Shown: positions 1-64,000 of the stretch, in pieces | Position numbering within the stretch: position 1 is the stretch's first letter | Layout of the letters: every line of letters starts with the position of its first letter | Source: an uncultured Dokdonia sp. | Lineage (GTDB): Bacteria; Bacteroidota; Bacteroidia; Flavobacteriales; Flavobacteriaceae | DNA length: 64,000 bases | NCBI GenBank assembly: GCA_938002835.1 | Contig: CALKZS010000070.1 | Coordinates: 1,560 to 65,559, forward strand | Direction of reading: 5' to 3' | Position numbers and translations under genes: made by a program | The notes under the pieces: model-generated | What the model was told of the DNA's origin: nothing | The model's database searches: none | The model's input: only the letters and a program-made list of their open reading frames with translations

Positions 1-454
1 GAAGCCATTCTTGAGCAAGGCCAGCATTTATTTCAAGAACATATTGAGCTGGAACTTGTGATGATAGTATAGTCTCATCCATAGGTTTTGCATCTTCAGA
101 GAAGCTCACTATTTTACTGTCACGATCAATATATACTAGATCTAAAGGAATACGAGTATTTTTCATATGAAATGTTTGTATATCCTGTATATCTTGTACA
201 AATAACATTCCTTGATTTGTTGCGAGCATATTACGATTCATTAGGCCTATTTCTCGGTCATAATCCGTATCGGCAATCTCAATATCTATAGATCGTATCT
301 CTTGACCATCTGCCTTAAAAAGAGTAAGTGTACCTTCTTTTTTAAATGGAGGTTCTTCATATGGTATTACAGTATTGTCATTACTACTATTTTTACAGGC
401 AATACACGTAAAAAAACATATTAGTAATAATAGGAAATATTTATGAAGTCGCAT
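1..454 (-). CDS. DUF192 family protein, 3' end runs off the window edge (not in ORF track)
   Basis: My translation from ATG at 454: MRLHKYFLLLLICFFTCIACKN...IEIADTDYDREIGLMNR...MKNTRIPLDLVYID...YVLEINAG; signal/lipobox-like N-terminus; no stop before base 1. Confidence 0.8.
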   Translation of the reverse strand, partial: MRLHKYFLLLLICFFTCIACKNSSNDNTVIPYEEPPFKKEGTLTLFKADGQEIRSIDIEIADTDYDREIGLMNRNMLATNQGMLFVQDIQDIQTFHMKNTRIPLDLVYIDRDSKIVSFSEDAKPMDETILSSQVPAQYVLEINAGLAQEWL

Positions 455-1391
455 CAGTTGTCTTTTTAGTAAGTGCAGTAAATACAAAGTACAATCCTAT
501 AAGTATAAAGGGTATACTAAGTACTTGTCCAGTGTTGAGATTAAAAATCCAATCTTCTCGGCCTTCTACTTGTTCTCTTTTAAAATTTTCTACAATAAGG
601 CGTACCGTCATTAATAATAAAAGGAAAAGACCAAATAATAATCCTGGTTTTTTACTAGCATTTGTTTTCCAGTAGAGTACAAATAATATTATAAATACAA
701 ATACATACCCAAAGGATTCCATTAATTGACCTGGATAGCGGTATGGAATAGCACTTATAATCTCTGCAAATTGTGGGTCATTTGTAAGTGCTTGATATGC
801 TTTTGCAGGTGCTTTTATGTTGGTAAGAGACACTGCGCGACGTTCTGAAATTTCATCTTGTATAAATTGGATACCTAAAGCACCATCAGTAATTTTTCCA
901 ACCATTTCAGAGTTTAGAAAGTTGCCTATACGTACAAAAATAGCTCCAGAGGCAGTTGTGATAACGACTCTATCTAAAATCCATAAGACAGATTTGTGAA
1001 GCACTTTTTTATTGTAAATCCACATCCCTATTATCACTGCAATGGCAGCTCCGTGACTTGCAAGGCCTCTAAAACCTGTGAATTCAAAATCTGGCACAAA
1101 ACGAAAAGGTAAAAACACAGAAAGTGGATCTTCCCATAATAACTCAGTTTGATAAAATAAAACGTGACCAAGTCTAGCACCTACTAAGATAGAAACAACG
1201 GCATATATAAGTAAACTATCAAGTTTTGCTAAAGGAATTTGTTCTTTAATGAACATTCTTTTCATTAAGTAAAAGCCTATAGAAAAAGCTACCACAAACA
1301 TTAAGCTATAAAAATGGATCGTAATAAATCCTAAGTCTAAGCCAGAGGTAGGATTCCAAGTGATTTTAAGTGGGAGTAGTAATATGTTCAT
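441..1391 (-). CDS. lgt: Prolipoprotein diacylglyceryl transferase
   Basis: GARLGHVLFY, GLASHG and RIGNFLNSE motifs; multi-TM. Confidence 0.95.
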   Translation of the reverse strand: MNILLLPLKITWNPTSGLDLGFITIHFYSLMFVVAFSIGFYLMKRMFIKEQIPLAKLDSLLIYAVVSILVGARLGHVLFYQTELLWEDPLSVFLPFRFVPDFEFTGFRGLASHGAAIAVIIGMWIYNKKVLHKSVLWILDRVVITTASGAIFVRIGNFLNSEMVGKITDGALGIQFIQDEISERRAVSLTNIKAPAKAYQALTNDPQFAEIISAIPYRYPGQLMESFGYVFVFIILFVLYWKTNASKKPGLLFGLFLLLLMTVRLIVENFKREQVEGREDWIFNLNTGQVLSIPFILIGLYFVFTALTKKTTDATS

Positions 1392-1395
1392 TATA

Positions 1396-2049
1396 TTATT
1401 TTGTAATTTTTTTAAACTTCTTTCCGTTTATGTAAATATAGGAACCTTTTTTTCGGATATCCTTTTCTTTTGTGACAGATGTTATAAGATGACCTATTTC
1501 TGGTTGCATATATACTTTTATTTTATGATTTTCCGGAGAATCTATCTCTATGGTATATGTATCATAACTAATATATCTTACCTCTAATTGTATGGGGAAA
1601 GTGATGTCATTTGCTAATGTTATACTTACTTTCCCTTCAATATCTGATGAATAATATTTTTTTGGATTAATGTAAGTGTTAAGAAAAATATTTGCAGGAA
1701 TGGGTATGTGATCGTAAGTATTTACATCTATATCAATAGTAAAAGTAAATGTATTGGGTGGGGATTTTGTGATATCAGCATTAGAATGCTCTAGATTAGG
1801 AATCTCAGAGAATTCAAGAATTGTTTTGTACCCTTTTTGATGATATATTCCATTTCCTTCTCGCCCTTCACCGCCTACATCTGTAGAATAATTGTAATCA
1901 AAAAAACCATTATTAAAATTGTATCTTTCTGAAGCAAAATATGACGCATTATCATCTACAGCGCTTGTATATTTACCGTCTAGTTTAGGAATGGTTCCAC
2001 AACTAAAAAGTAGTAATAGAAGTATATATATACTAGAATGGGTATTCAT
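1396..2049 (-). CDS. Hypothetical lipoprotein
   Basis: 217-aa ORF with LLLLFSC lipobox, tightly packed between yidD and lgt. Confidence 0.7.
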   Translation of the reverse strand: MNTHSSIYILLLLLFSCGTIPKLDGKYTSAVDDNASYFASERYNFNNGFFDYNYSTDVGGEGREGNGIYHQKGYKTILEFSEIPNLEHSNADITKSPPNTFTFTIDIDVNTYDHIPIPANIFLNTYINPKKYYSSDIEGKVSITLANDITFPIQLEVRYISYDTYTIEIDSPENHKIKVYMQPEIGHLITSVTKEKDIRKKGSYIYINGKKFKKITK

Positions 2050-2294
2050 TATTTATTTCTTTTCTCTGGTACAGGATCATATCCTGTTTTACTCCAGGGG
2101 TGGCAAGAAAAAATACGTTTTATAGAAAGCCATCCTCCAGATATAAGACCGTGTCTTTCTAATGCTGTTTTTGTATAGTGAGAACAGGTGGGTGTGTACC
2201 TGCAAGAACTAGGAGTCCAGGAAGAAATAAACTTTTGGTAAAACCAAATAATTCCTAAAAAAGGAGCAACAGCTATTTTTTTTATAGAACTCAT
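2049..2294 (-). CDS. yidD: Membrane protein insertion efficiency factor YidD
   Basis: [10 protein letters not shown]...RIFSCHPW...GYDPVP signature. Confidence 0.95.
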
Positions 2295-3778
2295 TAATTA
2301 ACCGTAAATGTGGTTCCTTCACGACCATCTTTAAGCTGGATCCCTAATTCAATAAGCTCATCACGTATTTTATCACTTAACGCAAAGTCTTTATTTTCTC
2401 TCGCTTCTTTGCGCAGTTTTATAAGTAACTCAACAGTTCCGTTAAGTTTTGAGTCGTCCGCTTTCGCGAAAGCGTCACCATTTTCGAGCCCTAAAACATC
2501 AAACACAAATGCATTCATTGTGTTAATGAGCAATTTTAGGTCGTTTTCTGTGAGCTCAACTTTTCCATCTTTTACAAGGTGTATCTGTTTTACACCGTCA
2601 AAAAGATGAGCAATGAGAATAGGTGTGTTAAAATCATCATTCATTGCATTGTAGCAAGACTGTTTCCAGGCAGCAACGTCAAATGTACTTTTATTAGATG
2701 TTTGTAAGCTTTTTGCAATTTTAAGAGCTTCCATTAGTCTGTTAAAGCCTTTTTCACTCGCTAGTAATGCATCGTTGCTAAAATCCATAATGCTACGATA
2801 ACTAGTTTGTAAGATGAAAAATCGTGCAACACTTGGAGCAAAACCTTTTGTTAAATGTTTACTTTCTCCAGTAAATATCTCACCGGGGTTAATGCTGTTT
2901 CCAGTGCTTTTTGCCATTTTTTGCCCATTAAGTGTGAGCATATTTGCGTGCATCCAGTATTTTACGGGTTCTTTGCCAAGTGCAGCCTCATTTTGGGCAA
3001 TCTCACACTCGTGATGCGGAAACTTAAGATCCATACCACCACCGTGTATATCAAATTGTTCTCCTAAATATTTTGTGCTCATTGCAGTACATTCAAGATG
3101 CCATCCGGGAAAACCATCTCCCCAAGGAGAAGGCCAGCGCATTATGTGTTGCGGTTCGGCTTTTTTCCATAAAGCAAAATCTTGCGGATTTTCTTTTTCG
3201 CTTTGTGAAGTGAGCGCGCGTGTATTTGCAATCATATCTTCTAGCTTTCTGCCAGAAAGTTTACCATACTCGTGATCTTTATTAAACTTTACTACATCAA
3301 AATATACAGAACCATTTTTTTCATAAGCATAGCCATTTACTATTATCTTTTTGATAAGTTCTATCTGCTCAATAATGTGACCTGTCGCTGTGGGCTCAAT
3401 ACTAGGTGGTAAGAAATTAAATTTATTTAAGATGTTATGAAAGTCTACAGTATACTGTTGTACTACTTCCATAGGTTCAATTTTTTCTAAACGAGCTTTT
3501 TTTGCAATCTTATCTTCACCTTCATCTGCATCGTCTGTAAGGTGACCAGCATCTGTAATATTACGAACGTATCTTACTTTGTATCCTAGATGTTTTAGGT
3601 ATCTAAAGATCATATCAAAACTCATAAATGTGCGCACATTACCTAGGTGCACATTACTATATACCGTAGGGCCGCATACATACATACCTACATATCCTTC
3701 TAAAAGGGATTCAAAAGGTTCTTTTTTTCCTGTAATAGAATTGTAAATCGTAAGTTGTTGCTCTGTATATAAAGGCAT
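2294..3778 (-). CDS. cysS: Cysteine--tRNA ligase
   Basis: [12 protein letters not shown] (HIGH-like), [14 protein letters not shown] (KMSKS-like). Confidence 0.98.
2459..2474. repeat. Palindrome copy 1, CGCTTTCGCGAAAGCG, inside cysS (AFAKA frame)
   Basis: Exact 16-mer read from sequence. Confidence 0.97.
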
Positions 3779-3837
3779 TTGTTGTATTATTTTTTATGAT
3801 ATAACGAAGTTATTAAATATCTTGATTGTAGAATCCA

Positions 3838-3873
3838 AAAAAGCGGTCACTTTTACAAGAAACCGCTTTTTTT
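3838..3873. terminator. Hairpin AAAAAGCGGT...ACCGCTTTTT with A/T tracts on both sides; probable intrinsic terminator between the folE unit and cysS
   Basis: 10-bp inverted repeat. Confidence 0.6.
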
Positions 3874-3884
3874 GAAATGTGTTA

Positions 3885-3900
3885 CGCTTTCGCGAAAGCG
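3885..3900. repeat. Palindrome copy 2, intergenic upstream of cysS
   Basis: Exact 16-mer. Confidence 0.97.
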
Positions 3901-3986
3901 AAAAACACTTTAATTACAGGGAAATGGACAAGAGTTTAATTCTTCTATTCGTTAACCTAGGTAGTCTCCACTCCATAAAAAGAGAA

Positions 3987-4307
3987 TTAGTCAGGAGACT
4001 TGATTTTTAATAAAATAGCAATATTGATAACAATTAACCCGAAGCCGACAGTGATGAAAGTTAATAGCGACCAAAGATATTTTCCTTTTAACTCATATTG
4101 ATTCACTAATCTAAAGGTCCAGAAAACAAGAAATGCTCTCAAGATAAGATGGAAAGCAAATATGTAAAATCGATTACTACCTCTAAGTCCAGATATCTGA
4201 TCGAACACATCACCTATACTTAGAGGAATGAATAATAAAATAGTAAATATAACTCCTACTATAAGTGGAATATACGTCGGTTTCTTTTTGCTTTCAGATA
4301 ACTCCAT
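3987..4307 (-). CDS. Hypothetical membrane protein (about 3 TM)
   Basis: 106-aa hydrophobic ORF, same strand as folE, fills the gap. Confidence 0.65.
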   Translation of the reverse strand: MELSESKKKPTYIPLIVGVIFTILLFIPLSIGDVFDQISGLRGSNRFYIFAFHLILRAFLVFWTFRLVNQYELKGKYLWSLLTFITVGFGLIVINIAILLKIKSPD

Positions 4308-4344
4308 TTTTGTTATATAGTTTGTTTAAAATGAAATAAATATC

Positions 4345-5046
4345 TTAGAATGCTGTTTCTAATTTGATATAGTCTAAAAATTCTCTTTTAGTAGCTATGT
4401 CTTTAAATTTACCACCAAACTCACTAGTAACGGTACTACTTTCTATATCACGTATACCACGACTATTTACGCAAAGATGTTTTGCATCTATAACACAGGC
4501 AACATCATCTGTCCCTAGTACATTTTGTAACTCTTGAACTATTTGCATTGTAAGACGTTCTTGTACTTGTGGTCGTTTTGCATAATAATCTACAATACGA
4601 TTCATTTTACTAAGGCCTACAACAGTACCATTTGATATATATGCTACGTGAGCTCTTCCTATAATAGGGAGTAGGTGATGCTCACAAGTAGAATAAACAA
4701 CGATATTTTTTTCTACAAGCATCTCTCCATACTTATATTTATTATCAAAAGTAGAAGCTTTAGGTTTTTTTGCAGGATTAAGTCCGCCAAAAATTTCATT
4801 TACAAACATCTTTGCTACTCGGTTAGGGGTTCCTTTAAGACTGTCATCTGTTAGGTCCATCCCTAGGGTTTCAAGTATGCTTGCTACATCTTTTTTGATG
4901 CTCTCTATTTTTTCTGAGTCACTAAGTTTAAATGCGTCTTCTCTAAGAGGGTTTGCTGCACTTGTAGCTATGTGATTATCTCCTAAGTTTTTATCTAAAA
5001 AATCTTGTTTGTCTGATTGTGCCACTCTGTCTAAATCTGTCTTCAT
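4345..5046 (-). CDS. folE: GTP cyclohydrolase I
   Basis: TPNRVAKM, STCEHHLLP, RPQVQERLT, HLCVNSRG. Confidence 0.97.
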   Translation of the reverse strand: MKTDLDRVAQSDKQDFLDKNLGDNHIATSAANPLREDAFKLSDSEKIESIKKDVASILETLGMDLTDDSLKGTPNRVAKMFVNEIFGGLNPAKKPKASTFDNKYKYGEMLVEKNIVVYSTCEHHLLPIIGRAHVAYISNGTVVGLSKMNRIVDYYAKRPQVQERLTMQIVQELQNVLGTDDVACVIDAKHLCVNSRGIRDIESSTVTSEFGGKFKDIATKREFLDYIKLETAF

Positions 5047-5179
5047 TTATATTATCCCTCTTTAATAAGGTGCAAATGGGTGTTTTTTAGCTATTAAAAA
5101 ACATATTAATAATTACTTCAAAATTATGACCTATTTATAGGTAATGGAACCCTAAGTCGTATTGATTTTTAAAGGCTTG

Positions 5180-5187
5180 CAAAGATA
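5180..5187 (-). promoter_or_regulatory. Bacteroidota sigma-A -7 element TATCTTTG upstream of folE
   Basis: Matches TAnnTTTG in intergenic DNA, correct orientation. Confidence 0.5.
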
Positions 5188-5200
5188 ACAAATTAGTGAG

Positions 5201-5899
5201 TTAATTTATGGATTGTAATTGCTGTATCACTTGGTCTCTATAGCTTCGACTTATAGGAATTGCTTTTTTTGCAATAGTGATGTGCTCATATGTGAAGCTT
5301 GAGATTTTTTCTACAGCGACAATAAAGGATCTATGTATGCGTAAAAATAGATGTGATGGCATTTTTTCTAAGACAGTTTTCATTGTCTCACGAGTAATAA
5401 CGACCTCTTTTAAAGTATGAATTTTTAAATAGTCTCCTATGCTTTCTATATATAAAATATCTTGAAAGTTAACTTTTATCATCTTGCGCTCTGATCTAAA
5501 AAACGTGAAAGTAGATTTGTTTTCAAGAGTAGGTTTTGTGATTACTTCTTTATAAAATTTTTGTAATGCTTTTATTAATCTTTCTAGTGATATAGGTTTA
5601 AGAAGATAATCTACCGCTTGTAGGTCAAAACCTTCTACTGCATATTCTCTGTATGCAGTGGTAAAAATAATCTTGGTATTTCCTTGAATAGCACGAGCAA
5701 ACATTAACCCTGTGATTTCTGGCATATTAATGTCTAAAAAGATGAGATCTATTTCTTGATTACATAGAATACTAAATCCTTGAGTTGCACTTTTACAACT
5801 TTCGATAAGATTGATTTGGTCAATTTTAGAGAGATGTGTTTCTAAAATCTCTCTAGCCATAGGCTCATCATCTATTAGTATTGCATTGTAAATCTTCAT
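5201..5899 (-). CDS. LytTR-family response regulator (start revised to ATG 5899, overlapping the kinase stop)
   Basis: REC domain (IDDEP, LIFLDINMP, FTTAY, DYLLKP) plus LytTR domain (FLRIHRSFIV). Confidence 0.93.
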   Translation of the reverse strand: MKIYNAILIDDEPMAREILETHLSKIDQINLIESCKSATQGFSILCNQEIDLIFLDINMPEITGLMFARAIQGNTKIIFTTAYREYAVEGFDLQAVDYLLKPISLERLIKALQKFYKEVITKPTLENKSTFTFFRSERKMIKVNFQDILYIESIGDYLKIHTLKEVVITRETMKTVLEKMPSHLFLRIHRSFIVAVEKISSFTYEHITIAKKAIPISRSYRDQVIQQLQSIN

Positions 5900-6948
5900 T
5901 ATGTTAACGTGATTTCTAGATGGAGATAAAACCAATTTTCTTTTTTCTTAGTTGTAAGTATAAAGTGATTAGGATAAATAGCTTCTAGTCGCTTTTTACT
6001 GTTTTCTAACCCTAAACCGTGATTTTCTGTTTGAGTTTTTAAGTAATTAATAGTATTCTTTATTTTAAAAATAAGCTTTTCATTTGAGACGTTGAGCTTA
6101 ATATCTACTTCTATAAAATCTTCAATGATACTGCCGTGCTTAAACGCGTTTTCGATAAAGGCTATAAATAACATAGGAGGGACCTCAATATCTTTTTTTA
6201 TAATATGATTGAAATTAACTTTAAGCAAATCCTTAAATCTCACGTGTTCTAATCCTATATACGATTGTATATATCTTACCTCTTCTGTAATTGAAACCTT
6301 AGGTTTGTCTATTTGATTAAGTGTGTAATCTAATAAATTGGAAAGCTTTAATATAAGATCAGGAGTGTCTTTAGACTCTTGTAAGGCAGCACCATAAATG
6401 GTATTAAGTGTATTAAACAAAAAATGAGGGTGTATTTGTTTTTTTAGAAGAGAGAGTTCTCTTTTTTTTAATAAAAGTTCACCTTCTAACAGTTTTTTTT
6501 CTAAGAGTGTATTTTGATTTGTTGTTTTGTAACTATGTTTTAATAACTCTGCAAATGAAAACAAACCAACGACAAGATAAACCAGTATAAAGACAAATAG
6601 AAAATTACGAGTTAATAATGGCATATTATTCATATCATAATTGAACAAAAAAATAAAATTGATGAATGTCAGAATTATAATGAGAAATAAAGATCCTATT
6701 ATAGTATAAACCAGATAAAAACCAAATCGCACATATTTTTTTTTTAATAGATATGTAGGTGTTAAATGGTAAGCAATTGTATATGTAGCTATTATGGTTA
6801 TGGGTAATAAGCTAGATGCAAATGTGATGGTAAAATTTTCATTATTAGAAGAATAGCTAAAGAAATATATGTAAAATAACCATACAAGTAACCATAGAGT
6901 TAGATGTAAAGGAATTAATGTTATTCTTTTAAGAAGTACTTTGAGCAT
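5899..6948 (-). CDS. LytS/YehU-type sensor histidine kinase
   Basis: 4 TM segments, QIHPHFLFNTLN H-box, FIENAFKHG, HGLGLEN. Confidence 0.93.
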   Translation of the reverse strand: MLKVLLKRITLIPLHLTLWLLVWLFYIYFFSYSSNNENFTITFASSLLPITIIATYTIAYHLTPTYLLKKKYVRFGFYLVYTIIGSLFLIIILTFINFIFLFNYDMNNMPLLTRNFLFVFILVYLVVGLFSFAELLKHSYKTTNQNTLLEKKLLEGELLLKKRELSLLKKQIHPHFLFNTLNTIYGAALQESKDTPDLILKLSNLLDYTLNQIDKPKVSITEEVRYIQSYIGLEHVRFKDLLKVNFNHIIKKDIEVPPMLFIAFIENAFKHGSIIEDFIEVDIKLNVSNEKLIFKIKNTINYLKTQTENHGLGLENSKKRLEAIYPNHFILTTKKKENWFYLHLEITLT

Positions 6949-7181
6949 TTTACAAAGATTGTAATTTTTAGGTCTTTGTATGTAAATAAGCGATAAATAA
7001 CATCTTTAACCTTATATATTACCTAATATTTAATGGATTTGTATTTCAAGTTGTTAAATATGTTGATTATGCTTTTTATTCCTGGGTTAGTCGCTTTATT
7101 CTTTTTGGGAATGAATAGTAGGATAATTTTACGGCAACAAATTTATTATATATACCAATTGAACAAATACAATTTTATAAA

Positions 7182-8630
7182 ATGAGAACTTTTGAAATCA
7201 TCTTACTTGTTATTTGTACACTTATGCCTTTAATGTGCTTTAAAAGAATGTCATTTACTACAAGATGTGTAGCTTCCATAAGTCTCATTGTAATATTAGT
7301 CTTGCATTATACTATAGAAGGGCATCGATGGCAAATGTATTTAGCATACATTATAATTGTATGTAGTGTTTTCTTTTTAATTAGGAATAAAAAAATAAAT
7401 ATCACCAGTATTTTCAAGAAGATAATTTTAAGCTTTTTATATTTAGTAATATTAGGATTTACTTGGTTATTCCCAGTAGTATTACCAGTTTTTGAATTGC
7501 CCGAATTGAAAGGTGAATACAGTATTGGTTCTCGTGAGATTTATTTTAAAGGAGTATATAATGAAGTTATAACTCCTGATAAAGATGACAAAAGAGAGTT
7601 AAAGCTTAAAGTATGGTACCCGGCAGATGTTAACAAGGAACCTAGAGATGTTTATCTTGATGAGGCAGAAAGATCAGGGCTTGGAGTAAAATATGGACTT
7701 CCTAAAAGTACATTTAGTTACCTTGATCAAGTTGAAACAAATACATTTAAAGAGCCCCCAGTTGTTTCAGGTAAATTCCCAACTCTTGTTTTTTCACACG
7801 GACAATATTCAAATGCCACAGCTTATTATTCAATTTTAGAACAAATTGCAAGCCAGGGTTATATAATTGTAGTAATCAATCATACCTATGAAAGTGTTGC
7901 TACAAAATTCTCAGAAGATCAAATCGTCTATTTTGATAAGGAGTTTGATGCTAGAAATATAAACAAAGAAATGAGAGACTTAGCTTGGTCTAAAAACCAA
8001 GAGTTCTTAAATGCAGATTCTCAAGAGTTGAAAGAAGTGATTGTTAAAAGTTTAATAGATAATTATGTAGCGTCTGAGATAACTAAGCGTTGGAGTAAGG
8101 ATATTAGTGCGGTAGTGAGCTACCTAGAGACACTCAATGATTCTAAGTTTTTTCGAGGACATATTGATCTTGACAAAATAGGACTGTTAGGTCATTCTCA
8201 AGGTGGAGCAGCAATAGTAGAGACTTTACTGGATAATGATGGGATTATTGCAGGAGTTAATTTAGACGGTGTTCAATGGGGGTCTGTAATTCACAAGACT
8301 ATAGAACAGCCTCTATTACTATTATCTTCAGATTGGCCAGAATATCATCCAGATTATAATGCTATTATTTATAACGATAAGACAGTAAAATCTTTTGAAA
8401 GCATTGTATTAAAAGAGTCTGGACATTCTAGCTTTATGGACATTCCTTATGTTATCAATATTCCAGGTATAAATGAGGCGGGAACAATTGATAAAATTGA
8501 AGCCAGTACAATCATTTCCGATTTAATTGTTTCTTTTTTTAATGTTCATATGAAAGAGGAGCAAGAGGCTTGGAATGAAATGATTTCAGAAAAATCAGAA
8601 TCTATTATAGTTAAAAAAAGAATTTTATAA
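7182..8630 (+). CDS. Membrane-anchored alpha/beta hydrolase (PAF-acetylhydrolase-like)
   Basis: N-terminal TM helices, FSHG, GHSQGG nucleophile elbow, NLDG, H near C-terminus. Confidence 0.85.
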   Translation: MRTFEIILLVICTLMPLMCFKRMSFTTRCVASISLIVILVLHYTIEGHRWQMYLAYIIIVCSVFFLIRNKKINITSIFKKIILSFLYLVILGFTWLFPVVLPVFELPELKGEYSIGSREIYFKGVYNEVITPDKDDKRELKLKVWYPADVNKEPRDVYLDEAERSGLGVKYGLPKSTFSYLDQVETNTFKEPPVVSGKFPTLVFSHGQYSNATAYYSILEQIASQGYIIVVINHTYESVATKFSEDQIVYFDKEFDARNINKEMRDLAWSKNQEFLNADSQELKEVIVKSLIDNYVASEITKRWSKDISAVVSYLETLNDSKFFRGHIDLDKIGLLGHSQGGAAIVETLLDNDGIIAGVNLDGVQWGSVIHKTIEQPLLLLSSDWPEYHPDYNAIIYNDKTVKSFESIVLKESGHSSFMDIPYVINIPGINEAGTIDKIEASTIISDLIVSFFNVHMKEEQEAWNEMISEKSESIIVKKRIL

Positions 8631-8673
8631 CTTAAAAATGCTCAGCAGTATATTAACCTTAAAATTAAATATT

Positions 8674-9042
8674 ATGTCACAAATTTTTGATCGTATTAAT
8701 GAAGGAGGACCTGTATTTATGGTCCCTATTCTAATTGTGTTGCTCGCTGTTATTACTCTATTTGTTCTTGGTCTAATAGGTAAAAAGAACATTAGAGATA
8801 CTATAGAGCTTAATGGTCATTTAAGTTTATTTGCTTTAATGTGGGGACTCTTAGGATCTACATTAGGACTCATTCAAGCTTTTGATGCAATAGAAGGAAG
8901 TGGAGAGATATCACAACCTATAATGGCAGGAGGTCTCAAAGTTGCTTTGTTAACAACAGTTTTTGGGCTATTTTGCTTTGTAATTGCAAGAGTTACAATG
9001 ATAGTACTCACTATAAAAATACAACGAGCAGAAGTACTTTAA
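8674..9042 (+). CDS. Small MotA/TolQ/ExbB-like membrane protein (start revised from 8638)
   Basis: EGGPVFM, GLLGSTLGLIQAF, AGGLKVALLTT motifs. Confidence 0.75.
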   Translation: MSQIFDRINEGGPVFMVPILIVLLAVITLFVLGLIGKKNIRDTIELNGHLSLFALMWGLLGSTLGLIQAFDAIEGSGEISQPIMAGGLKVALLTTVFGLFCFVIARVTMIVLTIKIQRAEVL

Positions 9043-9884
9043 AAAGTACCAGTAATTCCGGCACGTCCTAAACCTACATTAAAATTCCAAGTAATACCAT
9101 TGTTTTTGGTTCCGTCTGGATAAAGGTTTTTCTGGCTCATATAATTGTCTATACTATCTACAATAAGAATACTTAATGCAGAACTTAAGGCAATATCTGT
9201 GAGCCAGTGAGCACCTTTCCATAAACGTTGAAGAGGAGCAATAGATCCTACAGTGTAAATCCCTGCTTTTATCCAGGTGTTATCAAACTGCTTTGCAACA
9301 GAATGTGCTACAGTTACCGAAAGAATAGTATGTCCAGAAGGAAAAGCACGCCATCTTGAACTTCCACTAAAAGGATTGAAGTCAAATTTTCCAAGTTCGC
9401 TTTGCGGTCTAGCGCGTCCCACACTTGTTTTTAAAACCGTCTGTAAAAGACCAGCAGCAACAGCAGACGAAGTCATAAGTGCACCAGTTTTACGTACTTT
9501 TTCATTTTTTGTAATAAGTCCAAAAAGATAAGTTCCAGCAGTAATTCCATAAGCCACTTGCGGACTCCCAAAACGTTCTCCAAACTCATTTAAAATCTCA
9601 GGAACATTATCTCTTTGATTTCTAAAAAAAGTACTAGTCTCATCGTCTACAAAGTAAAGTAGTGCTGTACCACCTACAACAGTTCCAGCAACAATCCAGT
9701 CGTCACCTTTCCAACGAGTAGGGCCTAAGTATGTGTGACCTATACCTCCTACGATGGCTTTTGTGTCATATACAGCAAGTTTCCAAATGCTTAATGTGTC
9801 TTGTGCTTGAGAAGAAATAGCCGTTTGTGCTTTGCAAAAAATGCTAAATGTACATACTAACAATAAAGTAAATATAGATTTCAT
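9039..9884 (-). CDS. PAP2-family phosphatase (start revised from 9950)
   Basis: KTSVGRARP, FPSGHT, RLWKGAHWLTD; signal peptide from MKSIF. Confidence 0.88.
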   Translation of the reverse strand: MKSIFTLLLVCTFSIFCKAQTAISSQAQDTLSIWKLAVYDTKAIVGGIGHTYLGPTRWKGDDWIVAGTVVGGTALLYFVDDETSTFFRNQRDNVPEILNEFGERFGSPQVAYGITAGTYLFGLITKNEKVRKTGALMTSSAVAAGLLQTVLKTSVGRARPQSELGKFDFNPFSGSSRWRAFPSGHTILSVTVAHSVAKQFDNTWIKAGIYTVGSIAPLQRLWKGAHWLTDIALSSALSILIVDSIDNYMSQKNLYPDGTKNNGITWNFNVGLGRAGITGTF

Positions 9885-9918
9885 TATATATAATATGTTA
9901 GTAAATATGCGAGTTAGA

Positions 9919-10659
<741 letters not shown>

Positions 10660-10725
10660 AAGTCGTAAATATACGGAATGCTTTGTTGCTTGTTTAAAAA
10701 GATCTTTTAGAAAAGTAATATGCCA

Positions 10726-10920
10726 TCACTCCTTTTTTTTTGTATTATAACGTTTAAAAATAAAAGACATTATAGTAGCAAATAAAATCCCTTGAATGAG
10801 AATCCCAATCCAGTCTATAGGGTCTTTACTATAGTAGTTAAATAAAAAAAGACCCAAAGAATGAAAGGTAAAAAACCAAATAAAAAAAATAAAAAATTTA
10901 TTGACTTTCATTTTTTTCAT
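10726..10920 (-). CDS. Small hypothetical 2-TM membrane protein (start uncertain: 10941, 10920 or 10911)
   Basis: Hydrophobic ORF overlapping the upstream stop, co-oriented with the operon. Confidence 0.5.
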   Translation of the reverse strand: MKKMKVNKFFIFFIWFFTFHSLGLFLFNYYSKDPIDWIGILIQGILFATIMSFIFKRYNTKKKE

Positions 10921-11254
10921 CCAGCGCCTCCCAATATTCATAAGCTTTTCTTAAGTGAGGAATTACAATAGTTCCTCCAATAAGTGTTCCTATACTTAAG
11001 GTTTCCATTACCTCTTCTTTAGTAACATTTTCATTATAACAGCTTTCTAAGTGATATTTTATGCAGTCATCACAGCGAAGCACTGTAGATGCAATAAGAC
11101 CTAAAAGTTCTTTAGTCTTTACATCAAGTGCTCCTTTTGAAAAAGCATTGGTATCTAGATTAAAAATGCGTTTGACAATTTTGTTATTATCTGCTAGTAT
11201 TTTGTCGTTCATTTTAGAACGATACTCGTTAAAATCATCTACAATATTGCTCAT
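10898..11254 (-). CDS. Carboxymuconolactone decarboxylase/AhpD-like protein
   Basis: KELLGLIAS...RCDDCIKYH with CxxC. Confidence 0.88.
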   Translation of the reverse strand: MSNIVDDFNEYRSKMNDKILADNNKIVKRIFNLDTNAFSKGALDVKTKELLGLIASTVLRCDDCIKYHLESCYNENVTKEEVMETLSIGTLIGGTIVIPHLRKAYEYWEALDEKNESQ

Positions 11255-11276
11255 TGGTGTGCTTGTATATTTGTTA

Positions 11277-11292
11277 CGCTTTCGCGAAAGCG
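11277..11292. repeat. Palindrome copy 3, between tatC and the CMD gene (extends to 18 bp)
   Basis: Exact 16-mer with A/T flanks. Confidence 0.97.
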
Positions 11293-11362
11293 TTAAAAAG
11301 TTAGTGTATAAATTACTTGATAAGTATCTCTGAATTACATTTTTCTATTTTTGAAAAATCTT

Positions 11363-12202
11363 TTACGCAAGTCCTTGCTTTTTTAGTCGACGTTTTTCTC
11401 TACGAATAACACCTTTTGAGATAAAAATACTCACCTCATATAATATGATGATAGGTACTGCAACAATAACTTGCGTTGTAATATCTGGAGGTGTAATAAT
11501 GGCGGCAAGAATAAGAACGATCACTAAGGCATACTTTCTGTTTGTGCGTAAAAATTCTGGAGTAATTAATCCTATTTTAGTCAGGAAATACATTATTATA
11601 GGGAGTTCAAAAATAAGTCCAGAGGCTAAGACAGATGCTCTTACTAAAGCTATATATGAATCTATATCAAACTCATTTTGAATAATGTCAGAAATTTTAA
11701 AAGTTGCTAGAAAGTTTATAGAGAGTGGTGCTACCACAAAATATCCAAAACCTGCTCCTAAAAAAAATAATATGGAAGCAATTACTATAAAACCTCGACT
11801 TGTTTTTCGTTCATTATCATAAAGTCCTGGAGAGATAAATTTCCAGAATTCATATAATATATAAGGAAATCCTAATACGACACCAGCCATTATAGAACTC
11901 CATATAGCAGCGCTAAACTGTCCAGCTACTTTTCTAGATTGTATGATAAAATCCATCTCACCATCTGTAATACACCCTTTTTCGGCCCCAAAGAACTGTG
12001 AGATTTTGCATAAAATGTCATAAGATATAAAGTCTGGACTTTTTGGACCAAAAATGATAGCAAATAAAGTTCCTTTAAATATAAATGCAATAATACCTAT
12101 TATTACAACAGCTAGTGTTGCTCTTATTAAATGCCATCTTAATTCTTCTAGGTGATCTAGAAAAGACATCTCATCTGGATGCTTCTTTACTTTTTTTGCC
12201 AT
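11363..12202 (-). CDS. tatC: Twin-arginine translocase subunit TatC
   Basis: MSFLDHLEELR, FISPGLY, FELP, AAIITPPD. Confidence 0.97.
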   Translation of the reverse strand: MAKKVKKHPDEMSFLDHLEELRWHLIRATLAVVIIGIIAFIFKGTLFAIIFGPKSPDFISYDILCKISQFFGAEKGCITDGEMDFIIQSRKVAGQFSAAIWSSIMAGVVLGFPYILYEFWKFISPGLYDNERKTSRGFIVIASILFFLGAGFGYFVVAPLSINFLATFKISDIIQNEFDIDSYIALVRASVLASGLIFELPIIMYFLTKIGLITPEFLRTNRKYALVIVLILAAIITPPDITTQVIVAVPIIILYEVSIFISKGVIRREKRRLKKQGLA

Positions 12203-13167
12203 TATGCGATTCCTTCTTTTATGAGATCGTGTATATGTACTACACCTGCATAGTTGCCATTTTCTGTAACTAAGAGTTGGCTTATGTTATTTTCTTCTAA
12301 GACTTCTTTTGCTTCAATAGCCATTGCGTTATGTGTAATTGTTTTTGGGTTTTTACTCATAATAGATTGAGCGGTAAGCCCATCAAAAGATTCATTTTTT
12401 GCTAGCATTCTACGTAAATCGCCGTCGGTGATAATTCCTTGAATGATGTCATTACTTACTACAGCAGTTACGCCCAGTCTTTTATTGGTAATTTCTACAA
12501 TTACCTCTTTTATGCTTGCATCTGGAGTCACCTGGGGGTTTTCGTGAGCAGCACATAAATCATTTACAGTGAGATATAGCCGTTTACCTAATGCTCCTCC
12601 AGGATGGTATCTAGCAAAATCTTTTTCAGAAAAACCTCTAAGATTTAGTAGCGCTACAGCAACGGCATCTCCTATGACGAGTTGCGCAGTTGTACTTGTA
12701 GTTGGGGCAAGATTATTAGGGCAAGCCTCTTCTTTTGCAAAAGCGTGCAACACGTAGTCTGCTTCTTTGCCCAAAAAAGAAGTTCTATTTGAGGTGAGAG
12801 CTATAAGTGTGTTCTTTGTTTTCTTAATGAGTGGTACGAGTACCTTTATTTCTGGAGTGTTTCCGCTTTTTGATATACAAATAACAATGTCGTCTTTTAA
12901 AATACTACCCAAATCCCCGTGTATAGCATCTGCTGCGTGCATAAATAATGCAGGTGTACCAGTACTATTTAATGTAGCGACAATCTTTTGAGCGATAATA
13001 GCACTTTTACCTATACCTGTTATGACAACCCTTCCTTTAGAATTGTATATTGAAGAGACAGCCTGAGCAAATTCTTCATCTATAAGATCAAAAAGTTGGG
13101 CGATTGCATCACGTTCTATAGTGATGGTTTTCTGTGCACTAGCAATGATTTGCTGGATTGTATTCAA
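12202..13167 (-). CDS. kdsD: Arabinose-5-phosphate isomerase (SIS + 2 CBS domains), TTG start
   Basis: TGIGKS, HGDLG, APTTST, HPGGALG, CBS pair. Confidence 0.92.
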   Translation of the reverse strand: MNTIQQIIASAQKTITIERDAIAQLFDLIDEEFAQAVSSIYNSKGRVVITGIGKSAIIAQKIVATLNSTGTPALFMHAADAIHGDLGSILKDDIVICISKSGNTPEIKVLVPLIKKTKNTLIALTSNRTSFLGKEADYVLHAFAKEEACPNNLAPTTSTTAQLVIGDAVAVALLNLRGFSEKDFARYHPGGALGKRLYLTVNDLCAAHENPQVTPDASIKEVIVEITNKRLGVTAVVSNDIIQGIITDGDLRRMLAKNESFDGLTAQSIMSKNPKTITHNAMAIEAKEVLEENNISQLLVTENGNYAGVVHIHDLIKEGIA

Positions 13168-13252
13168 AAGTTAAGTTGTTATGGTTTGTTTAACGTTCGG
13201 AATTTACTATCTTTAGAAAAGTACAAAGGTATGTAAAAATGCATTTGAATAG

Positions 13253-15454
13253 ATGGGAATAAGCGAAATAGACTTACACGCAGAGCTTAAAAAGTATTTT
13301 GGTTTTAGCGAGTTTAGAGGATTACAGGAAGATGTAATAAAAAGTATTGTATGTAGAGAGCATACGTTTGTAATAATGCCAACAGGTGGTGGGAAGTCTT
13401 TATGCTACCAGTTACCTGCTCTTATAGCAGATGGGACAGCCATTGTGGTGTCTCCTCTTATTGCTTTAATGAAAAACCAGGTGGATACTTTAAGAGGTAT
13501 ATCGCAAGATAATGGTATTGCTCACGTACTTAACAGTTCTCTTACAAAAGGAGAGATAAGAACAGTAAAAGAAGACATTACTCGAGGTGTCACAAAACTC
13601 TTATATGTTGCTCCAGAATCTCTTACCAAAGAAGAAAATGTAGAGTTTTTAAGAGGAGTACCTATCTCTTTCTTAGCAATAGATGAGGCACATTGTATTT
13701 CAGAATGGGGTCACGACTTTAGACCAGAGTATCGCAATTTACGAAAAATTATTGGTCGTATAGGAGACGATATTCCTATTATAGCCGTGACAGCTACCGC
13801 AACTCCTAAGGTACAAGAAGATATTTTAAAGAACTTAGGGATAGCAGGAGCTGCAAATACATTTAAAGCGTCCTTTAATAGACCTAATTTGTACTATGAG
13901 GTGCGTCTAAAAACTACACAAGTAGATACAGATATCATTCGTTTTGTAAAACAAAATGAAGGTAAAAGTGGTATTATATATTGTCTTGCCCGTAAACGCG
14001 TAGAAGAACTTGCGCAAACATTACAGGTAAATGGGATAAATGCAGTGCCTTATCACGCAGGTTTAGATGCAAAGACAAGAGCAAAACATCAAGATATGTT
14101 CCTTATGGAAGATGTAGATGTTGTAGTGGCGACCATTGCTTTTGGAATGGGAATAGATAAACCAGATGTTCGTTTTGTGATACATAACGACATCCCAAAA
14201 AGTATTGAAAGTTATTATCAAGAGACAGGTCGTGCGGGTAGAGATGGAGGAGAAGGACATTGTCTTGCATTTTATGCATATAAAGACATCGAAAAGCTCG
14301 AGAAGTTTATGAGTGGTAAACCTGTTGCCGAGCAAGAAATAGGTCACGCATTATTGCAAGAAGTAGTTGCTTATGCAGAGACGAGTATGTCTAGACGTAA
14401 GTTTATATTGCATTATTTTGGAGAGTCATTTGATAATGAGACTGGAGAAGGAGGGATGTTAGATGATAATATGCGTTTTCCAAAGAAAAAACACGAAGCA
14501 AAAGATGAGCTTCTAAAGGTGTTAACCGTCATTAGTAAAACTAATGCTATTTATAAGAGCAAAGAAATCGTTCTTACATTAATAGGAAAAGAAAATGCTA
14601 TTATAAACTCTCATAAAACAGACGACCAAGCTTTTTTTGGAATAGGAAAGGAACAAAAAAAGGAATATTGGTTTGCCTTATTAAGACAATCTATTGTAGC
14701 GGGATATATCACAAAAGATATAGAGATGTATGGAGTTGTAAAAATGACTCAAAAAGGACACGATTTTATAGCAAATCCTGTGTCTTTTATGATGACAGAC
14801 GATCACGTTTTTGATAAAAATACAGATAATAGCATTGTCTCTGGTCAAAAAGCAGGTGCTGGAGCAGATAAAAAGCTAGTAAGCATTCTAAAAAGTTTAA
14901 GAAAAAAAGTAGCAAAAAAATTAGATGTTCCACCATTTGTGGTTTTTCAAGATCCTTCTATAGACGATATGGCTATCAAATATCCGTTAACACTTGCCGA
15001 ACTTGGTAATGTTCACGGGGTAGGTGATGGCAAAGCAAAAAAGTTTGGGAAAGATTTTGTGAAGTTAATTGCCGACTATGTAGAAGAAAATAATATTTTT
15101 CGCCCTGATGATATTGTTGTAAAAAGTACAGGAGCAAATAGTGCTCTTAAACTATATATCATTCAAAATATAGATCGCAAGTTGCCATTAAATGATATAG
15201 CAGATGCAAAAGGAAAAGAGATGCCAGATTTTATTAAAGAAATGGAGGCAATCGTTTTTAGTGGTACAAAACTCAATATTAATTATTGGATTGATGAGAT
15301 TCTTGACGAAGATCAACAAGAAGAATTGCACGAATATTTTATGGAGGCAGAGACAGATAAAGTAGAAGATGCTATGGAAGAGTTTGAAGGAGATTATGAA
15401 GATGAGGAAATTCGTCTTTATCGCATTAAATTTATGAGTGAGGTTGCCAATTAA
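13253..15454 (+). CDS. recQ: RecQ DNA helicase
   Basis: [31 protein letters not shown] and HRDC regions. Confidence 0.96.
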
Positions 15455-15469
15455 AACTTATAGGATATG

Positions 15470-15485
15470 CGCTTTCGCGAAAGCG
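15470..15485. repeat. Palindrome copy 4, between the recQ stop and a TACATTTG promoter element
   Basis: Exact 16-mer. Confidence 0.97.
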
Positions 15486-15492
15486 TAATAAC

Positions 15493-15500
15493 TACATTTG
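15493..15500 (+). promoter_or_regulatory. Sigma-A -7 element TACATTTG for the PspC-like/K+ channel genes
   Basis: TAnnTTTG 25 nt before ATG 15525. Confidence 0.55.
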
Positions 15501-15524
15501 CACTTAAGCTACATTGTACATAAA

Positions 15525-15758
15525 ATGTTAATAAAACTAATATATAAAATAAGGTACTTTTTTGAAAAGCACGGATTTTATGTATCCTCTCGTCTTGCAG
15601 ATAGATTAGGAATGAGAGCAAAAAATGTTCGATTGTTTTTTATTTATGCCTCATTTGCAACCCTGGGAATAGGTTTTGTGCTTTATCTTATAGTGGCTTT
15701 TTGGCTCAAATTAAAAGACCTTGTATACACAAAGCGGACTTCTGTTTTTGATCTTTAA
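15525..15758 (+). CDS. PspC-like small membrane protein (start revised from 15498)
   Basis: RLADRLGMRAKNVRLFFIYASF pattern of Bacteroidota PspC-domain proteins. Confidence 0.75.
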   Translation: MLIKLIYKIRYFFEKHGFYVSSRLADRLGMRAKNVRLFFIYASFATLGIGFVLYLIVAFWLKLKDLVYTKRTSVFDL

Positions 15759-15761
15759 AAA

Positions 15762-16775
15762 ATGTTTTCTCTCTTTAAAAACAAAATATACCTAGCATTT
15801 ACTTTACTTTTTACAACGCTTTTAATAGGGGTTTTTGGTTATAGAATAATTGCAGATTATAGTTGGATAGATGCTGTTTATATGACTGTAATTACCATAA
15901 CTACTGTTGGGTTTGGAGAGGTGATGCCACTTACTTCTGAAGCAAAAATATTTACAGTACTACTCATATTATGTAGTATGTTTATTGTGGGTTTTGTAAT
16001 TTCTGTATTCTCAGAATATATAATAAGTAAGAGTTCTTATGGTGATTTAAAACATAAAAAAATGCAAAAAAAGATCGATTCATTTAACAATCACATTATT
16101 GTATGTGGTTATGGACGTAATGGTCAGCAAGCTGTGCAAAAGTTAATGGCATACAATAAGCAATTTGTTATTATTGAGTTAGATAGAGATCTAATTGCAC
16201 GTTATGAAGATCATAAGGATATCTTCTTTGTACAAGGTAATGCTAATGAGGATGAAGTGTTAACTCTAGCAGGAATTGCTAAAGCTTCTACATTAATATG
16301 CGCTCTTCCAGATGATGCAGATAATCTTTTTACAGTACTCAGTGCTAGACAACTCAATGCTAAATTAAAAATCATAAGCAGAGCAACAGCAGAGACATCA
16401 CAAAAAAAACTGATACTAGCTGGAGCAGATAGTGTAGTAATGCCAGATAAGATTGGAGGTGATCATATGGCATCTCTAGTAGTTGTCCCAGATTTAATCA
16501 CTTTTATAGATAATTTATCTGTAAGCGGAGAAGGTGATAATATTAATGTACAAGAAATTTCTTTTGATAAATTATGTCCAGATGGTAAAGAGCTTACCAT
16601 AAAGCAAATAGATTTAAGAAATAAAACAGGTTGTTCTATAATAGGTTATATTTCATCTTCTGGAAAATATACTGTAAATCCATCTGCAAATCAAATGGTA
16701 AAAAAAAGATCTAAACTTATCGTTTTAGGAAGACCTGAACAAATTAAAAATTTGCACAGTACATTATTAAAGTGA
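15762..16775 (+). CDS. Potassium channel protein (2 TM pore + RCK/TrkA domains)
   Basis: TITTVGFGE selectivity filter, CGYGRNG Rossmann motif. Confidence 0.93.
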   Translation: MFSLFKNKIYLAFTLLFTTLLIGVFGYRIIADYSWIDAVYMTVITITTVGFGEVMPLTSEAKIFTVLLILCSMFIVGFVISVFSEYIISKSSYGDLKHKKMQKKIDSFNNHIIVCGYGRNGQQAVQKLMAYNKQFVIIELDRDLIARYEDHKDIFFVQGNANEDEVLTLAGIAKASTLICALPDDADNLFTVLSARQLNAKLKIISRATAETSQKKLILAGADSVVMPDKIGGDHMASLVVVPDLITFIDNLSVSGEGDNINVQEISFDKLCPDGKELTIKQIDLRNKTGCSIIGYISSSGKYTVNPSANQMVKKRSKLIVLGRPEQIKNLHSTLLK

Positions 16776-16873
16776 GAATCCTGTAAGATTTTAAGAAACT
16801 TTCCTTTGATGAAGGGTCTTTTTTTAAGATATTGCTTGTTCTAAAAACATATAACTAAAAAAGAACATAAACG

Positions 16874-18664
16874 ATGAAGAAATATCTTCTGTTACTATTG
16901 TCAGTCTTTTCATTATCAGTACTATATTCTCAAGATCTAAAAGTAGATTATAATATATCTGATACATCAGATGAAATTAATACCGCAACAATAACCATAA
17001 ACGCCAAAGGAGGAAATGCTCCATATCAATATTTTTGGTCAGATACAGGGGTTAGTACCAGTACAAGTACTCTTACTAATGCAACAGAAGGAAAAGAATA
17101 TACTGTAAAAGTTGTAGATGCTTCTAATGCCGAAAGTACTGTTGTGATAGATGTTCCCGCAGCGTCTGTACCAGAAAAGTTAAGTTCGGCTTTTGCTCCA
17201 GTAGTAGGTTTTATGGATACTTATTTCTTTTTTGATCCTTTTCACGCTATAGGTCTTTATGATAATAGAGTAAAAGATGAGAATGGAAATGTTTTATTAA
17301 ACCCAAATGGTACAGAAAGAACTATAAAAGTTCCTTTTATGGTTATCTGGCTTATTTTAGGAGCTGTGTTCTTTACTATTAGATTTAGATTTATAAATTT
17401 TAGAGGTATAAAGCACTCTTTAGATCTTGTAAGAGGTAAATACGATGATCCTACAGCTGTAGGAGAAGTAACTCACTTTCAAGCATTAGCAACGGCTGTA
17501 TCAGGTACTGTAGGCCTAGGAAATATTGCAGGTGTTGCTGTTGCGGTATCTACAGGAGGACCCGGTGCAACATTCTGGTTAATACTTGCTGGGCTTTTAG
17601 GAATGTCTTCAAAATTTGTAGAATGTACTCTAGGGGTAAAGTATCGTACGGTAGAAGAGGATGGATCTATTTCTGGAGGCCCAATGCAATATCTTAAAAA
17701 AGGTTTTGAAGAAAGAGGTTTTAAGGGTATAGGAAAAGGTTTGTCAATTGTATACGCATTTATCATTATGCTAGCAGCATTTGCAGCAGGATCAATGTTT
17801 CAAGCAAATCAAGCTACGGCGCAATTATCTAGTGCACTAGGAGTAGGTGGTGTTGCAAAAACATTTATAGGTATAGGAATTGCAGTTTTAGTAGGGGTTG
17901 TAATTGTAGGTGGTCTTAAAGGGATCGCAAAAATCACAGATAAAGTAGTGCCTTCTATGGCAGGATTATACATATTAATGTGTGTAATTGTTATTGGGGC
18001 AAATATTGGAGATGTGGGTACGGCATTCTCACTTATAATAGACGGAGCATTTCAACCACAGGCATTATATGGAGGCTTTTTAGGTGTGATGGTTTTAGGA
18101 TTTCAAAGAGCTGCGTTTTCTAATGAAGCTGGACTAGGATCTGCATCAATAGCGCACTCTGCTGCAAAAACTAAACATCCTGTTTCAGAAGGTTTTGTAG
18201 CATTATTAGAGCCGTTTATCGATACAGTTGTCGTATGTACACTTACGGCACTAGTACTTATTTTTACAGGAACATATACAGGAGAAACAGAGACAGGATC
18301 TGCTTTAACGGCAGTTGCTTTTGGTAAAGTGATTCCTTATGCAGATATATTTTTAACTATTGCGATATTCTTATTTGCATTCTCTACCATATTAACGTGG
18401 TCTTATTATGGTGTTCAGGCAGCGCAAAGTTTATTTGGAGAAACTAAGCTTGTAACAAATATCTTTAAGATTGTATTCTTATTAACAGTAGTGTTAGGAG
18501 CTTCCATTGGTTTAGGAGCTGTAATTGATTTTGCAGATATGATGTTCTTAACCTTAGCTATACCTAACCTAATAGGGTTGTATATGATGAGTGGTAGTGT
18601 GTCAAAAGATCTTAAAGAATATATGGCTAAAGTAAAATCAGGAGAGATAGCAAAAACAAAGTAA
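16874..18664 (+). CDS. Alanine/glycine:cation symporter with signal peptide and an N-terminal SprB-like repeat
   Basis: GLGNIAGVA, GGPGATFW, SNEAGLGSA, EPFIDT, AWSYYG-like; N-terminal GGNAPYQYFW...YTVKVVD. Confidence 0.9.
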   Translation: MKKYLLLLLSVFSLSVLYSQDLKVDYNISDTSDEINTATITINAKGGNAPYQYFWSDTGVSTSTSTLTNATEGKEYTVKVVDASNAESTVVIDVPAASVPEKLSSAFAPVVGFMDTYFFFDPFHAIGLYDNRVKDENGNVLLNPNGTERTIKVPFMVIWLILGAVFFTIRFRFINFRGIKHSLDLVRGKYDDPTAVGEVTHFQALATAVSGTVGLGNIAGVAVAVSTGGPGATFWLILAGLLGMSSKFVECTLGVKYRTVEEDGSISGGPMQYLKKGFEERGFKGIGKGLSIVYAFIIMLAAFAAGSMFQANQATAQLSSALGVGGVAKTFIGIGIAVLVGVVIVGGLKGIAKITDKVVPSMAGLYILMCVIVIGANIGDVGTAFSLIIDGAFQPQALYGGFLGVMVLGFQRAAFSNEAGLGSASIAHSAAKTKHPVSEGFVALLEPFIDTVVVCTLTALVLIFTGTYTGETETGSALTAVAFGKVIPYADIFLTIAIFLFAFSTILTWSYYGVQAAQSLFGETKLVTNIFKIVFLLTVVLGASIGLGAVIDFADMMFLTLAIPNLIGLYMMSGSVSKDLKEYMAKVKSGEIAKTK

Positions 18665-18680
18665 TAATATATCACATAAG

Positions 18681-19550
18681 ATGAGTAGTTTAAAATCCCA
18701 CGTTATTTACGATGCACGTAAAAGACGTGGGATTTTGTTTTTTGCATTGATTATTATTTTAGTGACCATCATCATCATATGGTATCATCCCAATAAGACT
18801 GTTGATATCTCTGAAATCGAACAGCTAAAAGTTGAAAACCTTCAAAGAGAAATTGATTCCCTTAAAAGTATAGCTATAGAGAACAGCAAACCTAAGATAT
18901 ATCCATTTAACCCTAATTTTATAACAGACTATCGTGGTTATACATTAGGTATGACTCCAGAAGAGATAGATAGATTGTTGCGCTTTCGCGAAAGCGGGAA
19001 ATGGATAAATTCTACACGAGATTTTAAAAATGTAACTCAAGTGTCCGATTCTTTGCTGGCTATTATTTCTCCTTATTTTAAATTTCCTCAATGGGTTACA
19101 AACACGAAGCCAACAACAAATACTACTACTAAGTGGAAAACGAAGGAACAAAAACAAGAGCTAAATAAACTGACCTATGAGTCTTTGTTGGAAATAGATG
19201 GAGTGAATGAACAGGATGCAACAAAGATAATAACACATCTCAATAAAGTTGGAGGTTATCAAGTAGACCAACAGCTATACGATGTATATGGGGTATCTTC
19301 TAAAGTAAAGCGATTAGTGCTTAATGATTATACAGTCAAAGAAAAACCAAAAATTGAATTAATTAATGTAAATACCGCAACTGCTTCAGATCTTTCTACT
19401 ATTCCTTTGCTTAACTTTGAACTAGCAAAAGAGATTGTAGATTATCGCATATTGAGAGAAGGAATAAAATCTCTTGAAGAGCTTCAAAAATTAGATGGGA
19501 TGACCGATTATAAATTTGAAAGAATAAAGCTATATTTACATATAAATTAA
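18681..19550 (+). CDS. ComEA-like helix-hairpin-helix DNA-binding protein
   Basis: One TM, FNPN motif, INVNTATASDLSTIP HhH repeat. Confidence 0.82.
   Translation: MSSLKSHVIYDARKRRGILFFALIIILVTIIIIWYHPNKTVDISEIEQLKVENLQREIDSLKSIAIENSKPKIYPFNPNFITDYRGYTLGMTPEEIDRLLRFRESGKWINSTRDFKNVTQVSDSLLAIISPYFKFPQWVTNTKPTTNTTTKWKTKEQKQELNKLTYESLLEIDGVNEQDATKIITHLNKVGGYQVDQQLYDVYGVSSKVKRLVLNDYTVKEKPKIELINVNTATASDLSTIPLLNFELAKEIVDYRILREGIKSLEELQKLDGMTDYKFERIKLYLHIN
18981..18996. repeat. Palindrome copy 5, inside the ComEA-like gene (RFRES frame)
   Basis: Exact 16-mer. Confidence 0.97.
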
Positions 19551-19606
19551 AAATAAACATTATTTTTTGTGAATTCGCCAAAAAATATCTTTTTAAAAAA
19601 GTATAA

Positions 19607-20773
19607 ATGACAGATATGTATTTTACAGAAGAGCATAAGCTTTTTCGTGAGAGTTTAAAAGATTTTCTTAAAAAAGAAGTAGTACCCAATGTAGATGCTT
19701 GGGAGGCCTCTGGTACAATAGATAGATCTATCTGGAAAAAATTTGGTGATATGGGATTTTTTGGAATTCCTTATCCTGAAGAATATGGAGGATTAAATGT
19801 AGATTTTTTCTACACGGTAATATTACTAGAAGAATTACAAAAAATTAATAGTGGTGGTTTTGCTGCAGCTATATGGGCACACGTATATTTAGCAATGACT
19901 CATCTTCAGGCAGAAGGAGATGCTCGTATAAAAGAAAAATACTTAGCACCAAGTATTGCAGGAGATATGATAGGCTGTTTGTGTATAACAGAGCCTTTTG
20001 GGGGTAGTGATGTAGCAGGAATGCGCACAACAGCTGTAAAAGACGGAGATCATTATATTATGAATGGTTCAAAAACATTTATTACAAATGGTGTATATTC
20101 AGATTATTTGGTGGTAGCTGCAAAAACATCTCCAGAATTGGGAGGTAAAGGAATGAGTATTTTTGTGATAGATCGTGAGGCTCCGGGAATCAGTGCTACT
20201 AAGTTAGATAAACTAGGTTGGAGAGCATCAGATACTGGAGAAATTGCATTTGATAATGTAAAGATTCCTTTAGAGAACCTAATGGGAGAAGAAAATGCTG
20301 GTTTTGGATATATAATGCAGCATTTTGCAACAGAAAGACTTATTATGGGTATTAATGCTCACGCAAGAGCAGAGTATGCCATTTCTTATGCATTAGGCTA
20401 TATGAAAGAGCGTACTGCTTTTGGGCAAAGTATAGATCGTTTTCAGGCATTACGTCATAAAATGGCAGAGAGAAGTGCAGAAGTAGAGATGTCTAAAGCA
20501 TTTAATTATAGTGTGGCATACAGGCTAGGTAAAGGTGATTATGTAGTAAAAGAAGCCACTATGTCTAAGCTTACAGCTACAAAAATAGCAGATAAGGTTA
20601 TTTATGATTGTCTCCAGATGTTAGGAGGCTATGGTTATATGGAAGAATATCCTATGGCCCGTATGTTAAGAGATAGTAGACTTGGTCCTATAGGTGGTGG
20701 TACCTCAGAAATATTAAGAGAGATTATCGCAAAAATGGTTATTGACAAAAAAACATATCAACCTAAGACATAA
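19607..20773 (+). CDS. Acyl-CoA dehydrogenase
   Basis: CITEPFGGSD, NGSKTFITN, QMLGGYGY, IGGGTSEI. Confidence 0.95.
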   Translation: MTDMYFTEEHKLFRESLKDFLKKEVVPNVDAWEASGTIDRSIWKKFGDMGFFGIPYPEEYGGLNVDFFYTVILLEELQKINSGGFAAAIWAHVYLAMTHLQAEGDARIKEKYLAPSIAGDMIGCLCITEPFGGSDVAGMRTTAVKDGDHYIMNGSKTFITNGVYSDYLVVAAKTSPELGGKGMSIFVIDREAPGISATKLDKLGWRASDTGEIAFDNVKIPLENLMGEENAGFGYIMQHFATERLIMGINAHARAEYAISYALGYMKERTAFGQSIDRFQALRHKMAERSAEVEMSKAFNYSVAYRLGKGDYVVKEATMSKLTATKIADKVIYDCLQMLGGYGYMEEYPMARMLRDSRLGPIGGGTSEILREIIAKMVIDKKTYQPKT

Positions 20774-20800
20774 TAAAATTTAAAAAAATAATCTTCTTGG

Positions 20801-20830
20801 TTGCAGGGTTGTTTTTTAAATGTATATTTG
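20801..20830 (+). promoter_or_regulatory. rpsU promoter: TTG-N19-TATATTTG
   Basis: -33/-7 Bacteroidota consensus with typical spacing. Confidence 0.65.
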
Positions 20831-20859
20831 CAGCCTGAAAACTAAATAAGAATTTAAAG

Positions 20860-20868
20860 AAAGGAGGT
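20860..20868 (+). promoter_or_regulatory. Strong Shine-Dalgarno AAAGGAGGT upstream of rpsU
   Basis: 6 nt before ATG 20875. Confidence 0.85.
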
Positions 20869-20874
20869 CCCATT

Positions 20875-21069
20875 ATGTTAATCATACCAGTAAAAGACGG
20901 AGAAAATATAGATAGAGCGCTTAAACGTTTCAAAAGAAAATTTGATCGTACTAAGACAATGCGTAACCTAAGAGAGCGTAAGCAGTTTACTAAGCCTTCT
21001 GTTTCAAGAAGACGACAAATACAAAAAGCTTCTTATATTCAAGGTCTAAGAGACGCAGAAAATATTTAA
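20875..21069 (+). CDS. rpsU: 30S ribosomal protein S21
   Basis: IDRALKRFKRKF...FTKPSV. Confidence 0.97.
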   Translation: MLIIPVKDGENIDRALKRFKRKFDRTKTMRNLRERKQFTKPSVSRRRQIQKASYIQGLRDAENI

Positions 21070-21152
21070 TATTTTCAACTAATTTGTCATTTACCTTGAT
21101 GCAAGGTAAATATTGGATTAACAAAGAGACTCACACTCTCTAATATAACATT

Positions 21153-21185
21153 AACCGTTGTATCTTCGTGATATGACGGTTTTTT
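21153..21185 (+). terminator. Intrinsic terminator after rpsU
   Basis: AACCGT..TATC/GATA..ACGGTT stem followed by a T run; extra hairpin at 21089-21111. Confidence 0.7.
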
Positions 21186-21243
21186 ATGTTGTCAATCCAT
21201 TAAAATTAAATATTCTATTAATCTTTAATTGTATAGGTATTAA

Positions 21244-22134
21244 ATGTCTCTTCAATCATTTGTATCATATCTCGATCTAGAAAGAAAATACAGTAAACAT
21301 ACTGTATTAGCATATCAAAAGGATGTAGAAGCTTTTGCAGCTTTTATAAAAGTAGAATATGATATCGAAACCTTGGAGGATGTGTCGTATACTATTGTGC
21401 GAAGTTGGATTGTGTCACTTGTAGAACAAGGAGTGGGTAATAGTTCAATAAATAGGAAAATAGCATCATTAAAAGCATATTATAAATTCTTATTAAAAAT
21501 AGAGGTAATAGAGGGTTCGCCGCTTGCAAAACATAAAGCCTTGAAAGTAGCTAAAAAAATTCAAATTCCTTTTTCAGAAAATGAAGTAGATCTGGTTTTA
21601 TATAAACTTAAAGATGTAAATGATTTTACATCTTTGCGTGATTTGCTCATTGTGGAGTTGTTGTATGGTACAGGAATGCGTAGGTCTGAGCTTGCGGATC
21701 TTACATTAGCTAGTGTAGACGTAAATCAAAAAACACTTAGAATAATAGGAAAACGTAATAAAGAACGAATTGTTCCATTGTTGCCTTCTGTTCTGAATAC
21801 GTTAGAAAACTATTTAGTTGTTCGTGATAATTTTGCTTCTCGTGCTCCATCAGAACCTTTATTAGTTACAAAACGTGGTGTTAAATTGTACAGTACACTT
21901 GTATATAGGACAATAAATCATTACTTTAGAGAAACGTCAGATAAACTTAAAACGAGTCCACATATATTAAGACATTCTTTTGCTACACATTTACTCAATC
22001 AAGGAGCAGATTTGAATGTAGTAAAAGAATTGTTAGGGCATTCAAGTCTTGCATCTACACAAGTTTATACTCATAATAGTATTAATAAACTAAAAGATGT
22101 GTATTCTAAGTCTCATCCTCGCAATAAAAAGTAA
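21244..22134 (+). CDS. XerC/XerD-type chromosomal tyrosine recombinase
   Basis: LYGTGMRRSE, GKRNKER, HILRHSFATH, LLGH, TQVYTH catalytic residues. Confidence 0.93.
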   Translation: MSLQSFVSYLDLERKYSKHTVLAYQKDVEAFAAFIKVEYDIETLEDVSYTIVRSWIVSLVEQGVGNSSINRKIASLKAYYKFLLKIEVIEGSPLAKHKALKVAKKIQIPFSENEVDLVLYKLKDVNDFTSLRDLLIVELLYGTGMRRSELADLTLASVDVNQKTLRIIGKRNKERIVPLLPSVLNTLENYLVVRDNFASRAPSEPLLVTKRGVKLYSTLVYRTINHYFRETSDKLKTSPHILRHSFATHLLNQGADLNVVKELLGHSSLASTQVYTHNSINKLKDVYSKSHPRNKK

Positions 22135-22203
22135 TATCTCACGTACTTATATAAGGGCATTTTTTTGAATGTCTATATTCTAACCTAAAAACCTAAAAAT
22201 CTT

Positions 22204-22506
22204 ATGAAAGTTACTGTAGAAGCACCCAAGTTTGATGCAGATGTAAAACTAACAACATTTATTAAAAACAGAGTTAGTAAATTAGAGCACTTTTATGACA
22301 AAATAATTGCAACAGATGTATTTTTAAAATTGGAGCCTAATGTGAGGCCTAATAATAAAATAGTAGAGGTGTTAGTTAGTGTGCCTGGAGATGAGTTTAT
22401 TGTTAAAAAAACAGCAAAATCATTTGAAGAAGCAACAGATAGCTGTGTACAATCGTTAGAAAGACTGTTAGTTAAACGAAAGGAAAAAATAAGATCACAC
22501 GCTTGA
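22204..22506 (+). CDS. hpf: Ribosome hibernation promoting factor (HPF/RaiA)
   Basis: S30EA-like sequence, conserved context. Confidence 0.88.
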   Translation: MKVTVEAPKFDADVKLTTFIKNRVSKLEHFYDKIIATDVFLKLEPNVRPNNKIVEVLVSVPGDEFIVKKTAKSFEEATDSCVQSLERLLVKRKEKIRSHA

Positions 22507-22528
22507 CAGAAAAAAAATAAAAAAAAGT

Positions 22529-22558
22529 TTTGGTAAGTATAAAAATTACCTACATTTG
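22529..22558 (+). promoter_or_regulatory. tRNA-tuf operon promoter: TTTG-N18-TACATTTG
   Basis: Full -33/-7 consensus upstream of tRNA-Thr. Confidence 0.75.
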
Positions 22559-22620
22559 CAATCCGTTAGAAATAGCGGATTTTTTTATACCTCTTTTTGG
22601 AGTATAAAAAATCATAAAAA

Positions 22621-22694
22621 GCCGATGTAGCTCAGCTGGCTAGAGCAGCTGATTTGTAATCAGCAGGTCGTGGGTTCGAGTCCCTCCATCGGCT
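22621..22694 (+). tRNA. tRNA-Thr(TGT)
   Basis: Acceptor GCCGATG/CATCGGC, anticodon stem GCTGA/TCAGC with loop TTTGTAA, GTTCGA T-loop. Confidence 0.97.
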
Positions 22695-22762
22695 CTTTTT
22701 TTATCTTTACAAAAGATGAAAAAGTTCTTTAAAATTTTGTTTTTATATCAATTTAAATTGCG

Positions 22763-22770
22763 TAATTTTG
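22763..22770 (+). promoter_or_regulatory. Possible internal promoter -7 element TAATTTTG before tRNA-Tyr
   Basis: TAnnTTTG with TTTG at 22736-22739. Confidence 0.45.
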
Positions 22771-22793
22771 CGCACCGAAAATAGATAATAAAC

Positions 22794-22875
22794 GGGGAGA
22801 TACTCAAGCGGCCAACGAGGACTGACTGTAACTCAGTTGTTTTTAACTTCGCAGGTTCGAATCCTGCTCTCCCCA
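22794..22875 (+). tRNA. tRNA-Tyr(GTA)
   Basis: GGGGAGA/TCTCCCC acceptor, ACTGA-CTGTAAC-TCAGT, long variable arm. Confidence 0.97.
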
Positions 22876-22917
22876 CACCATTAACTTTATATGTAGTAAT
22901 ATGTATAGGTTATAAAA

Positions 22918-22990
22918 GCGGGAGTAGCTCAGTTGGTAGAGCGTCAGCCTTCCAAGCTGAATGTCGCCAGTTCGAACCTGGTCTCCCGCT
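22918..22990 (+). tRNA. tRNA-Gly(TCC)
   Basis: GCGGGAG/CTCCCGC acceptor, TCAGC-CTTCCAA-GCTGA. Confidence 0.97.
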
Positions 22991-23074
22991 CAAAATAATA
23001 CTTCTATCTTATTGATGGAGGTTTTATTTGTTTGTGGTCAAGTAGTTTGACAATAAATATGCCTTTGGCCGTTG

Positions 23075-23090
23075 CGCTTTCGCGAAAGCG
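23075..23090. repeat. Palindrome copy 6, in the tRNA-Gly/tRNA-Thr spacer
   Basis: Exact 16-mer ending 10 nt before tRNA-Thr. Confidence 0.97.
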
Positions 23091-23100
23091 TAAAGAATAA

Positions 23101-23172
23101 GCCGACGTAGCTCAGGGGTAGAGCGTTTCCTTGGTAAGGAAGAGGCCACGGGTTCAAATCCCGTCGTTGGCT
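23101..23172 (+). tRNA. tRNA-Thr(GGT)
   Basis: GCCGACG/CGTTGGC acceptor, anticodon loop TTGGTAA. Confidence 0.97.
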
Positions 23173-23186
23173 CAAAAAAATGATAA

Positions 23187-23210
23187 TGAGTGCTGGTCGC
23201 ACTCACTTTT
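23187..23210 (+). terminator. Terminator-like hairpin between tRNA-Thr and tuf
   Basis: TGAGTGC-N5-GCACTCA then CTTTT. Confidence 0.5.
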
Positions 23211-23283
23211 TGTGTTTAAAAAAAGAAAATCGATCAATATTAAATTAGTACACTAATAATAACTAAGATTAAATAATTACATT

Positions 23284-24471
23284 ATGGCAAAGGAAACATA
23301 CGATCGTTCGAAACCCCATTTAAATGTTGGTACTATCGGACACGTTGATCACGGTAAAACAACTTTAACTGCTGCGATTACAAAAGTATTAGCAGATGCT
23401 GGTTTTTCAGAAGCTTCTGCTTTTGATCAAATTGATAATGCTCCTGAAGAAAAAGAAAGAGGTATAACAATTAACTCTTCACACGTTGAGTATGCGACTG
23501 AAAACCGTCACTATGCACACGTTGATTGTCCAGGTCACGCCGATTACGTAAAGAATATGGTAACTGGTGCTGCTCAAATGGACGGAGCTATCCTTGTGGT
23601 TGCTGCTACAGATGGTCCTATGCCACAAACACGTGAGCATATCCTTCTTGGTCGTCAGGTAGGTATTCCTCGTATCGTTGTTTTTATGAACAAAGTAGAT
23701 ATGGTTGATGATGAAGAATTACTTGAGTTAGTTGAGATGGAGATCAGAGATCTTCTTTCTTTCTATGAGTATGATGGAGATAATGGTCCTGTAGTAGCTG
23801 GTTCAGCACTTGGAGCATTAAACGGTGAGCAAAAATGGGTTGATACAGTATTAGAGCTTATGAAAGCTGTTGATACCTGGATTGAAGAGCCATTACGTGA
23901 AACTGAAAAAGATTTCTTAATGCCTATCGAGGATGTATTCTCTATTACTGGTCGTGGTACTGTTGCTACTGGTCGTATAGAAACTGGTATTGCAAATACT
24001 GGAGATCCTGTTGAGATTATTGGTATGGGGGCTGAAAAGCTTACTTCTACTATTACAGGTATTGAGATGTTCCGTCAAATCCTTGATAGAGGTGAGGCTG
24101 GAGATAATGCAGGTATCCTTTTAAGAGGTATTGAGAAAACTCAAATCTCAAGAGGTATGGTAATAGTTAAGCCAGGATCTGTAACTCCACACGCTAAGTT
24201 TAAAGCTGAGGTTTATATCCTTAAGAAAGAAGAAGGTGGGCGTCACACGCCATTCCATAATAACTACCGTCCACAGTTTTATGTGCGTACAACTGATGTA
24301 ACAGGTAATATTGGACTTCCTGATGGAGTTGAGATGGTAATGCCTGGAGATAACTTAACTATTACAGTTGAGCTTATCCAGCCTATCGCACTTAACATAG
24401 GTCTTCGTTTTGCTGTTCGTGAAGGAGGTAGAACTGTAGGAGCTGGTCAGGTTACTGAGATACTAGATTAA
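23284..24471 (+). CDS. tuf: Elongation factor Tu
   Basis: [26 protein letters not shown]. Confidence 0.99.
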
Positions 24472-24487
24472 TTTCTAGATAAATTAA

Positions 24488-24530
24488 AAAAGTAAAGGTG
24501 TCTCGTATATCGCGAGACGCCTTGACTTTT
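24488..24530 (+). terminator. Hairpin/terminator after tuf
   Basis: AAGGTGTCTCG/CGAGACGCCTT stem, extended by AAAAGT/ACTTTT. Confidence 0.65.
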
Positions 24531-24585
24531 GTTTAAAATGTTTTGTTTTTCCATTTTCGTTTAAAACGATTAAGAAAAACTACAT

Positions 24586-24658
24586 ACGGGTTTAGCTCAG
24601 TTGGTAGAGCACTGGTCTCCAAAACCAGGTGTCGTGAGTTCGAGTCTCTCAACCCGTG
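24586..24658 (+). tRNA. tRNA-Trp(CCA)
   Basis: ACGGGTT/AACCCGT acceptor, CTGGT-CTCCAAA-ACCAG. Confidence 0.97.
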
Positions 24659-24754
24659 CAATAAAAAGTTTAAATTGATTAAACTTTTAGGAATATTGAA
24701 CCTACTAGGTGTTTGCTTTTGTTAGAGTAAATTATCTGTTAAGAAATAAGAATT

Positions 24755-24955
24755 ATGGCTGGATTTATCAATTATGTTCAAGAATCATATAACGAACTAA
24801 AAAATCACGTAACCTGGACACCTCTTCCTGAGGCGCAACGTCTTATGGTAGTGGTTGCTGTGTTCTCAATACTTTTTTCACTAGCTGTTTGGGGTGTTGA
24901 TTCTGTATTTAGTAATGTGATCAAGTTGTATTTTGATAAAGTAGTAGGAGCATAA
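24755..24955 (+). CDS. secE: Preprotein translocase subunit SecE
   Basis: ELKNHVTW motif + one TM, between tRNA-Trp and nusG. Confidence 0.93.
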   Translation: MAGFINYVQESYNELKNHVTWTPLPEAQRLMVVVAVFSILFSLAVWGVDSVFSNVIKLYFDKVVGA

Positions 24956-24966
24956 TTAAAGAAACT

Positions 24967-25521
24967 ATGGCTAAGACAAGCAACACGAAACAGTGGTATG
25001 TGGTAAGGGCCGTTAGTGGTCAAGAAAACAAAGTAAAGGCATATATCGAACAAGAAATTTCTAGATTAAATCTAGAAGACCTTATAGAAGAGGTTCTTGT
25101 TCCTACTGAAAAAGTAATACAAATACGTAACGGTAAGAAAGTAAATAAAGAAAGAGTTTATTTTCCAGGTTATATAATGGTTAAGGCAAACTTAGTGGGA
25201 GAAATCCCTCACATCATTAAGTCTATTAATGGTGTCATAGGTTTCTTAGGTGAGGTAAAAGGAGGAGATCCTGTTCCATTACGTAAAGCAGAAGTAAATC
25301 GTATGCTTGGTAAAGTAGATGAGCTTGCAGTAAAACAAGATAGTGTTGCAATACCATTTACGGTAGGAGAGACTATTAAAGTTATTGATGGGCCTTTTAA
25401 TGGTTTTAATGGAACTGTGGAGAAGGTAAATGAAGAAAAGCGTAAACTTGAGGTAATGGTGAAGATTTTTGGAAGAAAAACACCACTTGAGTTAAGTTAT
25501 ATGCAAGTAGAAAAAGTATAA
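24967..25521 (+). CDS. nusG: Transcription termination/antitermination factor NusG
   Basis: WYVVRAVSGQE, FPGY, KOW motif IDGPF, IFGRKTP. Confidence 0.98.
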   Translation: MAKTSNTKQWYVVRAVSGQENKVKAYIEQEISRLNLEDLIEEVLVPTEKVIQIRNGKKVNKERVYFPGYIMVKANLVGEIPHIIKSINGVIGFLGEVKGGDPVPLRKAEVNRMLGKVDELAVKQDSVAIPFTVGETIKVIDGPFNGFNGTVEKVNEEKRKLEVMVKIFGRKTPLELSYMQVEKV

Positions 25522-25608
25522 AGAAAAGAATTAATTGTTACATTAATATATTTTGGATTTTGTTCTATTGCTTCCACTTTATGAACAGATCGACTTAAAT
25601 TTTTAAAA

Positions 25609-26049
25609 ATGGCAAAAGAAGTAAGTAAGGTTGTAAAGTTACAAGTACGAGGAGGTGCTGCAAATCCCTCTCCTCCAGTAGGACCTGCTTTGGGTGCAGC
25701 CGGTGTAAATATTATGGAGTTCTGTAAGCAATTTAATGCTAGAACTCAAGATAAAGCTGGTAAAGTACTTCCTGTTGCGATCACTGTATATAAGGATAAG
25801 TCTTTTGATTTTGTAATCAAGACGCCCCCTGCAGCAGTTCAGTTATTGGAAGCAGCCAAAGTTAAAGGTGGTTCAGGAGAACCTAACCGTAAAAAAGTTG
25901 CAAAAGTAACTTGGGATCAAGTTCGTGCAATTGCAGAAGACAAAATGCCTGATCTAAATGCATTTACTGTAGAAAGTGCAATGAAAATGGTAGCAGGTAC
26001 AGCACGTTCAATGGGAATAACGGTTAAAGGTGGAGATGCTCCAGCTTAA
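25609..26049 (+). CDS. rplK: 50S ribosomal protein L11
   Basis: [21 protein letters not shown]. Confidence 0.99.
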
Positions 26050-26070
26050 CAGCTTAAAACAAAACGAAAA

Positions 26071-26769
26071 ATGGCAAAATTAACAAAAAAGCAAAAAGAA
26101 AATCAGTCTAAGATTGAAACGGGTCAAACCTACAATCTAGCTGATGCCTCTGCTTTAATAAAAGAAGTAAGTAACGTAAACTTTGATCCTTCTGTAGATA
26201 TTGCTGTACGTCTCAATGTAGACCCACGTAAAGCAAATCAAATGGTTCGTGGTGTGGTTACATTACCTCACGGTACAGGTAAAGATGTAAAAGTACTTGC
26301 CTTAGTAACTCCAGATAAAGCAGGAGAGGCGGAAGCAGCAGGTGCAGATTACGTAGGTCTTGATGAATACCTTGAAAAAATTAAAGGTGGATGGACAGAT
26401 GTAGATGTAATTATCACAATGCCTAGCGTTATGGGTAAATTAGGTCCATTGGGGCGTGTCTTAGGACCACGTGGTTTAATGCCTAATCCTAAAACGGGTA
26501 CGGTAACAATGGATATAGCAAAAGCAGTATCAGATGTAAAGGCTGGTAAAATTGACTTTAAAGTTGATAAAACAGGTATCGTACACGCATCTGTAGGTAA
26601 AGCATCTTTTGATGCAGATAAAATTGCAGGAAACGCAAAAGAATTAATAACAACATTAGTAAAACTTAAGCCTACAACGGCAAAAGGAGTGTACATTAAA
26701 AGCATATTTATGTCAAGTACAATGAGTCCTTCTGTAGAGGTAGATACAAAGCGTTTTGCTACTGAGTAG
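26071..26769 (+). CDS. rplA: 50S ribosomal protein L1
   Basis: [23 protein letters not shown]. Confidence 0.99.
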
Positions 26770-26784
26770 TTTAAATTTTAGATT

Positions 26785-27306
26785 ATGACAAGAGAACAAA
26801 AATCAATAGTAATTAAAGATTTAACTGCAAAGCTAGCCGATAATGCTCATATATATCTAGCAGATATATCTGGTCTTGATGCAGGTGCTACTTCAAATTT
26901 ACGTCGTGCTTGTTTTAAAGCTGGAGTGAGTCTTGCAGTAGTTAAGAACACATTGCTATCAAAAGCAATGGAAGCATCAGACAAAGATTTTGCAGAGCTT
27001 CCTAATGTATTGAAAGGAAATACAGCAATAATGTTTGCTGAGACGGGTAATGCACCAGCAAAGGTAATTAAGGAATTTCGTAAGAAATCTGATAAACCTT
27101 TACTAAAGGGAGCATTTATAGAAGAAGCAATCTACGTTGGAGATGACCAACTAGAGAGTCTGGTAAATATCAAATCGAGAGAAGAGCTTATTGGAGAAAT
27201 TGTTGGATTACTTCAATCGCCTGCTAAAAACGTTATTAGCGCTCTTAAATCAGGTGGAAATACTCTTTCAGGTATTATCAAAACCCTTTCTGAAAAGGAA
27301 GGTTAA
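26785..27306 (+). CDS. rplJ: 50S ribosomal protein L10
   Basis: VVKNTL motif, operon position. Confidence 0.97.
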   Translation: MTREQKSIVIKDLTAKLADNAHIYLADISGLDAGATSNLRRACFKAGVSLAVVKNTLLSKAMEASDKDFAELPNVLKGNTAIMFAETGNAPAKVIKEFRKKSDKPLLKGAFIEEAIYVGDDQLESLVNIKSREELIGEIVGLLQSPAKNVISALKSGGNTLSGIIKTLSEKEG

Positions 27307-27359
27307 GCAGTACGCACTATTATTTATTATATAAACATTTTTTTTAAAAACGATAGAAA

Positions 27360-27734
27360 ATGGCAGATTTAAAAGATTTCGCAGAACAATTAGTTAACCT
27401 TACTGTAAAAGAGGTAAATGAGTTAGCTACAATATTAAAAGACGAGTATGGTATCGAGCCTGCTGCTGCAGCTGTAGCTGTTGCTGCTGGTGGAGCTGGT
27501 GGTGGAGACGCTGCTGAGGAGAAGTCAGAATTTGACGTAATCCTTAAGGCTGCTGGAGGTTCTAAACTAGCTGTAGTTAAGTTGGTAAAAGAACTTACAG
27601 GTGCTGGTCTTAAAGATGCAAAAGCATTAGTAGACGGAGCTCCTTCTCCTATTAAAGAAGGTGTTTCTAAAGATGAAGCAGAAGCACTTAAAGCTCAATT
27701 AGAAGAAGCTGGTGCAGAGGTTGAGCTTAAGTAA
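27360..27734 (+). CDS. rplL: 50S ribosomal protein L7/L12
   Basis: Ala-rich hinge, [21 protein letters not shown]. Confidence 0.99.
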
Positions 27735-27754
27735 GCTCAACATAATAACTAGAT

Positions 27755-27808
27755 AAAGGTTTAGGTTGATTGCGCTTTCGCGAAAGCGTAATTTGACCTA
27801 AACCATTT
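27755..27808 (+). terminator. Long hairpin after rplL whose apex is palindrome copy 7
   Basis: GGTTTAGGTT/GACCTAAACC arms continuing through GATTG/TAATT into the palindrome. Confidence 0.65.
27773..27788. repeat. Palindrome copy 7, rplL-rpoB spacer
   Basis: Exact 16-mer. Confidence 0.97.
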
Positions 27809-27928
27809 GTCGTATATAATAGTTGCATACTATGTAACACGACTCATTTCTTGATTTTAGGTCGGTAACTAAAAGTCAAAATTTGAACTTGCTAAGGGGC
27901 AAGTTTAGTTCTAATCAAATTCCGTTCG

Positions 27929-30900
27929 TTGATGATGCAAGATGCAAAACAAGCAGAAAGAATCAGTTTCTCATCGGTAAAGAATAGACCTGATTATCCA
28001 GATTTTCTAGATATTCAAGTAAAATCATTTCAAGATTTTTTCCAGTTGGAAACAAAATCTGATGAAAGAGGTGATGAAGGTCTTTACAATACTTTTCTTG
28101 AGAACTTCCCAATTACAGATACTCGTAACAATTTTGTGCTCGAGTTTTTAGATTATTTTGTAGATCCACCAAGATACTCCATTCAAGAGTGTATAGAACG
28201 TGGTCTTACTTATAGTGTGCCATTAAAAGCACGTCTAAAACTCTATTGTACAGATGAAGAGCACGAGGATTTTGAAACTATTGTACAAGATGTTTATCTA
28301 GGTACAATACCTTATATGACTCCTAGTGGTACATTTGTGATTAATGGCGCAGAACGTGTTGTTGTATCTCAATTACACCGTTCACCTGGGGTATTCTTCG
28401 GGCAATCGTTCCACGCAAACGGAACAAAATTATATTCTGCTCGTGTTATTCCATTTAAGGGATCGTGGATAGAATTTGCAACAGATATAAATAGCGTTAT
28501 GTACGCTTATATCGATCGTAAGAAAAAATTACCTGTTACGACACTTTTCCGTGCTATTGGTTTTGAAAGAGATAAGGATATACTTGAGATCTTTGACCTT
28601 GCAGAAGAAGTTAAAGTTTCTAAAACAGGACTTAAAAAATATCTTGGTCGCAAGCTTGCTGCACGTGTACTTAATACTTGGCACGAAGATTTTGTAGATG
28701 AAGATACAGGAGAAGTTGTATCTATAGAGCGTAACGAGATTGTACTTGATCGTGATACTCTTCTTGAAAAAGAGCATATAGAAGAAATTCTAGAAGCTGG
28801 AGCAAAAACTATATTGCTTCATAAAGAAGATAATCAGCAGGCAGATTATGCGATTATCCATAATACATTACAAAAAGATCCAACAAACTCAGAAAAAGAG
28901 GCTGTTGAACATATATATAGACAACTACGTAATGCTGAACCGCCAGATGAGGAAACAGCACGTGGTATTATAGATAAATTATTCTTTTCTGACCAACGTT
29001 ACAACTTAGGTGAAGTAGGTCGTTACAGAATGAACAAAAAATTAGGTCTTGATATTGAGATGGATAAGCAAGTGCTTACCAAGTTAGATATCATTACTAT
29101 CATTAAGTATCTTATTGAATTAATCAATGCAAAAGCAGAGATTGATGATATAGATCACTTAAGTAACCGTCGTGTTCGTACAGTAGGAGAGCAACTTTCT
29201 GCACAATTTGGTGTAGGTCTTGCTCGTATGGCTCGTACAATACGTGAGCGTATGAATGTACGTGATAACGAAGTGTTTACTCCTATAGATTTGATTAATG
29301 CAAAGACACTTTCTTCTGTAATTAATTCTTTCTTTGGAACAAACCAGTTATCACAGTTTATGGATCAAACCAATCCATTAGCAGAGATTACGCACAAGCG
29401 TCGTCTTTCGGCTCTTGGGCCTGGAGGTTTATCACGTGAACGTGCTGGTTTTGAGGTACGAGATGTACACTATACTCACTACGGAAGATTATGTCCTATT
29501 GAAACACCAGAAGGACCTAATATTGGTCTTATTTCTTCACTTGCGGTATATGCAAAAGTGAATAATATGGGATTCATTGAGACTCCATACCGTAAGGTAG
29601 AAAATGGTAAAATAGATCTTGAGGAAAAGCCTCAATATTTAAGTGCAGAAGAAGAAGAAGGAATGTTGATTGCTCAAGCAAACAACCCTATGAATGATGA
29701 TGGTACAATTACTGAAGAAAAAGTAATTGCACGTATGGAGGGAGATTTTCCTGTAGTAGATCCAGATACGGTTCACTATGCAGATGTTTCTCCTAACCAG
29801 ATTGCATCTATCTCTGCATCACTTATTCCATTCTTAGAGCACGATGATGCAAACCGTGCATTAATGGGATCAAATATGATGCGCCAGGCAGTACCACTTA
29901 TTATGGCAGATGCGCCTATCGTGGGAACAGGTCTGGAACGTCAAGTAGCTACAGATTCTAGAGTACTTATCAACGCAGAAGGTGATGGTACCGTAGAGTA
30001 TGTAGATGCAAATATGATTACAATTAAATACGATCGTACTGATGATCAACGTCTAGTTAGTTTTGACGATGATAGTAAATCTTACAATCTTATTAAATTC
30101 CGTAAAACTAACCAAGGAACAAACATTAATCTAAAACCTATTGTTAGAGTAGGAGATAGAGTTGTTAAAGGACAGGTATTATGTCAAGGGTATGCTACAG
30201 AGAACGGCGAGCTTGCACTTGGACGTAATATGAAAGTTGCCTTTATGCCTTGGAAAGGGTATAACTTTGAGGATGCGATTGTAATATCAGAAAAGGTTGT
30301 TCGTGACGATATATTTACATCTATTCATATCGATGAGTATTCTCTTGATGTGCGTGATACTAAATTAGGTAATGAAGAGCTTACAAATGATATTCCTAAT
30401 GTATCTGAAGAGGCAACAAAAGATCTAGACGAGTACGGTATGATCCGTATTGGTGCAGAAGTAAAACCTGGAGATATATTAATAGGTAAAATTACTCCTA
30501 AAGGAGAATCAGATCCTACTCCAGAAGAAAAATTACTTCGCGCAATATTTGGAGATAAAGCAGGTGATGTAAAAGATGCTTCTCTTAAAGCGTCTCCTTC
30601 GTTACACGGTGTTGTAATCAATAAGAAACTTTTTGCTCGTGCTATTAAAGATAAACGCAAAAGAGCAAAAGATAAAGAAGATATCGCAATACTAGAAGAT
30701 CAGTATGATGTGAAGTTTGAAGAGTTACAAACGATCTTAATAGATAAATTATTTAAGCTTGTAAATGGTAAAACTGCGCAAGGTGTAATGAATGATTTAG
30801 GTGAAGAAGTACTTCCTAAAGGAAAGAAATTTACCCTTAAGATGTTAAACTCTATAGATGATTATACACACCTTACTCAAGGAACGTGGACTACAGATAA

Positions 30901-31753
30901 CGCGACAAACACACTTATAGCAGATCTTTTACATAACTATAAGATTAAAGAAAACGACCTGCAAGGAAACTTACGTCGTGAGAAATTTACAATCTCTGTA
31001 GGAGATGAGTTACCAGCTGGTATCATCAAACTTGCAAAGGTGTATATTGCTAAAAAACGTAAGCTTAAAGTAGGAGATAAGATGGCAGGACGTCACGGTA
31101 ATAAAGGTATCGTAGCACGTATTGTACGTCAGGAGGATATGCCGTTCCTTGAGGATGGAACTCCAGTAGATATTGTATTGAACCCGCTAGGTGTACCATC
31201 TCGTATGAACATTGGTCAAATATATGAGACGGTGTTAGGATGGGCTGGACAAAAATTAGGACGTACGTATGCGACCCCTATTTTTGACGGAGCAACACTA
31301 GATCAAATCAATGAACTTACAGACGAAGCAGGAATTCCACGTTTTGGTCATACCTATTTATATGACGGAGGAACTGGAGATCGTTTTGATCAACCAGCAA
31401 CTGTAGGAGTGATCTATATGCTTAAACTAGGACATATGGTAGATGATAAGATGCACGCGCGTTCTATCGGGCCATACTCTCTTATTACTCAGCAACCTCT
31501 TGGAGGTAAAGCTCAGTTTGGAGGGCAACGTTTTGGAGAGATGGAAGTTTGGGCACTTGAGGCATACGGTGCATCAAGTACACTTCGTGAGATCTTGACA
31601 GTTAAGTCAGATGACGTGATAGGTCGTGCAAAAACATATGAAAGTATTGTAAAAGGAGAGCCTATGCCTGAGCCAGGCCTTCCAGAATCTTTCAATGTAT
31701 TAATGCACGAACTTAAAGGACTAGGACTAGACATTCGTCTGGAGCAAAAGTAA
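27929..31753 (+). CDS. rpoB: RNA polymerase beta subunit (start TTG 27929, or ATG 27932/27935)
   Basis: [29 protein letters not shown]. Confidence 0.99.
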
Positions 31754-31787
31754 ATGGTTTTTGGAAAGTGGAATCTCTTGGGATTCC

Positions 31788-31801
31788 GCTTTCGCGAAAG
31801 C
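31788..31801. repeat. Palindrome copy 8 (14-bp core), rpoB-rpoC spacer, abutting a small hairpin at 31770-31787
   Basis: GCTTTCGCGAAAGC exact; flanks C/A. Confidence 0.97.
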
Positions 31802-31849
31802 ATAACAACAACCATTCACAACAATAATTAATTCGACATACATAGAATT

Positions 31850-34800
31850 ATGGCAAGAAATAATAAAAATGTAGAGCAACCGAAGTTTAACGCAATTTCT
31901 ATAGGTCTTGCGTCTCCAGAATCTATTCTAGGAGCGTCTAAAGGAGAAGTGTTAAAGCCGGAAACAATCAACTATCGTACGCACAAACCTGAGCGTGATG
32001 GGTTGTTTTGTGAGCGTATCTTTGGACCTGTAAAGGACTATGAGTGTGCTTGTGGAAAATATAAAAGAATACGCTACAAAGGGATCGTATGTGATCGTTG
32101 TGGTGTAGAGGTAACAGAAAAGAAAGTACGTCGTGATCGTGTAGGTCACATCTCATTAGTAGTGCCTGTAGCACATATCTGGTATTTCCGTTCATTACCT
32201 AATAAAATAGGGTACCTACTAGGTCTTCCATCTAAGAAATTAGATATGATCATTTATTATGAGCGTTACGTGGTTATACAACCAGGTATTGCAAAAAATG
32301 AAGAAGGAGAAGAGCTTAAGAAAATGGATTTCCTTACCGAAGAGGAGTATTTAAATATACTGGATAGTCTTCCTCAAGAAAATCTTTACCTAGATGATGA
32401 TGATCCAAACAAATTTATCGCCAAAATGGGTGCTGAATGTTTGATCGAACTTTTAAGAAGAATAGATCTTAATGAACTTTCTTATGAGTTGCGTCACAAG
32501 GCAAATAATGAGACTTCAAAACAACGTAAAACAGAGGCTTTAAAACGTCTGCAAGTTGTTCAAGCATTAAGAGATGCAAATAAAAACCGTGAGAATCTTC
32601 CAGAATGGATGATTATGAAGGTAGTACCTGTGATTCCACCAGAATTACGTCCATTAGTACCGCTAGATGGAGGGCGTTTTGCAACATCAGATCTTAATGA
32701 TTTATATCGTCGTGTGATTATACGTAATAATCGTCTAAAGCGTTTGATGGAAATCAAAGCTCCAGAGGTAATCTTACGTAATGAAAAGCGTATGCTACAG
32801 GAATCTGTAGATTCACTTTTTGATAACACTCGTAAATCATCTGCAGTAAAAACAGATAGTAACAGACCACTTAAATCACTTTCAGATTCACTTAAAGGTA
32901 AGCAAGGACGTTTCCGTCAAAACTTACTTGGTAAGCGTGTAGATTATTCGGCACGTTCTGTAATTGTCGTTGGGCCTGAACTTAAATTATTTGAATGTGG
33001 TATTCCTAAGGGAATGGCTGCAGAGCTTTACAAGCCTTTTGTAATTCGTAAATTAATCGAAAGAGGTATTGTAAAGACTGTAAAATCTGCAAAGAAAATA
33101 ATAGACAAAAAAGAGCCAGTAGTTTGGGATATACTTGAGAATGTTCTTAAAGGACATCCAGTGCTCCTTAACCGTGCTCCTACGCTTCACCGTTTAGGTA
33201 TACAGGCATTCCAGCCTAAACTTATTGAAGGTAAAGCAATACAATTACATCCATTAGTATGTACAGCATTTAATGCCGATTTTGATGGAGATCAAATGGC
33301 AGTTCACTTACCATTAGGACCAGAAGCTATTCTTGAAGCACAATTATTAATGCTTGCTTCGCATAATATTCTTAATCCAGCAAATGGTGCACCAGTAGCA
33401 GTACCTTCTCAAGATATGGTACTGGGTCTTTATTATATGACAAAGGCCAGAAAATCTACTAAAGAATTCTTTGTAAAAGGAGAAGGAATTACATTCTACT
33501 CAGCAGAAGAAGTAAACATTGCCTACAATGAGAAGCGTGTAGATATTAATGCAATTATTAAGGTACGTGCATTAGACTTTAATGAGAACAAAGAATTAGT
33601 ATATCAAATTATTGAGACTACTGTAGGACGTGTACTCTTTAATGAAGCAGTACCCAAAGAAGCTGGTTATATCAATGAAGTACTGACTAAAAAGTCTCTT
33701 CGTGATATTATTGGTAATATCCTTAAGGTAACAAGTGTGCCTGTAACAGCAGATTTTCTAGATCGTATTAAAACGATGGGTTACGGGTTTGCATTCCGTG
33801 GTGGATTATCATTCTCTCTTGGAGATATTATTATCCCAGAAGAGAAGCACGCAATGATCGATGAGGCAAATGAACAAGTAGATGGTATTACAGGATCTTA
33901 TAATATGGGTCTTATTACTAATACTGAGCGTTATAACCAAGTGATTGATGTCTGGACATCTACTAATGCAACTCTTACAGAGCTTTCTATGAAGCGTATC
34001 CGTGAGGATCAACAAGGATTCAACTCGGTATATATGATGCTTGACTCTGGGGCACGTGGATCTAAAGAGCAGATTCGTCAGCTTACAGGGATGCGTGGTT
34101 TGATGGCAAAACCTAAGAAATCTAATGATGGAGGAGGAGCTATTATTGAAAACCCGATTCTTTCTAACTTTAAAGAAGGTCTATCTATCCTTGAGTACTT
34201 TATCTCTACTCACGGTGCACGTAAAGGACTTGCAGATACCGCACTTAAAACGGCAGATGCAGGATATTTAACACGTCGTCTAGTAGATGTATCACAAGAT
34301 GTTATTGTTAACAGTACAGACTGTGGTACCTTAAGAGGTGTTGAAGTATTAGCACTTAAGAAAAATGAAGAAGTAATAGAATCACTAGGCGCTCGTATCG
34401 TAGGTCGTACATCACTTAATGATGTTATAAATCCACTTACAAACGAAGTGATTGTAGAGGCTGGGGTTGAAATTGATGAAGAAATAGCAGATCTTATAAG
34501 CGCTGCACCAATAGAGGCTGTAGAAGTTCGTTCGGCACTTACTTGTGAAGCAAAGAAAGGAATTTGTGTAAAATGTTATGGTCGTAATCTAGCTACTAAT
34601 AAAACAGTACAAATGGGTGAGGCTGTAGGAGTTGTAGCAGCACAGTCTATTGGAGAACCAGGGACACAGCTTACACTTCGTACATTCCACGTTGGTGGTG
34701 TGGCAGGAGGTGTTTCTGAAGATAGTAGCGTTACTGCAAAATTCCCTGGAAAACTTGAGATCGAAGATCTTAAGACGGTAATGGGAGAAGATAATGAAGG

Positions 34801-36148
34801 TAATCCAGCAGAGATTGTAATTTCTCGTACTTCTGAAGCTAAAGTAACAGATCCAAAAACTGGAATTACATTAAGTACAAATACAATTCCTTACGGTTCA
34901 CAATTATTTACAAAATCAGGTAAAGTAAAAGCTGGAGATATTATCTGTAAGTGGGATCCATTTAATGGAGTTGTGATTTCTGAGTTTGCTGGAAAAATCA
35001 AGTTTGAAGATATAGACTTAGGTGTTACATATCGAGTAGAAACAGATGAGCAAACTGGATTCCAAGAAAAAGTAATTTCAGAATCTAGAGATAAGAAAAA
35101 GATTCCTACATTAATTATTGAAGATAGCAAAGGTAATGCGCTACGTTCATATAACTTACCAGTAGGCGCTCACCTTATGATAGATGATGGTGAGAAAATA
35201 AAAGAAGGTAAGATTCTTGTAAAAATACCTCGTAAGTCTGCAAAGGCTGGTGATATTACAGGAGGTCTTCCGCGTGTAACAGAATTATTTGAAGCACGTA
35301 ACCCTTCTAACCCAGCAGTTGTATCTGAAATAGACGGTGTTGTTTCTTTTGGAAAAATCAAGCGTGGTAACCGTGAGATTATTGTAGAATCAAAACTTGG
35401 AGAGGTTAAGAAATATCTTGTAAAGTTATCTAATCAAATTCTTGTTCAAGAGAATGATTATGTACGTGCAGGTATGCCATTATCTGATGGTTCTGTAACT
35501 CCTAATGATATCCTTAACATAAAAGGACCATCTGCAGTACAGCAATATCTTGTAAACGAAGTACAAGAAGTATACCGTCTGCAAGGGGTAAAAATTAATG
35601 ACAAGCACTTTGAAGTTGTAGTGCGCCAAATGATGCGTAAAGTACGTATCCAGGATCCAGGAGATACCATCTTCTTAGAGAACCAACTGGTACATAAAGA
35701 TGACTTTATCGAAGAGAATGATGGATTATACGGTAAGAAAGTAGTAGAAGATGCTGGTGATTCAGAAACTCTTAAAGCTGGTCAACTCGTAACCCCTCGT
35801 GAGCTTCGTGATGAGAACTCATTACTTAGAAGAGAAGATAAGAACCAAGTAACTGCTAGAGAAGTATCTCAAGCAACAGCTTCTCCTATCCTTCAGGGTA
35901 TTACAAGAGCTTCTTTACAGACGAAGTCATTTATTTCGGCAGCATCTTTCCAAGAGACTACTAAAGTATTAAACGAAGCTGCTGTGAGTGGTAAGATTGA
36001 TACCTTAGAAGGTCTTAAAGAAAATGTAATCGTAGGACATAAGATTCCAGCAGGAACAGGTATGCGTCGCTATGAAAATATACTTGTAGGTAGCAAGGAA
36101 GACCTTGAGAATATGATGGCAGAAAAGCAAGAAGTAAATTATAACTAG
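31850..36148 (+). CDS. rpoC: RNA polymerase beta' subunit
   Basis: CACGKYK zinc finger, NADFDGD active site, [12 protein letters not shown]. Confidence 0.99.
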
Positions 36149-36168
36149 TACGCTTTCGCGAAAGCGTA
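36149..36168. repeat. Palindrome copy 9 (20 bp, TACGCTTTCGCGAAAGCGTA), starting immediately after the rpoC stop
   Basis: Exact. Confidence 0.97.
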
Positions 36169-36185
36169 TTATAGTATAATAATAC

Positions 36186-36220
36186 AATCCCATCTTGCAT
36201 TTGCAGGATGGGATTTTTTT
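36186..36220 (+). terminator. Intrinsic terminator of rpoBC
   Basis: AATCCCATCTTGCA/TGCAGGATGGGATT stem + T run. Confidence 0.85.
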
Positions 36221-36316
36221 ATTTATAAAGTAATTTCTACTATAAAAAGTAGACTTAACACTAATAACATTGCGATAAGGTAGATGAGATTTCTGCCTTC
36301 GCGGAAATAAAATATT

Positions 36317-36640
36317 ATGGCAGACGAAATTAAAAAACCGCAACAAAAGAAAGGACAAATAAATATAGAGCTAGATGAAAAAATAGCACAAGGAACCTAT
36401 TCTAACCTTGCAATTATCAATCACTCGGTATCAGAATTTGTGGTAGATTTTGTAAATATAATGCCTGGAACTCCTAAGAGTAAAGTAAAAAGCAGAATTA
36501 TATTAACACCTCAACACGCAAAACGACTAGCTAAGGCTCTTGCCGAAAATGTGCGTCGTTTTGAACAAGCACACGGGGAGATAAAAGATTATGAGAAAAC
36601 ACCAATGCCTATTAATTTTGGGCCTACAGGTCAAGCTTAA
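36317..36640 (+). CDS. DUF3467 family protein
   Basis: GTYSNLAIINHS..EFVVDF, RIILTPQHAKRL; typical post-rpoC gene in Bacteroidota. Confidence 0.88.
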   Translation: MADEIKKPQQKKGQINIELDEKIAQGTYSNLAIINHSVSEFVVDFVNIMPGTPKSKVKSRIILTPQHAKRLAKALAENVRRFEQAHGEIKDYEKTPMPINFGPTGQA

Positions 36641-36683
36641 AGGTCAAAACCTTTTATATCAAAAAAATATAGTACCTTAATTT

Positions 36684-36741
36684 CTTAGATTCAAGTAATA
36701 AACGCAACAGCAAGCTGTTGCGTTTATTACTTGAACCTAAG
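36684..36741. repeat. 58-bp near-perfect inverted repeat (28-bp arms, one mismatch, 2-nt centre)
   Basis: CTTAGATTCAAGTAATAAACGCAACAGC-AA-GCTGTTGCGTTTATTACTTGAACCTAAG. Confidence 0.9.
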
Positions 36742-36763
36742 TTTGTATAAAATGAATAAAATA

Positions 36764-38227
36764 ATGGATAACCAAGAAATAAGAAATCTAGAGCCCAAAG
36801 AACTTTGGAATAAATTTGCAGACTTAAATGCCGTACCACGACCTTCAAAAAAAGAAGAACGTGTGATTGCTTTTATGAAAGACTTTGGAAATAATTTAGG
36901 TCTTGAGACTATAGAAGATACAGTAGGTAATGTAATTATACGCAAGCCAGCAACTCCTGGTCACGAAAACAAAAAAATGGTTGTGATGCAATCACATCTT
37001 GATATGGTGCATCAAAAAAATAACGATACTACGTTTGATTTTGATACTCAAGGTATCGATATGTATATAGATGGCGACTGGGTGCGTGCTCGTGGTACAA
37101 CATTAGGAGCAGATAATGGTCTTGGTGTGGCAACTATAATGGCTATTTTAGAAAGTAATACAATAGAACATCCAGCTATAGAAGCGTTATTTACTATTGA
37201 TGAAGAAACTGGAATGACTGGAGCGATGGGACTTGAAGGTGGTATTTTAAAAGGAGATATTTTATTAAATCTAGATACCGAAGAAGATGATGAGATAGGA
37301 GTGGGGTGTGCTGGAGGAATAGATATAACCGCAACGCGATCATATTTAGAGCAGCAGATAGAAGAAGAAATGTTGGGATATGAAGTAACTGTAAAAGGAC
37401 TTCAAGGAGGTCATTCTGGAATGGATATTATCAAAGGTCTTGGTAATGCAAATAAAATAATGAACCGAGTTTTGTATACTGCATTTACAAATTTTGATAT
37501 TGTTATATCTAGTATAGATGGGGGAAGTTTACGCAACGCCATACCAAGAGAAAGTGCCGCTATAATTGCAGTAGATAAAAGTCATACAGCAGCTTTTGAA
37601 GCAGATGTTGCAGATATTGTAACGGCTATAAAAACAGAATATGCAACTTTAGAGCCTGCTCTAGAAATAGAAGTTGCTCAAGTAGAATTGCCATCGCAGG
37701 TAATGCAACGTGATGCTCAAGTGCAATTATTAAAAGCAATGTATGCTGCTCATAATGGGGTGTATCGTATGAGTCCTGCAATTGCAGATCTGGTAGAGAC
37801 TTCTAATAATGTAGCTCGTGTGATTGTAAAAGGTGGAAATATTAAAATAGGATGTCTTACGAGATCTTCGGTAGATAGTTCTAAAGATGACCTTGCAAAT
37901 ACACTCACTTCTGTTTTTGAACTTGCTGGTTTTGAAGTGGAGCTTTCTGGAGATTATCCAGGGTGGGCACCTAATATGGATAGTCCTATTCTTAAAGTTT
38001 TAGAACAAAAGTATATAGAGATCAATAATGAAAAACCACACGTGGCAGCTTGTCACGCAGGTTTAGAATGTGGTATTCTAGGTAAGAATTATCCTGAGAT
38101 AGATATGATTTCTTTTGGACCTACTATTAAAGGAGCACATTCTCCAGATGAAAGAGCGAGCATTTCTAGTGCTCAGAAGTATTGGGACTTTGTTCTTGCT
38201 ATTTTAAAAGATATCCCTTTAAAATAA
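36764..38227 (+). CDS. pepD: Aminoacyl-histidine dipeptidase (M20), start revised from 36731
   Basis: QSHLDMV, TLGADNG, DEETGM, LDTEE, HAGLECG, HSPDE. Confidence 0.94.
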   Translation: MDNQEIRNLEPKELWNKFADLNAVPRPSKKEERVIAFMKDFGNNLGLETIEDTVGNVIIRKPATPGHENKKMVVMQSHLDMVHQKNNDTTFDFDTQGIDMYIDGDWVRARGTTLGADNGLGVATIMAILESNTIEHPAIEALFTIDEETGMTGAMGLEGGILKGDILLNLDTEEDDEIGVGCAGGIDITATRSYLEQQIEEEMLGYEVTVKGLQGGHSGMDIIKGLGNANKIMNRVLYTAFTNFDIVISSIDGGSLRNAIPRESAAIIAVDKSHTAAFEADVADIVTAIKTEYATLEPALEIEVAQVELPSQVMQRDAQVQLLKAMYAAHNGVYRMSPAIADLVETSNNVARVIVKGGNIKIGCLTRSSVDSSKDDLANTLTSVFELAGFEVELSGDYPGWAPNMDSPILKVLEQKYIEINNEKPHVAACHAGLECGILGKNYPEIDMISFGPTIKGAHSPDERASISSAQKYWDFVLAILKDIPLK

Positions 38228-38242
38228 TAGAAGAAGCTATAT

Positions 38243-38279
38243 ATAAAAAGAGCTTATCATTACGATAAGCTCTTTTTAT
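38243..38279. terminator. Bidirectional terminator between convergent pepD and PPIase
   Basis: Perfect 16-bp arms ATAAAAAGAGCTTATC/GATAAGCTCTTTTTAT. Confidence 0.88.
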
Positions 38280-38285
38280 TAGATA

Positions 38286-38305
38286 TACGCTTTCGCGAAA
38301 GCGTA
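38286..38305. repeat. Palindrome copy 10 (20 bp), beside the bidirectional terminator
   Basis: Exact. Confidence 0.97.
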
Positions 38306-38312
38306 GTATTAT

Positions 38313-39488
38313 TTATTCTATAACCTCAATTAGGTCAAGAACAAAAATAAGATCTGACTTAGGAGGGATTGCTCCAGGATATCCTTGCTCTCCATATGCT
38401 AAGTGATAAGGAATAAAAAGAGTTGCTGTATCTCCTACAGACATTTGTTGTATTCCTTCTTTAAAACCAGGAATAAGTGGCGCTTCAGAGCTATAAACAG
38501 TTTCCATAGGTTTATACTGTCCAGCAGCTTTTCTACGTTGGTCTAGTTTATTATTTGCTGTTGCAATCTCTTCACTACTAGTGTCAAAAAGCTCACCAGA
38601 GGTAAAGTATCCTGCATAGTTAATTTTTACTTTAGAGCCAGTAGAAGGTTTTTTACCATCTCCTTTGTTGTCAAAATGTATTTGTAATCCACTAGGAAGT
38701 GTTGTTACATCACCTCTTTTTGCATCAAGTTCTGCTTTTTTTCCAGCAAATTGCTTTGCTTTTTCAGCAGCAGCGGCAGCTTTACGATCTTCAAAGGCTT
38801 TTAGTTCTGTTGTAAAAGTTTCGGCAGCATTATAGTTTTTTGCATCACTACCTTTACGAATGATAGTTACTTTCTGAATAAGTACATCTGATTTAGGTTT
38901 TCCAGATCTTGGGTTTTCCATTTCAACACCAGCGATTTGGTCTAAAACATCAAGACCTACTAACACACGTCCCCATACAGTATGACAACTCACACGTGGG
39001 TTTTCACATTGTTTTAAATTTCCATTTACATCATATCCATCAAGATGTGGCGTTGCTTTATGAGTAATAAAAAACTGACTTCCATTAGTTCCATATCCAG
39101 AGTTTGCCATAGATAGCATACCTATAGTATCGTGTTTACGGTTAGGTGTGAGTTCATCAAAAAACTTATATCCAGGGCCTCCGCGGCCAGTTCCTTCTGG
39201 GTCACCACCTTGAATCATAAAGTCTTTGATAATTCTATGAAACTTTAATCCATCATAAAATGGTTTTCCAGTATATGTAGAATCTGCAAGTGGGTGATTT
39301 CCTTCTACAAGTGCTACAAAGTTTGCAACTGTTGCGGGAGCATCTTTGTGATATAACTCTGCAACCATTGTTCCTTTGTCTGTAATGATTTCTGCATATA
39401 ATCCATCTCCAAGATCTGGATATTTATCGTTGCACGAAAAGAGTGAAAGGATAACTGCTGCTATTAATAACATACTTATTTTTTTCAT
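38313..39488 (-). CDS. Lipoprotein peptidyl-prolyl isomerase, cyclophilin + FKBP fusion
   Basis: LFSC lipobox; FHRIIKDFMIQGGDP, SMANSG, GSQFFIT; LIPGFKEGI, HLAYG. Confidence 0.93.
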   Translation of the reverse strand: MKKISMLLIAAVILSLFSCNDKYPDLGDGLYAEIITDKGTMVAELYHKDAPATVANFVALVEGNHPLADSTYTGKPFYDGLKFHRIIKDFMIQGGDPEGTGRGGPGYKFFDELTPNRKHDTIGMLSMANSGYGTNGSQFFITHKATPHLDGYDVNGNLKQCENPRVSCHTVWGRVLVGLDVLDQIAGVEMENPRSGKPKSDVLIQKVTIIRKGSDAKNYNAAETFTTELKAFEDRKAAAAAEKAKQFAGKKAELDAKRGDVTTLPSGLQIHFDNKGDGKKPSTGSKVKINYAGYFTSGELFDTSSEEIATANNKLDQRRKAAGQYKPMETVYSSEAPLIPGFKEGIQQMSVGDTATLFIPYHLAYGEQGYPGAIPPKSDLIFVLDLIEVIE

Positions 39489-39503
39489 TATTGAGTGATT
39501 TAT

Positions 39504-40058
39504 TTAGTTTTTGGTTTGATCTTTTATTTCTAATAAGGTAACGGTGGTACTTATTGGGGTATTGCTTCCTATTTTATTATCTAGGCCATAATATCCATAT
39601 GCTTTATGACTAGGTAGAAGAAATGTAATAGTTTCTCCTTCTTTCATAATTTTTAACCCTTCTCTTATTCCTGAAATAAGTTCTTGATTACTCTGGTCTA
39701 TTTGAGTCACAGTATTTCCTATTTCTTCTTTAGAGAGAATGCTTTTGCCAGCTAAAGTATTTAAATTGTATGAGAATAAAACAAGATCTCCTAATTGCGG
39801 GGTGATGGTTTTTCCTAATGTGTCTTTTTGAATATAGGTATACCAGAATCCATTAGTAGAAGATTGATAGGTCTTTGTGGTATCTCCCTTTATAAGTTCT
39901 TTAATATAGTTTTCTTCTTCTGTGATGAGTTGTTTATTGCGTTGTATAGATTCATTAATATATGACCCAGATTTTTGAGATACAGGTTTTCTAGGGGCTT
40001 GTTGTGCACAAGAGCTTACTATTAAAGTAAGAAAGCATAAAGCAAATAGTATTCTCAT
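39504..40058 (-). CDS. gldI: Gliding motility FKBP-type lipoprotein GldI
   Basis: VSSC lipobox, PRKPV..SG motif, single FKBP domain, adjacent to DHH gene. Confidence 0.85.
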   Translation of the reverse strand: MRILFALCFLTLIVSSCAQQAPRKPVSQKSGSYINESIQRNKQLITEEENYIKELIKGDTTKTYQSSTNGFWYTYIQKDTLGKTITPQLGDLVLFSYNLNTLAGKSILSKEEIGNTVTQIDQSNQELISGIREGLKIMKEGETITFLLPSHKAYGYYGLDNKIGSNTPISTTVTLLEIKDQTKN

Positions 40059-41089
40059 ATAGCAAGTTGTGCTTTATAAAGTGGTAATAATGTTTTAAAA
40101 TGTGTCACTGTTTCTTCTATAGAAAGATCACTTTTTCCACCAGCAGCATTGGTATGACCACCACCTTGGTAATGCGATCTAGCAAATTCATTTACAGAAA
40201 AATCACCTTTTGATCTAAGCGACATTTTGATGATCTGATCAGATGTATTTTCTATAAAAATAACAGCAAAAATAATTCCTTGTAAAGATAAACAGTAATT
40301 TACAAAACCTTCAGTATCTCCTTTTTTAAAGTTGTGGTTGTCTAATTCTTTTTGAGTTATGGTAATAAAAGCAGTTCTATGTTCTTTTAAAACAACAAGA
40401 TTATTTAAAGCAACTCCAAGAAGCTGTAATCTAGAGACACTATTAGTATCATAAATTTGGTTATGTATGTCAGAGTTTATGGCACCTTTGTCCATAAGAT
40501 TAGCTATCACACGATGAGTTGTGGCGGTTGTAGAAGGAAATCTAAAAGACCCAGTATCTGTCATAATCCCTGTGTATAAACAGCTTGCCATTTGAGCATT
40601 AATTAGATGTTCATCTCCCAGAGCAGTTATAAAATGATATAGCATCTCACAAGTACTACTCATACTGGTGTCACTATAGGTAACCGCGGCATAATCACTA
40701 GGTTGCTGGTGATGATCTATCATTATTAATGGTGCAGTTACTCTCTCTAATACTTCTTCAAGATCTCCTGTACGGGAAAAGTGATTAAAGTCTAGTGTAA
40801 AAACAAGATCTGCATCGAGAATACAATTGCGAGAAGCACTAGAGTGGTGTGTATATGTTAAAACTTCTTTATTACCAGGTAGCCATTTTAAAAAATGTGG
40901 ATAATCATTAGGAGCAACAACAGTAGCTTTGTGACCCTTTATAGTGAGATATGCCGAGAGTGCTAGGGTGCTTCCCATTGCGTCGCCATCTGGATTTTTG
41001 TGAGGTATAATGGCAATTTTTTGAGCTTTTTTAAGAAGCGCCTGTGTCTCTTTAATTTGATTTATATTCATATGATAGCGAATATACAA
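40055..41089 (-). CDS. DHH family phosphoesterase (NrnA-like oligoribonuclease/PAP phosphatase)
   Basis: HKNPDGDA, IDHH, TDTGSF, GGGH..AAG. Confidence 0.93.
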   Translation of the reverse strand: MYIRYHMNINQIKETQALLKKAQKIAIIPHKNPDGDAMGSTLALSAYLTIKGHKATVVAPNDYPHFLKWLPGNKEVLTYTHHSSASRNCILDADLVFTLDFNHFSRTGDLEEVLERVTAPLIMIDHHQQPSDYAAVTYSDTSMSSTCEMLYHFITALGDEHLINAQMASCLYTGIMTDTGSFRFPSTTATTHRVIANLMDKGAINSDIHNQIYDTNSVSRLQLLGVALNNLVVLKEHRTAFITITQKELDNHNFKKGDTEGFVNYCLSLQGIIFAVIFIENTSDQIIKMSLRSKGDFSVNEFARSHYQGGGHTNAAGGKSDLSIEETVTHFKTLLPLYKAQLAI

Positions 41090-41177
41090 TTAATCAGTTT
41101 CTTGCTTTCTACCTACTATTAAATATTTAAGACATAATAATGAGTAAACTTAATATTGCGGTAACACAGAAAAACGG

Positions 41178-41185
41178 TATTTTTG
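41178..41185 (+). promoter_or_regulatory. Sigma-A -7 element TATTTTTG upstream of ndk
   Basis: TAnnTTTG followed by CACC, intergenic. Confidence 0.6.
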
Positions 41186-41215
41186 CACCCGATTTTAAGG
41201 AAGTGTTTTTGAATG

Positions 41216-41231
41216 CGCTTTCGCGAAAGCG
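41216..41231. repeat. Palindrome copy 11, in the predicted ndk 5' leader
   Basis: Exact 16-mer. Confidence 0.97.
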
Positions 41232-41317
41232 TTACAAATCTCTCGCAATGAGAATCTTTACAAACACATATGTTATAGATAGAATGAGCATTTTGTCTAT
41301 GCTAAAAACTAGAAAAT

Positions 41318-41734
41318 ATGACAAATAGAACTTTTACAATGATTAAGCCTGATGCTGTCGAGAATGGACACATTGGTGCGATTTTAGAAAAAATTACTGC
41401 AAGCGGTTTTCGTATTGTAGCAATGAAACTTACACAAATGACCAAGGCAGATGCCGAAGAATTTTATGGAGTGCACGCAGAGCGTCCTTTCTTTGGAGAG
41501 CTTGTAGAATTTATGACACGCGGACCTATAGTGGCAGCTGTACTTGAAAAAGAAAATGCAGTAGCAGATTTCCGTACATTAATAGGGGCAACAAACCCAG
41601 CAGATGCTGCAGAAGGTACAATACGTGCTTTATATGCAACTTCTGTAGGAGAAAATGCTGTGCACGGGTCTGATAGTGATGAAAATGCAGCGATAGAAAG
41701 TGCATTTCATTTTTCTGGACGTGAGATGTTTTAA
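41318..41734 (+). CDS. ndk: Nucleoside diphosphate kinase
   Basis: [22 protein letters not shown]. Confidence 0.98.
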
Positions 41735-41778
41735 TTACTAATGTAATTTTAAAATACAAAGTATCTAGCATACTTTAT

Positions 41779-41814
41779 AAAGACACCTTTCATTTTTTTT
41801 GAGAGGTGTTTTTT
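41779..41814 (+). terminator. Intrinsic terminator after ndk
   Basis: GACACCTTTCA/TGAGAGGTGTT stem + T run. Confidence 0.75.
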
Positions 41815-41936
41815 ATTTGTGTTAATCACAACTACTTTAAATGTTTGTAATGAGTGATTTATAGGAGTTTAATATGGTAGTGATTTTATAACATACAGAT
41901 ATTAAGGTAATAGGTTATTTATTCATTAATTATACC

Positions 41937-41944
41937 TATTTTTG
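41937..41944 (+). promoter_or_regulatory. Sigma-A -7 element TATTTTTG upstream of typA
   Basis: TAnnTTTG 34 nt before the start. Confidence 0.6.
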
Positions 41945-41978
41945 CACCGCCAAAAACACGGTAAGTAACACGCTTTTT

Positions 41979-43775
41979 ATGGAAATTAAAAACATTGCAA
42001 TTATTGCACACGTAGATCACGGTAAAACAACCTTGGTTGATAAGATTATGTATCACTGTCAACTTTTTCGTGAAAACGAAAATACAGGAGACCTCATTCT
42101 TGATAACAATGATTTAGAACGTGAGCGTGGTATTACTATTACATCAAAAAATGTTTCTGTTCAATATAAAGGAACAAAAATTAATATTATAGATACTCCA
42201 GGTCACGCCGATTTTGGTGGAGAAGTAGAGCGTGTATTGAATATGGCAGATGGAGTGTGTCTACTTGTAGATGCTTTTGAAGGACCTATGCCGCAAACAC
42301 GTTTTGTATTACAAAAGGCAATAGATTTAGGTCTTAAGCCTTGCGTGGTAGTAAATAAAGTAGATAAAGAAAACTGTACTCCAGATGAGGTGCACGAGAA
42401 AGTATTTGACCTAATGTTTGAATTAGGTGCAGAAGAGTGGCAACTAGATTTTCCTACCGTATACGGTAGTGCAAAAAACAACTGGATGTCTGATGATTGG
42501 AAAAACGAAACAGACTCTATAGAGCCGTTGTTAGATATGGTAATGGAGCATATTCCTTCTCCAAAAGTAGAAGAAGGAACTACACAAATGCTTATAACTT
42601 CATTAGATTTTTCTTCATTTACAGGTCGTATTGCGATAGGGCGTGTACAAAGAGGTGAACTTAAAGAAGGGATGCAGATCTCACTTGTAAAGCGTGATGG
42701 GACTATCAAAAAATCTAGAATTAAAGAGCTTCATACTTTTGATGGTTTAGGACGTAAGAAAGTAGCGAGTGTTCCTGCTGGAGATATTTGTGCAGTAGTA
42801 GGAGTAGAAGGATTTGAGATAGGAGATACTATTGCAGATTTTGAAAACCCAGAAGGTCTTAAGTCTATTGCAATAGATGAACCTACAATGAGTATGTTAT
42901 TTACTATTAACGATTCTCCTTTCTTTGGAAAAGATGGAAAATTTGTAACATCTCGTCACATAAAAGATCGTCTTACAAAAGAACTTGAAAAAAACCTTGC
43001 TCTTCGTGTTAATGAAACTGATAGTGCAGATAAGTTTTTAGTATATGGTCGTGGTGTACTTCACCTTTCTGTTCTTATTGAGACAATGCGTCGTGAAGGA
43101 TATGAATTACAAATAGGACAGCCACAAGTAATTATAAAAGAAATTGATGGTGTAAAATGTGAGCCAGTAGAAGAGCTTACAATAGATCTTCCAGAAAACG
43201 TTTCTGGACGTGCGGTAGAGTTTGTAACACTACGTAAAGGAGAGATGCTTTCTATGGAAGCAAAAGGAGATCGTATGATTATTGAGTTTTTAATCCCATC
43301 ACGTGGTATTATAGGACTTCGTAATCAACTTCTTACGGCTACGGCTGGAGAAGCAATTATGGCACACCGTTTTAAAGAATATCAACCACTTAGAGGTGAC
43401 ATTCCTGGACGTATAAATGGATCTTTAGTATCTATGGAAAACGGAAATGCAATTCCTTATTCTATTGATAAATTACAAGATCGTGGTAAATTCTTTGTAG
43501 ACCCAGGAGAAGATATTTATGAAGGTCAAGTAATTGGTGAGAATTCTCGTCAAGATGATATGACGGTAAATATTACTAAGACAAAGAAACTTTCTAACGT
43601 GCGTTCATCTGGAGCAGATGATAAAGCAAAGATTGTTCCTGCCATTAAGTTTTCGCTTGAAGAAGCATTAGAATATATTCAAAAAGATGAGCTTGTTGAG
43701 GTAACACCTAACTTCTTGCGTTTGCGTAAGATATACTTAAAAGAAGTAGATCGTAAGCGTAACAAGATTATATAA
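41979..43775 (+). CDS. typA: Translational GTPase TypA/BipA
   Basis: [33 protein letters not shown]. Confidence 0.98.
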   Translation: MEIKNIAIIAHVDHGKTTLVDKIMYHCQLFRENENTGDLILDNNDLERERGITITSKNVSVQYKGTKINIIDTPGHADFGGEVERVLNMADGVCLLVDAFEGPMPQTRFVLQKAIDLGLKPCVVVNKVDKENCTPDEVHEKVFDLMFELGAEEWQLDFPTVYGSAKNNWMSDDWKNETDSIEPLLDMVMEHIPSPKVEEGTTQMLITSLDFSSFTGRIAIGRVQRGELKEGMQISLVKRDGTIKKSRIKELHTFDGLGRKKVASVPAGDICAVVGVEGFEIGDTIADFENPEGLKSIAIDEPTMSMLFTINDSPFFGKDGKFVTSRHIKDRLTKELEKNLALRVNETDSADKFLVYGRGVLHLSVLIETMRREGYELQIGQPQVIIKEIDGVKCEPVEELTIDLPENVSGRAVEFVTLRKGEMLSMEAKGDRMIIEFLIPSRGIIGLRNQLLTATAGEAIMAHRFKEYQPLRGDIPGRINGSLVSMENGNAIPYSIDKLQDRGKFFVDPGEDIYEGQVIGENSRQDDMTVNITKTKKLSNVRSSGADDKAKIVPAIKFSLEEALEYIQKDELVEVTPNFLRLRKIYLKEVDRKRNKII

Positions 43776-43817
43776 TTAAAGTTATTAGGAATTAAATTTT
43801 CCTTGACCTAAACTTGT

Positions 43818-43854
43818 AAACCCTACTTTTTTTAAAGTAGGGTTTTGTTTTTTT
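43818..43854 (+). terminator. Intrinsic terminator after typA
   Basis: AAACCCTACTTT/AAAGTAGGGTTT stem + T run. Confidence 0.85.
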
Positions 43855-43855
43855 A

Positions 43856-43871
43856 TGCTTTCGCGAAAGCA
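43856..43871. repeat. Palindrome copy 12, TGCTTTCGCGAAAGCA (symmetric T/A flank variant)
   Basis: Exact core; both outer bases differ from CG but remain complementary. Confidence 0.97.
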
Positions 43872-43975
43872 CACTGAAACCCATAATCATATTGTAATCT
43901 CTTAATTTGTAGTCATACGGTTATAATCTTTGATAGTAAACTATTATTTTTGAGTTATATCTTTAAAAAATAAAA

Positions 43976-44173
43976 ATGACGTTTCTTTATTTTGATCCAG
44001 GATTAGGTGCTATGATTGCACAAGGACTTGTCGCTATAGTTGCAGGTATTGTGTTGTTTTCTAAAAATGCACTTTTTAAAATAAAATCAATGTTGGGTCT
44101 TGTAAAAGAAGATGATTATGATGGGATCGACATAGATGAAGCAGATGCAGATGAAGATGAAGAAGATAAGTAA
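43976..44173 (+). CDS. 65-aa single-TM peptide with YFDPGLGA motif and acidic tail
   Basis: ATG preceded by an A-rich leader, hydrophobic helix, overlaps the next start. Confidence 0.72.
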   Translation: MTFLYFDPGLGAMIAQGLVAIVAGIVLFSKNALFKIKSMLGLVKEDDYDGIDIDEADADEDEEDK

Positions 44174-45536
44174 GAAACACGAGTCTTCTTTTAGAGATCC
44201 TTCTGGTTATGTGTTTTATGATGGAGACATTTTACGAAGGCGCATACTTCCTATATACTTTAAACAATACAAAGCACTTTCTGAGACAGGTTTTTTTAAG
44301 ACACTATCTAGAAAAGGATTACTTGTATCACATACACTCACCTCAGAAAATGAGAATGAAATCATTATTACTCCAGAGGAGATTCCTTTTATTACCTATC
44401 CATATGAATGGGGTTTTGAGCAGTATAAACAAGCAGCTTTACTCACATTAAAAATACAAAAGTATGCACTCACTAAAGGGTTTTGGCTCAAAGATGCTTC
44501 GGCCTATAATGTGACGATGTATCAAGGTAAACCTATTTTTATAGACTCCCTTTCTTTTGATTTTTATGAAGAAGGAACACCTTGGAGAGCCTATAAACAG
44601 TTTATTACTCATTTTTTTGGTCCGCTGGTGTTATCAAAATACTTTGGAAGTGATATGATAAAGATGATGCAATCTCATATAGATGGGATTCCCTTGCAAC
44701 TCATCTCATCAATGTTACCTTCAAAAACAAAGTTGAGCCCTACATTACAATCTAATATTCATTTACTAGCTAGATTAGAAGGAAAGCATAATGATGACTA
44801 TAAAGGAGAAACTAAGGTCTCAAAATTAAGTTTAAAAGCACTTAATACCATTTTAGATAGTCTGTATGATTATATCATAAAATTGCAATTTAAAGATGCT
44901 ACAGAGTGGGGAGATTATTATTCAAAGACTAATTATGATGCACAATCTTTTGAAGCAAAAAAGAAGTTAATAAAAGAATGGGTTTTACCATTAAAGGCAA
45001 AACGTATTATTGATGTAGGAGGAAATGATGGTACATTTGCAAGAGCTTTAGATAGTGATGCGCATCTTATAGTTACAGATATTGATGTAAATGCTGTAGA
45101 TCAAAATTTTAAAAAAGCACAAGCTCAAACCGAAGATAATATGTTAGCCTTTGTGAGTGATGTATTACAGCCTTCACCAGCAATAGGTTTTAATAATACA
45201 GAACGCGAATCTCTCATAGAGCGATTAGAAAAATATGCTCCAGATGTGACAATGGCACTTGCGTTAATACATCATATCACACTATCTGGCAATGTGCCTT
45301 TTGATAAATCGGCTTCTTTTTTTGCATCTTTTTCTGAACATCTCATTATTGAATTCCCTAAGCGAGAAGATTCTTGGGTAGGATCATTATTAATAAGAAA
45401 ACGAGAGTTTATAAATCATTTTGATTTTTATAATGAGTCCCATTTTGAAGAAGAGTACAAACAATATTTTGTATTAGAGAAAAAAGAAATAATTGTGGGA
45501 ACCTCACGTTTACTTTATTATTTCAAAAAGAAATAA
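44157..45536 (+). CDS. NoeA-like protein: N-terminal kinase-like domain + C-terminal SAM-dependent methyltransferase (start revised from 44136)
   Basis: SFRDPSG, LKDASAYN (DxxxxN), IFID; IIDVGGNDG SAM motif I, LALIHH. Confidence 0.8.
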   Translation: MKKISKKHESSFRDPSGYVFYDGDILRRRILPIYFKQYKALSETGFFKTLSRKGLLVSHTLTSENENEIIITPEEIPFITYPYEWGFEQYKQAALLTLKIQKYALTKGFWLKDASAYNVTMYQGKPIFIDSLSFDFYEEGTPWRAYKQFITHFFGPLVLSKYFGSDMIKMMQSHIDGIPLQLISSMLPSKTKLSPTLQSNIHLLARLEGKHNDDYKGETKVSKLSLKALNTILDSLYDYIIKLQFKDATEWGDYYSKTNYDAQSFEAKKKLIKEWVLPLKAKRIIDVGGNDGTFARALDSDAHLIVTDIDVNAVDQNFKKAQAQTEDNMLAFVSDVLQPSPAIGFNNTERESLIERLEKYAPDVTMALALIHHITLSGNVPFDKSASFFASFSEHLIIEFPKREDSWVGSLLIRKREFINHFDFYNESHFEEEYKQYFVLEKKEIIVGTSRLLYYFKKK

Positions 45537-47021
45537 ATGTCTCAAAATAAAAAACAAGGAGTACTCCAGAAATTTTTAAATAATAAAAGATCATTTCCTG
45601 TACTTGCAGGAATTTTGGCTGGGTTATATCCTATGCTTTTTTATGCAAGTAATAACTACACATTAATAAATACCTTAGGACATTTAGGCTATTTTTTAAT
45701 GATGTATATTACAATTCCTGTTGTAGTTATTTGGCTTCTATATACCTTTAGTAAAAAAGTAGTAAATGGAAAGTATACAAAGTATGTCATACCATTTTTA
45801 GGGAGTTTTATTTTTCTTTTTTTAATGCATATTTCTTATTTCGGGTTTTTGAAAAAGAAAATATCTGTGGGTCTTTTACTTATAGCAGTTTTGATTGCTT
45901 TTTTCTTATGGCGACAGTTTAAAAAGTTAATTGTTATACAAGGATTACTAGCTATAATAGGATTAATTACACTTGTGCCTAGATTAATAGAAGCAATCAC
46001 ATATGATGATTCTTGGGGGGAAGTGTCTTCAGAAATACGTGAAGCTACTTTTGTAAAAAAACCTAATATTTATTATATACAACCAGATGGTTATGTGAAT
46101 TTTTCTGAATTGTATAAAGGACATTATAAATCTAAAGACAGTACTTTTCAAAAATATCTTACTAAAAACAGCTTTACGTTTTATCCAGATTTTAGAAGTA
46201 ATTATGCTTCTACTCTTACCTCAAATAGTGCTACATTTATGATGAAGCATCATTATTATAATGGCAATCTAACTTTAGAAAATTATAATGCTCGTGATGT
46301 CATTGTTTCAAAAAATACGGTATTAGATATTTTAAAGTCTAATAATTATAAAACTCATTTACTTACAGAGCTTCCTTACTTATTACTTAATAGGCCTAAA
46401 ATGGGTTATGATTTTTGTAATATAGATTATAATGATGTAAATTATATAGGGACAGGGTTAGGTAAACCAGTTTCTACATATGATGTTCTTATGGAACATT
46501 TAAGTCTTCCTACTGAGCAACCTAATTTCTTTTTTATTGAGATTTTTAACCCAGGACATATTCACGGTAATGCAAATAAGTCTCAAGGAGTTCAGGGAGA
46601 ACGTGCATTATGGTTTGAAAGCCTGGAGATGGCACATATGAAGGTAAAAAAACACGTAGATCTTATAAAACAAAATGATCCTAATGCACTTATTATTTTG
46701 ATGGCAGATCACGGTGGTTTTGTAGGATTAGACTACACACAACAAGCTTTAAGTAAGATAGAAGATAGAGATTTATTGTATAGTATTTATAGTGCAAACT
46801 TGGCTATACACTGGCCTAATAAAACAGATCTAGAAAAGGAACTTCCTTTTAAAAGTGGTGTAAATTTCTTTAGAGTACTTATTTCATATCTTAGTAACAA
46901 TCAAAAATTGCTAGAAGAGCAAGAAAATAATGGAAGTTATGCAGTTATTAAAGAAGGAGCATCGCCAGCCATTTATCAGGTAATTGATGATAACGGAAAT
47001 GTAACATTCAAAAAACAATAG
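45537..47021 (+). CDS. Membrane-bound alkaline-phosphatase-superfamily (LtaS/sulfatase-like) protein
   Basis: About 5 TM, then PNIYYIQPDGY, STLTS, HIHG, ILMADHG. Confidence 0.78.
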   Translation: MSQNKKQGVLQKFLNNKRSFPVLAGILAGLYPMLFYASNNYTLINTLGHLGYFLMMYITIPVVVIWLLYTFSKKVVNGKYTKYVIPFLGSFIFLFLMHISYFGFLKKKISVGLLLIAVLIAFFLWRQFKKLIVIQGLLAIIGLITLVPRLIEAITYDDSWGEVSSEIREATFVKKPNIYYIQPDGYVNFSELYKGHYKSKDSTFQKYLTKNSFTFYPDFRSNYASTLTSNSATFMMKHHYYNGNLTLENYNARDVIVSKNTVLDILKSNNYKTHLLTELPYLLLNRPKMGYDFCNIDYNDVNYIGTGLGKPVSTYDVLMEHLSLPTEQPNFFFIEIFNPGHIHGNANKSQGVQGERALWFESLEMAHMKVKKHVDLIKQNDPNALIILMADHGGFVGLDYTQQALSKIEDRDLLYSIYSANLAIHWPNKTDLEKELPFKSGVNFFRVLISYLSNNQKLLEEQENNGSYAVIKEGASPAIYQVIDDNGNVTFKKQ

Positions 47022-47996
47022 TTTATCTATAAAGTTTATACATATCATCCTAATCATAAAAACGAGTGGAATGCTTTTGTAGCCATTTCTAAAAATGCCA
47101 CATTTTTGCATAACCGAGATTTTGTAGAGTATCACTCAGATAGATTTTTAGATCATTCATTAATAGTAAAAAAGGGAGAGCATATAGTTGCATTAGTACC
47201 AGCACATAAAGCAGGTGCTATAGTGCATAGCCATCAAGGGCTTACGTATGGTGGGATTTTGCTTTCGCGAAAGCAAAAAACGAAAGATACTCTCGAGATA
47301 GTAAAGGCAATACTTCTATTTCTAGAAAGTCAAGGTATCCTTAGACTTTCCATTAAGCCAGCACCACATTTTTATATGAAGCAACCTAGTGAGGAGATAG
47401 CTTATGTGTTACAATTATTAAATGCAAATTGTTACCGTATAGATACAGCCTCTGTAATAGATAATCGAGATAGATTACCCATACAGTCTAATAGAGTAGA
47501 AGGTGTGAGAAAAGCGCAGAAAAAGGGATTAATTATCAAGGAAGAAGCTGTTTTTAATGATTTCTGGCAACAAATTTTAGTGCCTAATCTCACAAAAAAA
47601 TATCAATCAAAACCTACACACACCCTTGAAGAAATAGTGTTGCTACAACACTGCTTTTCAAATAACATTAGACAGTTCAATGTATATGATGGGAAAGAAA
47701 TAGTAGGAGGAACTACTATTTTTGAAACTTCGACAGTAGCGCACGTTCAATATATCTCTGGTAATGATAATAAACAAGAGTTAGGAACATTAGATTTTCT
47801 TTTTCATTATCTCATTACAGATATATTTGCTCATAAAAGGTATTTTGACTTTGGGATTTCAAATGAAAATCAAGGAAAAAACCTAAATAGCGGATTGTCA
47901 TATTGGAAAGAATGTTTTGGTGCGCGCACGTTTGTACACAGACATTATGAAGTAGAAACTAAGAATCATTCACTTTTAAATGATGTGTTAATATGA
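47022..47996 (+). CDS. GNAT/FemAB-like acyltransferase; family-like N-terminus extends to 47022 but the first canonical start is TTG 47106
   Basis: W..FV..SKNATFLHNRDF.EYHSDRF, HQGLTYGG, FDFGISNE, WKECFGAR. Confidence 0.8.
   Translation, partial: FIYKVYTYHPNHKNEWNAFVAISKNATFLHNRDFVEYHSDRFLDHSLIVKKGEHIVALVPAHKAGAIVHSHQGLTYGGILLSRKQKTKDTLEIVKAILLFLESQGILRLSIKPAPHFYMKQPSEEIAYVLQLLNANCYRIDTASVIDNRDRLPIQSNRVEGVRKAQKKGLIIKEEAVFNDFWQQILVPNLTKKYQSKPTHTLEEIVLLQHCFSNNIRQFNVYDGKEIVGGTTIFETSTVAHVQYISGNDNKQELGTLDFLFHYLITDIFAHKRYFDFGISNENQGKNLNSGLSYWKECFGARTFVHRHYEVETKNHSLLNDVLI
47257..47278. repeat. Palindrome copy 13 (22 bp, TTTT-core-AAAA), inside the GNAT gene (LSRK frame)
   Basis: Exact core 47261-47274. 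Confidence 0.97.
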
Positions 47997-49099
47997 TTCC
48001 TTTTTTAAATCTTAAGAATCTTAATGCTCCTTATGAGAAAGAACTCAAACAACAGTTTGACCGTTTTTTAAATACCGGATGGTATATTTTAGGAGAAGAA
48101 GTTACCTTTTTTGAAAAAGAATATGCTACCTATTGTGGGACATCGCATTGTGTAGGAACAGCAAATGGGCTGGACGCCATTCGTATTATTTTAGAAGGGT
48201 ATAAGATTTTAAAAAAACTTCATCTAGGAGATGAGGTTCTTGTAGCGAGTAATACCTATATAGCAACGATTATAGCAATTAAGCAAGCAGGATTAATTCC
48301 TGTTTTAGTAGAAGCAGATCTAGATACTTTTAATTTTGATTTTAAGGATCTAGAAAGTAAGATTACTTCTAAAACTAAAGTTGTATTACCTACACATCTT
48401 TATGGTCAGCTTACAGATATGGAGAAGATATTTGCTTTTGCAAAAGCACATCATTTATTAATTGTTGCAGATTGTGCTCAATCTCACGGGGCGCAAACTA
48501 ATGATGGTAATAAAAGTGGTTCTCTTGCAAATGCAGCTGCGCATAGCTTTTATCCTACAAAGAATCTAGGAGCTCTTGGTGACGCTGGGGCGATCACTAC
48601 AGATGATAATGAGCTGGCTGATGTAATTAAAAAATATAGAAATTACGGTTTTGAAAAAGCATATATTGCAAAGTATATAGGTGTTAATTCTCGTCTCGAT
48701 GAGTTACAAGCTGCTTTTTTGAGAATTAAATTAAGAGATTTAGACCATCAAAACAATAAACGCATTGCCATTGCAAAGCGTTATCTCTCAGAGATTAAAA
48801 ATGAATATATCATAATGCCTCAATGGAATGGCCAGAAAGATCACGTTTTTCATTTGTTTGTGATTCGTTCTAAGTATCGCAATGAACTACAAGAGTATTT
48901 GAAGAATAATGGGATACATACCATTATTCATTACCCAATACCACCACATAAACAAGAAGCGTTACAGGAGTTTAAAGAACTTTATTTTCCTACTAGTGAG
49001 CAGTTACATAATGAGGTACTAAGTATTTCTACAGATCCTACATTAACGCCAGTTGAGGTAGATAAAATCATCAGTGTTATAAACAATTTTGTATGCTAG
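47993..49099 (+). CDS. DegT/DnrJ/EryC1/StrS PLP-dependent sugar aminotransferase (FdtB/QdtB-like)
   Basis: NGLDA, DCAQSHG, SFYPTKNLG, NSRLDELQAA. Confidence 0.93.
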   Translation: MIPFLNLKNLNAPYEKELKQQFDRFLNTGWYILGEEVTFFEKEYATYCGTSHCVGTANGLDAIRIILEGYKILKKLHLGDEVLVASNTYIATIIAIKQAGLIPVLVEADLDTFNFDFKDLESKITSKTKVVLPTHLYGQLTDMEKIFAFAKAHHLLIVADCAQSHGAQTNDGNKSGSLANAAAHSFYPTKNLGALGDAGAITTDDNELADVIKKYRNYGFEKAYIAKYIGVNSRLDELQAAFLRIKLRDLDHQNNKRIAIAKRYLSEIKNEYIIMPQWNGQKDHVFHLFVIRSKYRNELQEYLKNNGIHTIIHYPIPPHKQEALQEFKELYFPTSEQLHNEVLSISTDPTLTPVEVDKIISVINNFVC

Positions 49100-50394
49100 G
49101 GAAGTTGTATGGTAAGATTACAAACAACCTACTTTTAAAGATTACTTCTTTAAATGCCATAGCAGTATTATTCCAAATAATAGGAGGTTTTATCACTTCA
49201 AAACTCATTGCAATTTATTTAGGTGAACGAGGAATGGCATTGTTAGGATATTTGCGCAATTTTTTGACCACCACACAGGCTATAGCAAACCTAGGTTATA
49301 GTAATGGCGTTGTAAAATATGTAGCTTCTCATAAAGATAATAAACCGTTATTATCAAAGATGTTGTCATCTTCTATTATTATGAGTTTTGTTGCCTCCAT
49401 AATAATTTCTGTGATATTGTATGTAGGAGCTCCGTTCTGGAATAATGCCGTTTTTGGAAGAGACATATCTTATGTCTATATATTTAAATATCTTGCTTTT
49501 GCTATTCCTTTTATCACAGCAAATAGTATTCTGATTGCAATTATAAATGGACAATCTGCCTATAAAAAAGTGGTATGGATTAATATAGTGACTAATGCAA
49601 TGGGTATTGGGATTACCGCCTATTTGATCATCACAAAAGGAATAGAAGGAGCATTTATTGCAATGGTGATAAGTCCAGCTATTGCAGTATTAGTCACATT
49701 AATTTTAATAGGAAAACAAGCTAGACTTCTAAGATTATTAGTTGCCAAAGTATCATTTACGGCCATAAAGAAAATGAGTTCATACACCATTATGGCTGTT
49801 TTTTCTATGATGGTTTTACCTTTGGTTTATATTGCGATACGTAATCAAATTGTAACTTCAAGCGGAATTGAAGCAGCGGGTTATTGGGACGCGATGACAC
49901 GTATTTCTGATTATTACATCAAGTTTGTAGCTACAGTGATGACTTTGTATATATTACCACAGCTTGCAAAAACAACAACTGATGTTGCATTTAGAAAAGA
50001 GATTTTTGCGTTTTATAAAACAATATTGCCTTTGTATGGTGTAGGTTTGCTAATAATATTTTTATCTAGAAAGTTTATTATCCAGATACTGTTTACAGAA
50101 GATTTTATACCTGTATCATCGCTTTTTAAATGGCAATTATTAGGAGATTTTTTTAAGGTAGCCTCTCTGGTGATAGGATATCAAATTATTGCTAAAAATA
50201 ATTTAAAACTCTTTCTATTCACTGAGATTATCTCTCTTATAGTAATATATATATCAGGAATTTATTTTGTAAAATTGTATGGGTATGAAGGTGGTGCCAT
50301 AGGACATTGTTTAAGTTATTTTGTGCATTTATTAATGTTACTGTTTATCTTTAGAAAACCACTTTTTGGAAAAATAAAAGAAGCCAGTGCGTAG
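49093..50394 (+). CDS. wzx: O-antigen/oligosaccharide flippase (WzxE-like)
   Basis: About 12 TM, G..GMA..G..RNF, AGYWDAM.RISD, WQLLGDFFK. Confidence 0.88.
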   Translation: MLGKLYGKITNNLLLKITSLNAIAVLFQIIGGFITSKLIAIYLGERGMALLGYLRNFLTTTQAIANLGYSNGVVKYVASHKDNKPLLSKMLSSSIIMSFVASIIISVILYVGAPFWNNAVFGRDISYVYIFKYLAFAIPFITANSILIAIINGQSAYKKVVWINIVTNAMGIGITAYLIITKGIEGAFIAMVISPAIAVLVTLILIGKQARLLRLLVAKVSFTAIKKMSSYTIMAVFSMMVLPLVYIAIRNQIVTSSGIEAAGYWDAMTRISDYYIKFVATVMTLYILPQLAKTTTDVAFRKEIFAFYKTILPLYGVGLLIIFLSRKFIIQILFTEDFIPVSSLFKWQLLGDFFKVASLVIGYQIIAKNNLKLFLFTEIISLIVIYISGIYFVKLYGYEGGAIGHCLSYFVHLLMLLFIFRKPLFGKIKEASA

Positions 50395-50917
50395 ATTAGG
50401 ATCTTTCATACAGTTTTTTCGTATTCTTAAATACAAGTTACTTTCAACAAATAAACACATTGAAGGTAAAGCAATAGTACATCAACCTGCTCAGGTAAAT
50501 GGAGAAGGGGTAATACGCTTTCGCGAAAGCGTACACATAGGGGTCACAAATTCACCCCAGTTTTATAATACATATGCATATATAGAGGCTCGAAAGAAAG
50601 GGAGTGAGATTGTTTTTGGAGAGAATGTAGCAATCAATAATAACTTTTGTGCAATTGCAAATGAATCGTCTATTACTATTGGAGATCATACCACGATAGG
50701 ATATAACGTATCAATTTATAACTGTAACTTTCATAGTCTTGACCCTGAAAAACGAAGAGAAGAAACTGGTAGTAGTAAACCTGTATATATCGGGAAGAAT
50801 GTTTTTATAGGAAATAACGTAAGCATTTGGAAAGGTGTCACCATAGGAGACAATGCTATTATACCCGCAGGAAGTATTGTAAAAGTTGATGGCTTAGAAG
50901 GAAGTACTTTTTCTTAA
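50387..50917 (+). CDS. Left-handed beta-helix O-acyltransferase (GTG start)
   Basis: Hexapeptide repeats, PVYIGKNVFIG, KGVTIGDNAII. Confidence 0.87.
   Translation: MRRLGSFIQFFRILKYKLLSTNKHIEGKAIVHQPAQVNGEGVIRFRESVHIGVTNSPQFYNTYAYIEARKKGSEIVFGENVAINNNFCAIANESSITIGDHTTIGYNVSIYNCNFHSLDPEKRREETGSSKPVYIGKNVFIGNNVSIWKGVTIGDNAIIPAGSIVKVDGLEGSTFS
50514..50533. repeat. Palindrome copy 14 (20 bp), inside the acyltransferase gene (RFRES frame)
   Basis: Exact. Confidence 0.97.
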
Positions 50918-50921
50918 ACTC

Positions 50922-50960
50922 TAATATCGGATAAAAATAAATTATATTTATCCGATATTA
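50922..50960. promoter_or_regulatory. Perfect 14-bp inverted repeat (11-nt spacer) upstream of fic; putative operator
   Basis: TAATATCGGATAAA-N11-TTTATCCGATATTA. Confidence 0.65.
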
Positions 50961-50965
50961 AAGAG

Positions 50966-50973
50966 TATCTTTG
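50966..50973 (+). promoter_or_regulatory. Sigma-A -7 element TATCTTTG 4 nt before the fic GTG (near-leaderless)
   Basis: TAnnTTTG match. Confidence 0.5.
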
Positions 50974-50977
50974 GGAT

Positions 50978-51934
50978 GTGGAAAACTGGAAAGATATACA
51001 GTTAGAGTATGATTTACTTGATTTTTTAAAGCGTCTAGATGCTCAAAAAAATCAATTAGATAGTTACAGACCTATCCCACCTACTAAAATAAAGAGTATT
51101 AAAGAGTCTCTAGATCTAGAATGGACATATAATTCTAACAGTATAGAAGGGAATACATTATCTTTAATGGAAACCCTTGTGGTTGTTAAAGATGGTCTTA
51201 CCATTGCTGGAAAATCTTTGAGAGAGCATTTTGAAGTGATTAATCATACAGAGGCTATTGCTTTTGTAGAAGACTTGGTACAACCTAATTATAAACTTTA
51301 CAAAAGAGATATACTTGAGGTACACGCTCTGGTTTTAGATAAGATTGATAAAGAGATTGCAGGTATTTATCGTGATGGCTCTGTAAGAATACAAGGAGCA
51401 AACTTTGTTCCTCCAGAGGCATTATTAGTAAGAGAGTTAATGGACGATCTTATAGATTGGTACAATACCACTGCTCAAAAATTACATCCTATTGTAAGAG
51501 TGAGTGTTTTCCATCATCGTTTTGTTTGGATACATCCTTTTTTTGATGGTAATGGTCGTACGGCTAGACTTATTTTTAATTTATTATTAATGAGTGCTGG
51601 GTTCCCTCCAGCTATTATCCTTAAGGTAGATAGAAAAAAATATTACGCATCTCTAAATGCTTCTAATAAAGGTGATTATGCTAAGTTTTTTTTATTAGTC
51701 GCTCAAGCAGCAGAGCGTTCTTTATCTATATATTTGGGTGGTTTAGATAATACGTTACATAGCTATAAACCTATTAATGATATTGTTAATGAACCAGATG
51801 TGCCTTATGGTCAGGAATATGTAAGCTTGCTTGCAAGAAGGGGTAAGATAGAAGCATACAAAGAAGGACGTGTATGGTATACTAGTAAAAAAGCAATAGA
51901 TACCTATCGCAAGACTAGAGAACGAAAACGATAA
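50978..51934 (+). CDS. Class II Fic-domain protein with a C-terminal HTH_17/excisionase-like tail
   Basis: HPFFDGNGRTAR catalytic motif; SNSIEG inhibitory motif; EYVSLLARRGKIEAYKEGRVWYT tail. Confidence 0.9.
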   Translation: MENWKDIQLEYDLLDFLKRLDAQKNQLDSYRPIPPTKIKSIKESLDLEWTYNSNSIEGNTLSLMETLVVVKDGLTIAGKSLREHFEVINHTEAIAFVEDLVQPNYKLYKRDILEVHALVLDKIDKEIAGIYRDGSVRIQGANFVPPEALLVRELMDDLIDWYNTTAQKLHPIVRVSVFHHRFVWIHPFFDGNGRTARLIFNLLLMSAGFPPAIILKVDRKKYYASLNASNKGDYAKFFLLVAQAAERSLSIYLGGLDNTLHSYKPINDIVNEPDVPYGQEYVSLLARRGKIEAYKEGRVWYTSKKAIDTYRKTRERKR

Positions 51935-51938
51935 TACT

Positions 51939-53075
51939 TTATGCTTTACTCCAAGTGTCTAGATATTGTTGAGCTATTTTGATATAATGGTGCTCGTGTT
52001 CTATAAAGGCACGAGCATTCTTGCTTATAGTTGTTATTTCTTCTTTGTTTTTTAAAAGGTATTCAAGTTTGTTTGCAATTTGTTGAGCGTCTGGAGTAGC
52101 ATCTATGAGTACTGTGTCTGTAAGATTATAGTACGATATAAAATGGGTTCCTGCTCCAGAGAACACCACTTTTCCCTTTGCCATAGCTTCTAAAGCATTA
52201 TAGCCCTGATCGTGAGAATATACTTGATCTAATAAAATATGAGCACTGTTATAGGCATTTATATAATCTTTGTATGGTAAGCTCTCTACAGTAATAACCT
52301 GTATTTCATTAGTATATTTTTTTAAAATTATAGAAAGCGCTTCTTCAAAGATATCATTCCCTTTCTTATAGAAATTTGCTCTATTAATACCGTGAAAAAT
52401 GACAATAGGATTCTTTTCTTCTAAGATTTTGCAGGCTATATTATCAACATTAATGGGGTTAGGTATAAGTCCTAGATATTTAGGGTGATTATTGAGTGGT
52501 ATGTGATAATCTAGATCTGTAGCAATGATACCATCTACTAGTTCGTAAAGAGTATTGCTAAGTTTTTTGTATGATGGTTTTAGATACTTAAGTACTGCCT
52601 GAAAATGATGGTCATTAATCTTTCCTTCTTTATATGGAGTTACTATTGTATAGGGAAGTTCATCAGAAAAAGCGTGGCCAACACTAATGTGATCTGTACC
52701 ACAAGATAAAAGAAATAGTTTTTTATTGTTTTCTTTGAGGTATTGCGCTATTTCTAACTCGACTGCTGGTGTACTTTGAAAACTAGATTCATTAATAAGT
52801 TGTACCACATCATAACCAGAAAGTTGCCATTTTAGTTTTGTAAATGCTTTGCGCAAATACAAAGCAGCAATGTCGATAGAAGTTAATTTTAGAATGGCTA
52901 TTCGTAGTTTCTTTTTCCATCCGCTTTGAAAACCCATTGTTAGATGTATATCTACGGGGTATTGTTTAAAACCATCACCAGAGCCTACGATTGTAACTTT
53001 ATGACCTAGTGATTGTAACCCTTCTTTTAATGAATTATGTAAACGGCTATATTCTCCTATAAGTAAGATGCGCAT
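51939..53075 (-). CDS. GT-B (GT4-like) glycosyltransferase
   Basis: RILLIGEYS, FHGINR...KG, YNALEAMAKGK. Confidence 0.88.
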   Translation of the reverse strand: MRILLIGEYSRLHNSLKEGLQSLGHKVTIVGSGDGFKQYPVDIHLTMGFQSGWKKKLRIAILKLTSIDIAALYLRKAFTKLKWQLSGYDVVQLINESSFQSTPAVELEIAQYLKENNKKLFLLSCGTDHISVGHAFSDELPYTIVTPYKEGKINDHHFQAVLKYLKPSYKKLSNTLYELVDGIIATDLDYHIPLNNHPKYLGLIPNPINVDNIACKILEEKNPIVIFHGINRANFYKKGNDIFEEALSIILKKYTNEIQVITVESLPYKDYINAYNSAHILLDQVYSHDQGYNALEAMAKGKVVFSGAGTHFISYYNLTDTVLIDATPDAQQIANKLEYLLKNKEEITTISKNARAFIEHEHHYIKIAQQYLDTWSKA

Positions 53076-53079
53076 TCGC

Positions 53080-53087
53080 TATATTTG
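53080..53087 (+). promoter_or_regulatory. Sigma-A -7 element TATATTTG in the 29-bp divergent gap
   Basis: TAnnTTTG 17 nt before TTG 53105. Confidence 0.5.
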
Positions 53088-53104
53088 GTATTCAAAAAAA
53101 ACTT

Positions 53105-54187
53105 TTGTCTAAAGATACTCATAAAAAAATTGCATTAATTACGATTTCACTCGCTGGAGGAGGTGCAGAGAAATCTACAGCATTGCTTTCTAAAATGTTA
53201 GATCACAAAGGGTTTGAAGTACATATAATTGTACTAAACGACGCTATAGATTTTTCATATGCTGGGAAGTTGTATAATATGGGGATTTTTAAAAAAAAAG
53301 GAGATTCTATTTTAAAAAAAGTCAAACGCTTTACAGCGCTTAGAAAATACATTAAGAAAGAAGATTTTGACTTTATCATTGATAATAGGAGTAGAGATAA
53401 TACTATTAAAGAGCGCTTTTATCTGTATTACATTTATAAAAATCAACAGGTCATATATGTATCACGTAGTTTTAAGTTAGATAATTATTTTACTAATGAT
53501 AGTAAAATAGGTCAACAGATGATTCAGAAATCTTCTGGAGTTATTGGAGTATCTCAAGCAATAAGTAAAGAGATAAACCAGAAGTATAATACACAAAAGG
53601 CTGTTACAATATATAACCCGGTAGAATTTATCGATGTTTCGTCAGTTATGGAAATAGATGTCCCTTACTTCATTTTTGTGGGTAGACTTTTAGACAAGGT
53701 AAAAAATGTGAGTTTGTTGATTAACGCTTTCGCGAAAGCTAAAAAAGAAAACCACCATCTTAAGATATATGGTGATGGGATTGATAAAGAACGCCTTATG
53801 ATACTTTCTAAAACCTTAGGGATGGATAATAAAATATTATTCTATCCATTTAAAGAAGATATTTATCAAGATATTGCAGCTGCAAAGGCTTTACTTTTAA
53901 CCAGTCATTATGAAGGATTTCCTAGAGTGCTCATAGAGGCATTGTCTATGGGAACTCCTGTGATAAGTGTAGATTGCCAAAGCGGGCCCAATGAAGTTAT
54001 AACTCATAAAGAAAATGGGTTGCTAGTAAAAAACTATGATCAAGTTGTATTTACAGAAGCTATAGAATCTTTTATATTTGACACCGATTTGTATACTACT
54101 TGTAAACAGAATGCAGTAAAGAGTGTAAGTCACTTGAAAACAGATATTATTGCATCACAATGGAGCGATTATTTAAATAAAATATAA
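53105..54187 (+). CDS. GT4 glycosyltransferase (TTG start)
   Basis: GGGAEK, FVGRL, EGFPRVLIEA, HKENGLLV. Confidence 0.92.
   Translation: MSKDTHKKIALITISLAGGGAEKSTALLSKMLDHKGFEVHIIVLNDAIDFSYAGKLYNMGIFKKKGDSILKKVKRFTALRKYIKKEDFDFIIDNRSRDNTIKERFYLYYIYKNQQVIYVSRSFKLDNYFTNDSKIGQQMIQKSSGVIGVSQAISKEINQKYNTQKAVTIYNPVEFIDVSSVMEIDVPYFIFVGRLLDKVKNVSLLINAFAKAKKENHHLKIYGDGIDKERLMILSKTLGMDNKILFYPFKEDIYQDIAAAKALLLTSHYEGFPRVLIEALSMGTPVISVDCQSGPNEVITHKENGLLVKNYDQVVFTEAIESFIFDTDLYTTCKQNAVKSVSHLKTDIIASQWSDYLNKI
53726..53739. repeat. Palindrome copy 15 (14-bp core), inside the GT4 gene (AFAKA frame)
   Basis: Exact core; flanks C/T. Confidence 0.97.
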
Positions 54188-54189
54188 GA

Positions 54190-54591
54190 ATGAAAAAACT
54201 AGCTTGCTGGGTAGAGATCCCGAGAATAACAGACCCTAGAGGGAATCTAGCTGTTATAGAAGGGGAGATATTGCCTTATACTATTGCACGGGTATATTAT
54301 TTACACGACGTGCCTAGTGATGCATACCGTGGTGGCCACGCTCATAAAGAGTGTGAAGAATTATTGGTGGCTGTAAGTGGTAGCTTTGAAGTGGTTTTAG
54401 ACAATGGTTTAAAGAAAGAGCGAGTAATGCTCAATAAACCTAACAAAGGTTTATTAATTACAAAAGGTATATGGAGAGAGCTAGATAATTTTTCTTCTGG
54501 AGCTGTTTGTTTGGTAATGGCATCACATACTTATGATGAAGATGATTATATTCGAGATTATGAATCTTTTTTAGAATCAAAAAGACGATAA
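54190..54591 (+). CDS. dTDP-4-keto-6-deoxyhexose 3,4-ketoisomerase (FdtA/QdtA-like cupin)
   Basis: DPRGNL, RVYY, RGGHAH, GIWREL. Confidence 0.9.
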   Translation: MKKLACWVEIPRITDPRGNLAVIEGEILPYTIARVYYLHDVPSDAYRGGHAHKECEELLVAVSGSFEVVLDNGLKKERVMLNKPNKGLLITKGIWRELDNFSSGAVCLVMASHTYDEDDYIRDYESFLESKRR

Positions 54592-55509
54592 CCGTACGCC
54601 TAATTTTTCTAAACCACCTTGAGTTTTAAACGCCATTTTTAGCATAGAAGTTGGTAAGCTGAGTAACCATTTCTGTCTTCTGTTGAGGTTATTTTTATCT
54701 AATAGTTCTAAATGTTTCTTAGTTAAGTGCTTTTCTCCCCACAGTCTTGCTCTTAAGATTAAAGAATACCTGTTGAGGTCTATATATTTTTTTACTGCTG
54801 GATTAGACTTTTCTTCTTTTAAAAATTTATTTAAGTCTAGTCTATCTTTAATAGAGTTTATGCTTTTATAAAGACTATGCGCTGCATATCTATAGGTAAC
54901 TAATGCTTCTGTGCTAAATGCTACTTTATAATGAAGTCCCACCCGTATCCATAAATCTGTGTCTTGACCGCTTTTTATACTAGCATCATATAGTCCTACC
55001 TTAGAAAAGACATCCTTATGTAGTGTGGTCGAACTGCTATGAAGGATGCATTTTTTGTAACTGCTTTCAAAGAAGTTAAGATCTAGATGTTTTTCTTTGT
55101 TTAAAAAATCTACGCTATACTGGCAAACATCAATATTATTTTTTGACTCCCTTAATAATTTAGTAGCAAATACACGATGTTTAGGAAACTTTTTAATAAG
55201 TAAAGATATTTCTTCTAGATAATTGGGTTTCCAGAGGTCATCTCCATCAAGAAGTGCAATATAGGTTCCTGTTGCTTGCTCTATTCCTTTATTTCGAGCA
55301 CCGCCAGCTCCTAGATTTTCTGGTAAGTGTATATATTTAATTGTATTAGAAATATATGAAGTAATAATAGTGTCACTATGATCTGTAGATGCATCGTTTA
55401 CAATAATGATTTCATAATCATTTATCGTTTGATCTAGCACACTCTCAATAGTCTCTCGTATGTGAGAAGCTTTATTGTATACAGATATAATAACGGAAAA
55501 TTTGGGCAC
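54577..55509 (-). CDS. GT2 glycosyltransferase
   Basis: FSVIISVYN, VNDASTD, ARNKG, LDGDD, QDTDLW. Confidence 0.92.
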   Translation of the reverse strand: MPKFSVIISVYNKASHIRETIESVLDQTINDYEIIIVNDASTDHSDTIITSYISNTIKYIHLPENLGAGGARNKGIEQATGTYIALLDGDDLWKPNYLEEISLLIKKFPKHRVFATKLLRESKNNIDVCQYSVDFLNKEKHLDLNFFESSYKKCILHSSSTTLHKDVFSKVGLYDASIKSGQDTDLWIRVGLHYKVAFSTEALVTYRYAAHSLYKSINSIKDRLDLNKFLKEEKSNPAVKKYIDLNRYSLILRARLWGEKHLTKKHLELLDKNNLNRRQKWLLSLPTSMLKMAFKTQGGLEKLGVRLSSF

Positions 55510-55555
55510 AGAATAGTGTTATTTAAATTGTAATATACTAACTTTTTCTATCTAT

Positions 55556-56632
55556 TTATTTCGTTTTATTTTTAATCCAGTTGATCATTATTTCTAATAC
55601 TTTTGGAGAAAATGTCTGTTCAATAGTTACATATTCTGTAGGTAAGCCAGTTTCACTTTCTTGAAACAAATGGTTAAGGCCTTCAATTTCCATTGTTTTA
55701 AAATTATTATTACCACTTTCTGTCAGAATTTTTTCGATGGCTTGTAGATTTTCTTTCGCAGGAACTTGTAAGTCATTACCTCCGTTTAAAGCAAGAACTG
55801 CACATTTGGTTTTGCTGAGAGATTCTTGGGGATCAAATTTTATAAAATCTGTTAACCAAGGAAAACTTAATTGTTCAGATAGAAGATTAATTTGATTTTC
55901 AGGTAACATTGTTCCAAAAATTGTATTTAAATATTCCCTTAAATCAATTTGTAATTTTTCTTTATCATTAGTATGAGCTAAAATTATGTCATAAACTCCT
56001 CTCATATTATTCTGTCCTATGGTAATAGCAGGTTCAGGAACAAGCATTTTTCTTTCTAATTGTTCTTTTTGAAGAAGCATTAGTTTATCTCCTCTTATTC
56101 CTGAACCTGCAAGCATTATTATAAAGGAGATATCTTTTGTATCACTTGCAATCATTGGAGCGATAACACCTCCAAGACTATGACCAATTAATCCTACCTT
56201 TTTTGAGTTTATTTCATCACGTGATTTTAAGTATTTAAGAGCACTTTTAGTGTCATTTAAAAACCCATTTAATCCAGTCTCATTGTAAATCCCTTCGGAG
56301 TTTCCTGTTTCTCTATCATCCACTCTTAAAACGGCAATTCCGTTATTAGTTAAATAATCTGCAATCACTAAAAATGGTTTATGACCTAGTATTTCAGAAT
56401 TTCTGTCTTGGGCTCCACTACCACTAATTAATATTACTGTAGGGAAATCTTTAGTGTCTTTAGGATATGTATAGGTTCCAGAAAGTGATATGTTATCTAC
56501 TTCATTTTTAAAAACGATATCGTGAGAAATATAATTAAATGGAGCTTTCGGTTCTTGAGGTCTTTCAGTTTGCGCAAATGCATTTAATGTATTTATAATT
56601 ATGAAAAGTATATAAAAAATTCTCTTTTTCAT
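55556..56632 (-). CDS. Secreted alpha/beta hydrolase (serine peptidase/esterase-like)
   Basis: Signal peptide, RPQEP, GSGAQDR, GHSLGG, GGNDLQV, NHLFQ. Confidence 0.87.
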   Translation of the reverse strand: MKKRIFYILFIIINTLNAFAQTERPQEPKAPFNYISHDIVFKNEVDNISLSGTYTYPKDTKDFPTVILISGSGAQDRNSEILGHKPFLVIADYLTNNGIAVLRVDDRETGNSEGIYNETGLNGFLNDTKSALKYLKSRDEINSKKVGLIGHSLGGVIAPMIASDTKDISFIIMLAGSGIRGDKLMLLQKEQLERKMLVPEPAITIGQNNMRGVYDIILAHTNDKEKLQIDLREYLNTIFGTMLPENQINLLSEQLSFPWLTDFIKFDPQESLSKTKCAVLALNGGNDLQVPAKENLQAIEKILTESGNNNFKTMEIEGLNHLFQESETGLPTEYVTIEQTFSPKVLEIMINWIKNKTK

Positions 56633-56633
56633 T

Positions 56634-57281
56634 TTATAGTGTTTTTGAAAGGTTTTTAAATTTTATATAAGAATATATGACAGGTATTATTATAGTAATA
56701 CTTGTACTTACTAGAAATATCTTCATATTTAATCCTTTATTTATGATTAAGCTTGATAGTATTATTATAAACCCGCAAATAAAATATAATTTCCCAGCTA
56801 ATTTGTGAGTCTCTTTCCAGACAATTTCATTTTCAAGTGTCCACGGTGTTCTTAATCCTAAAAAATAGTTTGGTTTTATGGTTTTAAAATAATTCCCAAG
56901 AATTATATACAATATTCCAAAAAGTAAGATCAAATAATTTAGATTAAAAAAAGATGAATTCTCAGCACTATAGATAATTAATAATGCTAGTATAGACATA
57001 AATGTTGTTAAGAAAAACTTTATGACTTGAAACTTATTTCCCATATTATTTAATTTGTTCTTAGGGTCTATTTTAGGAATAATTAAAAAGATAAAATATG
57101 TGAGTAATGGTAGTAGGATAGGGATTAAAATAAGTTGGGTTTTATTTCCATAACCAACTATTTCTCCTTTTAGATTCCAATGAACAGGAACTTCTTTAGG
57201 TAAGTCAAACCATACATAGGCTAAATAAATGAATGGTAGTAATACAATACAAATGACTGTTATTTCTTTTTTTAAGTTCAT
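56634..57281 (-). CDS. SdpI-family immunity-like membrane protein (DUF1648 + SdpI)
   Basis: VPVHW, PKIDP, PNYFLGLRTPWTL, W..TH. Confidence 0.9.
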   Translation of the reverse strand: MNLKKEITVICIVLLPFIYLAYVWFDLPKEVPVHWNLKGEIVGYGNKTQLILIPILLPLLTYFIFLIIPKIDPKNKLNNMGNKFQVIKFFLTTFMSILALLIIYSAENSSFFNLNYLILLFGILYIILGNYFKTIKPNYFLGLRTPWTLENEIVWKETHKLAGKLYFICGFIIILSSLIINKGLNMKIFLVSTSITIIIPVIYSYIKFKNLSKTL

Positions 57282-57284
57282 AAT

Positions 57285-57539
57285 TTATTTTTTTAATGTG
57301 AGTATCCAACCTATTAAGTCTTCGAGTATACTTGTGTTTAAAGAATACTGTACATATTGTCCTTTTTTTTCGCTAGTAATTAAATCTGCTCTTTTTAAAA
57401 TGTCTAAATGATGAGATATGCTAGGTTTAGATATATTAAACTGTTCGGCGATTTCTCCAGCATTCATATCCTTATCTTTTAATAATTCAACAATTTGTCT
57501 TCTTGTTTCATCATTGAGAGCTTTAAATAAAGAATTCAT
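57285..57539 (-). CDS. ArsR/SdpR-family repressor
   Basis: FKALNDETRRQI, AGEIAEQF, SISHHL, KKGQYV.Y. Confidence 0.92.
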   Translation of the reverse strand: MNSLFKALNDETRRQIVELLKDKDMNAGEIAEQFNISKPSISHHLDILKRADLITSEKKGQYVQYSLNTSILEDLIGWILTLKK

Positions 57540-57549
57540 TTCATTTAGT

Positions 57550-57571
57550 TATTTAGACAAATATCTAAATA
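57550..57571. promoter_or_regulatory. Putative SdpR operator TATTTAGA-N6-TCTAAATA
   Basis: 8-bp inverted repeat 10 nt upstream of the repressor start. Confidence 0.6.
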
Positions 57572-57648
57572 TTATTTTTAAGATGCAAACTATAACTTCG
57601 TTTTAAATAATAGATTAAGAGGTAATCATATAAATAACTTTTGTTTAT

Positions 57649-58416
57649 TTGTGTTTAAGTAATCAATTTTACATTTCTAAATACAAACATTTTATCAAAA
57701 GAAATTTTTCCATAATCATTCCTACTTTTAATAGCCTTGTACATTTGAAAAAATGTGTAAAATCTATTATCGAACAAGAGTATCAAGATTATGAAGTCTG
57801 GATAATAGATGGAAACTCTAGTGATGGTACTCAAAATTTTTGTAGCACACTTCCAAGTAACTTTAATACTATATCAGAAAAAGATACGGGCATTTACAAT
57901 GCGATGAATAAAGGTATCGACCGGGCAATAGGAGATTGGTTATATTTTATGGGTGCAGATGATGTGTTATGGAGTAATGATGTCTTATCTACAATAGCTA
58001 AACAATCTATAACAACAGAAAAGATCATTCTAGGAGATATTATAATGGAAGATCAACTGTCAAGTTCTAACCCTAAAAGGCGATCATCAGATTTCTCTAG
58101 TATACTTTGGTTAAAAAACTCAGTACATCATCAAGGCGCCTTTTATCATAAAGATCTCTTTATAAATTATAGATATGATGAGAAGCTAAAAGTATTATCA
58201 GATTATAAGTTTAATCTCAAGTTGTATAAAGCACATATTACTTTCACGAAAGTAAATAAAACCATTGCTTGTTGTGGTAATAATGGTATTTCAAAAAAGT
58301 ATAATTGGTCTCTTTATAAAGAAGAGATTTCTTTTAAAGTAAATGCATCTCATTTAATTTTTTGGCCATTTTTTTTTAAAGTAGCTTTATTAAAATTCCT
58401 ATTTAAGAAGTTTTAA
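57649..58416 (+). CDS. GT2 glycosyltransferase (WcaE-like); start uncertain
   Basis: SIIIPTFN, IDGNSSDG, EKDTGIYNAMNKG, FMGADD, HHQG. Confidence 0.88.
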   Translation: MCLSNQFYISKYKHFIKRNFSIIIPTFNSLVHLKKCVKSIIEQEYQDYEVWIIDGNSSDGTQNFCSTLPSNFNTISEKDTGIYNAMNKGIDRAIGDWLYFMGADDVLWSNDVLSTIAKQSITTEKIILGDIIMEDQLSSSNPKRRSSDFSSILWLKNSVHHQGAFYHKDLFINYRYDEKLKVLSDYKFNLKLYKAHITFTKVNKTIACCGNNGISKKYNWSLYKEEISFKVNASHLIFWPFFFKVALLKFLFKKF

Positions 58417-58431
58417 TAAATATTTATAGTG

Positions 58432-59316
58432 CTATCTAAAACCGCTTAAAATCTTAAGGCTGTCAAACCATCTGGTCAGTTTGTAAAGGAAAAAGATAGA
58501 GATCATAGAGATCAAAATTTGCAATACTACGTTAACAACTTCATTATCTATAACTAGTGCTAGTAATGGATAAGAAAACACCATAATAGGAGAGTGGTAT
58601 AAGTGTAGTAAATAAGTATACGCACCAGTTTTTATAAACTTTACATTGATTTCTAAGCTAATAAGGAAGAGTAAAAAACCTACAGCATTATTTAGTTGAA
58701 AGTTGTCGTTTACAACACTTAGTATAATTAACACGATAGCGACACCATATAACCACTGCTTTTTAAGGTATGCTTTGTAATTGTCAAGTAAGTAGCCTAT
58801 GGTAAAAATAATGGGAATGTCCCATCGTATAATAAGTTGCCCAAAGATTATTAGAGGTACTAAGATCAGAAGCATTTTCCAGTTCTTGTATAGAATTAAC
58901 TCTACTGTAACAAAAACAATAAAAATATCTCTAATAAAATAGGTGGGAGGATTTACTGGGACATCATTAATGGCAAAAATACCATCTGTAATAAGTTTAT
59001 AATCAAATGAAAGTCGGTCCAAATAATTAATGTCTAGTACAAAATAAAAAAAGCAAACAGGTAATAACACTAATACATTTGCCATTACAAAAGGAATGAG
59101 GAGACTCTTTATTTTTTTTGTAAAAAGAGGTTCACTTTTCTTTTTTGATATTGCCGAAAATAAATAACCGCATACTAGTAATAGTAGGGGTGTCCCAAAA
59201 AGAGGTAATTCTTCAAAAACCCAGTAAGCAACACCACTAGTTAAGTTGTGTTCAGTATGGTTAAATGTGATAAGTAATACAGCGATAAGCCTAGCGATCT
59301 CTATACCGTATTTCAT
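58432..59316 (-). CDS. Acyltransferase_3 (OafA-like) membrane O-acyltransferase
   Basis: IEIARLIA...H, multi-TM, YFIRD, YLLH. Confidence 0.78.
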   Translation of the reverse strand: MKYGIEIARLIAVLLITFNHTEHNLTSGVAYWVFEELPLFGTPLLLLVCGYLFSAISKKKSEPLFTKKIKSLLIPFVMANVLVLLPVCFFYFVLDINYLDRLSFDYKLITDGIFAINDVPVNPPTYFIRDIFIVFVTVELILYKNWKMLLILVPLIIFGQLIIRWDIPIIFTIGYLLDNYKAYLKKQWLYGVAIVLIILSVVNDNFQLNNAVGFLLFLISLEINVKFIKTGAYTYLLHLYHSPIMVFSYPLLALVIDNEVVNVVLQILISMISIFFLYKLTRWFDSLKILSGFR

Positions 59317-59326
59317 AGGGATATAT

Positions 59327-60010
59327 TTATACAGTTTTTTGAACTACTTCAAAAATCTTATTCCCATCACATTTTAAAGTTTTTGAAGGATATTTAAGTA
59401 ATAAAGCATAATCGTGAGTGGCCATTAAAATGGTGTTGCCATTTTTATTAATTTCTTGTAATACCTCCATTACCTCTACACTTGTTTGTGGGTCTAAGTT
59501 ACCTGTAGGCTCATCGGCTAGAATAAGTTCTGGATCATTGAGCAAAGCACGAGCAATAGCAACTCGCTGTTGCTCACCCCCAGAAAGTTGATATGGAAAT
59601 TTAAAACCCTTACTCTTCATTCCTACTTTATCAAGTACAGCTTCTATTTTACTATCTATAGCTGGTTTTTCTTTCCAGCCAGTAGCCTTTAAAACAAAAC
59701 GTAAGTTATCATTTACAGTACGATCATTTAGTAATTTAAAATCTTGAAAAACAACCCCTAGTTTTCTGCGCAAAAAAGGAATATTCTTTTCTTTAAGACC
59801 TTCTAGATCAAACCCTACAATGGTTCCTTTACCTTCATTAAGAGGTAAATCACCATAAAGTGTTTTCATAAAACTACTTTTTCCAGAGCCTGTTTTTCCT
59901 ATAAGATATACAAAGTCTCCCGGCTCAATAGTCACATTGACCTCAGAAAGAACGAGATTTTCACGTTGATAAATTGCTGCGTGAGAAAGTTGTAATACAG
60001 GTGTAGACAT
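59327..60010 (-). CDS. ftsE: FtsE-like ABC ATP-binding protein
   Basis: [39 protein letters not shown]. Confidence 0.85.
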
Positions 60011-60230
60011 CTATTAAATTTTATAAATATCAAAGTAACGGAATTTTATGCAGTAGCACAATGGCATCTAGTGGCTTTAAAAATAAGTATGCTATAACAT
60101 TGACTTTCATATGCAAACTTTTTTTGTATGATAATAAATTAGAACAAAATTTGATTTAAGCGACCAGATAAACGCACGGTTGTTAAAATCCTTTTCACAA
60201 CTTCATATAATTATACAGTAAACAAGACGT

Positions 60231-60238
60231 TATCTTTG
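60231..60238 (+). promoter_or_regulatory. Sigma-A -7 element TATCTTTG upstream of the TPR gene
   Basis: TAnnTTTG in the divergent intergenic region. Confidence 0.55.
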
Positions 60239-60281
60239 TGAAAGAAAACTAACTTTGATAGTATTTTAAAAATGATTTTAA

Positions 60282-60301
60282 TACGCTTTCGCGAAAGCGT
60301 A
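60282..60301. repeat. Palindrome copy 16 (20 bp), in the predicted TPR-gene leader
   Basis: Exact. Confidence 0.97.
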
Positions 60302-60325
60302 ACCTCAATCTAATAACCTCTCATT

Positions 60326-63300
60326 ATGCATAGAATCAAGTATCTACTTGTAGCATTTATTTTATACACAACAGCTTCTGTAGCACAACAAACAGCTATA
60401 TATACAAATGACCTTGCTGCATTTAATAAAGCATTGTCATTATATAATAGCAATCAATATCTGGCATCTCAAACACTTTTTGAAGAAGTAAAAGCAGCCT
60501 CAACAGATGAAACTGTAAAGGGTGATTGTGCATATTATATAGCAAATGCAGCAGTACGACTTAACCAGCAAGGTGCAGATAATCTAATGTTAGAATTTGT
60601 AACAGATTATCCTACTAGTACCAAACGTAATAGCGCATTTTTAGATGTAGCGTCTTATTATTTTGAAAATGGAAAATATTCATATGCCAGAAAATGGTAT
60701 GATCGTGTAGAAGAAAAAAACCTTTCTGGATCAGAGCGCGAAACCTATGATTTTAATAATGGATATGCATACTTTAAAAATGATCGTTTTGAAGAAGCAA
60801 AAAAATACCTCAATCGTGTAAGAGATTCAAAAAAATATGGATCACAAGCAAAGTACTACATAGGCTTTATGGCATATGAAGGTGATGATTATGATCAAGC
60901 AAATGAGTTGTTTAATGAAGTAGAGGCCGAAACTGGAGGAGAGTACAATGAAGATTTAGCCTATTTTAAAGCAGATCTTAATTTTAAGTTAGGAAAATTT
61001 GACGAAGCAATTGCAGAAGGAAAATCACAACTCCCAAGAGCCACCGCTGCCGAAAAATCTGAACTAAACAAGATTATAGGAGAAAGCTACTTTAATCAAG
61101 AAAAATATGCAGAGGCATTGCCCTATTTAAAGGAATATAAAGGTAAACGCGGTAAGTGGAATAATACAGACTATTATCAACTAGGATATACATATTATAA
61201 ACAAGGAGATTATCAAAATGCAATTAACGAGTTTAATAAAATAGTAGATGGTCGTAATAGCACTGCTCAAAACGCATATTATCACCTAGCAGAATCGTAC
61301 CTAAAATTAGATAAAAAGCAAGAAGCACTAAATGCATTTAAAAATGCTTCAGAGATGGAGTTTGATGCAAAAATTAAAGAAGATAGTGGTCTTAATTATG
61401 CAAAACTAAGTTATGAGATGGGAAATGCATATAAACCTACACCTACAGTTATTTCAGATTATTTAAAGGAGTATCCTAAAACGCAAGCAAAAGAAGAGCT
61501 TCAAACATTATTAATAGACTCATATATTACTTCAAAAAACTATAAAGAAGCAATGCGTTTATTAGAAAGTAATAGTAATGCAGATAATAAAGCGGCATAT
61601 CAAAAAGTGGCTTTTTTATATGGATTAGAACTCTATAATGAAGGTAATTACCCAGATGCAGATAAAGCATTTAAAAAATCTTTAAAAGAACCTCGTGATC
61701 CATTATATGTTACAAGAGCTACATATTGGGTAGCAGAAGGAGATTATATAGCAAATGATTTTAAAGAAGCAATCATAGGCTATAAAGACTTTATGAATAC
61801 TAGCAATGCTACAAGTACACCAGAATATATAGATGTACAATACAATCTTGCCTATGCTTATTTTTCAGACAAGCAGTATGATCAAGCAGCCATTCATTTT
61901 GAAAATTATACTAATGCTACAGATAATGATATCACAAGAAAAAATGATGCCTATTTGCGTTTAGGCGATAGCCGTTTTATATCAAGTAAATATTGGCCAG
62001 CGCTAGAAGCATATAATAGTTCTATTGCTTTAAATCAAACAGGACAAGATTATGCTACTTTTCAAAAATCAATGAGTTATGGTTTTATTAAAAAGAATGC
62101 AGAAAAGATAGATGGTCTAAAAAGTTTTTCAAGCAAATTTCCAACCTCTACATATCGTGATGACGCATTATATGAGTTAGGAAATATCTATGTAACACAA
62201 AATAAAAATGACCAAGCAATTGCAGCATACGATCAGTTGGTTCGTGATATACCTAAAAGTTCTTATGTCTCAAAAGCATTACTCAAAAAAGCATTAATTT
62301 ATGATAATAGTAACAGATCTGAAGAGGCACTTACGATCTTAAAAAAGGTGGCTCGTGATTATCCAGGAACACCAGAATCTTTACAGGCAGTGACTACAGC
62401 AAAGTTAATTTATGTAGACTTGGGTCGTGTTAATGAGTATGGGCAATGGGTAAGTACATTAGATTTTATTAGTGTAGAAGATGGAGAGCTAGATGACGCA
62501 GCATATGCGCAAGCAGAGAAGCAATATGTCGATAATAACACAGGTCAGGCAGAAAAACTTTTAAAGAGTTATTTAGAAGAATATCCTAATGGGCAGCATA
62601 CCTTAAATGCGCATTTTTATGTGGGGCAACTCGCTTTCGCGAAAGCTGACTACACAGCAACAATACCTCATTATAAGTATGTGATTTCTAAAGAGCGCAA
62701 TGAGTTTACAGAGCAAGCACTTGCAAGATTAGGTCAAGTATACCTTACCGAAAAAGATTATACAGCAGCTACACCTATTTTAAAACGATTAGAAACTGAA
62801 GCAGATTTTCCTCAGAATGTCATTTTTGCACAGTCTAACTTGATGAAATCATATTATGAGCAAGATAATTATAGTCAATCTATCACTTATGCAGAAAAAG
62901 TGCTGGATAATGTAAAGATTGATAATGCAGTAAAAAGTGATGCGCAAATAATTATAGCAAGGTCTTCTATAAAGACCAATAATGAGTCACGTGCAAAAAC
63001 AGCCTATGCAGAAGTGCAAAAAATAGCGACAGGAGCGCTAGCAGCAGAGGCTTTATATTATGATGCATATTTCAAAAATAAAGATAATGCTTATGAAGCT
63101 TCAAATGTGACTGTACAAAAACTAGCAAGTGAGTATAGTGGTTATAAAGAGTATGGAGCAAAAGGGCTGGTACTTATGGCAAAGAATTTTTATGCTTTAG
63201 GAGATGCATATCAAGCAACGTATATACTAGAAAGTGTGATAACAAACTTTACAGATTTTCCAGACGTGGTAAAAGACGCAGAAGCGCAACTTGAAATTAT

Positions 63301-63346
63301 TAAAACAAACGAAGCAAAGACAAATGCTTCTGTAGAAAAAGGATAA
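60326..63346 (+). CDS. Large exported tetratricopeptide repeat protein
   Basis: Signal peptide, serial TPR-like helices (YQLGY, AYYHLAESY, ALYELG). Confidence 0.92.
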   Translation: MHRIKYLLVAFILYTTASVAQQTAIYTNDLAAFNKALSLYNSNQYLASQTLFEEVKAASTDETVKGDCAYYIANAAVRLNQQGADNLMLEFVTDYPTSTKRNSAFLDVASYYFENGKYSYARKWYDRVEEKNLSGSERETYDFNNGYAYFKNDRFEEAKKYLNRVRDSKKYGSQAKYYIGFMAYEGDDYDQANELFNEVEAETGGEYNEDLAYFKADLNFKLGKFDEAIAEGKSQLPRATAAEKSELNKIIGESYFNQEKYAEALPYLKEYKGKRGKWNNTDYYQLGYTYYKQGDYQNAINEFNKIVDGRNSTAQNAYYHLAESYLKLDKKQEALNAFKNASEMEFDAKIKEDSGLNYAKLSYEMGNAYKPTPTVISDYLKEYPKTQAKEELQTLLIDSYITSKNYKEAMRLLESNSNADNKAAYQKVAFLYGLELYNEGNYPDADKAFKKSLKEPRDPLYVTRATYWVAEGDYIANDFKEAIIGYKDFMNTSNATSTPEYIDVQYNLAYAYFSDKQYDQAAIHFENYTNATDNDITRKNDAYLRLGDSRFISSKYWPALEAYNSSIALNQTGQDYATFQKSMSYGFIKKNAEKIDGLKSFSSKFPTSTYRDDALYELGNIYVTQNKNDQAIAAYDQLVRDIPKSSYVSKALLKKALIYDNSNRSEEALTILKKVARDYPGTPESLQAVTTAKLIYVDLGRVNEYGQWVSTLDFISVEDGELDDAAYAQAEKQYVDNNTGQAEKLLKSYLEEYPNGQHTLNAHFYVGQLAFAKADYTATIPHYKYVISKERNEFTEQALARLGQVYLTEKDYTAATPILKRLETEADFPQNVIFAQSNLMKSYYEQDNYSQSITYAEKVLDNVKIDNAVKSDAQIIIARSSIKTNNESRAKTAYAEVQKIATGALAAEALYYDAYFKNKDNAYEASNVTVQKLASEYSGYKEYGAKGLVLMAKNFYALGDAYQATYILESVITNFTDFPDVVKDAEAQLEIIKTNEAKTNASVEKG
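62633..62646. repeat. Palindrome copy 17 (14-bp core), inside the TPR gene (AFAKA frame)
   Basis: Exact core; flanks C/T. Confidence 0.97.
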
Positions 63347-63410
63347 TTTAAAAAGTTATTTCAAGTACCAGAATAAAACATTTGAAGCAAAAAATAAGAC
63401 AATATAATAT

Positions 63411-64000
63411 ATGACTAATACAATCAATCGTATATCAAAAATAGGACTGTTTATAGTAGGTATACTTCTATCACAAGTTGGGTTTGCACAGGAAGAAGAG
63501 GAGGAATCTACAATAGGAACAGAGGTAGTAAATGTGGTAAAACCATATACGCCTACTATTAGTGATGCTTTTAAGGTAAAAGCAACACCTAAACTCAATG
63601 ATTCTATCACCACAGTAAAAAAGAAGGTTACTTATAGTATTTTTTCTGTTCCTGTAGCCAGTACATTTACACCAGCAAAAGGAAAAGCAACAACGGTCAA
63701 AAAGACTAAAAAAGTAAAGCTGTATGATAATTATGCAACTTTAGGTTTTGGTAATTTTACATCTGTACTAGCAGAGTTTTATAGTAATTTTCAGATAAGT
63801 CGTACAGAAAACTTCGGAGTTTTCTTAAATCATAATTCATCACAAGGAGGTATAGAAAGTGCTATAGTAGATGATTTCTTTTATGACACAAGACTTAATC
63901 TCAATTATGGAGCAAGAGAGCGTGATTATAGTTGGAGGGCAGATCTAGATGTTAAACACCAAGTATATAACTGGTATGGTATTCCAGAAGAGTTGCAATC
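63411..64000 (+). CDS. Outer-membrane (TonB-dependent-receptor-like) protein, truncated by the window edge (not in ORF track)
   Basis: My translation: MTNTINRISKIGLFIVGILLSQVGFAQEEEEESTIGTEVVNVVKPYTPTISDAFKV...; signal peptide; usual partner of the TPR gene. Confidence 0.78.
   Translation, partial: MTNTINRISKIGLFIVGILLSQVGFAQEEEEESTIGTEVVNVVKPYTPTISDAFKVKATPKLNDSITTVKKKVTYSIFSVPVASTFTPAKGKATTVKKTKKVKLYDNYATLGFGNFTSVLAEFYSNFQISRTENFGVFLNHNSSQGGIESAIVDDFFYDTRLNLNYGARERDYSWRADLDVKHQVYNWYGIPEELQ

Follow-up and report, generated by a model that had tools for sequence, protein, structure and literature searches.

What does a perfect palindrome do that recurs 17 times, letter for letter, in 64 kb of DNA from an uncultured Dokdonia sp.? 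An exact search of the window, by which the whole analysed stretch of 64,000 nucleotides is meant, recovered 17 copies of the 14-base core GCTTTCGCGAAAGC, each at the start position given in the preliminary description of this DNA. The core had 0 copies across 100 dinucleotide-preserving shuffles of the window. Reading of the flanks also bore out that 12 copies extend to the full CGCTTTCGCGAAAGCG and that two (43857 and 47261) have symmetric T/A outer bases; the outer bases of three copies (31788, 53726 and 62633) are asymmetric. The GC content, estimated by eye at about 33%, is 0.29-0.38 in the window and 0.334 in the genome. When up to two mismatches were allowed, the sole extra match in the window was the symmetric two-mismatch variant GCTTTTGCAAAAGC at 48434..48447, in a DegT-family aminotransferase gene, and no one-mismatch copy was found there. 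The claimed absence of single-mismatch or decaying copies thus holds within the window but not genome-wide: the 3.1 Mb genome (33.4% GC, 93% complete) contains 612 exact copies, 99 with one mismatch and 108 with two.

The copies of the window lie in genes as well as in spacers. The core at 2460..2473 is located in cysS (ORF 2294-3778, minus strand), where it encodes AFAKA in frame 0 just past the DALR domain. AFAKA is also encoded, again in frame 0, by the cores at 53726..53739 in a group-1 glycosyltransferase gene (53105-54187, plus strand) and at 62633..62646 in a TPR-repeat gene (60326-63346, plus strand). Frame 1, encoding RFRES, is used at 18982..18995 in a helix-hairpin-helix (ComEA-like) gene (18681-19550, plus strand) and at 50517..50530 in a hexapeptide-transferase gene (50387-50917, plus strand), and frame 2, encoding LSRK, at 47261..47274 in the ORF 47106-47996 (plus strand). 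The core at 3886..3899 lies between two minus-strand genes and adjoins a terminator-like hairpin, and that at 11278..11291 lies between the minus-strand ORFs 10898-11254 and 11363-12202. The core at 15471..15484 begins 17 nt past the stop of ORF 13253-15454 (plus strand), that at 23076..23089 separates the tRNA genes 22918-22990 and 23101-23172, and that at 43857..43870 follows ORF 41979-43775 (plus strand) and its terminator-like hairpin. Three cores accompany the RNA polymerase genes: 27774..27787 (40 nt past rplL, 27360-27734, and upstream of rpoB), 31788..31801 (rpoB-rpoC spacer) and 36152..36165 (4 nt past the rpoC stop codon). The spacer is convergent at 38289..38302 (36731-38227, plus strand, and 38313-39488, minus strand), and divergent at 41217..41230 (40055-41089, minus strand, and 41318-41734, plus strand) and at 60285..60298 (59327-60010, minus strand, and the TPR-repeat gene).

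Across the genome one copy is found per about 4.6-5 kb, through genes and spacers, and the 45% of copies within genes occupy every reading frame. The spacing is even, with a CV of 0.55 vs 0.99 for a null that keeps the coding and intergenic classes and with 9 gaps below 1 kb against 65 expected; the evenness was replicated in two further genomes. Intergenic copies lie at a median of 42 nt from the upstream stop vs 95 nt from the next start, and many adjoin terminator hairpins just past stop codons; divergent and convergent spacers contain copies equally often. The variant GCTTTTGCAAAAGC has 28 copies in the genome, 20 of which stand in coding frame 0 as an A+T-rich synonymous form of AFAKA.

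The motif is confined almost entirely to one clade. Every one of the 24 genomes sampled from the genus has hundreds of copies, but only 1 of 150 other genera does; the few copies seen in other genera cluster in a shared transferred operon, and no analogous word (a "dialect") was detected in eight other genera sampled. Isolate and complete genomes, namely those of Dokdonia sp. R86516, D. pacifica DSM 25597 and Nonlabens ulvanivorans PLR, carry the motif, which therefore is no assembly artefact. In 28 of 30 species of the genus the ortholog of the copy in the rpoB-rpoC spacer (31788) has kept every letter, while the surrounding spacer has diverged. This conservation, together with the even spacing and the restriction to a single clade, upholds the earlier claim of a lineage-wide, actively maintained word, for which no published description was found in the literature. 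The core GCTTTCGCGAAAGC belongs to a selected signal that Dokdonia, Nonlabens and their close kin, a single flavobacterial clade, keep letter-perfect, and it behaves like a selected "self-DNA" signal. At coding copies, comparison with an outgroup gave 31 of 41 ortholog pairs that are colinear, with no indels and unrelated residues under the motif; the cysS ortholog, for example, is colinear and has GGTQD where the core at 2460 encodes AFAKA. The motif thus evidently arises by base substitution, overwriting residues without indels.

At six of the seven base pairs of the core (all except pair 6:9) 61 single variants were counted but no double variant that keeps the palindrome. The innermost TT/AA and the central GC hardly vary, and the commonest single variants, C6>T and G9>A, are CpG transitions in CGCG, at its first C. 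Because no double variants at these pairs keep the palindrome, the core is read as sequence and not just for its base-pairing ability. The preliminary description had proposed the target of a dimeric DNA-binding, recombination or methylation factor. This is supported in part: the core is read as sequence, and the dyad symmetry fits a dimeric reader; on the side of the genes, no C5 methyltransferase domain was found in the genome (93% complete), a single ParB_N protein is present with no second ParB, and no link to a pilus emerged.

Nothing is conserved past about 20 bp in sequence, but the composition of the DNA around the core is. The unit measures about 52 bp and is dyad-symmetric: a C-free, G/T-rich stretch of 16 nt that has a 3-nt period, then TAC, the core, GTA and a G-free stretch of 16 nt. 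On each strand the C-free, G/T-rich block thus lies 5' of the core, with a GC skew of +0.5 to +0.76 over positions -19 to -4 and a sharp edge at -20. The unit is larger than the palindrome first described, by an extra 16-nt block per side. Both sides of each site are skewed, with no negative correlation between them. The polarity is independent of gene direction, occurs at all three codon positions with altered amino-acid usage, and weakens as the core degenerates. The block is missing at orthologous outgroup positions and is evidently a derived feature. At intergenic copies A peaks at -2, -5, -8, -11 and -14 and T at -4, -7, -10 and -13, a triplet phase that was seen again in 224 distinct copies taken from other species; G/T words, GGG, GTG, GGT and TGT among them, show a 2-3.5 fold enrichment. 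Pairing between the flanks is absent even when G:T is allowed, and a longer hairpin was rejected. Such strand-polarised 16-nt blocks point to a step that may involve single-stranded DNA rather than to a simple mark on the duplex.

We tentatively propose, on sequence patterns and analogy, that the motif is a bidirectional recombination or end-processing signal of the Chi type, a reading that we place first while regarding it as far from assured. The signal would act upon DNA unwinding or resection. The 3' half of the core on either strand is GCGAAAGC, a mini-hairpin word; DNA of this sequence forms an extraordinarily stable, exonuclease-resistant mini-hairpin that excludes SSB (PMC13037366). 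Directly 5' of it lies the C-free, triplet-phased, G/T-rich block of 16 nt, which would serve as a pad. In a Chi-type geometry degradation of the 3'-ended strand would cease on reaching the signal, and just upstream would lie a tract that favours RecA and sets the phase. After RecBCD action Chi stands at the 3' end of the tail; RecA, which binds triplets, self-aligns to Chi and a G/T pattern of 3-nt period (PMC5587095). The palindromic build would let the signal work for breaks on either side, and the even spacing would mean that no break is more than a few kb from a stop and loading point, and would tell the chromosome apart from lytic-phage DNA. The 14-20 bp core might be read by a helicase-nuclease or by a clade-specific dimeric protein.

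Known Chi sites are asymmetric words of 5-8 nt, read single-stranded on one strand and oriented with replication, whereas here the full palindrome is required and orthologous sites are far better conserved than is known for Chi. The likeness to the Chi sites of RecBCD and AddAB lies in the few-kb spacing, the G/T-rich strand running 5' to 3' into the signal and the adjacent triplet phase (PMC5587095). It extends to phage: the lytic Nonlabens phages P12024S and P12024L, close relatives that amount to roughly one independent case, have no copy within two mismatches in about 35 kb each, which fits a plausible role in self/non-self discrimination. Against the Chi-type reading, prophage-like IMG/VR contigs carry the motif at host density. 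The mini-hairpin d(GCGAAAGC) at the primase/ssi sites of ssDNA phages such as G4 (PMC13037366) has the same letters as the 3' half of either strand of the motif; here, in contrast, the chromosomal palindrome, in 612 copies, is made of two such words that overlap head-to-head, and its hairpin is putative. Nearest-neighbour folding of the 14-mer gives only -2.1 kcal/mol, and a review states that models of this type miss the mini-hairpin (PMC13037366). Outside the exact motif GCGAAAGC occurs 186 times, almost always after near-matches to the left half GCTTTC. Since the half-site never stands alone, the full palindrome, as duplex with a dimer, would be no less natural a substrate. The triplet pattern, A-T-K and not the TGG of E. 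coli RecA, also tells against a Chi-type signal, as does the sharp 16-nt block, which could be the footprint of a duplex-binding complex. Mirrored flanks would follow automatically from a requirement on one strand and are no proof of two-fold action.

A footprint of this kind is what a second explanation assumes, namely that the motif is the duplex site of a clade-specific homodimer that organises or marks the chromosome, as do Noc/NBS, ParB/parS, MatP/matS, SlmA/SBS and RacA/ram, with the 16-nt blocks as the outer footprint of its complex. We consider this possible, if doubtful. A perfect palindrome of 14-20 bp matches NBS, parS and ram in size, and parS, NBS, ram, matS and SBS are G+C-containing palindromes of 14-16 bp that are read by dimers and may sit in genes, as the within-gene copies do here. 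Conservation of sequence rather than pairing, half-sites that never stand alone, the flank edge at -19/-20, the uniform coverage that even spacing would give and the restriction to one clade with no dialect in eight other genera all agree with it; in one lineage (G014) 70 exact copies stand against 196 degenerate ones, as if the reader had been weakened or lost. Known sites, however, number in the tens and are regional and degenerate, against 612 near-perfect and evenly spread copies, and the genome has a single ParB_N protein, with no paralogue, and yielded no candidate reader. G:C orientation over 16 bp with a period of 3 bp, not 10-11 bp, would be unusual for duplex contacts. We know of no strand-polar flanks described for parS, NBS, ram, matS or SBS.

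An element acting in RNA seems unlikely. A transcript in either direction would carry a C-free tract, a hairpin and a G-free, C/A-rich tract, and could serve processing, stabilisation or Rho loading, which might, for instance, keep antisense or read-through transcription in check. One requirement on RNA would give the mirrored picture in DNA through the self-complementary pattern, the 3' flank resembles rut sites in being rich in C and poor in G, and intergenic copies lie nearer the upstream stop than the next start. As RNA, GCGAAAGC would presumably also be a mini-hairpin with a GNRA loop. The stem, however, shows zero covariation, which RNA hairpins normally show, and the flanks stay unpaired. 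Neither a convergent-over-divergent bias nor a T-tract nor an Rfam family was found, and nearly half of the copies lie in genes in all frames.

It is improbable that the motif is a self-tag for uptake, or for a step after uptake, in natural transformation that has spread by uptake bias. The DUS of Neisseriaceae and the USS of Pasteurellaceae share with it an exact word specific to a genus or family, even spacing, substitution into genes, orthologous persistence and traceability in transferred DNA, as in the operon shared with other genera, and a type IV pilus/secretin-like cluster is encoded in the genome, as is a ComEA-like gene. This motif, in contrast, is palindromic and longer than the known uptake words, which are asymmetric 9-12-mers, and uptake would leave the strand-polar flanks unexplained. 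The suggested correlation with gene families also failed here, as the pilus/competence-like cluster does not track the motif within the genus. Of the 34 genomes examined in the genus only 13 have its ATPase, and six essentially complete genomes with 757-899 copies of the motif lack it. Conversely, 34 other genera without the motif have the ATPase, and the pilus-bearing genera sampled showed no word of their own.

Even less credit is due to a by-product without function of its own, accumulated through methyltransferase or mismatch-repair bias in the manner of HIP1 (GCGATCGC). The cyanobacterial HIP1 is likewise a perfect, over-represented, lineage-specific palindrome of unknown function that arises by substitution in genes and spacers; CpG transitions are the commonest variants of the present motif, and 88% of the TCGCGA sites of the genome fall inside it. 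HIP1, however, has 8 bp and occurs about once per 1 kb, against 14-20 bp and an evenly spaced copy per about 5 kb in this member of the Bacteroidota, where no C5 methylase was found. We know of no repair or methylation enzyme with a specificity of 14-20 bp. Local mutation bias would give neither the even spacing nor the derived 16-nt flanks, of which no counterpart was seen at 121 HIP1 sites of Synechocystis plasmids, and the word is missing from lytic phages that infect the host genus.

A mobile or copy-paste element (REP/RAYT, MITE or a Rickettsia-type palindromic element) or an intrinsic terminator is scarcely credible and is largely refuted: although 612 copies are similar in number to the REPs of E. 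coli and many intergenic copies lie just past stops beside terminator hairpins, the copies are single, unclustered, evenly spaced and anciently orthologous, with 31 of 41 orthologous coding sites free of indels, nothing conserved past about 20 bp, no T-tract and divergent spacers as frequent as convergent ones. The Y1 transposase matches belong to an unrelated multi-copy IS200 with different end hairpins.

All 17 exact copies of the 14-bp palindrome GCTTTCGCGAAAGC that the preliminary description had reported for the window were recovered at the same coordinates. Its reading of the outer bases also held, 12 copies being the full 16-mer and two carrying symmetric T/A outer bases, and it was right to discount a chance origin, as no copy appeared in 100 dinucleotide-preserving shuffles. 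With up to two mismatches allowed, only one further copy was found in the window, GCTTTTGCAAAAGC at position 48434. Among named loci, Dokdonia matches the host assembly best, at 81–85% identity. This assembly (3.098 Mb in 196 contigs, GC content 33.4%, completeness 93%) contains 612 exact, 99 one-mismatch and 108 two-mismatch copies, where about zero are expected. The consensus around the core of these copies reaches TAC-core-GTA. The motif accounts for 88% of the TCGCGA sites of the genome, and the single variants seen most often in it are transitions affecting the first C of CGCG. It is also found in isolate and complete genomes, which rules out the assembly artefact that had been considered for the window copies. 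No paper with the 14-mer was found in the searchable literature, and a literature search combining Dokdonia or Nonlabens with 'palindrom' returned nothing relevant. It is very probable that the motif is a selected, sequence-read genomic signal and neither a by-product nor a mobile element.

The motif is confined almost entirely to one clade. All 24 sampled members of the motif-bearing genus of the host carry exact copies (70–906 per genome), and no copy was detected in 16 genomes from other families of the same order. A survey of 150 other genera of the family, limited to genomes with a completeness of 90% or more, gave 722 copies in one genus and 0–16 in each of the others. The named matches belong to Dokdonia, Nonlabens, unclassified Flavobacteriaceae MAGs and one Muricauda. 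In 100-kb samples from each of eight other genera, a comparable dispersed word was not found, the only repeats there being a CRISPR-like array, one tandem repeat and a long element present in several copies; in the positive control, 100 kb of the host genome, the top 12-mer had 46 copies. This shows that, at least in the sampled genera, the motif is an innovation of one clade, and the possibility that it represents one of several family-wide dialects was rejected. The small motif clusters fetched from other genera, in six loci (L150–L155) of the genera G161, G133 and G143, mostly belong to a single operon that these genera share and whose ORFs encode 1250, 405, 188 and 809 aa. The sequence around the operon-borne copies is identical between two genera, which implies transferred DNA. 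Judging from this identity, the operon is likely to be an element that other genera received from the Dokdonia/Nonlabens clade, and the motif could serve as a tracer or natural tag for horizontal transfer out of the clade.

On rough ORF calls (ATG start, at least 90 aa; 84.6% coding), 335 of the 612 copies are intergenic and 277 lie in genes, the density in spacers being 6.6-fold higher. All three reading frames are used (144, 58 and 75 copies), and frame 0 of the motif encodes AFAKA. The genes hosting copies within the window are cysS, those of a helix-hairpin-helix protein, a hexapeptide transferase, a glycosyltransferase and a TPR protein, and one ORF without a family match. The helix-hairpin-helix (HHH_3) gene, at 18681–19550 of the window, is ComEA-like and bears its copy in frame 1, read as RFRES. 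The motif load of the spacer classes is approximately proportional to class length, and the divergent class is used no less than the others. In tandem spacers the median distance from the upstream stop to the motif is 42 nt, versus 95 nt to the next start. The spacing of the copies is markedly even. The 289 gaps on contigs of at least 20 kb have a mean of 4,589 bp, a median of 4,193 bp and a coefficient of variation (CV) of 0.55, while a null that keeps the coding and intergenic copy numbers per contig gives a CV of 0.99, with a minimum of 0.83 in 500 runs. Nine gaps are shorter than 1 kb and eight exceed 10 kb, against 65 and 31 expected under this null. The listed positions in two other genomes give CVs of 0.49–0.69 (P ≤0.002). 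The biggest motif-free stretches are not obviously foreign by GC content or gene sizes.

The origin of the in-gene copies was assessed with 41 motif-bearing host genes for which an outgroup homologue spans the site, the outgroup samples comprising 100 kb per genus. The alignment is colinear in 31 pairs, and the motif-encoded residues replace unrelated ones, as in CysS, where the host has GD[AFAKA]DD and the outgroup QQ[GGTQD]NS. The colinear pairs indicate that the motif was written by substitution into tolerant segments. In the other ten pairs it lies within gapped variable stretches. Once present, the motif persists. Of 30 species, 28 have an exact copy in the rpoB–rpoC spacer, while identity in the adjoining coding DNA falls as low as 77% and the remainder of the spacer has diverged. 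The exceptions are a species with a one-base variant and the genus member G014, in which approximately 20 nt are inserted at the dyad. G014 has 70 exact versus 196 one- or two-mismatch copies (12 for a reversed-pattern control), and thus looks like a lineage in which maintenance of the motif is weak or lost. Small hairpin-containing insertions lie exactly at the rpoB–rpoC motif in two fetched loci, L149 of G014 and L132 of the genome G001; the former, of about 20 nt, is at the centre of the dyad, and the latter, of about 24 nt, is at the core's 3′ edge. It is possible that small insertions or breaks occur preferentially at the motif. In the same spacer (window 31740–31850; L120–L149), most species have a copy of the right half of the motif (GAAAGCG/GAAAGTG) upstream of it, which could pair with the left half. 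This copy covaries between clades (GGAAAGCGGA...TCCGCTTTC versus GCGAAAGCGTA...TACGCTTTC), and together with the motif it may form an alternative hairpin or attenuator particular to this spacer.

The variants of the core show how it is read. Positions 3–4, their partners 11–12 and the central GC hardly vary. No palindrome-keeping double variant was found at the six pairs other than 6:9, despite 61 single variants. Only one double variant is symmetric, GCTTTTGCAAAAGC; of its 28 copies, 20 are coding in frame 0, where it is an A+T-rich synonymous spelling of AFAKA; compensatory evolution was therefore rejected. The half-site GCGAAAGC occurs 186 times outside the exact motif, almost always preceded by a near-match to the left half, and a stand-alone 8-mer acting as a single-stranded, Chi-like word was rejected on these grounds. 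The lack of double variants and of lone half-sites indicates that the full sequence is read, and this in turn points to a sequence-specific reader and not to a generic hairpin.

The core is embedded in polarised flanks. On each strand, a 16-nt block at −19 to −4 nearly lacks C (0.02–0.10 versus about 0.15) and is enriched in G and T, with a GC skew of +0.5 to +0.76 except at one position. Its boundary is sharp at −20, with a weak shoulder to about −29. In intergenic copies the block has a 3-nt period, A peaking at −2, −5, −8, −11 and −14 and T at −4, −7, −10 and −13; the A peaks recur where the motif is read in frame 1 or 2 of a gene, and both the edge and the period were replicated in 224 distinct copies from other species. 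If one strand has a C-free 5′ flank and a G-free 3′ flank, the other necessarily shows the same pattern, so the mirror image alone is no proof of two-fold action. The bias is present at all codon positions. At third positions upstream, C falls to 0.034 from 0.104 and G rises to 0.214 from 0.113; downstream, the use of Gly, Val and Met drops to 0.27–0.43 of baseline and that of Pro, Gln and His rises to 1.6–1.7. The outgroup lacks the block at orthologous positions (C 0.148, G 0.178, versus 0.071 and 0.263 at the motif), and the block is, as judged by this comparison, a derived feature. It is tied to the core: the skew fades from +0.60 through +0.49 and +0.37 to +0.13 as core mismatches increase from zero to three. 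The two flanks of a site are nearly uncorrelated (Spearman rho +0.05; both at 1 or fewer in 227 sites versus 219 expected). Since both sides of each site are skewed, a lagging-strand-only or replichore-dependent cause is excluded, and a transcription-driven skew was rejected, the skew being the same whichever way the gene runs. Pairing between the flanks does not exceed the compositional or shuffled expectation, with Watson-Crick pairs only or with G:T allowed, and a longer hairpin or G:U-extended stem was rejected on these grounds.

The octamer GCGAAAGC forms an extraordinarily stable DNA mini-hairpin that resists exonuclease, excludes SSB and is found at the G4 primase site (PMC13037366). 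It makes up the motif's 3′ half on both strands, and the stability of the mini-hairpin is not captured by nearest-neighbour folding. The tail left by RecBCD carries Chi at its 3′ end, and RecA binds DNA in triplets, with a phase aligned to Chi and to a G/T pattern with a 3-nt period (PMC5587095). Unlike Chi, a short asymmetric word that is recognised on a 3′-ended single strand, attenuates RecBCD/AddAB and favours RecA loading on its 5′ side, the motif is a full palindrome whose half-site never occurs without its partner; the G/T-rich, triplet-phased block 5′ of the core is nevertheless a Chi-compatible geometry. Resection 5′ to 3′ from either side would leave as the surviving strand the G/T-rich, triplet-phased strand ending in the core, and the even spacing would put a copy near any break. 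From the mini-hairpin, the Chi and RecA facts and this geometry we tentatively propose, as a working model with somewhat less than an even chance of being correct, that the motif is a bidirectional recombination or end-processing signal. A fuller formulation is possible but rather unlikely: a new chromosomal self-signal, namely a palindromic, structure-forming, bidirectional recombination and end-protection element consisting of the core and triplet-phased loading pads, with a putative clade-specific reader. If true, it would be the first system of the Chi type to combine a symmetric sequence, even spacing imposed by selection and the strength to override protein sequence.

The main rival explanation, which we regard as doubtful, is that the motif is a duplex site bound by a dimeric, clade-specific protein that organises the chromosome and whose footprint would be the 16-nt blocks. 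That the full palindrome is required speaks for such a site, whereas the 3-bp period and the strand polarity favour a single-stranded DNA step. In size and symmetry the motif would suit a 14–16 bp palindrome that is read as duplex, as parS and NBS are; its half-site register differs from theirs. A Noc-like ParB paralogue as the reader was rejected, the host genome containing a single ParB_N match. By-eye inspection of the proteins encoded between closely spaced motif pairs, as candidates for an autoregulated reader, revealed nothing that stood out; one protein near such pairs looks like an AsnC/Lrp regulator. Regular-expression screens of the proteome gave no match for LAGLIDADG and four for GIY-YIG, three of which look by eye like UvrC or exonuclease fusions.

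Uptake, HIP1-like, mobile-element and RNA-level readings are less likely. Like the DUS/USS uptake sequences, which favour the uptake of DNA that carries them, the motif is evenly spaced, occurs within genes and persists at orthologous sites; unlike them, it is not tied to the type IV pilus transformation machinery. Contig C59 of the host assembly carries at about 1.5–12.8 kb a cluster encoding pseudopilins, PilC/GspF-like, prepilin-peptidase-like and PilM/O-like proteins, a PilB/GspE ATPase and a secretin, which by its gene content is type IV pilus/type II secretion-like. The T2SSE/PilB ATPase is present in 13 of 34 genomes of the genus and in 36 of 151 genera of the family, including 34 without the motif, and is missing from six complete genomes with 757–899 copies. 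Pilus-dependent uptake was rejected, as such a cluster tracks the motif neither in the genus nor in the family. The HIP1 octamer GCGATCGC or a close variant, as Elhai is said to have described in 2015, reportedly occurs about once per kb in cyanobacteria and is linked to cognate DNA methyltransferases. Both words are short, perfect, hyper-abundant palindromes arising by substitution in coding and non-coding DNA, but the motif differs in word, length, phylum and density (about 1 per 5 kb). No flank block comparable to that of the motif was seen at 121 HIP1 sites on Synechocystis plasmids. A C5-methylase/Vsr drive was rejected, since no C5 methyltransferase (PF00145) was found in the 93% complete host genome. 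To our knowledge, HIP1 is still unexplained after 30 years.

REP elements are extragenic, imperfect and often clustered palindromes, and RAYT (Y1 transposase) genes are REP-flanked. In contrast, 45% of the motif copies lie in genes, and the copies are single and evenly spaced. The Y1 transposase matches of the host are a multi-copy IS200 at contig ends with hairpins unlike the motif, and a REP/RAYT origin was thus rejected. This IS200-family element, with GGACTTTAAGTCC / GTGACTTTAAGTCAC end hairpins, is located at the ends of contigs C34, C67, C57, C174 and C115 and breaks the assembly. Insertion of a MITE or Rickettsia-type element was dismissed, as the 31 colinear coding sites have no indel and nothing is conserved beyond about 20 bp. 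At the RNA level, no Rfam family covers any copy. Intrinsic terminators consist of a hairpin followed by a T-tract, are concentrated at the 3′ ends of genes and in convergent spacers, and seldom occur in divergent ones; the A/C-rich 3′ flank without a T-tract and the equal use of divergent spacers rule them out.

The lytic Nonlabens phages P12024S and P12024L (about 35 kb each) have no copy with up to two mismatches, where the host density predicts about seven; as close relatives they represent roughly one independent case. Some IMG/VR contigs bear the motif at host-like density, and two of these, with isolate-genome-like identifiers, may be prophages.

Iterated words such as Chi, DUS/USS, HIP1 and KOPS are among the few places where the DNA-handling machinery writes its preferences chromosome-wide, and the motif is longer and cleaner than these. 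Its anatomy is unusually informative: the flank is sharp-edged, strand-polar and triplet-phased, and it prevails over the choice of codons and amino acids. The clade is culturable, as the isolates of Dokdonia and Nonlabens show, and the reader and the process should be directly findable by pull-down, ChIP and END-seq. Should the motif prove to be a signal for recombination or for telling self from non-self, Chi-type logic would reach into Bacteroidota, and in a structural form that is new.

A second palindrome attracted attention by its scarcity. CATG is nearly lacking in the host genome, with 62 copies over 3.1 Mb and not one in the 64-kb window, compared with about 2 per kb in relatives and outgroups, and the few copies are confined to a handful of contigs (C4, C87, C99 and C140). 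The rpoB–rpoC loci of four genomes (G191, G007, G001 and G008) are CATG-free, and those of other genus members have 8–10 copies per 4 kb. From these counts the deficit looks like a lineage-specific, near-total avoidance of the 4-bp palindrome, for which a CATG-specific restriction system is presumably responsible.

Follow-up and report, generated by a model that had tools for sequence, protein, structure and literature searches.

A long, exact palindromic word recurs throughout Dokdonia genomes and is constrained as DNA, not as protein

The palindrome GCTTTCGCGAAAGC is best explained, with a probability that we put at roughly 0.8, as a lineage-specific, genome-wide recognition word of Dokdonia and of one further flavobacterial genome, G053; the class of its reader is inferred, and no reader was identified. 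The word is an exact, perfect 14-letter palindrome, forms the core of the 16-mer CGCTTTCGCGAAAGCG and usually stands in the context TAC-word-GTA. The window, that is, the whole 64-kb stretch of DNA that was analysed, holds 17 exact copies against 0.01 expected and no one-mismatch variants. The assembly that contains the window (G000; 3.10 Mb, 33.4% G+C) has 612 exact copies and just 99 further sites within one mismatch. When its 14-mer palindromes are ranked, the word leads with these 612, followed by its own decay variant with 28 and then by a palindrome with 7. Mean density is one copy per about 4–5 kb. All 24 sampled Dokdonia species carry the word, at 70–906 copies, with the caveat that species within one genus are not independent samples. 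Among 150 other genera of Flavobacteriaceae, G053 (genus g30) alone is word-rich, with 722 copies; the rest have 0–16. Zero copies were found in all of the 16 other families of the order, and just 42 16-mer-containing stretches among 2.9 million viral contigs. No relevant paper was found that describes GCTTTCGCGAAAGC, Dokdonia palindromes or flavobacterial uptake sequences.

The copies in the window, in genes and then in spacers, are as follows.

18981..18996, focal copy CGCTTTCGCGAAAGCG, in the HHH_3/ComEA-like ORF 18681-19550, read as CGC TTT CGC GAA AGC = RFRES
2460..2473, copy in cysS (gene 2294-3778, minus strand), AFAKA frame, in a hypervariable linker
47261..47274, copy in ORF 47106-47996, LSRK frame; the ORF has no Pfam or NCBIfam match
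50517..50530, copy in the hexapeptide acyltransferase gene 50387-50917, RFRES frame
53726..53739, copy in the GT4 glycosyltransferase gene 53105-54187, AFAKA frame
62633..62646, copy in the TPR protein gene 60326-63346, AFAKA frame
3886..3899, intergenic copy 3′ of cysS, clear orthology for G009 only
11278..11291, intergenic copy, orthologous in G009, G002 and G018, one substitution in G007 (G7 to A)
15471..15484, intergenic copy, orthologous in G009, G002, G007 and G018, heavily diverged in G014
23076..23089, intergenic copy just 5′ of the tRNA gene that precedes tuf, orthologous in four species
27755..27808, plus strand, rplL-rpoB spacer hairpin with the word at its apex (copy at 27774)
31788..31801, rpoB-rpoC spacer copy, also in G009, G002, G007, G018 and G053
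36152..36165, intergenic copy immediately past the rpoC stop codon
38289..38302, intergenic copy
41217..41230, intergenic copy
43857..43870, intergenic copy 3′ of typA
60285..60298, intergenic copy 5′ of the TPR gene

The original prediction had named the six in-gene copies; all are exact and lie where it placed them. It had called ORF 47106-47996 a GNAT gene. The copy and its LSRK frame were borne out, and the label remains unverified because the ORF lacks a Pfam or NCBIfam match. This ORF is conserved in 32 of 33 other Dokdonia genomes, at 50–66% identity. At the rplL-rpoB hairpin, the stem GGTTTAGGTT/ACCTAAACC is kept across the genus. Its apex varies by lineage: G000 and G009 have the word there, G002 and G018 a palindrome with a TTCG loop, and G007 and G014 other sequences; the alternative palindromes differ in length by at most 1–2 bases.

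The constraint had been predicted to act on DNA and not on protein, and the claim is supported by a peptide excess, by frozen rare codons and by recoding of the focal peptide in another genus. Genes were called with our own rough model of ORFs and codons, giving 2,432 genes and 84% coding. Because this call is rough, the division of the G000 copies into 284 in genes (46%) and 328 in spacers (54% intergenic) is approximate; some copies near called gene starts may in truth lie upstream of the true start. Spacers carry the word about six times more densely than genes. All three reading frames are used genome-wide, as claimed from the window: 144 of the 284 in-gene copies are in the AFAKA frame, 61 in the xFRES frame and 79 in the LSRK frame. 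The peptides themselves, whose genome-wide over-representation had been put forward as a check, are in 8- to about 280-fold excess, and the word spells them. AFAKA is observed 181 times (0.9 expected; 144 spelled by the word), RFRES 57 times (0.2 expected; 56 spelled) and LSRK 111 times (13.4 expected; 79 spelled). The GC-rich codons singled out as unusual have synonymous shares of only 3.6–10.6% (TTC 10.6%, GCG 7.9%, CGC 10.5%, AGC 8.6%, CGA 10.2%, TCG 3.6%). The observation that no copy interrupts its reading frame holds, but it follows from the word itself, which contains no stop codon in any frame.

Codon use was compared in Dokdonia orthologues of four host genes, with conserved residues of the same genes as controls. 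Where the residue is kept, the same codon is used in 93% of cases within the word versus 51% at other conserved residues (P = 4e-10). The codon position of the focal copy is shared by 25 of 28 Dokdonia species and by G053. Across 28 other genera the site is gapless and reads x-[F/Y]-R-x-x, with 6–11 of 14 bases mismatching the word. One genome from a genus with zero word copies, G105, has RFRES at this site, encoded CGT TTC CGT GAA TCA. Motif-free relatives encoding the same peptides with the same codons would have refuted the prediction; G105 shares the peptide and spells it with other codons.

Copies were inferred at the outset to arise by substitution at tolerant protein positions and not by insertion. 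Substitution is upheld. Tolerance is half the story, as some residues fitted the word beforehand: F-R in the ComEA-like gene, A-F-A in GT4, L-S-x-K in ORF 47106 and A-x-A-x-A in the CysS linker. All six cited genes align with their orthologues in register, without an indel of 5–6 amino acids. In five Dokdonia genomes the cysS copy stands at a constant distance, 1318 bp, from the end of the gene; Leeuwenhoekiella, the closest outgroup without the word, matches it in length and reads AVADA, AAAEA or IAAES at the site. The TPR protein aligns over 300 aa with 0 gaps to that of G131 (from a genus with 16 copies), LAFAKAD facing LQFADDK. The word is present in 12 of 14 orthologues of GT4, in proteins 44–60% identical, and both losses are single synonymous changes. 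It is likewise present in 12 of 14 acyltransferase orthologues, where the two losses, RFREN and YFGKN, are in register. Orthologues of ORF 47106 carry it in 5 of 14 cases, and most others have LS[P/S/A]K in ordinary codons with no gaps. Along about 65 kb of synteny in nine genomes, all alignable differences in presence are 1–6 in-register substitutions (for example, GDAFAKAD versus GENFHKAD), and no clean unit insertion was found at a word copy. Orthologous positions of the word are retained across the genus though the proteins are only 45–65% identical.

Highly expressed genes are largely free of the word. The claim that no copy lies inside tuf, rpoB, rpoC, typA or ribosomal protein genes was confirmed in the window: tuf, nusG, rplK, rplA, rplJ, rplL, rpoB, rpoC and typA, all NCBIfam-confirmed, have no internal copy, and copies sit in adjacent spacers. 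Taken alone, absence from these window genes is not significant (about 1.5 expected). Across G000, the top 10% of codon-adapted genes contain 2 internal copies versus 23.7 expected, a 12-fold depletion (P = 1.5e-8). In-gene density declines steadily with codon adaptation, from 0.178 per kb in the lowest quartile to 0.009 per kb in the top 10%. Copies are thus placed in spacers where possible and otherwise enter genes through point substitutions, in any of the three frames that the protein tolerates locally, at sites where some residues fitted beforehand and the rest could change. DNA-level selection then keeps them, freezing synonymous positions, retaining rare codons and sparing highly expressed genes. 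Such selection cannot be separated here from conversion or uptake drive.

The prediction that the DNA is constrained needs a further refinement, as constraint extends about 18–20 nt past the word on each side. About 18 nt 5′ of the word are GT-rich and C-poor on both strands (C 6–8% versus 16.6%), so the 3′ side is AC-rich and G-poor. Within genes the skew reaches third codon positions (upstream C3 3.0% versus 10.3%; downstream G3 3.8% versus 11.2%) and first codon positions (downstream G1 15.8% versus 31.7%); the footprint of one copy is thus about 18 codons. G053, other Dokdonia species and a transferred island described below show this signature too, and viral contigs show it more weakly. 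Mirrored flank positions pair only at the rate that composition predicts, so the flanks are not a longer hairpin, and a longer hairpin at every site was excluded. Strand-polar flanks of about 18 nt at each copy are a new anatomy.

Copies are evenly spaced, with a coefficient of variation of 0.56, compared with 0.86 under a strict null that allows each spacer or gene a single copy. Gaps of <1 kb make up 3.4% versus 15.4% under that null. The rare close pairs in G000 (<900 bp; C191:4600/5285, C126:3918/4734, C86:10445/11278 and C71:5125/5545) often bracket one small gene. The word decays mostly through transitions at its outer CpG. With 28 copies, where independent decay predicts <1, the symmetric double variant GCTTTTGCAAAAGC nearly matches the 31 of the single-half variant; example sites in G000 are C5:23590, C7:20750 and C10:19017. 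This excess suggests either rapid CpG decay at dead sites or a joint change of the two halves.

In the RpoB tree, G014 is the earliest-branching Dokdonia sampled (support 100/99 for the rest). It has 70 copies genome-wide and 0 in the 43 kb syntenic to the window (G014:C2:34400-77233), where orthologous sites have diverged; at the ComEA codon it carries the symmetric variant GTTTTCGCGAAAAC. No replacement motif was found in G014, which reaches 107 copies even when transition variants are allowed. Two sites, the ComEA codon and the rpoB-rpoC spacer, are common to G053 and Dokdonia. The branch of G053 in the tree is long, and a clade that unites it with Dokdonia is not rejected by an AU test (p = 0.29); independent acquisition by G053, suggested by identity ranks, was dropped on these grounds. 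G131 keeps 12 of 14 word bases at the focal ComEA codon and is probably a relic there of a lost system. We read the whole as one old origin with later decay in some lineages; transfer of the reader is not excluded.

The word also occurs in transferred DNA. Clustered copies in other genera had been considered as a clue to the reader and turned out to be a shared metal-resistance island. This island lies in three other genera (G133:C1:2822000-2841999; G143:C1:2538000-2567999; G161:C1:432000-441999) and encodes an RND pump, an outer-membrane efflux protein, a multicopper oxidase and an AraC regulator, at 40% G+C and 75–93% DNA identity. Its efflux-protein gene contains two in-gene word copies, 933 bp apart. 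Because the island has host-like word density inside genomes otherwise without the word, its distribution suggests that it moved out of a word-writing host. A 37-kb tailed-phage contig, IMGVR_UViG_3300040781_000495, contains the 16-mer 6 times, in two cases within genes, those for the portal and the terminase; it encodes a portal, large terminase, head protease, major head, sheath and baseplate hub. Phage carriage was not decisive between drive models, as the phage may be temperate.

Candidate readers were sought among known protein families. All five genomes tested have ComEC, word-poor G014 among them, and the ComEA-like gene also occurs in word-poor genomes. Word-rich G002 lacks a PilB/GspE-type ATPase, and 35 of 150 other genera have one; the type IV pilus ATPase was on these grounds given up as an indicator of an uptake reader. 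No second ParB/Noc paralogue was found, with one ParB per genome. Canonical parS TGTTCCACGTGAAACA lies in G000 at C124:13737, and a second site, with two mismatches to the tested consensus, at 15639. Because canonical parS is present, the single ParB has ordinary targets; a ParB/Noc paralogue as the reader was set aside. Matches to PF00145, PF01555 and PF02086 (m5C, N6/N4 and Dam-type methylases) were absent above cut-off in G000 and G009. A model of m5C deamination or an orphan methylase was also discarded, as the presence of the three methylase families does not follow the word, and TCGCGA shows no avoidance elsewhere. No Rfam family overlaps a copy.

Selection of AFAKA, RFRES and LSRK at the protein level, with DNA identity as a side effect, could draw on the conservation of part of the peptide beyond the genus at some sites, F-R in the ComEA-like gene and A-F-A in GT4. 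Yet a single DNA word yields three unrelated peptides, its rare codons are fixed (same-codon fraction 0.93 versus 0.51), G105 spells RFRES differently and 54% of copies are intergenic. We give this reading almost no credence and, as judged from sequence comparison, regard it as already refuted. In-frame insertion of miniature mobile or REP-like elements would account for the number of palindromic copies, in the hundreds, and for a signal that extends into the flanks to about 50 bp in total. It does not account for six genes that all align without an indel at the copy, for recent gains and losses by 1–6 in-register substitutions, for flanks of a given copy that do not pair with each other, or for copies that are positional orthologues and not variable insertions. 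Insertion is thus very improbable and, so far as the alignments go, close to refuted.

Three further explanations keep the constraint on nucleic acid and differ in what acts on it. The word could be a by-product, without function, of biased mutation or repair, such as the methylase plus very-short-patch-type repair once proposed for HIP1. Dominance of CpG transitions in decay and the near-equal GCTTTTGCAAAAGC and single-half counts (28 versus 31) agree with this, as does the presence of the word in a phage and a transferable island, expected of a process acting on any resident DNA. It is nevertheless an improbable account: the three methylase types are absent above cut-off from G000 and G009, TCGCGA outside the word is not unusual, and such a process does not predict even spacing, deep orthologous positions or strand-polar flanks of about 18 nt. 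Still less support remains for an RNA-level signal (a terminator, processing site or stabilising hairpin), even though some copies sit at hairpins beside gene ends, such as the rplL-rpoB apex (-15 kcal/mol), and the median distance from the upstream stop codon is 37 nt. Copies occur in 19.7% of divergent, 17.6% of convergent and 17.9% of tandem spacers, and because they are equally frequent in all three a terminator is ruled out genome-wide. The bare word is a weak hairpin (-2.1 kcal/mol), no better than shuffles; its loop and stem letters are both invariant, which structure alone would not need; the T-rich side before the word and the A-rich side after it are the reverse of an intrinsic terminator; and no copy carries an Rfam family. 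The last explanation, a site for a chromosome-organising protein that binds duplex DNA and acts in the nucleoid, in segregation or in occlusion (ParB/Noc/SlmA-like), is unlikely but cannot be dismissed. Periodic HIP1 has been linked to nucleoid structure (PMC5861425). A perfect 14–16 bp palindrome is of the type used by dimeric proteins, and even spacing also fits. Against it stand the single ParB with canonical parS, the strand-asymmetric and position-independent flanks, which we infer to be atypical of duplex read-out, and the size of the set, as parS, NBS and SBS sets are far smaller than 600–900 sites.

We therefore retain the reading of GCTTTCGCGAAAGC as a genome-wide recognition word. 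By analogy, it is inferred to belong to the functional class of uptake sequences, Chi and HIP1 (PMC2817400, PMC5861425, PMC13756078). Its reader would be sequence-specific and would need roughly one site per few kb of the bacterium's own DNA. A self-DNA processing or uptake signal is the reader class that we favour, at somewhat less than even odds; there is a smaller but real chance, perhaps one in several, that the reader is something other than the options named here. Because the keto skew does not depend on position and runs towards the site from either side, we infer that the reader, or a machine under its control, tracks one DNA strand towards the word. Candidate machines would be a helicase-nuclease or a recombination or uptake pathway. 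Strand tracking is the most likely mode and our best guess, resting on composition alone; a simple duplex-binding regulator is less likely. More specifically, and only tentatively, the palindrome and its convergent GT-rich flanks may form a bidirectional single-strand 'self' signal for a translocating machine, either a Chi-like site at which a helicase-nuclease stops and loads or an entry point for uptake and recombination. If so, it would be the first long palindromic signal of the Chi-like or uptake class and the first in Bacteroidota, with a cost visible as about 18 codons recoded in each of hundreds of proteins. To our knowledge, competence has not been shown for Dokdonia, and a Chi that is a palindrome of 14 bp would have no precedent.

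Few genome-wide words are known, among them Chi, uptake sequences and HIP1, and they show how a cell discriminates self from foreign DNA and organises it. GCTTTCGCGAAAGC is unusually long and exact. It offers a clean system in cultivable marine bacteria, with fixed positions, even spacing and a measurable protein cost. G014, G131 and G067 provide natural lineages with a low or decayed word, and transferred DNA keeps the tag. If its reader were found, a new pathway of DNA handling in Bacteroidota could come to light. The word could also matter for genetic tractability and serve as a marker for tracing DNA from these bacteria.

Membership of GCTTTCGCGAAAGC in any named family is not established, because none has all its defining features shown. 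An intrinsic terminator requires a stable hairpin and a T-run at 3′ ends, which the word does not meet, and the parS/Noc type requires a ParB-family reader with a dedicated paralogue, also not met with one ParB per genome. REP/BIME elements, mobilised by RAYT transposases, resemble it in that their palindromic copies number in the hundreds, are confined to a species or genus and are enriched in spacers. REPs are imperfect and extragenic and spread as units, whereas the word is 46% genic, substitution-born and letter-perfect, so that the insertion-unit criterion of REPs and MITEs is not met.

Uptake sequences and Chi are known as short and asymmetric, not as palindromes of 14–16 bp. Chi in E. 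coli occurs at about one per 4.5–5 kb and is a self-DNA tag read on one strand by a translocating helicase-nuclease; Tracy, Chedin and Kowalczykowski are said to have located it, in 1997, in GT-rich islands. Density is similar for GCTTTCGCGAAAGC, and the islands resemble its GT-rich 5′ flanks on both strands. Chi differs in being 5–8 nt long, asymmetric and co-oriented with replication, and its asymmetry criterion is not met by a perfect palindrome. The USS of Pasteurellaceae and the DUS of Neisseriaceae share with the word hundreds to thousands of copies, restriction to a few related genera and many copies in genes. USS also have an extended, weaker flank consensus. As with the word, the peptides that they encode are inflated, and they favour genes and residues of low conservation (PMC2817400). 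Both differ in being 9–12 nt long and asymmetric, and the frames in which they are read are those with preferred codons (PMC2817400); GCTTTCGCGAAAGC uses rare codons in every frame, and a pilus-type ATPase does not track it. The USS/DUS criterion of substitution origin, inflated peptides and avoidance of conserved genes is met.

HIP1 (GCGATCGC) of cyanobacteria is, like GCTTTCGCGAAAGC, palindromic, lineage-specific and hugely over-represented in both genes and spacers. Its orthologous positions are conserved, which was taken as evidence of selection, its distribution is non-random or quasi-periodic and its function was long unknown (PMC5861425). It has been tied to transformation (bioRxiv 10.1101/2024.09.10.611283; PMC13756078), and two orphan methylases read it (PMC4390886, PMC13756078). 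HIP1 differs in being 8 bp long and far denser, up to more than one copy per gene, whereas the Dokdonia word spans 14–16 bp at one per 4–5 kb, with short-range even spacing and strand-polar flanks, in a different phylum. The tested Dokdonia genomes also lack the three main methylase families, and a cognate orphan methyltransferase, as a HIP1-type criterion, is not met for PF00145, PF01555 and PF02086 in G000 and G009. HIP1 resisted explanation for decades. The other HIP1-type criteria are met by GCTTTCGCGAAAGC, a perfect palindrome over-represented in genes and spacers whose orthologous sites are conserved.

Follow-up and report, generated by a model that had tools for sequence, protein, structure and literature searches.

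The palindrome and its copies in the window

The window, i.e., the 64,000-nt stretch of Dokdonia sp. DNA that was analyzed, includes cysS, a ComEA-like gene, tuf, the rplL-rpoB-rpoC region and a glycan operon. Within and between its genes, 17 exact copies of GCTTTCGCGAAAGC, a 14-letter palindrome that is its own reverse complement, were counted (Table 1).

Table 1. Exact copies of the palindrome, and one near-copy, in the window
Feature	Position	Strand	Context
Exact copy	2460..2473	.	inside cysS, hypervariable linker, peptide AFAKA; kept in five genus relatives
Exact copy	3886..3899	.	intergenic
Exact copy	11278..11291	.	intergenic; orthologous copy in G009
Exact copy	15471..15484	.	stop codon 17 nt before
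Exact copy	18982..18995	.	inside ComEA-like (HHH_3) gene; conserved in G009, G012
Exact copy	23076..23089	.	upstream of tuf, between tRNA genes
Exact copy	27774..27787	.	rplL-rpoB spacer, apex of long hairpin
Exact copy	31788..31801	.	rpoB-rpoC spacer
Exact copy	36152..36165	.	4 nt past rpoC stop codon
Exact copy	38289..38302	.	between convergent genes
Exact copy	41217..41230	.	between divergent genes
Exact copy	43857..43870	.	intergenic, head of glycan operon
Exact copy	47261..47274	.	inside GNAT-like ORF, codon phase 2, peptide LLSRK
Near-copy GCTTTTGCAAAAGC	48434..48447	.	symmetric double C>T / G>A variant
Exact copy	50517..50530	.	inside hexapeptide acyltransferase gene, phase 1, peptide RFRES
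Exact copy	53726..53739	.	inside GT4 glycosyltransferase gene, phase 0, peptide AFAKA
Exact copy	60285..60298	.	between divergent genes
Exact copy	62633..62646	.	inside gene for 1006-aa TPR protein

The hairpin capped by the rplL-rpoB copy is strong (-16.2 kcal/mol, z = -6.9), and this copy is missing from the relatives G012, G018 and G241. Of 20 genomes of the genus, 19 have the rpoB-rpoC copy in exact form at this position; in G014 it has decayed to three mismatches. An earlier reading of the window from its sequence only had placed three glycan-operon copies inside genes in three different frames, and this was confirmed for the copies starting at 47261, 50517 and 53726.

The whole genome (G000) carries 612 copies, compared to 0.0025 expected; here and in the genus, the density is about one copy per 4-5 kb, in genes and spacers alike. 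The core, which includes TCGCGA, is preceded by T and followed by A, and the consensus around it (TTAC-core-GTAA) makes a palindrome of 14-22 bp. Genome-wide, exact copies outnumber 1-mismatch copies 6 to 1, with C>T transitions being the most frequent changes among variant copies. A third to half of the copies are located inside genes, in all three frames and on either strand. No published description of this palindrome was found in the literature searched.

A newly noticed feature is a mirrored compositional skew that extends approx. 20-25 nt from the core, with a C-poor 5’ side and a G-poor 3’ side; the 5’ flank of each strand is C-poor and G+T-rich, and the palindrome core and its flanks together form a symmetric unit of about 55-60 bp. 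The flanks share composition only, as neither sequence conservation nor pairing or covariation of mirrored positions was found.

Spacing of the copies

The gaps between successive copies in the window, as listed in the sequence-only reading, were reproduced (mean 3761 bp; CV 0.40 as population and 0.41 as sample value), as was the absence of any gap below 1.4 kb (P = 0.0026 under an exponential model); a CV as low as that of the window has P = 9e-5 for 17 uniform points. Genome-wide, the 612 copies provided 438 within-contig gaps, which were compared to four nulls (1000 simulations each) that keep contigs, the intergenic/in-gene class, or one site per intergenic region. The gaps had a CV of 0.557 versus 0.95-1.07 in the nulls, the lowest simulated value across all four being 0.80. 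Only 3.4% of gaps were below 1 kb, versus 18-26% in the nulls, and 11.6% were below 2 kb, while counts in 10-kb windows had a variance/mean ratio of 0.43 versus 0.92-1.07 (lowest 0.67). Spacing is therefore non-random well beyond what gene length or intergenic availability could account for. Under-dispersion was also found in five relatives, with a CV of 0.72 in G009 (2.05 Mb contiguous; gaps below 1 kb, 3.1% versus 20.8% expected) and of 0.43-0.69 in G006, G019, G012 and G246.

The near-regular 3-4 kb lattice that had been proposed from the window did not hold up. Successive gaps have a serial correlation of 0.02 here and of -0.01 in G009, whereas about -0.5 would be expected for a jittered lattice; in the pair correlation, examined to 25 kb, the only features are a hole below 2 kb and a weak first peak, with oscillation absent over that range. 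In two genomes, the hazard for the next copy starts near zero, up to 1-2 kb, then ramps up and stays roughly constant between 3 and 10 kb, at about 0.35 per kb past approx. 3 kb, and the gap distribution is gamma-like with a shape of about 3. The consecutive steps of 3404, 3256 and 3209 bp that had been taken as regularity are not unusual (2 such triples genome-wide versus 0.75 expected, P = 0.17). Since gaps are uncorrelated and the hazard is flat beyond 3 kb, only closeness is avoided, with no sign of a preferred period or a maximum-gap rule; since the hazard is near zero at short range and then flat, a short-range exclusion is followed by memoryless placement. Placement is thus a renewal process, in which two copies almost never lie less than approx. 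1 kb apart and seldom less than 2 kb. Two species have a similar exclusion scale.

As the sequence-only reading had suggested, in-gene copies fill in away from other copies, as only 13% of them are within 2 kb of another copy, compared to 46.5% in the null, where 0 of 1000 simulations gave so low a value; all copies therefore form one class. Copies with one or two mismatches follow the same exclusion and fill gaps.

Gene context, conservation and origin of the copies

Occupancy is about equal in divergent (19%), convergent (16%) and tandem (17%) spacers; in tandem spacers, 37% of copies lie no more than 20 nt after a stop codon. This equal occupancy, along with the use of all three frames in genes, supports recognition that acts on DNA, and agrees with the previous view that the palindrome is not a gene regulator.

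The tag was present in all 30 same-genus relatives searched (24 and six more). Among 200 other genera of the family, only one had it in abundance, and none of the 16 other sampled families of the order had it. Between species with approx. 75% gene identity, 67% of anchored sites are conserved; of the sites that were aligned directly, 78% match the palindrome exactly in both species. In G009, the longest stretches devoid of sites correspond to integrase, GmrSD, type I restriction-modification and glycan islands. Many sites are thus conserved positionally across species and missing from mobile and defence islands. The two skew arms of the G009 chromosome have a uniform density, with 14-30 copies in each 100 kb. 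G014 has exact copies down to 70 versus 196 near-copies, and its orthologous sites have decayed; the tag is thus decaying in this one lineage.

The CysS segment that carries a copy has about equal length in the CysS proteins of 24 other genera, so this copy was written by substitution. More generally, the tag was very probably written via base substitution into spacers and into tolerant or variable protein segments, and has been kept exact across the genus. The copy number, the genome-wide under-dispersion and the shared exclusion of exact and near-copies all argue that each copy is, very probably, the site of a single DNA-level recognition tag, with an origin by substitution and renewal spacing.

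Possible functions of the tag

The sequence-only reading had attributed the spacing to selection by a chromosome-organizing landmark. Its non-random spacing stands, but a landmark is only one possible cause. A need for no more than one tag in each kb-sized fragment or domain would be expected to give the same statistics, as has been described for DNA uptake sequences (PMC2397512, PMC7811141). A nearby second tag would then gain nothing and would be neither fixed nor maintained.

Our best guess, held tentatively and at somewhat less than even odds, is that the palindrome is a self-DNA tag coupled to uptake or recombination, of the kind represented by USS, DUS and HIP1. The unit would be the DNA fragment exchanged between cells, and tags would accumulate through biased uptake or recombination of fragments of approx. 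2.5-3 kb; the hazard would then increase with distance until it reaches a plateau at the length of a fragment. USS are evenly spaced (Karlin 1996, as cited in PMC1939737), and an even USS distribution is the expected result of molecular drive (PMC7811141). DUS spacing matches conversion-tract length, and DUS are depleted from islands (PMC2397512). HIP1, likewise a palindrome, is now tied to transformation (PMC13756078), and Riemerella, a flavobacterium in the wider sense, is naturally transformable with non-pilus machinery (PMC8459023).

The presence of ComEC, DprA and a ComEA-like gene is consistent with an exchange tag, but these genes are near-universal and still intact in the decaying G014, and no report of natural competence in the genus was found in the literature searched. 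Moreover, known uptake sequences are non-palindromic and 4-5 times denser than this tag, a perfect palindrome of 14-22 bp fits a dimeric protein that binds duplex DNA, and uptake does not predict the mirrored flank skew. A type IV pilus/secretin system as the companion of the tag was not borne out; the secretin showed no link to copy number. Of 31 genus genomes, 13 have the secretin/pseudopilus cluster; six tag-rich genomes that are near-complete (99%) lack it, and 45 tag-free genera have it. Flavobacterial competence may use machinery other than secretin (PMC8459023).

Possible, but somewhat less likely, is an intracellular landmark, for which a genus-specific dimeric protein would bind the palindrome and approx. 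20 bp on each side and would organize, protect or process a domain of approx. 2.5 kb, e.g., as a supercoil barrier, a spreading nucleoprotein or a repair entry point, making a second site in an occupied domain redundant. The perfect core within its symmetric unit, the uniform density along both arms of the G009 chromosome and the similar exclusion scale in two species favor this explanation, and loss of the reader would explain the decay in G014. Some real phage structural modules also carry the tag at host-like density and spacing, for which a function inside the cell is better suited than uptake. On the other hand, a candidate protein was not found, selection alone would hardly keep hundreds of individually weak sites exact, and the flat hazard beyond 3 kb gives no sign of an upper limit on gap size, such as a structural scaffold might require. 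We also know of no bacterial chromosome-binding protein with 600-900 high-information sites.

A less probable form of this idea is that a chromosomal protein system not yet described loads or anchors at the palindrome and its skewed flanks and partitions the entire chromosome in this genus into units of at least 2.5 kb, possibly via supercoil barriers or entry points for replication restart or priming, and that phages of these hosts copy the tag to pass as self; the exclusion zone would then measure the reach of the protein. A ParB/Noc-type system with an extra ParB paralogue was rejected, as there is a single ParB_N gene in this genome, as in G054 and in most tag-free genera, and canonical parS sites were found elsewhere, on contig C124.

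It is unlikely that the palindrome is a Chi-like signal readable both ways, which would halt or modify a helicase-nuclease, with the G+T-rich 5’ strand serving as RecA-loading tract. The density of about one copy per 5 kb and the G+T-rich, C-poor 5’ flanks on both strands would suit such a signal by comparison with Chi density and the RecA preference for G+T-rich DNA in E. coli, and foreign islands lack copies while phage contigs have them. However, known Chi sites are 5-8 nt, asymmetric and strand-biased, whereas this motif is self-complementary and holds far more information than a single-strand channel reads, and we are aware of no reason why Chi-type sites should avoid each other.

Even less probable is a ratchet of very-short-patch-type repair, as proposed for HIP1, which would correct near-copies to exact ones and have no further function. 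It would account for the excess of exact over 1-mismatch copies, for C>T as the commonest variant and for TCGCGA inside the core, but it cannot sense a neighbor 1-2 kb away and leaves the exclusion zone unexplained, which argues against it as sole cause; the flank skew is also unexplained, and a search for a C5 methyltransferase (PF00145) gave no match in the 93% complete genome.

A miniature mobile element of the REP, MITE or RPE kind, with insertion near existing copies blocked by target immunity, is largely refuted and very improbable. High copy number, a palindromic core and fragments of IS200-type Y1 transposase in the genome are compatible with it, and target immunity would produce exclusion; however, the cysS copy added no length, flanks are unconserved in sequence and unpaired, copies occupy genes in all frames, site positions are conserved across species, and the Y1 fragments lie at contig ends rather than adjoining copies. 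Least probable of all is an RNA-level hairpin (terminator, attenuator or processing site), as the copies close behind stop codons in tandem spacers and the hairpin at rplL are outweighed by equally occupied divergent spacers, the many in-gene copies on either strand, a T/A order around the core that is the reverse of a terminator, flanks without covariation, folding of the 14-mer no better than that of shuffled sequence and the absence of an Rfam match.

Implications

Should the tag be a signal for uptake or recombination, Bacteroidota would have their first signal of this kind, and it would be evidence that abundant marine flavobacteria exchange DNA regularly, with the exclusion zone of 2-3 kb as a built-in estimate of the size of the exchanged fragments. 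If it is an in-cell landmark, it would represent a new kind of dense, high-specificity chromosome signal. For any mechanism, the spacing law (a hole below 1-3 kb and then memoryless placement, near-copies included) provides a quantitative target, and the decay in G014 could serve as a natural knock-out for finding the reader gene.

Comparison with known repeated sequences

Similar to USS in Pasteurellaceae and DUS in Neisseriaceae, the tag is a single lineage-restricted oligonucleotide over-represented by orders of magnitude in spacers and in genes, there in variable protein segments; its spacing is more even than chance would give, at the scale of exchanged fragments, and it is conserved at homologous positions and depleted from recently acquired islands. 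Unlike USS and DUS, it is a perfect palindrome of 14-22 bp, is 4-5 times sparser and has mirrored C-poor/G-poor flanks; it also occurs in Bacteroidota, and the secretin is uncorrelated with it.

With HIP1 (GCGATCGC) and other highly iterated palindromes of cyanobacteria, the tag shares an exact, short, hyper-abundant palindrome in coding and non-coding DNA that is conserved by selection, non-random spacing and a suspected role in uptake or transformation. HIP1, however, is an 8-mer with up to one copy per gene and cognate orphan methyltransferases, whereas no C5 methyltransferase (PF00145) was found in the 93% complete genome here. HIP1 periodicity has been reported at 18-94 kb (PMC5861425), while the signal of the tag is a nearest-neighbor exclusion of 1-3 kb.

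Enterobacterial REP/BIME sequences, for which a role in the nucleoid has been suggested, also number hundreds of palindromic copies that often lie just after stop codons, but REPs are imperfect, extragenic and linked to the RAYT transposase, whereas the copies of the tag are all exact and a third to half are inside genes. Finally, the binding sites of Noc (NBS) and ParB (parS) are likewise palindromes of 14-16 bp with TTTC...GAAA arms, and proteins spreading from such sites would make nearby sites redundant; their arm spacing differs from that of the tag by 2 bp, and those systems have tens of sites where the tag has hundreds.

Spacing of the palindrome

The repeat found in the window is a perfect 14-letter palindrome, GCTTTCGCGAAAGC, present as 17 exact copies and one near-copy (near-copies carry one or two mismatches). 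The positions and gaps listed for these 17 copies by the sequence-only reading were reproduced, with a mean gap of 3761 bp and a coefficient of variation (CV) of 0.40-0.41; a CV this low has a probability of 9e-5 for 17 uniformly placed points. The assembly as a whole (G000; 3.10 Mb, 196 contigs, 33.4% GC, with the window on contig C70) carries 612 exact copies (one per 5.06 kb; 0.0025 expected from base composition), as well as 99 near-copies with one mismatch and 108 with two. The consensus is longer than the core (TTAC-core-GTAA), with the 16-mer found in 344 copies and the 20-mer in 100. Intergenic copies number 317 of the 612, though intergenic DNA represents 13% of the genome, and 295 are within ORFs of 100 aa or longer, with 192 of these deep inside.

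The 438 within-contig gaps of G000 average 4250 bp, with 3.4% below 1 kb and 11.6% below 2 kb, and have a CV of 0.557, a very low value that results in part from long gaps being cut at contig ends, a censoring shared by all nulls used here. Four nulls were simulated 1000 times each on the same contigs as the observed copies, namely uniform placement (CV 1.00; 24% of gaps under 1 kb), placement that kept each copy intergenic or in an ORF as observed (1.07; 26%), and two nulls with a single site in each intergenic region, either with weighting by length (0.95; 18%) or among regions of 40 nt or more (0.96; 20%). Simulated CVs went no lower than 0.80, and the variance-to-mean ratio of counts per 10-kb bin was 0.43 as compared to 0.92-1.07 in the nulls (lowest 0.67). 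The claimed under-dispersion is thus real and persists when gene length is taken into account; an artefact of gene length or intergenic availability is ruled out by the four nulls. A complete genome of another species (G009), whose RpoC is 97% identical and whose genes are approximately 75-87% identical in DNA to those of the window's species, has 479 copies in 2.05 Mb of contiguous sequence. Its gaps have a CV of 0.72, with 3.1% below 1 kb versus 20.8% expected, and its variance-to-mean ratio is 0.51-0.64 across scales of 5-50 kb. Position lists from further relatives gave CVs of 0.69 (G006), 0.51 (G019), 0.48 (G012) and 0.43 (G246).

The sequence-only reading had also described a near-regular lattice of 3-4 kb, and this part of the description was not borne out. 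Successive gaps, for which a jittered lattice would give a correlation of about -0.5, were found to have correlations of 0.02 (Pearson) and 0.04 (Spearman) over 314 pairs in G000 and of -0.01 in G009. The pair correlation is 0.07-0.4 under 2 kb, shows a weak peak of 1.2-1.3 at 2.5-3.5 kb and is flat noise further out. Moreover, the run of 3404, 3256 and 3209 bp in the glycan operon is not special, with two such triples genome-wide versus 0.75 when the gap order is shuffled (P = 0.17). Together, these three tests rule out a lattice or other periodicity. The censoring-aware hazard, i.e., the chance of meeting the next copy per kb, is 0.01-0.08 under 2 kb, has climbed to 0.30-0.35 at 2.5-3 kb and remains at 0.3-0.45 up to 10 kb in G000; the G009 hazard ramps up over 1-3 kb to a plateau near 0.4 and drops past 10 kb because some regions are without sites. 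Gaps follow a gamma distribution with a shape of about 3 (likelihood-ratio statistic of 283 versus an exponential). Spacing thus obeys a law of exclusion at short range, beyond which placement is memoryless.

A single class of sites

The three copies in the glycan operon were confirmed to lie within genes, in phases 2, 1 and 0. The proposal that in-gene copies fill in the spacing is supported genome-wide, as deep in-gene copies shun other copies; only 13% have another copy within 2 kb versus 46.5% of random coding positions, and none of 1000 simulations gave a value that low. Near-copies shun exact copies as well, with 9.6% (one mismatch) and 14% (two mismatches) within 1 kb of one versus 39% of random positions. 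When near-copies are added, the CV stays at 0.55-0.57 (in G009 it drops to 0.65) and gaps above 8 kb are reduced to 1.7% versus 8.8% expected. This avoidance and gap filling indicate that near-copies take slots in the same system, and they are weak or recently decayed members of the tag set. The genes bracketed by close copy pairs are mutually unrelated. A GNAT-like ORF in the window (Table) was observed to lack an ATG start; its conserved-looking N-terminal peptide extends past the first TTG in the upstream direction and shares the frame of the preceding gene's end.

The copies also share a flank composition. Over approximately 20-25 nt, the left flank shows C reduced to 5-7%, G raised to 20-30% and T raised to 40-48%, and the right flank mirrors it, with G at 5-8%, such that on each strand the 5' side of the core is G+T-rich and C-poor. 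This skew is present in all classes (312 intergenic, 102 ORF-edge and 192 deep-ORF copies) and was found again in G009. Mirrored positions pair only as composition predicts; the flanks thus form no extended stem, which rules out an extended flank hairpin. The functional unit spans approximately 55-60 bp and has DNA-level symmetry.

A symmetric double variant, GCTTTTGCAAAAGC, in which both outer cytosines of TCGCGA show C>T, is present once in the window and in 27 other places in G000, for 28 copies in this genome and two in G009, and keeps the flank skew in weakened form. This variant is suggestive of decay, specific to one lineage, at a CpG hotspot, though no C5 methyltransferase was found in G000, and its scarcity in G009 rules it out as evidence of base pairing.

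Origin, conservation and decay of copies

The copy within cysS encodes AFAKA in a hypervariable linker, which is about as long (within one to three residues) in 24 other genera. As the linker is of similar length there, this copy was written by substitution and not by insertion of an element. A mobile element is ruled out by the lack of added length in the cysS alignment, the lack of a common flank sequence and the finding that IS200-type fragments do not adjoin copies; a link to RAYTs is likewise ruled out, since the Y1 transposase fragments are located at contig ends, away from copies.

All window copies from 2460 to 36152 have orthologous copies in G009, and most also in G012, G018, G241 and G246. 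Anchoring of 367 sites in G009 showed a copy no more than 100 bp from the predicted position for 67% of them. Direct alignment of 225 sites showed 175 that are exact in both genomes, 24 that differ by 1-3 letters, nine that differ by 6-9 letters and 17 that are gapped. The copy in the rpoB-rpoC spacer is exact and unchanged in position in 19 of 20 genus genomes. By comparison, one relative (G014) has 70 exact copies versus 196 near-copies, and both of its rpoC-flanking palindromes have decayed, with three mismatches each; another (G005) is intermediate. In the G014 lineage, the process that keeps the tag exact appears to have been lost, which makes this lineage a natural knock-out for finding the reader.

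Distribution across genomes, chromosome and phages

The tag was found in all 30 same-genus relatives searched, with 70-906 copies in the 24 counted. Sampling of 16 other families of the order gave no copies, and within the family only G054, out of 200 other genera, has the tag in abundance (722 copies); 32 genera have 1-16 copies, some tightly clustered. In 79 other Bacteroidota, no other "dialect" palindromes were evident around rpoB. Small clusters of 4-6 copies were observed in otherwise tag-free genera, and a 933-bp pair spacing recurs in three of them (Table); these may be islands transferred from the tag-bearing lineage.

Copy density in G009 is uniform along the chromosome and on both GC-skew arms. 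The largest stretches free of sites, 15-27 kb in length, comprise a low-GC glycan locus as well as islands with tyrosine integrases, GmrSD, type I restriction-modification genes and an Eco57I-type methylase. In addition, siphovirus-like contigs of one family, which encode a portal, protease, major head protein, adaptor and tape measure, have two to three exact copies in steps of 4.5-5 kb; the distances 4480 and 4880 bp are found repeatedly among these contigs, and one copy is inside the protease gene. No homologues of these modules were found in G000 or in 2.05 Mb of G009, and a GTA-like origin was rejected on this basis.

Location of features discussed in the text
Feature	Location	Remarks
rplL-rpoB spacer copy	window 27750-27812	
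Stem upstream of the rpoB-rpoC copy	window 31764-31801	
GNAT-like ORF	window 47021-47996	
Double variant	window 48434-48447	
parS-like sites	G000 C124, 13737 and 15639	outside window
Pseudopilin, ATPase and secretin cluster	G000:C59:5138-11178	loci L261, L262
Decayed rpoC-flanking palindromes	G014:C2:66299-73597, positions 1416 and 5923	locus L102
933-bp copy pair	G178:C1:436588 and 437521	
933-bp copy pair	G141:C1:2829431 and 2830364	
933-bp copy pair	G155:C1:2561727 and 2562660	
Tagged phage contigs	L303:1-14185	IMG/VR contig 3300039191_000376; also L287, L290, L291, L286, L298, L300

Candidate functions and readers

A terminator or RNA hairpin is ruled out by several findings: spacer occupancy is equal across spacer types (convergent 16%, divergent 19%, tandem 17%), T precedes and A follows the core, which is the reverse of the terminator arrangement, the 14-mer has no folding advantage over shuffled sequence, and an Rfam search of the window returned only tRNAs. 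In tandem spacers, 37% of copies are within 20 nt of the stop codon, and copies keep a distance of 40 nt or more to the next start, which looks like promoter avoidance. The copy in the rplL-rpoB spacer is at the tip of an approximately 21-bp hairpin (-16.2 kcal/mol as DNA, z = -6.9) in a classic attenuator position, but such a hairpin is not general among copies; this copy is missing in G012, G018 and G241. Upstream of the rpoB-rpoC copy, a 13-bp stem was observed in which GAAAGTGGAATCT pairs with GGGATTCCGCTTTC; this stem takes the palindrome's left arm and, as an alternative structure, would form in competition with the core hairpin.

No extra ParB/Noc paralogue was found, as G000 and G054 each have a single ParB_N gene, like tag-free genera. 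This and canonical parS sites on C124 rule out a ParB/Noc-type reader. The two parS-like sites, TGTTCCACGTGAAACA and a 2-mismatch variant, are 1.9 kb apart and probably mark the origin-proximal ParB loading region. G000 also encodes a cluster of a pseudopilin, a GspE/PilB-like ATPase and a secretin (type II secretion or type IV pilus-like). The secretin was found in 13 of 31 genus genomes and 47 of 201 in the family; it is missing from six near-complete tag-rich genomes and present in 45 tag-free genera. Secretin presence is thus uncorrelated with tag abundance, ruling out the secretin/pseudopilus as reader. ComEC, DprA and a ComEA-like gene are present but near-universal, and intact in G014, and therefore do not discriminate; a short DprA in the two decaying genomes is a contig-end artefact. 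C5 methylation likewise fails as a reading, since a search of G000, whose assembly is 93% complete, gave no such methyltransferase.

Possible role and comparison with known systems

The facts call for a sequence-specific reader and a rule that a single tag per kb-sized unit suffices, and two models agree with this. Tentatively, the palindrome could serve as an exchange-coupled tag of the kind represented by DNA uptake sequences (USS/DUS). One tag per exchanged fragment would suffice, and the hazard would be predicted to ramp to a plateau at fragment length; a plateau is seen at approximately 2.5-3 kb. Drive would account for hundreds of individually weak sites staying exact. A landmark acting within the cell and read by a dimeric protein, the sequence-only reading having proposed a chromosome-organising one, is somewhat less likely; it is a better fit to the perfect symmetry and the 55-60 bp unit and agrees with the steps between tags on the siphovirus-like contigs, but the reader protein was not found. 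A role like that of the recombination signal Chi would account for the G+T-rich 5' flanks but fails on tag length and symmetry, and is very improbable.

The palindrome was found in no paper of the library searched, and a search on Nonlabens likewise returned nothing relevant. New here are the spacing law (1-3 kb exclusion, no lattice, near-copies included), the mutual avoidance between in-gene and intergenic copies, the decaying lineage, the tagged phage modules and the negative tests on secretin and ParB; the mirrored flank skew without pairing is a new addition to the description of the tag. With regard to the exchange-coupled tag, a passage of PMC1939737 cites Karlin 1996 for even spacing of USS/DUS, and an even distribution has been described as the expected outcome of molecular drive (PMC7811141). 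USS/DUS spacing has also been reported to match conversion-tract length, with islands depleted (PMC2397512), and these sequences to be placed in variable protein segments (PMC2817400). HIP1, the highly iterated palindrome of cyanobacteria, is now tied to transformation (PMC13756078).

Follow-up and report, generated by a model that had tools for sequence, protein, structure and literature searches.

The genes at positions 43976-47021 of a 64,000-nucleotide stretch of DNA from an uncultured Dokdonia sp. (the whole of which we call the window) form a new flavobacterial member of a published gene family rather than an undescribed system. These genes encode a microprotein, a fusion of a kinase-like domain and a methyltransferase domain, and a membrane enzyme of the alkaline phosphatase (AP) superfamily, and we are highly confident that the trio belongs to the NoeA/NoeB cassette family. 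The three genes make up a self-contained module that moves horizontally. An earlier note on this DNA had presented it as an uncharacterised unit, a claim that falls given that the trio, the kinase prediction and the comparison with WbdD were all published in 2022 (PMC9758233). Cassettes of the noeA/noeB type have by now turned up in some archaea and in thousands of bacteria, so a single solution of their chemistry would give a very large family its annotation and may reveal a new envelope modification.

Much of what the earlier note described is borne out. The open reading frames lie exactly where it placed them, overlapping or abutting, all of the motifs that it listed (LKDASAYN, IFID, IIDVGGNDG, PDGY, STLTS, HIHG and ADHG) are present in the translations, and the series GNAT-aminotransferase-wzx that it reported downstream corresponds to a GNAT/FemAB-like gene, a DegT aminotransferase and a Wzx flippase. 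The features of the locus are as follows.

43818-43845, + strand: terminator-like hairpin, a 12-bp stem and then a T run, 3' of typA (41979-43775)
43945-43952, + strand: candidate promoter element TATTTTTG, fitting the -7 pattern TAnnTTTG, 24 nt 5' of the microprotein ATG
43976-44173, + strand: microprotein gene, 65 aa (open reading frame and homologues in other loci)
44157-45536, + strand: NoeA-like kinase-like/methyltransferase fusion, 459 aa (466 aa from an alternative ATG at 44136)
44184-44801, + strand: predicted atypical protein-kinase-like domain, residues about 10-215 (invariant residues, model, Foldseek, published prediction)
44904-45533, + strand: class I SAM-dependent methyltransferase domain (Foldseek and conservation)
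45537-47021, + strand: NoeB-like membrane AP-superfamily enzyme, 494 aa (model, Foldseek, profile match)
45594-45998, + strand: five predicted transmembrane helices of the NoeB-like protein, residues about 20-154 (AF2 secondary structure and Foldseek)
46062-47018, + strand: predicted extracytoplasmic AP-fold domain of the NoeB-like protein (D184, T226, H341, D391-H392)
47025-47996, + strand: GNAT/FemAB-like gene (context), its conserved N-terminus starting directly after the NoeB-like stop
47993-49099, + strand: DegT-type aminotransferase (context)
49093-50394, + strand: Wzx flippase (context)
50387-50917, + strand: hexapeptide acetyltransferase (context)
54190-54591: FdtA (context)

The three genes of the trio are translationally coupled. 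The fusion gene overlaps the microprotein gene by 17 nt if it starts at ATG 44157 or by 38 nt if it starts at ATG 44136, and the ATG of the NoeB-like gene abuts the TAA of the fusion gene. The hairpin at 43818-43845 marks the upstream boundary of the trio unit, and from the fit of TATTTTTG to TAnnTTTG, the Bacteroidota -7 promoter consensus, we infer a possible promoter between this hairpin and the microprotein gene.

The noeA-noeB pair was first named in the alfalfa symbiont, where, as the work of Ardourel et al. (1995) is relayed in PMC9758233 and PMC9048898, it lies in the pSymA nod-box n5 operon nodL-(71-aa ORF)-noeA-noeB. A tblastn comparison with Sinorhizobium meliloti pSymA records matched the fusion, across 96% of its length, to the product of the annotated noeA gene (30.4% identity, E 4e-46), which upholds the NoeA-like label of the earlier note. 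S. meliloti NoeB aligns over 423 columns with a profile of 23 NoeB-like sequences (A2; hhalign probability 98%, E 1.7e-13); pairwise BLASTP alone was not significant. The 71-aa ORF between nodL and noeA encodes ..VPAHA|YLDPGTGS followed by a transmembrane helix. The two operons thus match gene for gene, in the same order and on the same strand, with an overlap between the small ORF and noeA in both. They differ in setting: the S. meliloti operon, in the relayed account, is flavonoid-induced and headed by nodL, which encodes a Nod-factor O-acetyltransferase, whereas the flavobacterial trio lies downstream of typA and ahead of an amino-sugar glycan block that depends on Wzx. They differ also in the microprotein, which has a signal peptide in S. 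meliloti and starts 4-5 residues before the motif in flavobacteria, and in the length of NoeB (553 aa in S. meliloti, 494 aa here).

A second described relative is Lani_1193/1194/1195 of Legionella anisa (small ORF/NoeA/NoeB; Krysinska et al. 2022, Sci Rep 12:21782, PMC9758233), which shares with the flavobacterial trio the fusion architecture and both conserved neighbours. That study predicted computationally that a class I methyltransferase is joined to an atypical kinase in which Arg replaces Lys72 and D/N/D are conserved, and it counted Flavobacteriales among the main carrier orders. In contrast to our reading, it viewed the proteins as possible secreted effectors, and it left the small ORF unanalysed; the present analysis adds the topology of the microprotein, the tandem NoeB paralogues and the synteny in Flavobacteriaceae. 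The literature that we searched held no biochemical or genetic data on any family member past the 1995 host-range phenotype and no experimental follow-up of PMC9758233.

The N-terminal half of the fusion appears to retain an intact atypical kinase site. Its key residues are an RDPSG loop, R28 as the equivalent of Lys72, the catalytic loop LKD113ASAYN118, and IFID130SLS as the equivalent of DFG; R28, D113, N118 and D130 are invariant or about 100% conserved in 90 NoeA-like sequences from many phyla. In the AF2 model of the fusion (mean pLDDT 86.9), this half shows the order of secondary structure elements of a minimal kinase, and Foldseek returned with this model a single kinase (ROCK1, 3ndm_C, E 1.4e-5) among methyltransferase matches. 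A HMMER profile of 49 N-terminal domains found no match among all PDB sequences at E values up to 10. When these 49 domains were compared with Pfam up to E 10, only RIO1 emerged (E 0.12, two of 49 members), and hhalign with nine aligned kinase domains of the APH family gave a probability of 0.07%, with no profile similarity to the APH/choline-kinase superfamily. Searches of the PDB with phmmer, using either the fusion or the NoeB-like protein, likewise gave nothing meaningful. What supports the predicted kinase assignment is therefore its motifs, the model and published work rather than homology at the sequence level.

The C-terminal half is predicted to be an intact SAM-binding methyltransferase domain. 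Its key residues comprise motif I (D286-V-G-G-N-D-G292), D308, D335, HH372-373 and E399; DxGxNxG is invariant in the same 90 NoeA-like sequences, with D286, G288 and G292 about 100% conserved. The top 45 Foldseek matches of the fusion model are class I methyltransferases, including WbdD (4azt/4azs/4ax8) and NodS (3ofk). A PE N-methyltransferase (8ys9_B) is also among the Foldseek matches, and the methyltransferase matches do not tell O-, N- and C-methylases apart. No transmembrane helix is predicted in the fusion, which should therefore be cytoplasmic.

The NoeB-like protein is modelled (AF2, pLDDT 86.4) as five long N-terminal helices (residues 20-154), in agreement with the approximately five transmembrane segments counted in the earlier note, followed by an AP fold. 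YejM/PbgA structures (6v8q, 6xlp) head its full-length Foldseek matches, which also take in EptA and MCR-1, and further matches include EptC, LtaS and S1 sulfatases. Five N-terminal transmembrane helices joined to an extracytoplasmic AP fold are likewise found in EptA/MCR-1/EptC, LtaS, OpgB and YejM/PbgA, and a Thr nucleophile and Asp/His metal ligands occupy equivalent places in enzymes of the EptA/LtaS/OpgB type. Among 80 NoeB-like sequences from many phyla, D184 is found in 79, H341 and D391 each in 78, T226 in 73 (with Ser in 5 more) and H392 in 73 (with Glu in 5 more). We propose T226 as the candidate nucleophile and the Asp and His residues as putative metal ligands. The AP-superfamily ligands named in the earlier note are thus conserved at D184, T226, H341, D391 and H392, but not at H343, the second His of HIHG. 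With respect to EptA, LtaS, OpgB and YejM, the NoeB-like protein differs in that its sequence similarity lies below family thresholds and that it alone is linked to a cytoplasmic kinase/methyltransferase, a link found in no known member of those families. It scored 21.8 bits against PF00884 (Pfam Sulfatase), for which the cut-off is 25, and had no NCBIfam match. The C/S-x-P-x-R motif of S1 formylglycine sulfatases is absent at the nucleophile, where T226 sits in YASTLTSNS; the similarity to sulfatases in fold and profile is at the superfamily level only. Overall, conservation, the AF2 models and Foldseek support the earlier calls of a kinase-like domain, a class I methyltransferase and an LtaS/EptA-like AP-superfamily protein.

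The 65-residue microprotein is a single-pass membrane protein. A short N-terminus with YFDPGLGA leads into its one transmembrane helix, which is followed by a basic stretch and then an acidic tail. Versions from Proteobacteria, archaea and other groups carry a signal peptide that closes with ..AxA immediately before Y[LI]DPG; the flavobacterial protein starts 4-5 residues ahead of the motif. The Y-x-D-P-G-x-G motif should lie outside the cytoplasm because the mature N-terminus begins there where a signal peptide exists. Among 274 proteins and all ORFs of the loci, no fusion of this motif to a NoeA-like or NoeB-like protein was found.

Co-occurrence of the trio, which the earlier note had proposed as a check, extends across phyla. 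Microprotein homologues with [YF]xDPGxG and a transmembrane helix are encoded on the same strand in 74 of 89 loci, mostly overlapping the NoeA start, and a NoeB-like gene adjoins the fusion gene in 61 of 85 loci (35 of 35 in Flavobacteriaceae and about half of the others). The active sites are conserved in Bacteroidota, Chloroflexota, Proteobacteria, Aminicenantes, Saccharibacteria and archaea. Two further loci (L056 and L070) carry a larger PF00884 enzyme in place of the NoeB-like gene, and three of five genomes checked, all MAGs, have the fusion gene and microprotein with no detectable NoeB-like gene, which suggests that the product of the fusion may be useful without NoeB. NoeB-like genes often occur as 2-4 divergent tandem copies beside a single fusion gene, and all of these paralogues keep D-T-H-D-H. 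Between genera, identity is about 70% for the fusion versus about 45% for NoeB-like proteins. What is conserved across phyla is the trio only, and it is in Flavobacteriaceae alone that it sits between typA and the glycan block. When 127 neighbour genes from outside this family were classified with Pfam, no consistent partner beyond the trio emerged; the neighbours are heterogeneous and not regularly glycan genes. The description of the module as the head of a glycan operon accordingly holds for this window and for many Flavobacteriaceae but is not a property of the module, and the flavobacterial glycan block is itself also found without the trio.

Based on these features, we lean toward the view that the trio decorates an envelope glycoconjugate with a substituent that contains phosphate. 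The fusion would act on a lipid or lipid-linked precursor at the membrane's inner face, where the microprotein may hold it, and the NoeB-like enzyme would pass the phospho-group via a phospho-Thr226 intermediate to an acceptor at the outer face. The stronger conservation of the fusion and the multiplication of NoeB-like genes fit a constant fusion chemistry with variable NoeB-like acceptors. That the substituent is specifically methyl-phosphate, as the earlier note inferred, is a coherent idea that we regard as doubtful. A further elaboration, a lipid-donor cycle used by no known system with the fusion, the NoeB-type enzymes and the microprotein as its three parts, strikes us as unlikely. In such a cycle the membrane-tethered fusion would phosphorylate a lipid alcohol (e.g., diacylglycerol left by the transferase) and methylate the phosphate, the methyl-phospholipid donor would flip, and the NoeB-type enzymes would move methyl-phosphate via phospho-Thr226 onto different envelope acceptors, each served by its own paralogue; the microprotein, whose 7-residue Y-x-DPGxG N-terminus is exposed, would be an obligatory third subunit bridging both membrane faces.

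E. coli O9a WbdD is a methyltransferase-kinase that acts as an O-antigen chain terminator (PDB 4azs, 4azt), and its cap is read by the Wzm/Wzt ABC exporter. Like the fusion, it carries kinase and SAM methyltransferase within a single chain, and it acts on envelope glycans. Its methyltransferase domain superposes on that of the fusion, for which 4azt, 4azs and 4ax8 are among the best Foldseek matches, and the module of the window adjoins a glycan locus, all of which is consistent with a WbdD-like terminator that would cap the non-reducing end of a growing polysaccharide with methyl-phosphate on the cytoplasmic side and thereby determine chain length, with the NoeB-like protein as an unrelated add-on. 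We nevertheless judge this improbable. WbdD begins with its methyltransferase, continues with its kinase and ends in a C-terminal coiled-coil/membrane anchor, whereas in the fusion the domain order is reversed, as the earlier note had recognized, with the kinase-like domain first and the methyltransferase second. The kinase domain of the fusion is also much more divergent, and the fusion model stops at the methyltransferase sheet, lacking any long C-terminal helix, coiled-coil ruler or membrane-binding helix. The local pathway relies on a Wzx flippase rather than an ABC transporter, with no Wzm/Wzt pair beside the adjacent glycan locus, and in other phyla the module travels without glycan genes. 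A terminator would moreover leave unexplained the tight link to a microprotein and an AP-superfamily enzyme, neither of which is a partner of WbdD.

Enzymes of the EptA/PptA type draw head groups from phospholipids, and the fusion could, with a similarly low probability, be a small-molecule or lipid head-group kinase and N-methyltransferase (ethanolamine/choline-kinase-like and phospho-base/PE N-methyltransferase-like) whose product, for example N-methyl-PE or a lipid of the phosphocholine type, would serve as donor of a methylated phospho-base that the NoeB-like enzyme transfers to surface molecules, as Neisseria PptA does. The PE N-methyltransferase 8ys9_B among the Foldseek matches and the published Phyre2 match to phosphoethanolamine N-methyltransferase (PMC9758233) favor this proposal, but the inability of the methyltransferase matches to separate methylase types, the dissimilarity of the kinase-half profile to the APH/choline-kinase superfamily, and the absence of LicC/LicD or Pcs/Pmt genes within the window argue against it. 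The top rank of 6v8q and 6xlp might alternatively indicate that the NoeB-like protein, like YejM/PbgA, regulates or binds lipid without catalysis, and that the module is a signalling or regulatory unit of kinase and membrane sensor. YejM/PbgA works chiefly in regulation and not as a transferase; however, D184/T226/H341/D391/H392 are kept in 91-99% of the 80 sequences and in every tandem paralogue, as expected of an active enzyme, and the paralogues diversify like acceptor-specific transferases, which makes such a non-catalytic role very unlikely. Least credible of all is a RiPP-like system in which the small ORF, at the head of an operon encoding a kinase and a methyltransferase, would supply a precursor peptide modified by the products of the other two genes. 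A transmembrane helix makes the peptide a membrane protein, and many lineages give it a signal peptide as well; its conserved motif lies outside the cytoplasm, while the fusion has no export signal, the Flavobacteriaceae motif DPGLGA offers no Ser, Thr or Tyr after Asp, and the neighbour census revealed no protease or exporter genes linked to the trio.

Returning to the phospho-form decoration that we prefer, the genes downstream of the trio provide a possible acceptor in this genome. The DegT aminotransferase, Wzx, hexapeptide acetyltransferase, FdtA and GT4/GT2 genes constitute a glycan locus of the 3-acetamido-3,6-dideoxyhexose type (Fuc3NAc/Qui3NAc-type), and these glycan genes are coupled operon-like to the trio. 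We tentatively suggest the product of this adjacent Wzx-dependent locus as a candidate acceptor. A PADLOC search found no defence-system match. The NoeB-like gene is present in only one copy in this genome, and the window offers a clean single-copy flavobacterial case whose tight coupling to a defined locus for an amino-sugar glycan could make it tractable for an acceptor search. As a minor observation, the GNAT-like gene probably starts at ATC 47025, 3 nt past the NoeB-like stop, and not at TTG 47106.

The three genes at 43976–47021 were confirmed as a unit on one strand, and every motif cited for them in the earlier note was found in the sequences. The genes and the elements upstream of them are:

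41979–43775, typA, upstream of the three genes
43818–43845, terminator-like hairpin, upstream of the three genes
43945–43952, TAnnTTTG motif, upstream of the three genes
43976–44173, + strand, microprotein ORF, 65 aa
44136–45536, + strand, fusion ORF (NoeA-like), 466 aa
45537–47021, + strand, NoeB-like ORF, 494 aa

The microprotein opens with MTFLYFDPGLGAM; a hydrophobic helix comes next, then basic residues, and the C-terminal tail is acidic. Homologs of the fusion protein align from residue ~12–17 of the 466-aa ORF; a start at the ATG at 44157 gives the 459-aa protein of the earlier note and a 17-nt overlap with the microprotein ORF. The TAA of the fusion gene is followed without a gap by the ATG of the NoeB-like gene. 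A perfect palindrome, GCTTTCGCGAAAGC, lies at 43857–43870, just 3' of the typA terminator hairpin.

The trio belongs to a family that has already been published. The Legionella anisa Lani_1194 family was described as homologous to NoeA and as the fusion of an atypical kinase with a methyltransferase, with an architecture likened to that of WbdD, with Flavobacteriales as a major carrier order, and with two conserved neighbors: Lani_1193, a small hypothetical protein, and Lani_1195, a NoeB with an alkaline phosphatase (AP) fold and an HHpred match to EptA (Krysinska et al. 2022, PMC9758233). In rhizobia, noeA and noeB act in nodulation and are classed as host-range genes. We found no later experimental work on the family in the literature searched. 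The earlier interpretation is partly supported: it holds for the enzyme classes (kinase-like, methyltransferase, and AP superfamily), and the system is a new member of an already described family.

The fusion protein had no match in a Pfam search and only a faint methyltransferase match in NCBIfam, although its family is very large (5916 matches among 8000 proteins scored, as 90% clusters; 4713 of the 50%-identity representatives match). Members go by "class I SAM-dependent methyltransferase" in several sources and, for some UniRef entries, by "nodulation protein NoeA". The NoeA-like label of the earlier note is borne out by the annotated noeA of Sinorhizobium pSymA (tblastn against plasmids: 30.4% identity, 96% coverage, E 4e-46). 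Across 90 aligned members from many phyla (numbered from the M at 44157), the near-invariant residues are R13-D14-x-x-G17, R28, H59, E84-W85, L-K-D113-A, N118, and I-D130-T/S-L-S toward the N-terminus, and D286-x-G-x-N-x-G292, D308, D335, H372-H373, and E399 in the C-terminal half. The C-terminal half of the AF2 model (mean pLDDT 86.9) is a Rossmann-type methyltransferase, and Foldseek against the PDB returns class I methyltransferases including WbdD, NodS, and a PE N-methyltransferase, in keeping with the methyltransferase domain proposed earlier. The N-terminal half follows the minimal-kinase order (beta hairpin, helices, two strands, long helix, catalytic loop, two strands, Asp, helices), and a single kinase, ROCK1 (E 1.4e-5), is among the matches. 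Because sequence methods detected no kinase similarity in this domain, the assignment is structural and motif-based; the model nevertheless supports the proposed kinase-like N-terminal domain, in agreement with the published analysis (PMC9758233).

The Sulfatase match of the NoeB-like protein, encoded by a single-copy gene in this genome, falls below the Pfam threshold. In its AF2 model (pLDDT 86.4), five long helices at the N-terminus precede an AP fold, and Foldseek gives full-length matches to YejM/PbgA, MCR-1, and EptA and domain-level matches to EptC, LtaS, and S1 sulfatases, which agrees with the LtaS-like membrane enzyme first proposed. The family profile matches S. meliloti NoeB with a probability of 98% (hhalign). 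Among 80 family members, D184 is kept in 79, T226 in 73 (Ser in 5 more), H341 in 78, D391 in 78, and H392 in 73 (Glu in 5 more); in the HIHG motif, previously read among the ligands, the second His is not conserved. The C/S-x-P-x-R motif is absent from the protein, which rules out a formylglycine sulfatase and argues for a Thr-type transferase-like enzyme.

The microprotein has no match in Pfam or NCBIfam, and a search for its motif fused to larger trio proteins found none. At 74 of 89 loci, a same-strand small ORF encodes [YF]-x-D-P-G-x-G ahead of a TM helix and a basic tail, overlapping or abutting the NoeA-like start in nearly all of them. In several lineages, among them Proteobacteria, archaea, and Aminicenantes, a typical signal peptide ending in A-x-A immediately precedes Y-[LI]-D-P-G (the S. 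meliloti 71-aa ORF between nodL and noeA, and loci L052, L057, L063, L085, and L089), so the motif would be the N-terminus of the mature protein, exposed at the membrane's outer face. The Flavobacteriaceae microprotein starts just 4–6 residues ahead of the motif.

The fusion family is patchy (13/301 genomes sampled across the phylum, 3/22 in the family). Approximately 9 of 30 genomes of the genus carry an ortholog of the window's fusion gene; a distant, paralogous NoeA-like type (~30% identity, 477 aa) is found in ~10 of the 30, and at least one genome, G430, has both. Related loci occur in Flavobacteriaceae, Chloroflexota, Gammaproteobacteria, Aminicenantes, Krumholzibacteria, Saccharibacteria, Clostridia, Nitrosopumilaceae, and Methanobacteriota. 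As well as the small ORF, a NoeB-like gene is adjacent in 35/35 Flavobacteriaceae loci and 26/50 others, so the co-occurrence that the earlier note proposed to check does extend elsewhere. A larger PF00884 enzyme replaces it at L056 and L070. Of five genomes searched that lack an adjacent NoeB-like gene, one encodes it at another site, one carries a decayed copy, and three showed none; because they are MAGs, these absences are weak evidence. In the Chloroflexia MAG G383, where no NoeB gene adjoins the NoeA-like gene, a NoeB-like gene at another site (L128–L130, contig C7, 49260–50741) is split into three pieces with internal stops.

In 12 of 32 Flavobacteriaceae loci, 2–4 tandem NoeB paralogs, 34–60% identical and all with D184, T226, H341, D391, and H392 intact, stand beside a single NoeA-like gene (for example L014:7410–13304, L032:4467–10374, and L033:7370–12857). 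At L032 one paralog lies between the microprotein and NoeA-like genes. Between genera, NoeA-like proteins are ~70% identical whereas NoeB-like proteins, diversifying and multiplied, are ~45% identical, a contrast that points to unchanging donor chemistry but acceptors that vary.

The trio is most likely an envelope phospho-form decoration module, in which a cytoplasmic kinase/methyltransferase would act at the membrane, where the microprotein might dock it, and the extracytoplasmic Thr-type NoeB-like enzyme would transfer the phospho-substituent. The methyl-phosphate substituent proposed earlier is a conjecture compatible with these enzyme classes. We do not favor a WbdD-like capping enzyme, the published likeness and the Foldseek match to WbdD notwithstanding, nor head-group N-methylation, the activity of the matched PE N-methyltransferase. 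A YejM-like regulator, for which the full-length YejM/PbgA match might speak, and a RiPP system, with the microprotein as its peptide, are likewise not favored.

In 35 Flavobacteriaceae loci, typA is upstream of the trio in 24, and GNAT/FemAB-like (21), DegT (18), and Wzx (16) genes are downstream. The GNAT-DegT-Wzx block occurs in 31/80 genera of the family, in several genomes directly 3' of typA with the trio absent, so this site seems to carry the trio as an optional insert. Outside Flavobacteriaceae, neighbors are heterogeneous, 127 genes including a few glycosyltransferases, sulfatases, and nucleotidyltransferases; the trio's place at the head of a glycan operon therefore stands for this window and many Flavobacteriaceae loci but not beyond the family. 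Here, the GNAT/FemAB-like, DegT aminotransferase, Wzx, and hexapeptide acetyltransferase genes 3' of the trio, together with Fic, two GT4, FdtA, and GT2 genes, indicate a Wzx-dependent, 3-acetamido-3,6-dideoxyhexose-type glycan. The FdtA-type 3,4-ketoisomerase gene is at 54190–54591; with the aminotransferase and acetyltransferase, it suggests a sugar of the dTDP-Fuc3NAc/Qui3NAc type in the local glycan. The Fic-domain gene (PF02661, E 2.7e-22; 50978–51934) lies within the cluster, with the hexapeptide acetyltransferase gene on one side and a convergent GT4 gene on the other.

No ATG, GTG, or TTG is present at the conserved N-terminus of the GNAT/FemAB-like gene (47019–47110). Homology to 29 flavobacterial orthologs starts at 47022–47025, directly 3' of the NoeB-like TAG and in the same frame, which probably puts the glycan genes 3 nt after NoeB rather than 85 nt. 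Opposite the ATC at 47025, ~11/30 loci have ATT or ATC; in the remainder, an ATG, GTG, or TTG precedes the aligned position by one or two codons. Stop-codon readthrough into this gene is less likely; the alignment suggests conserved AUU/AUC initiation.
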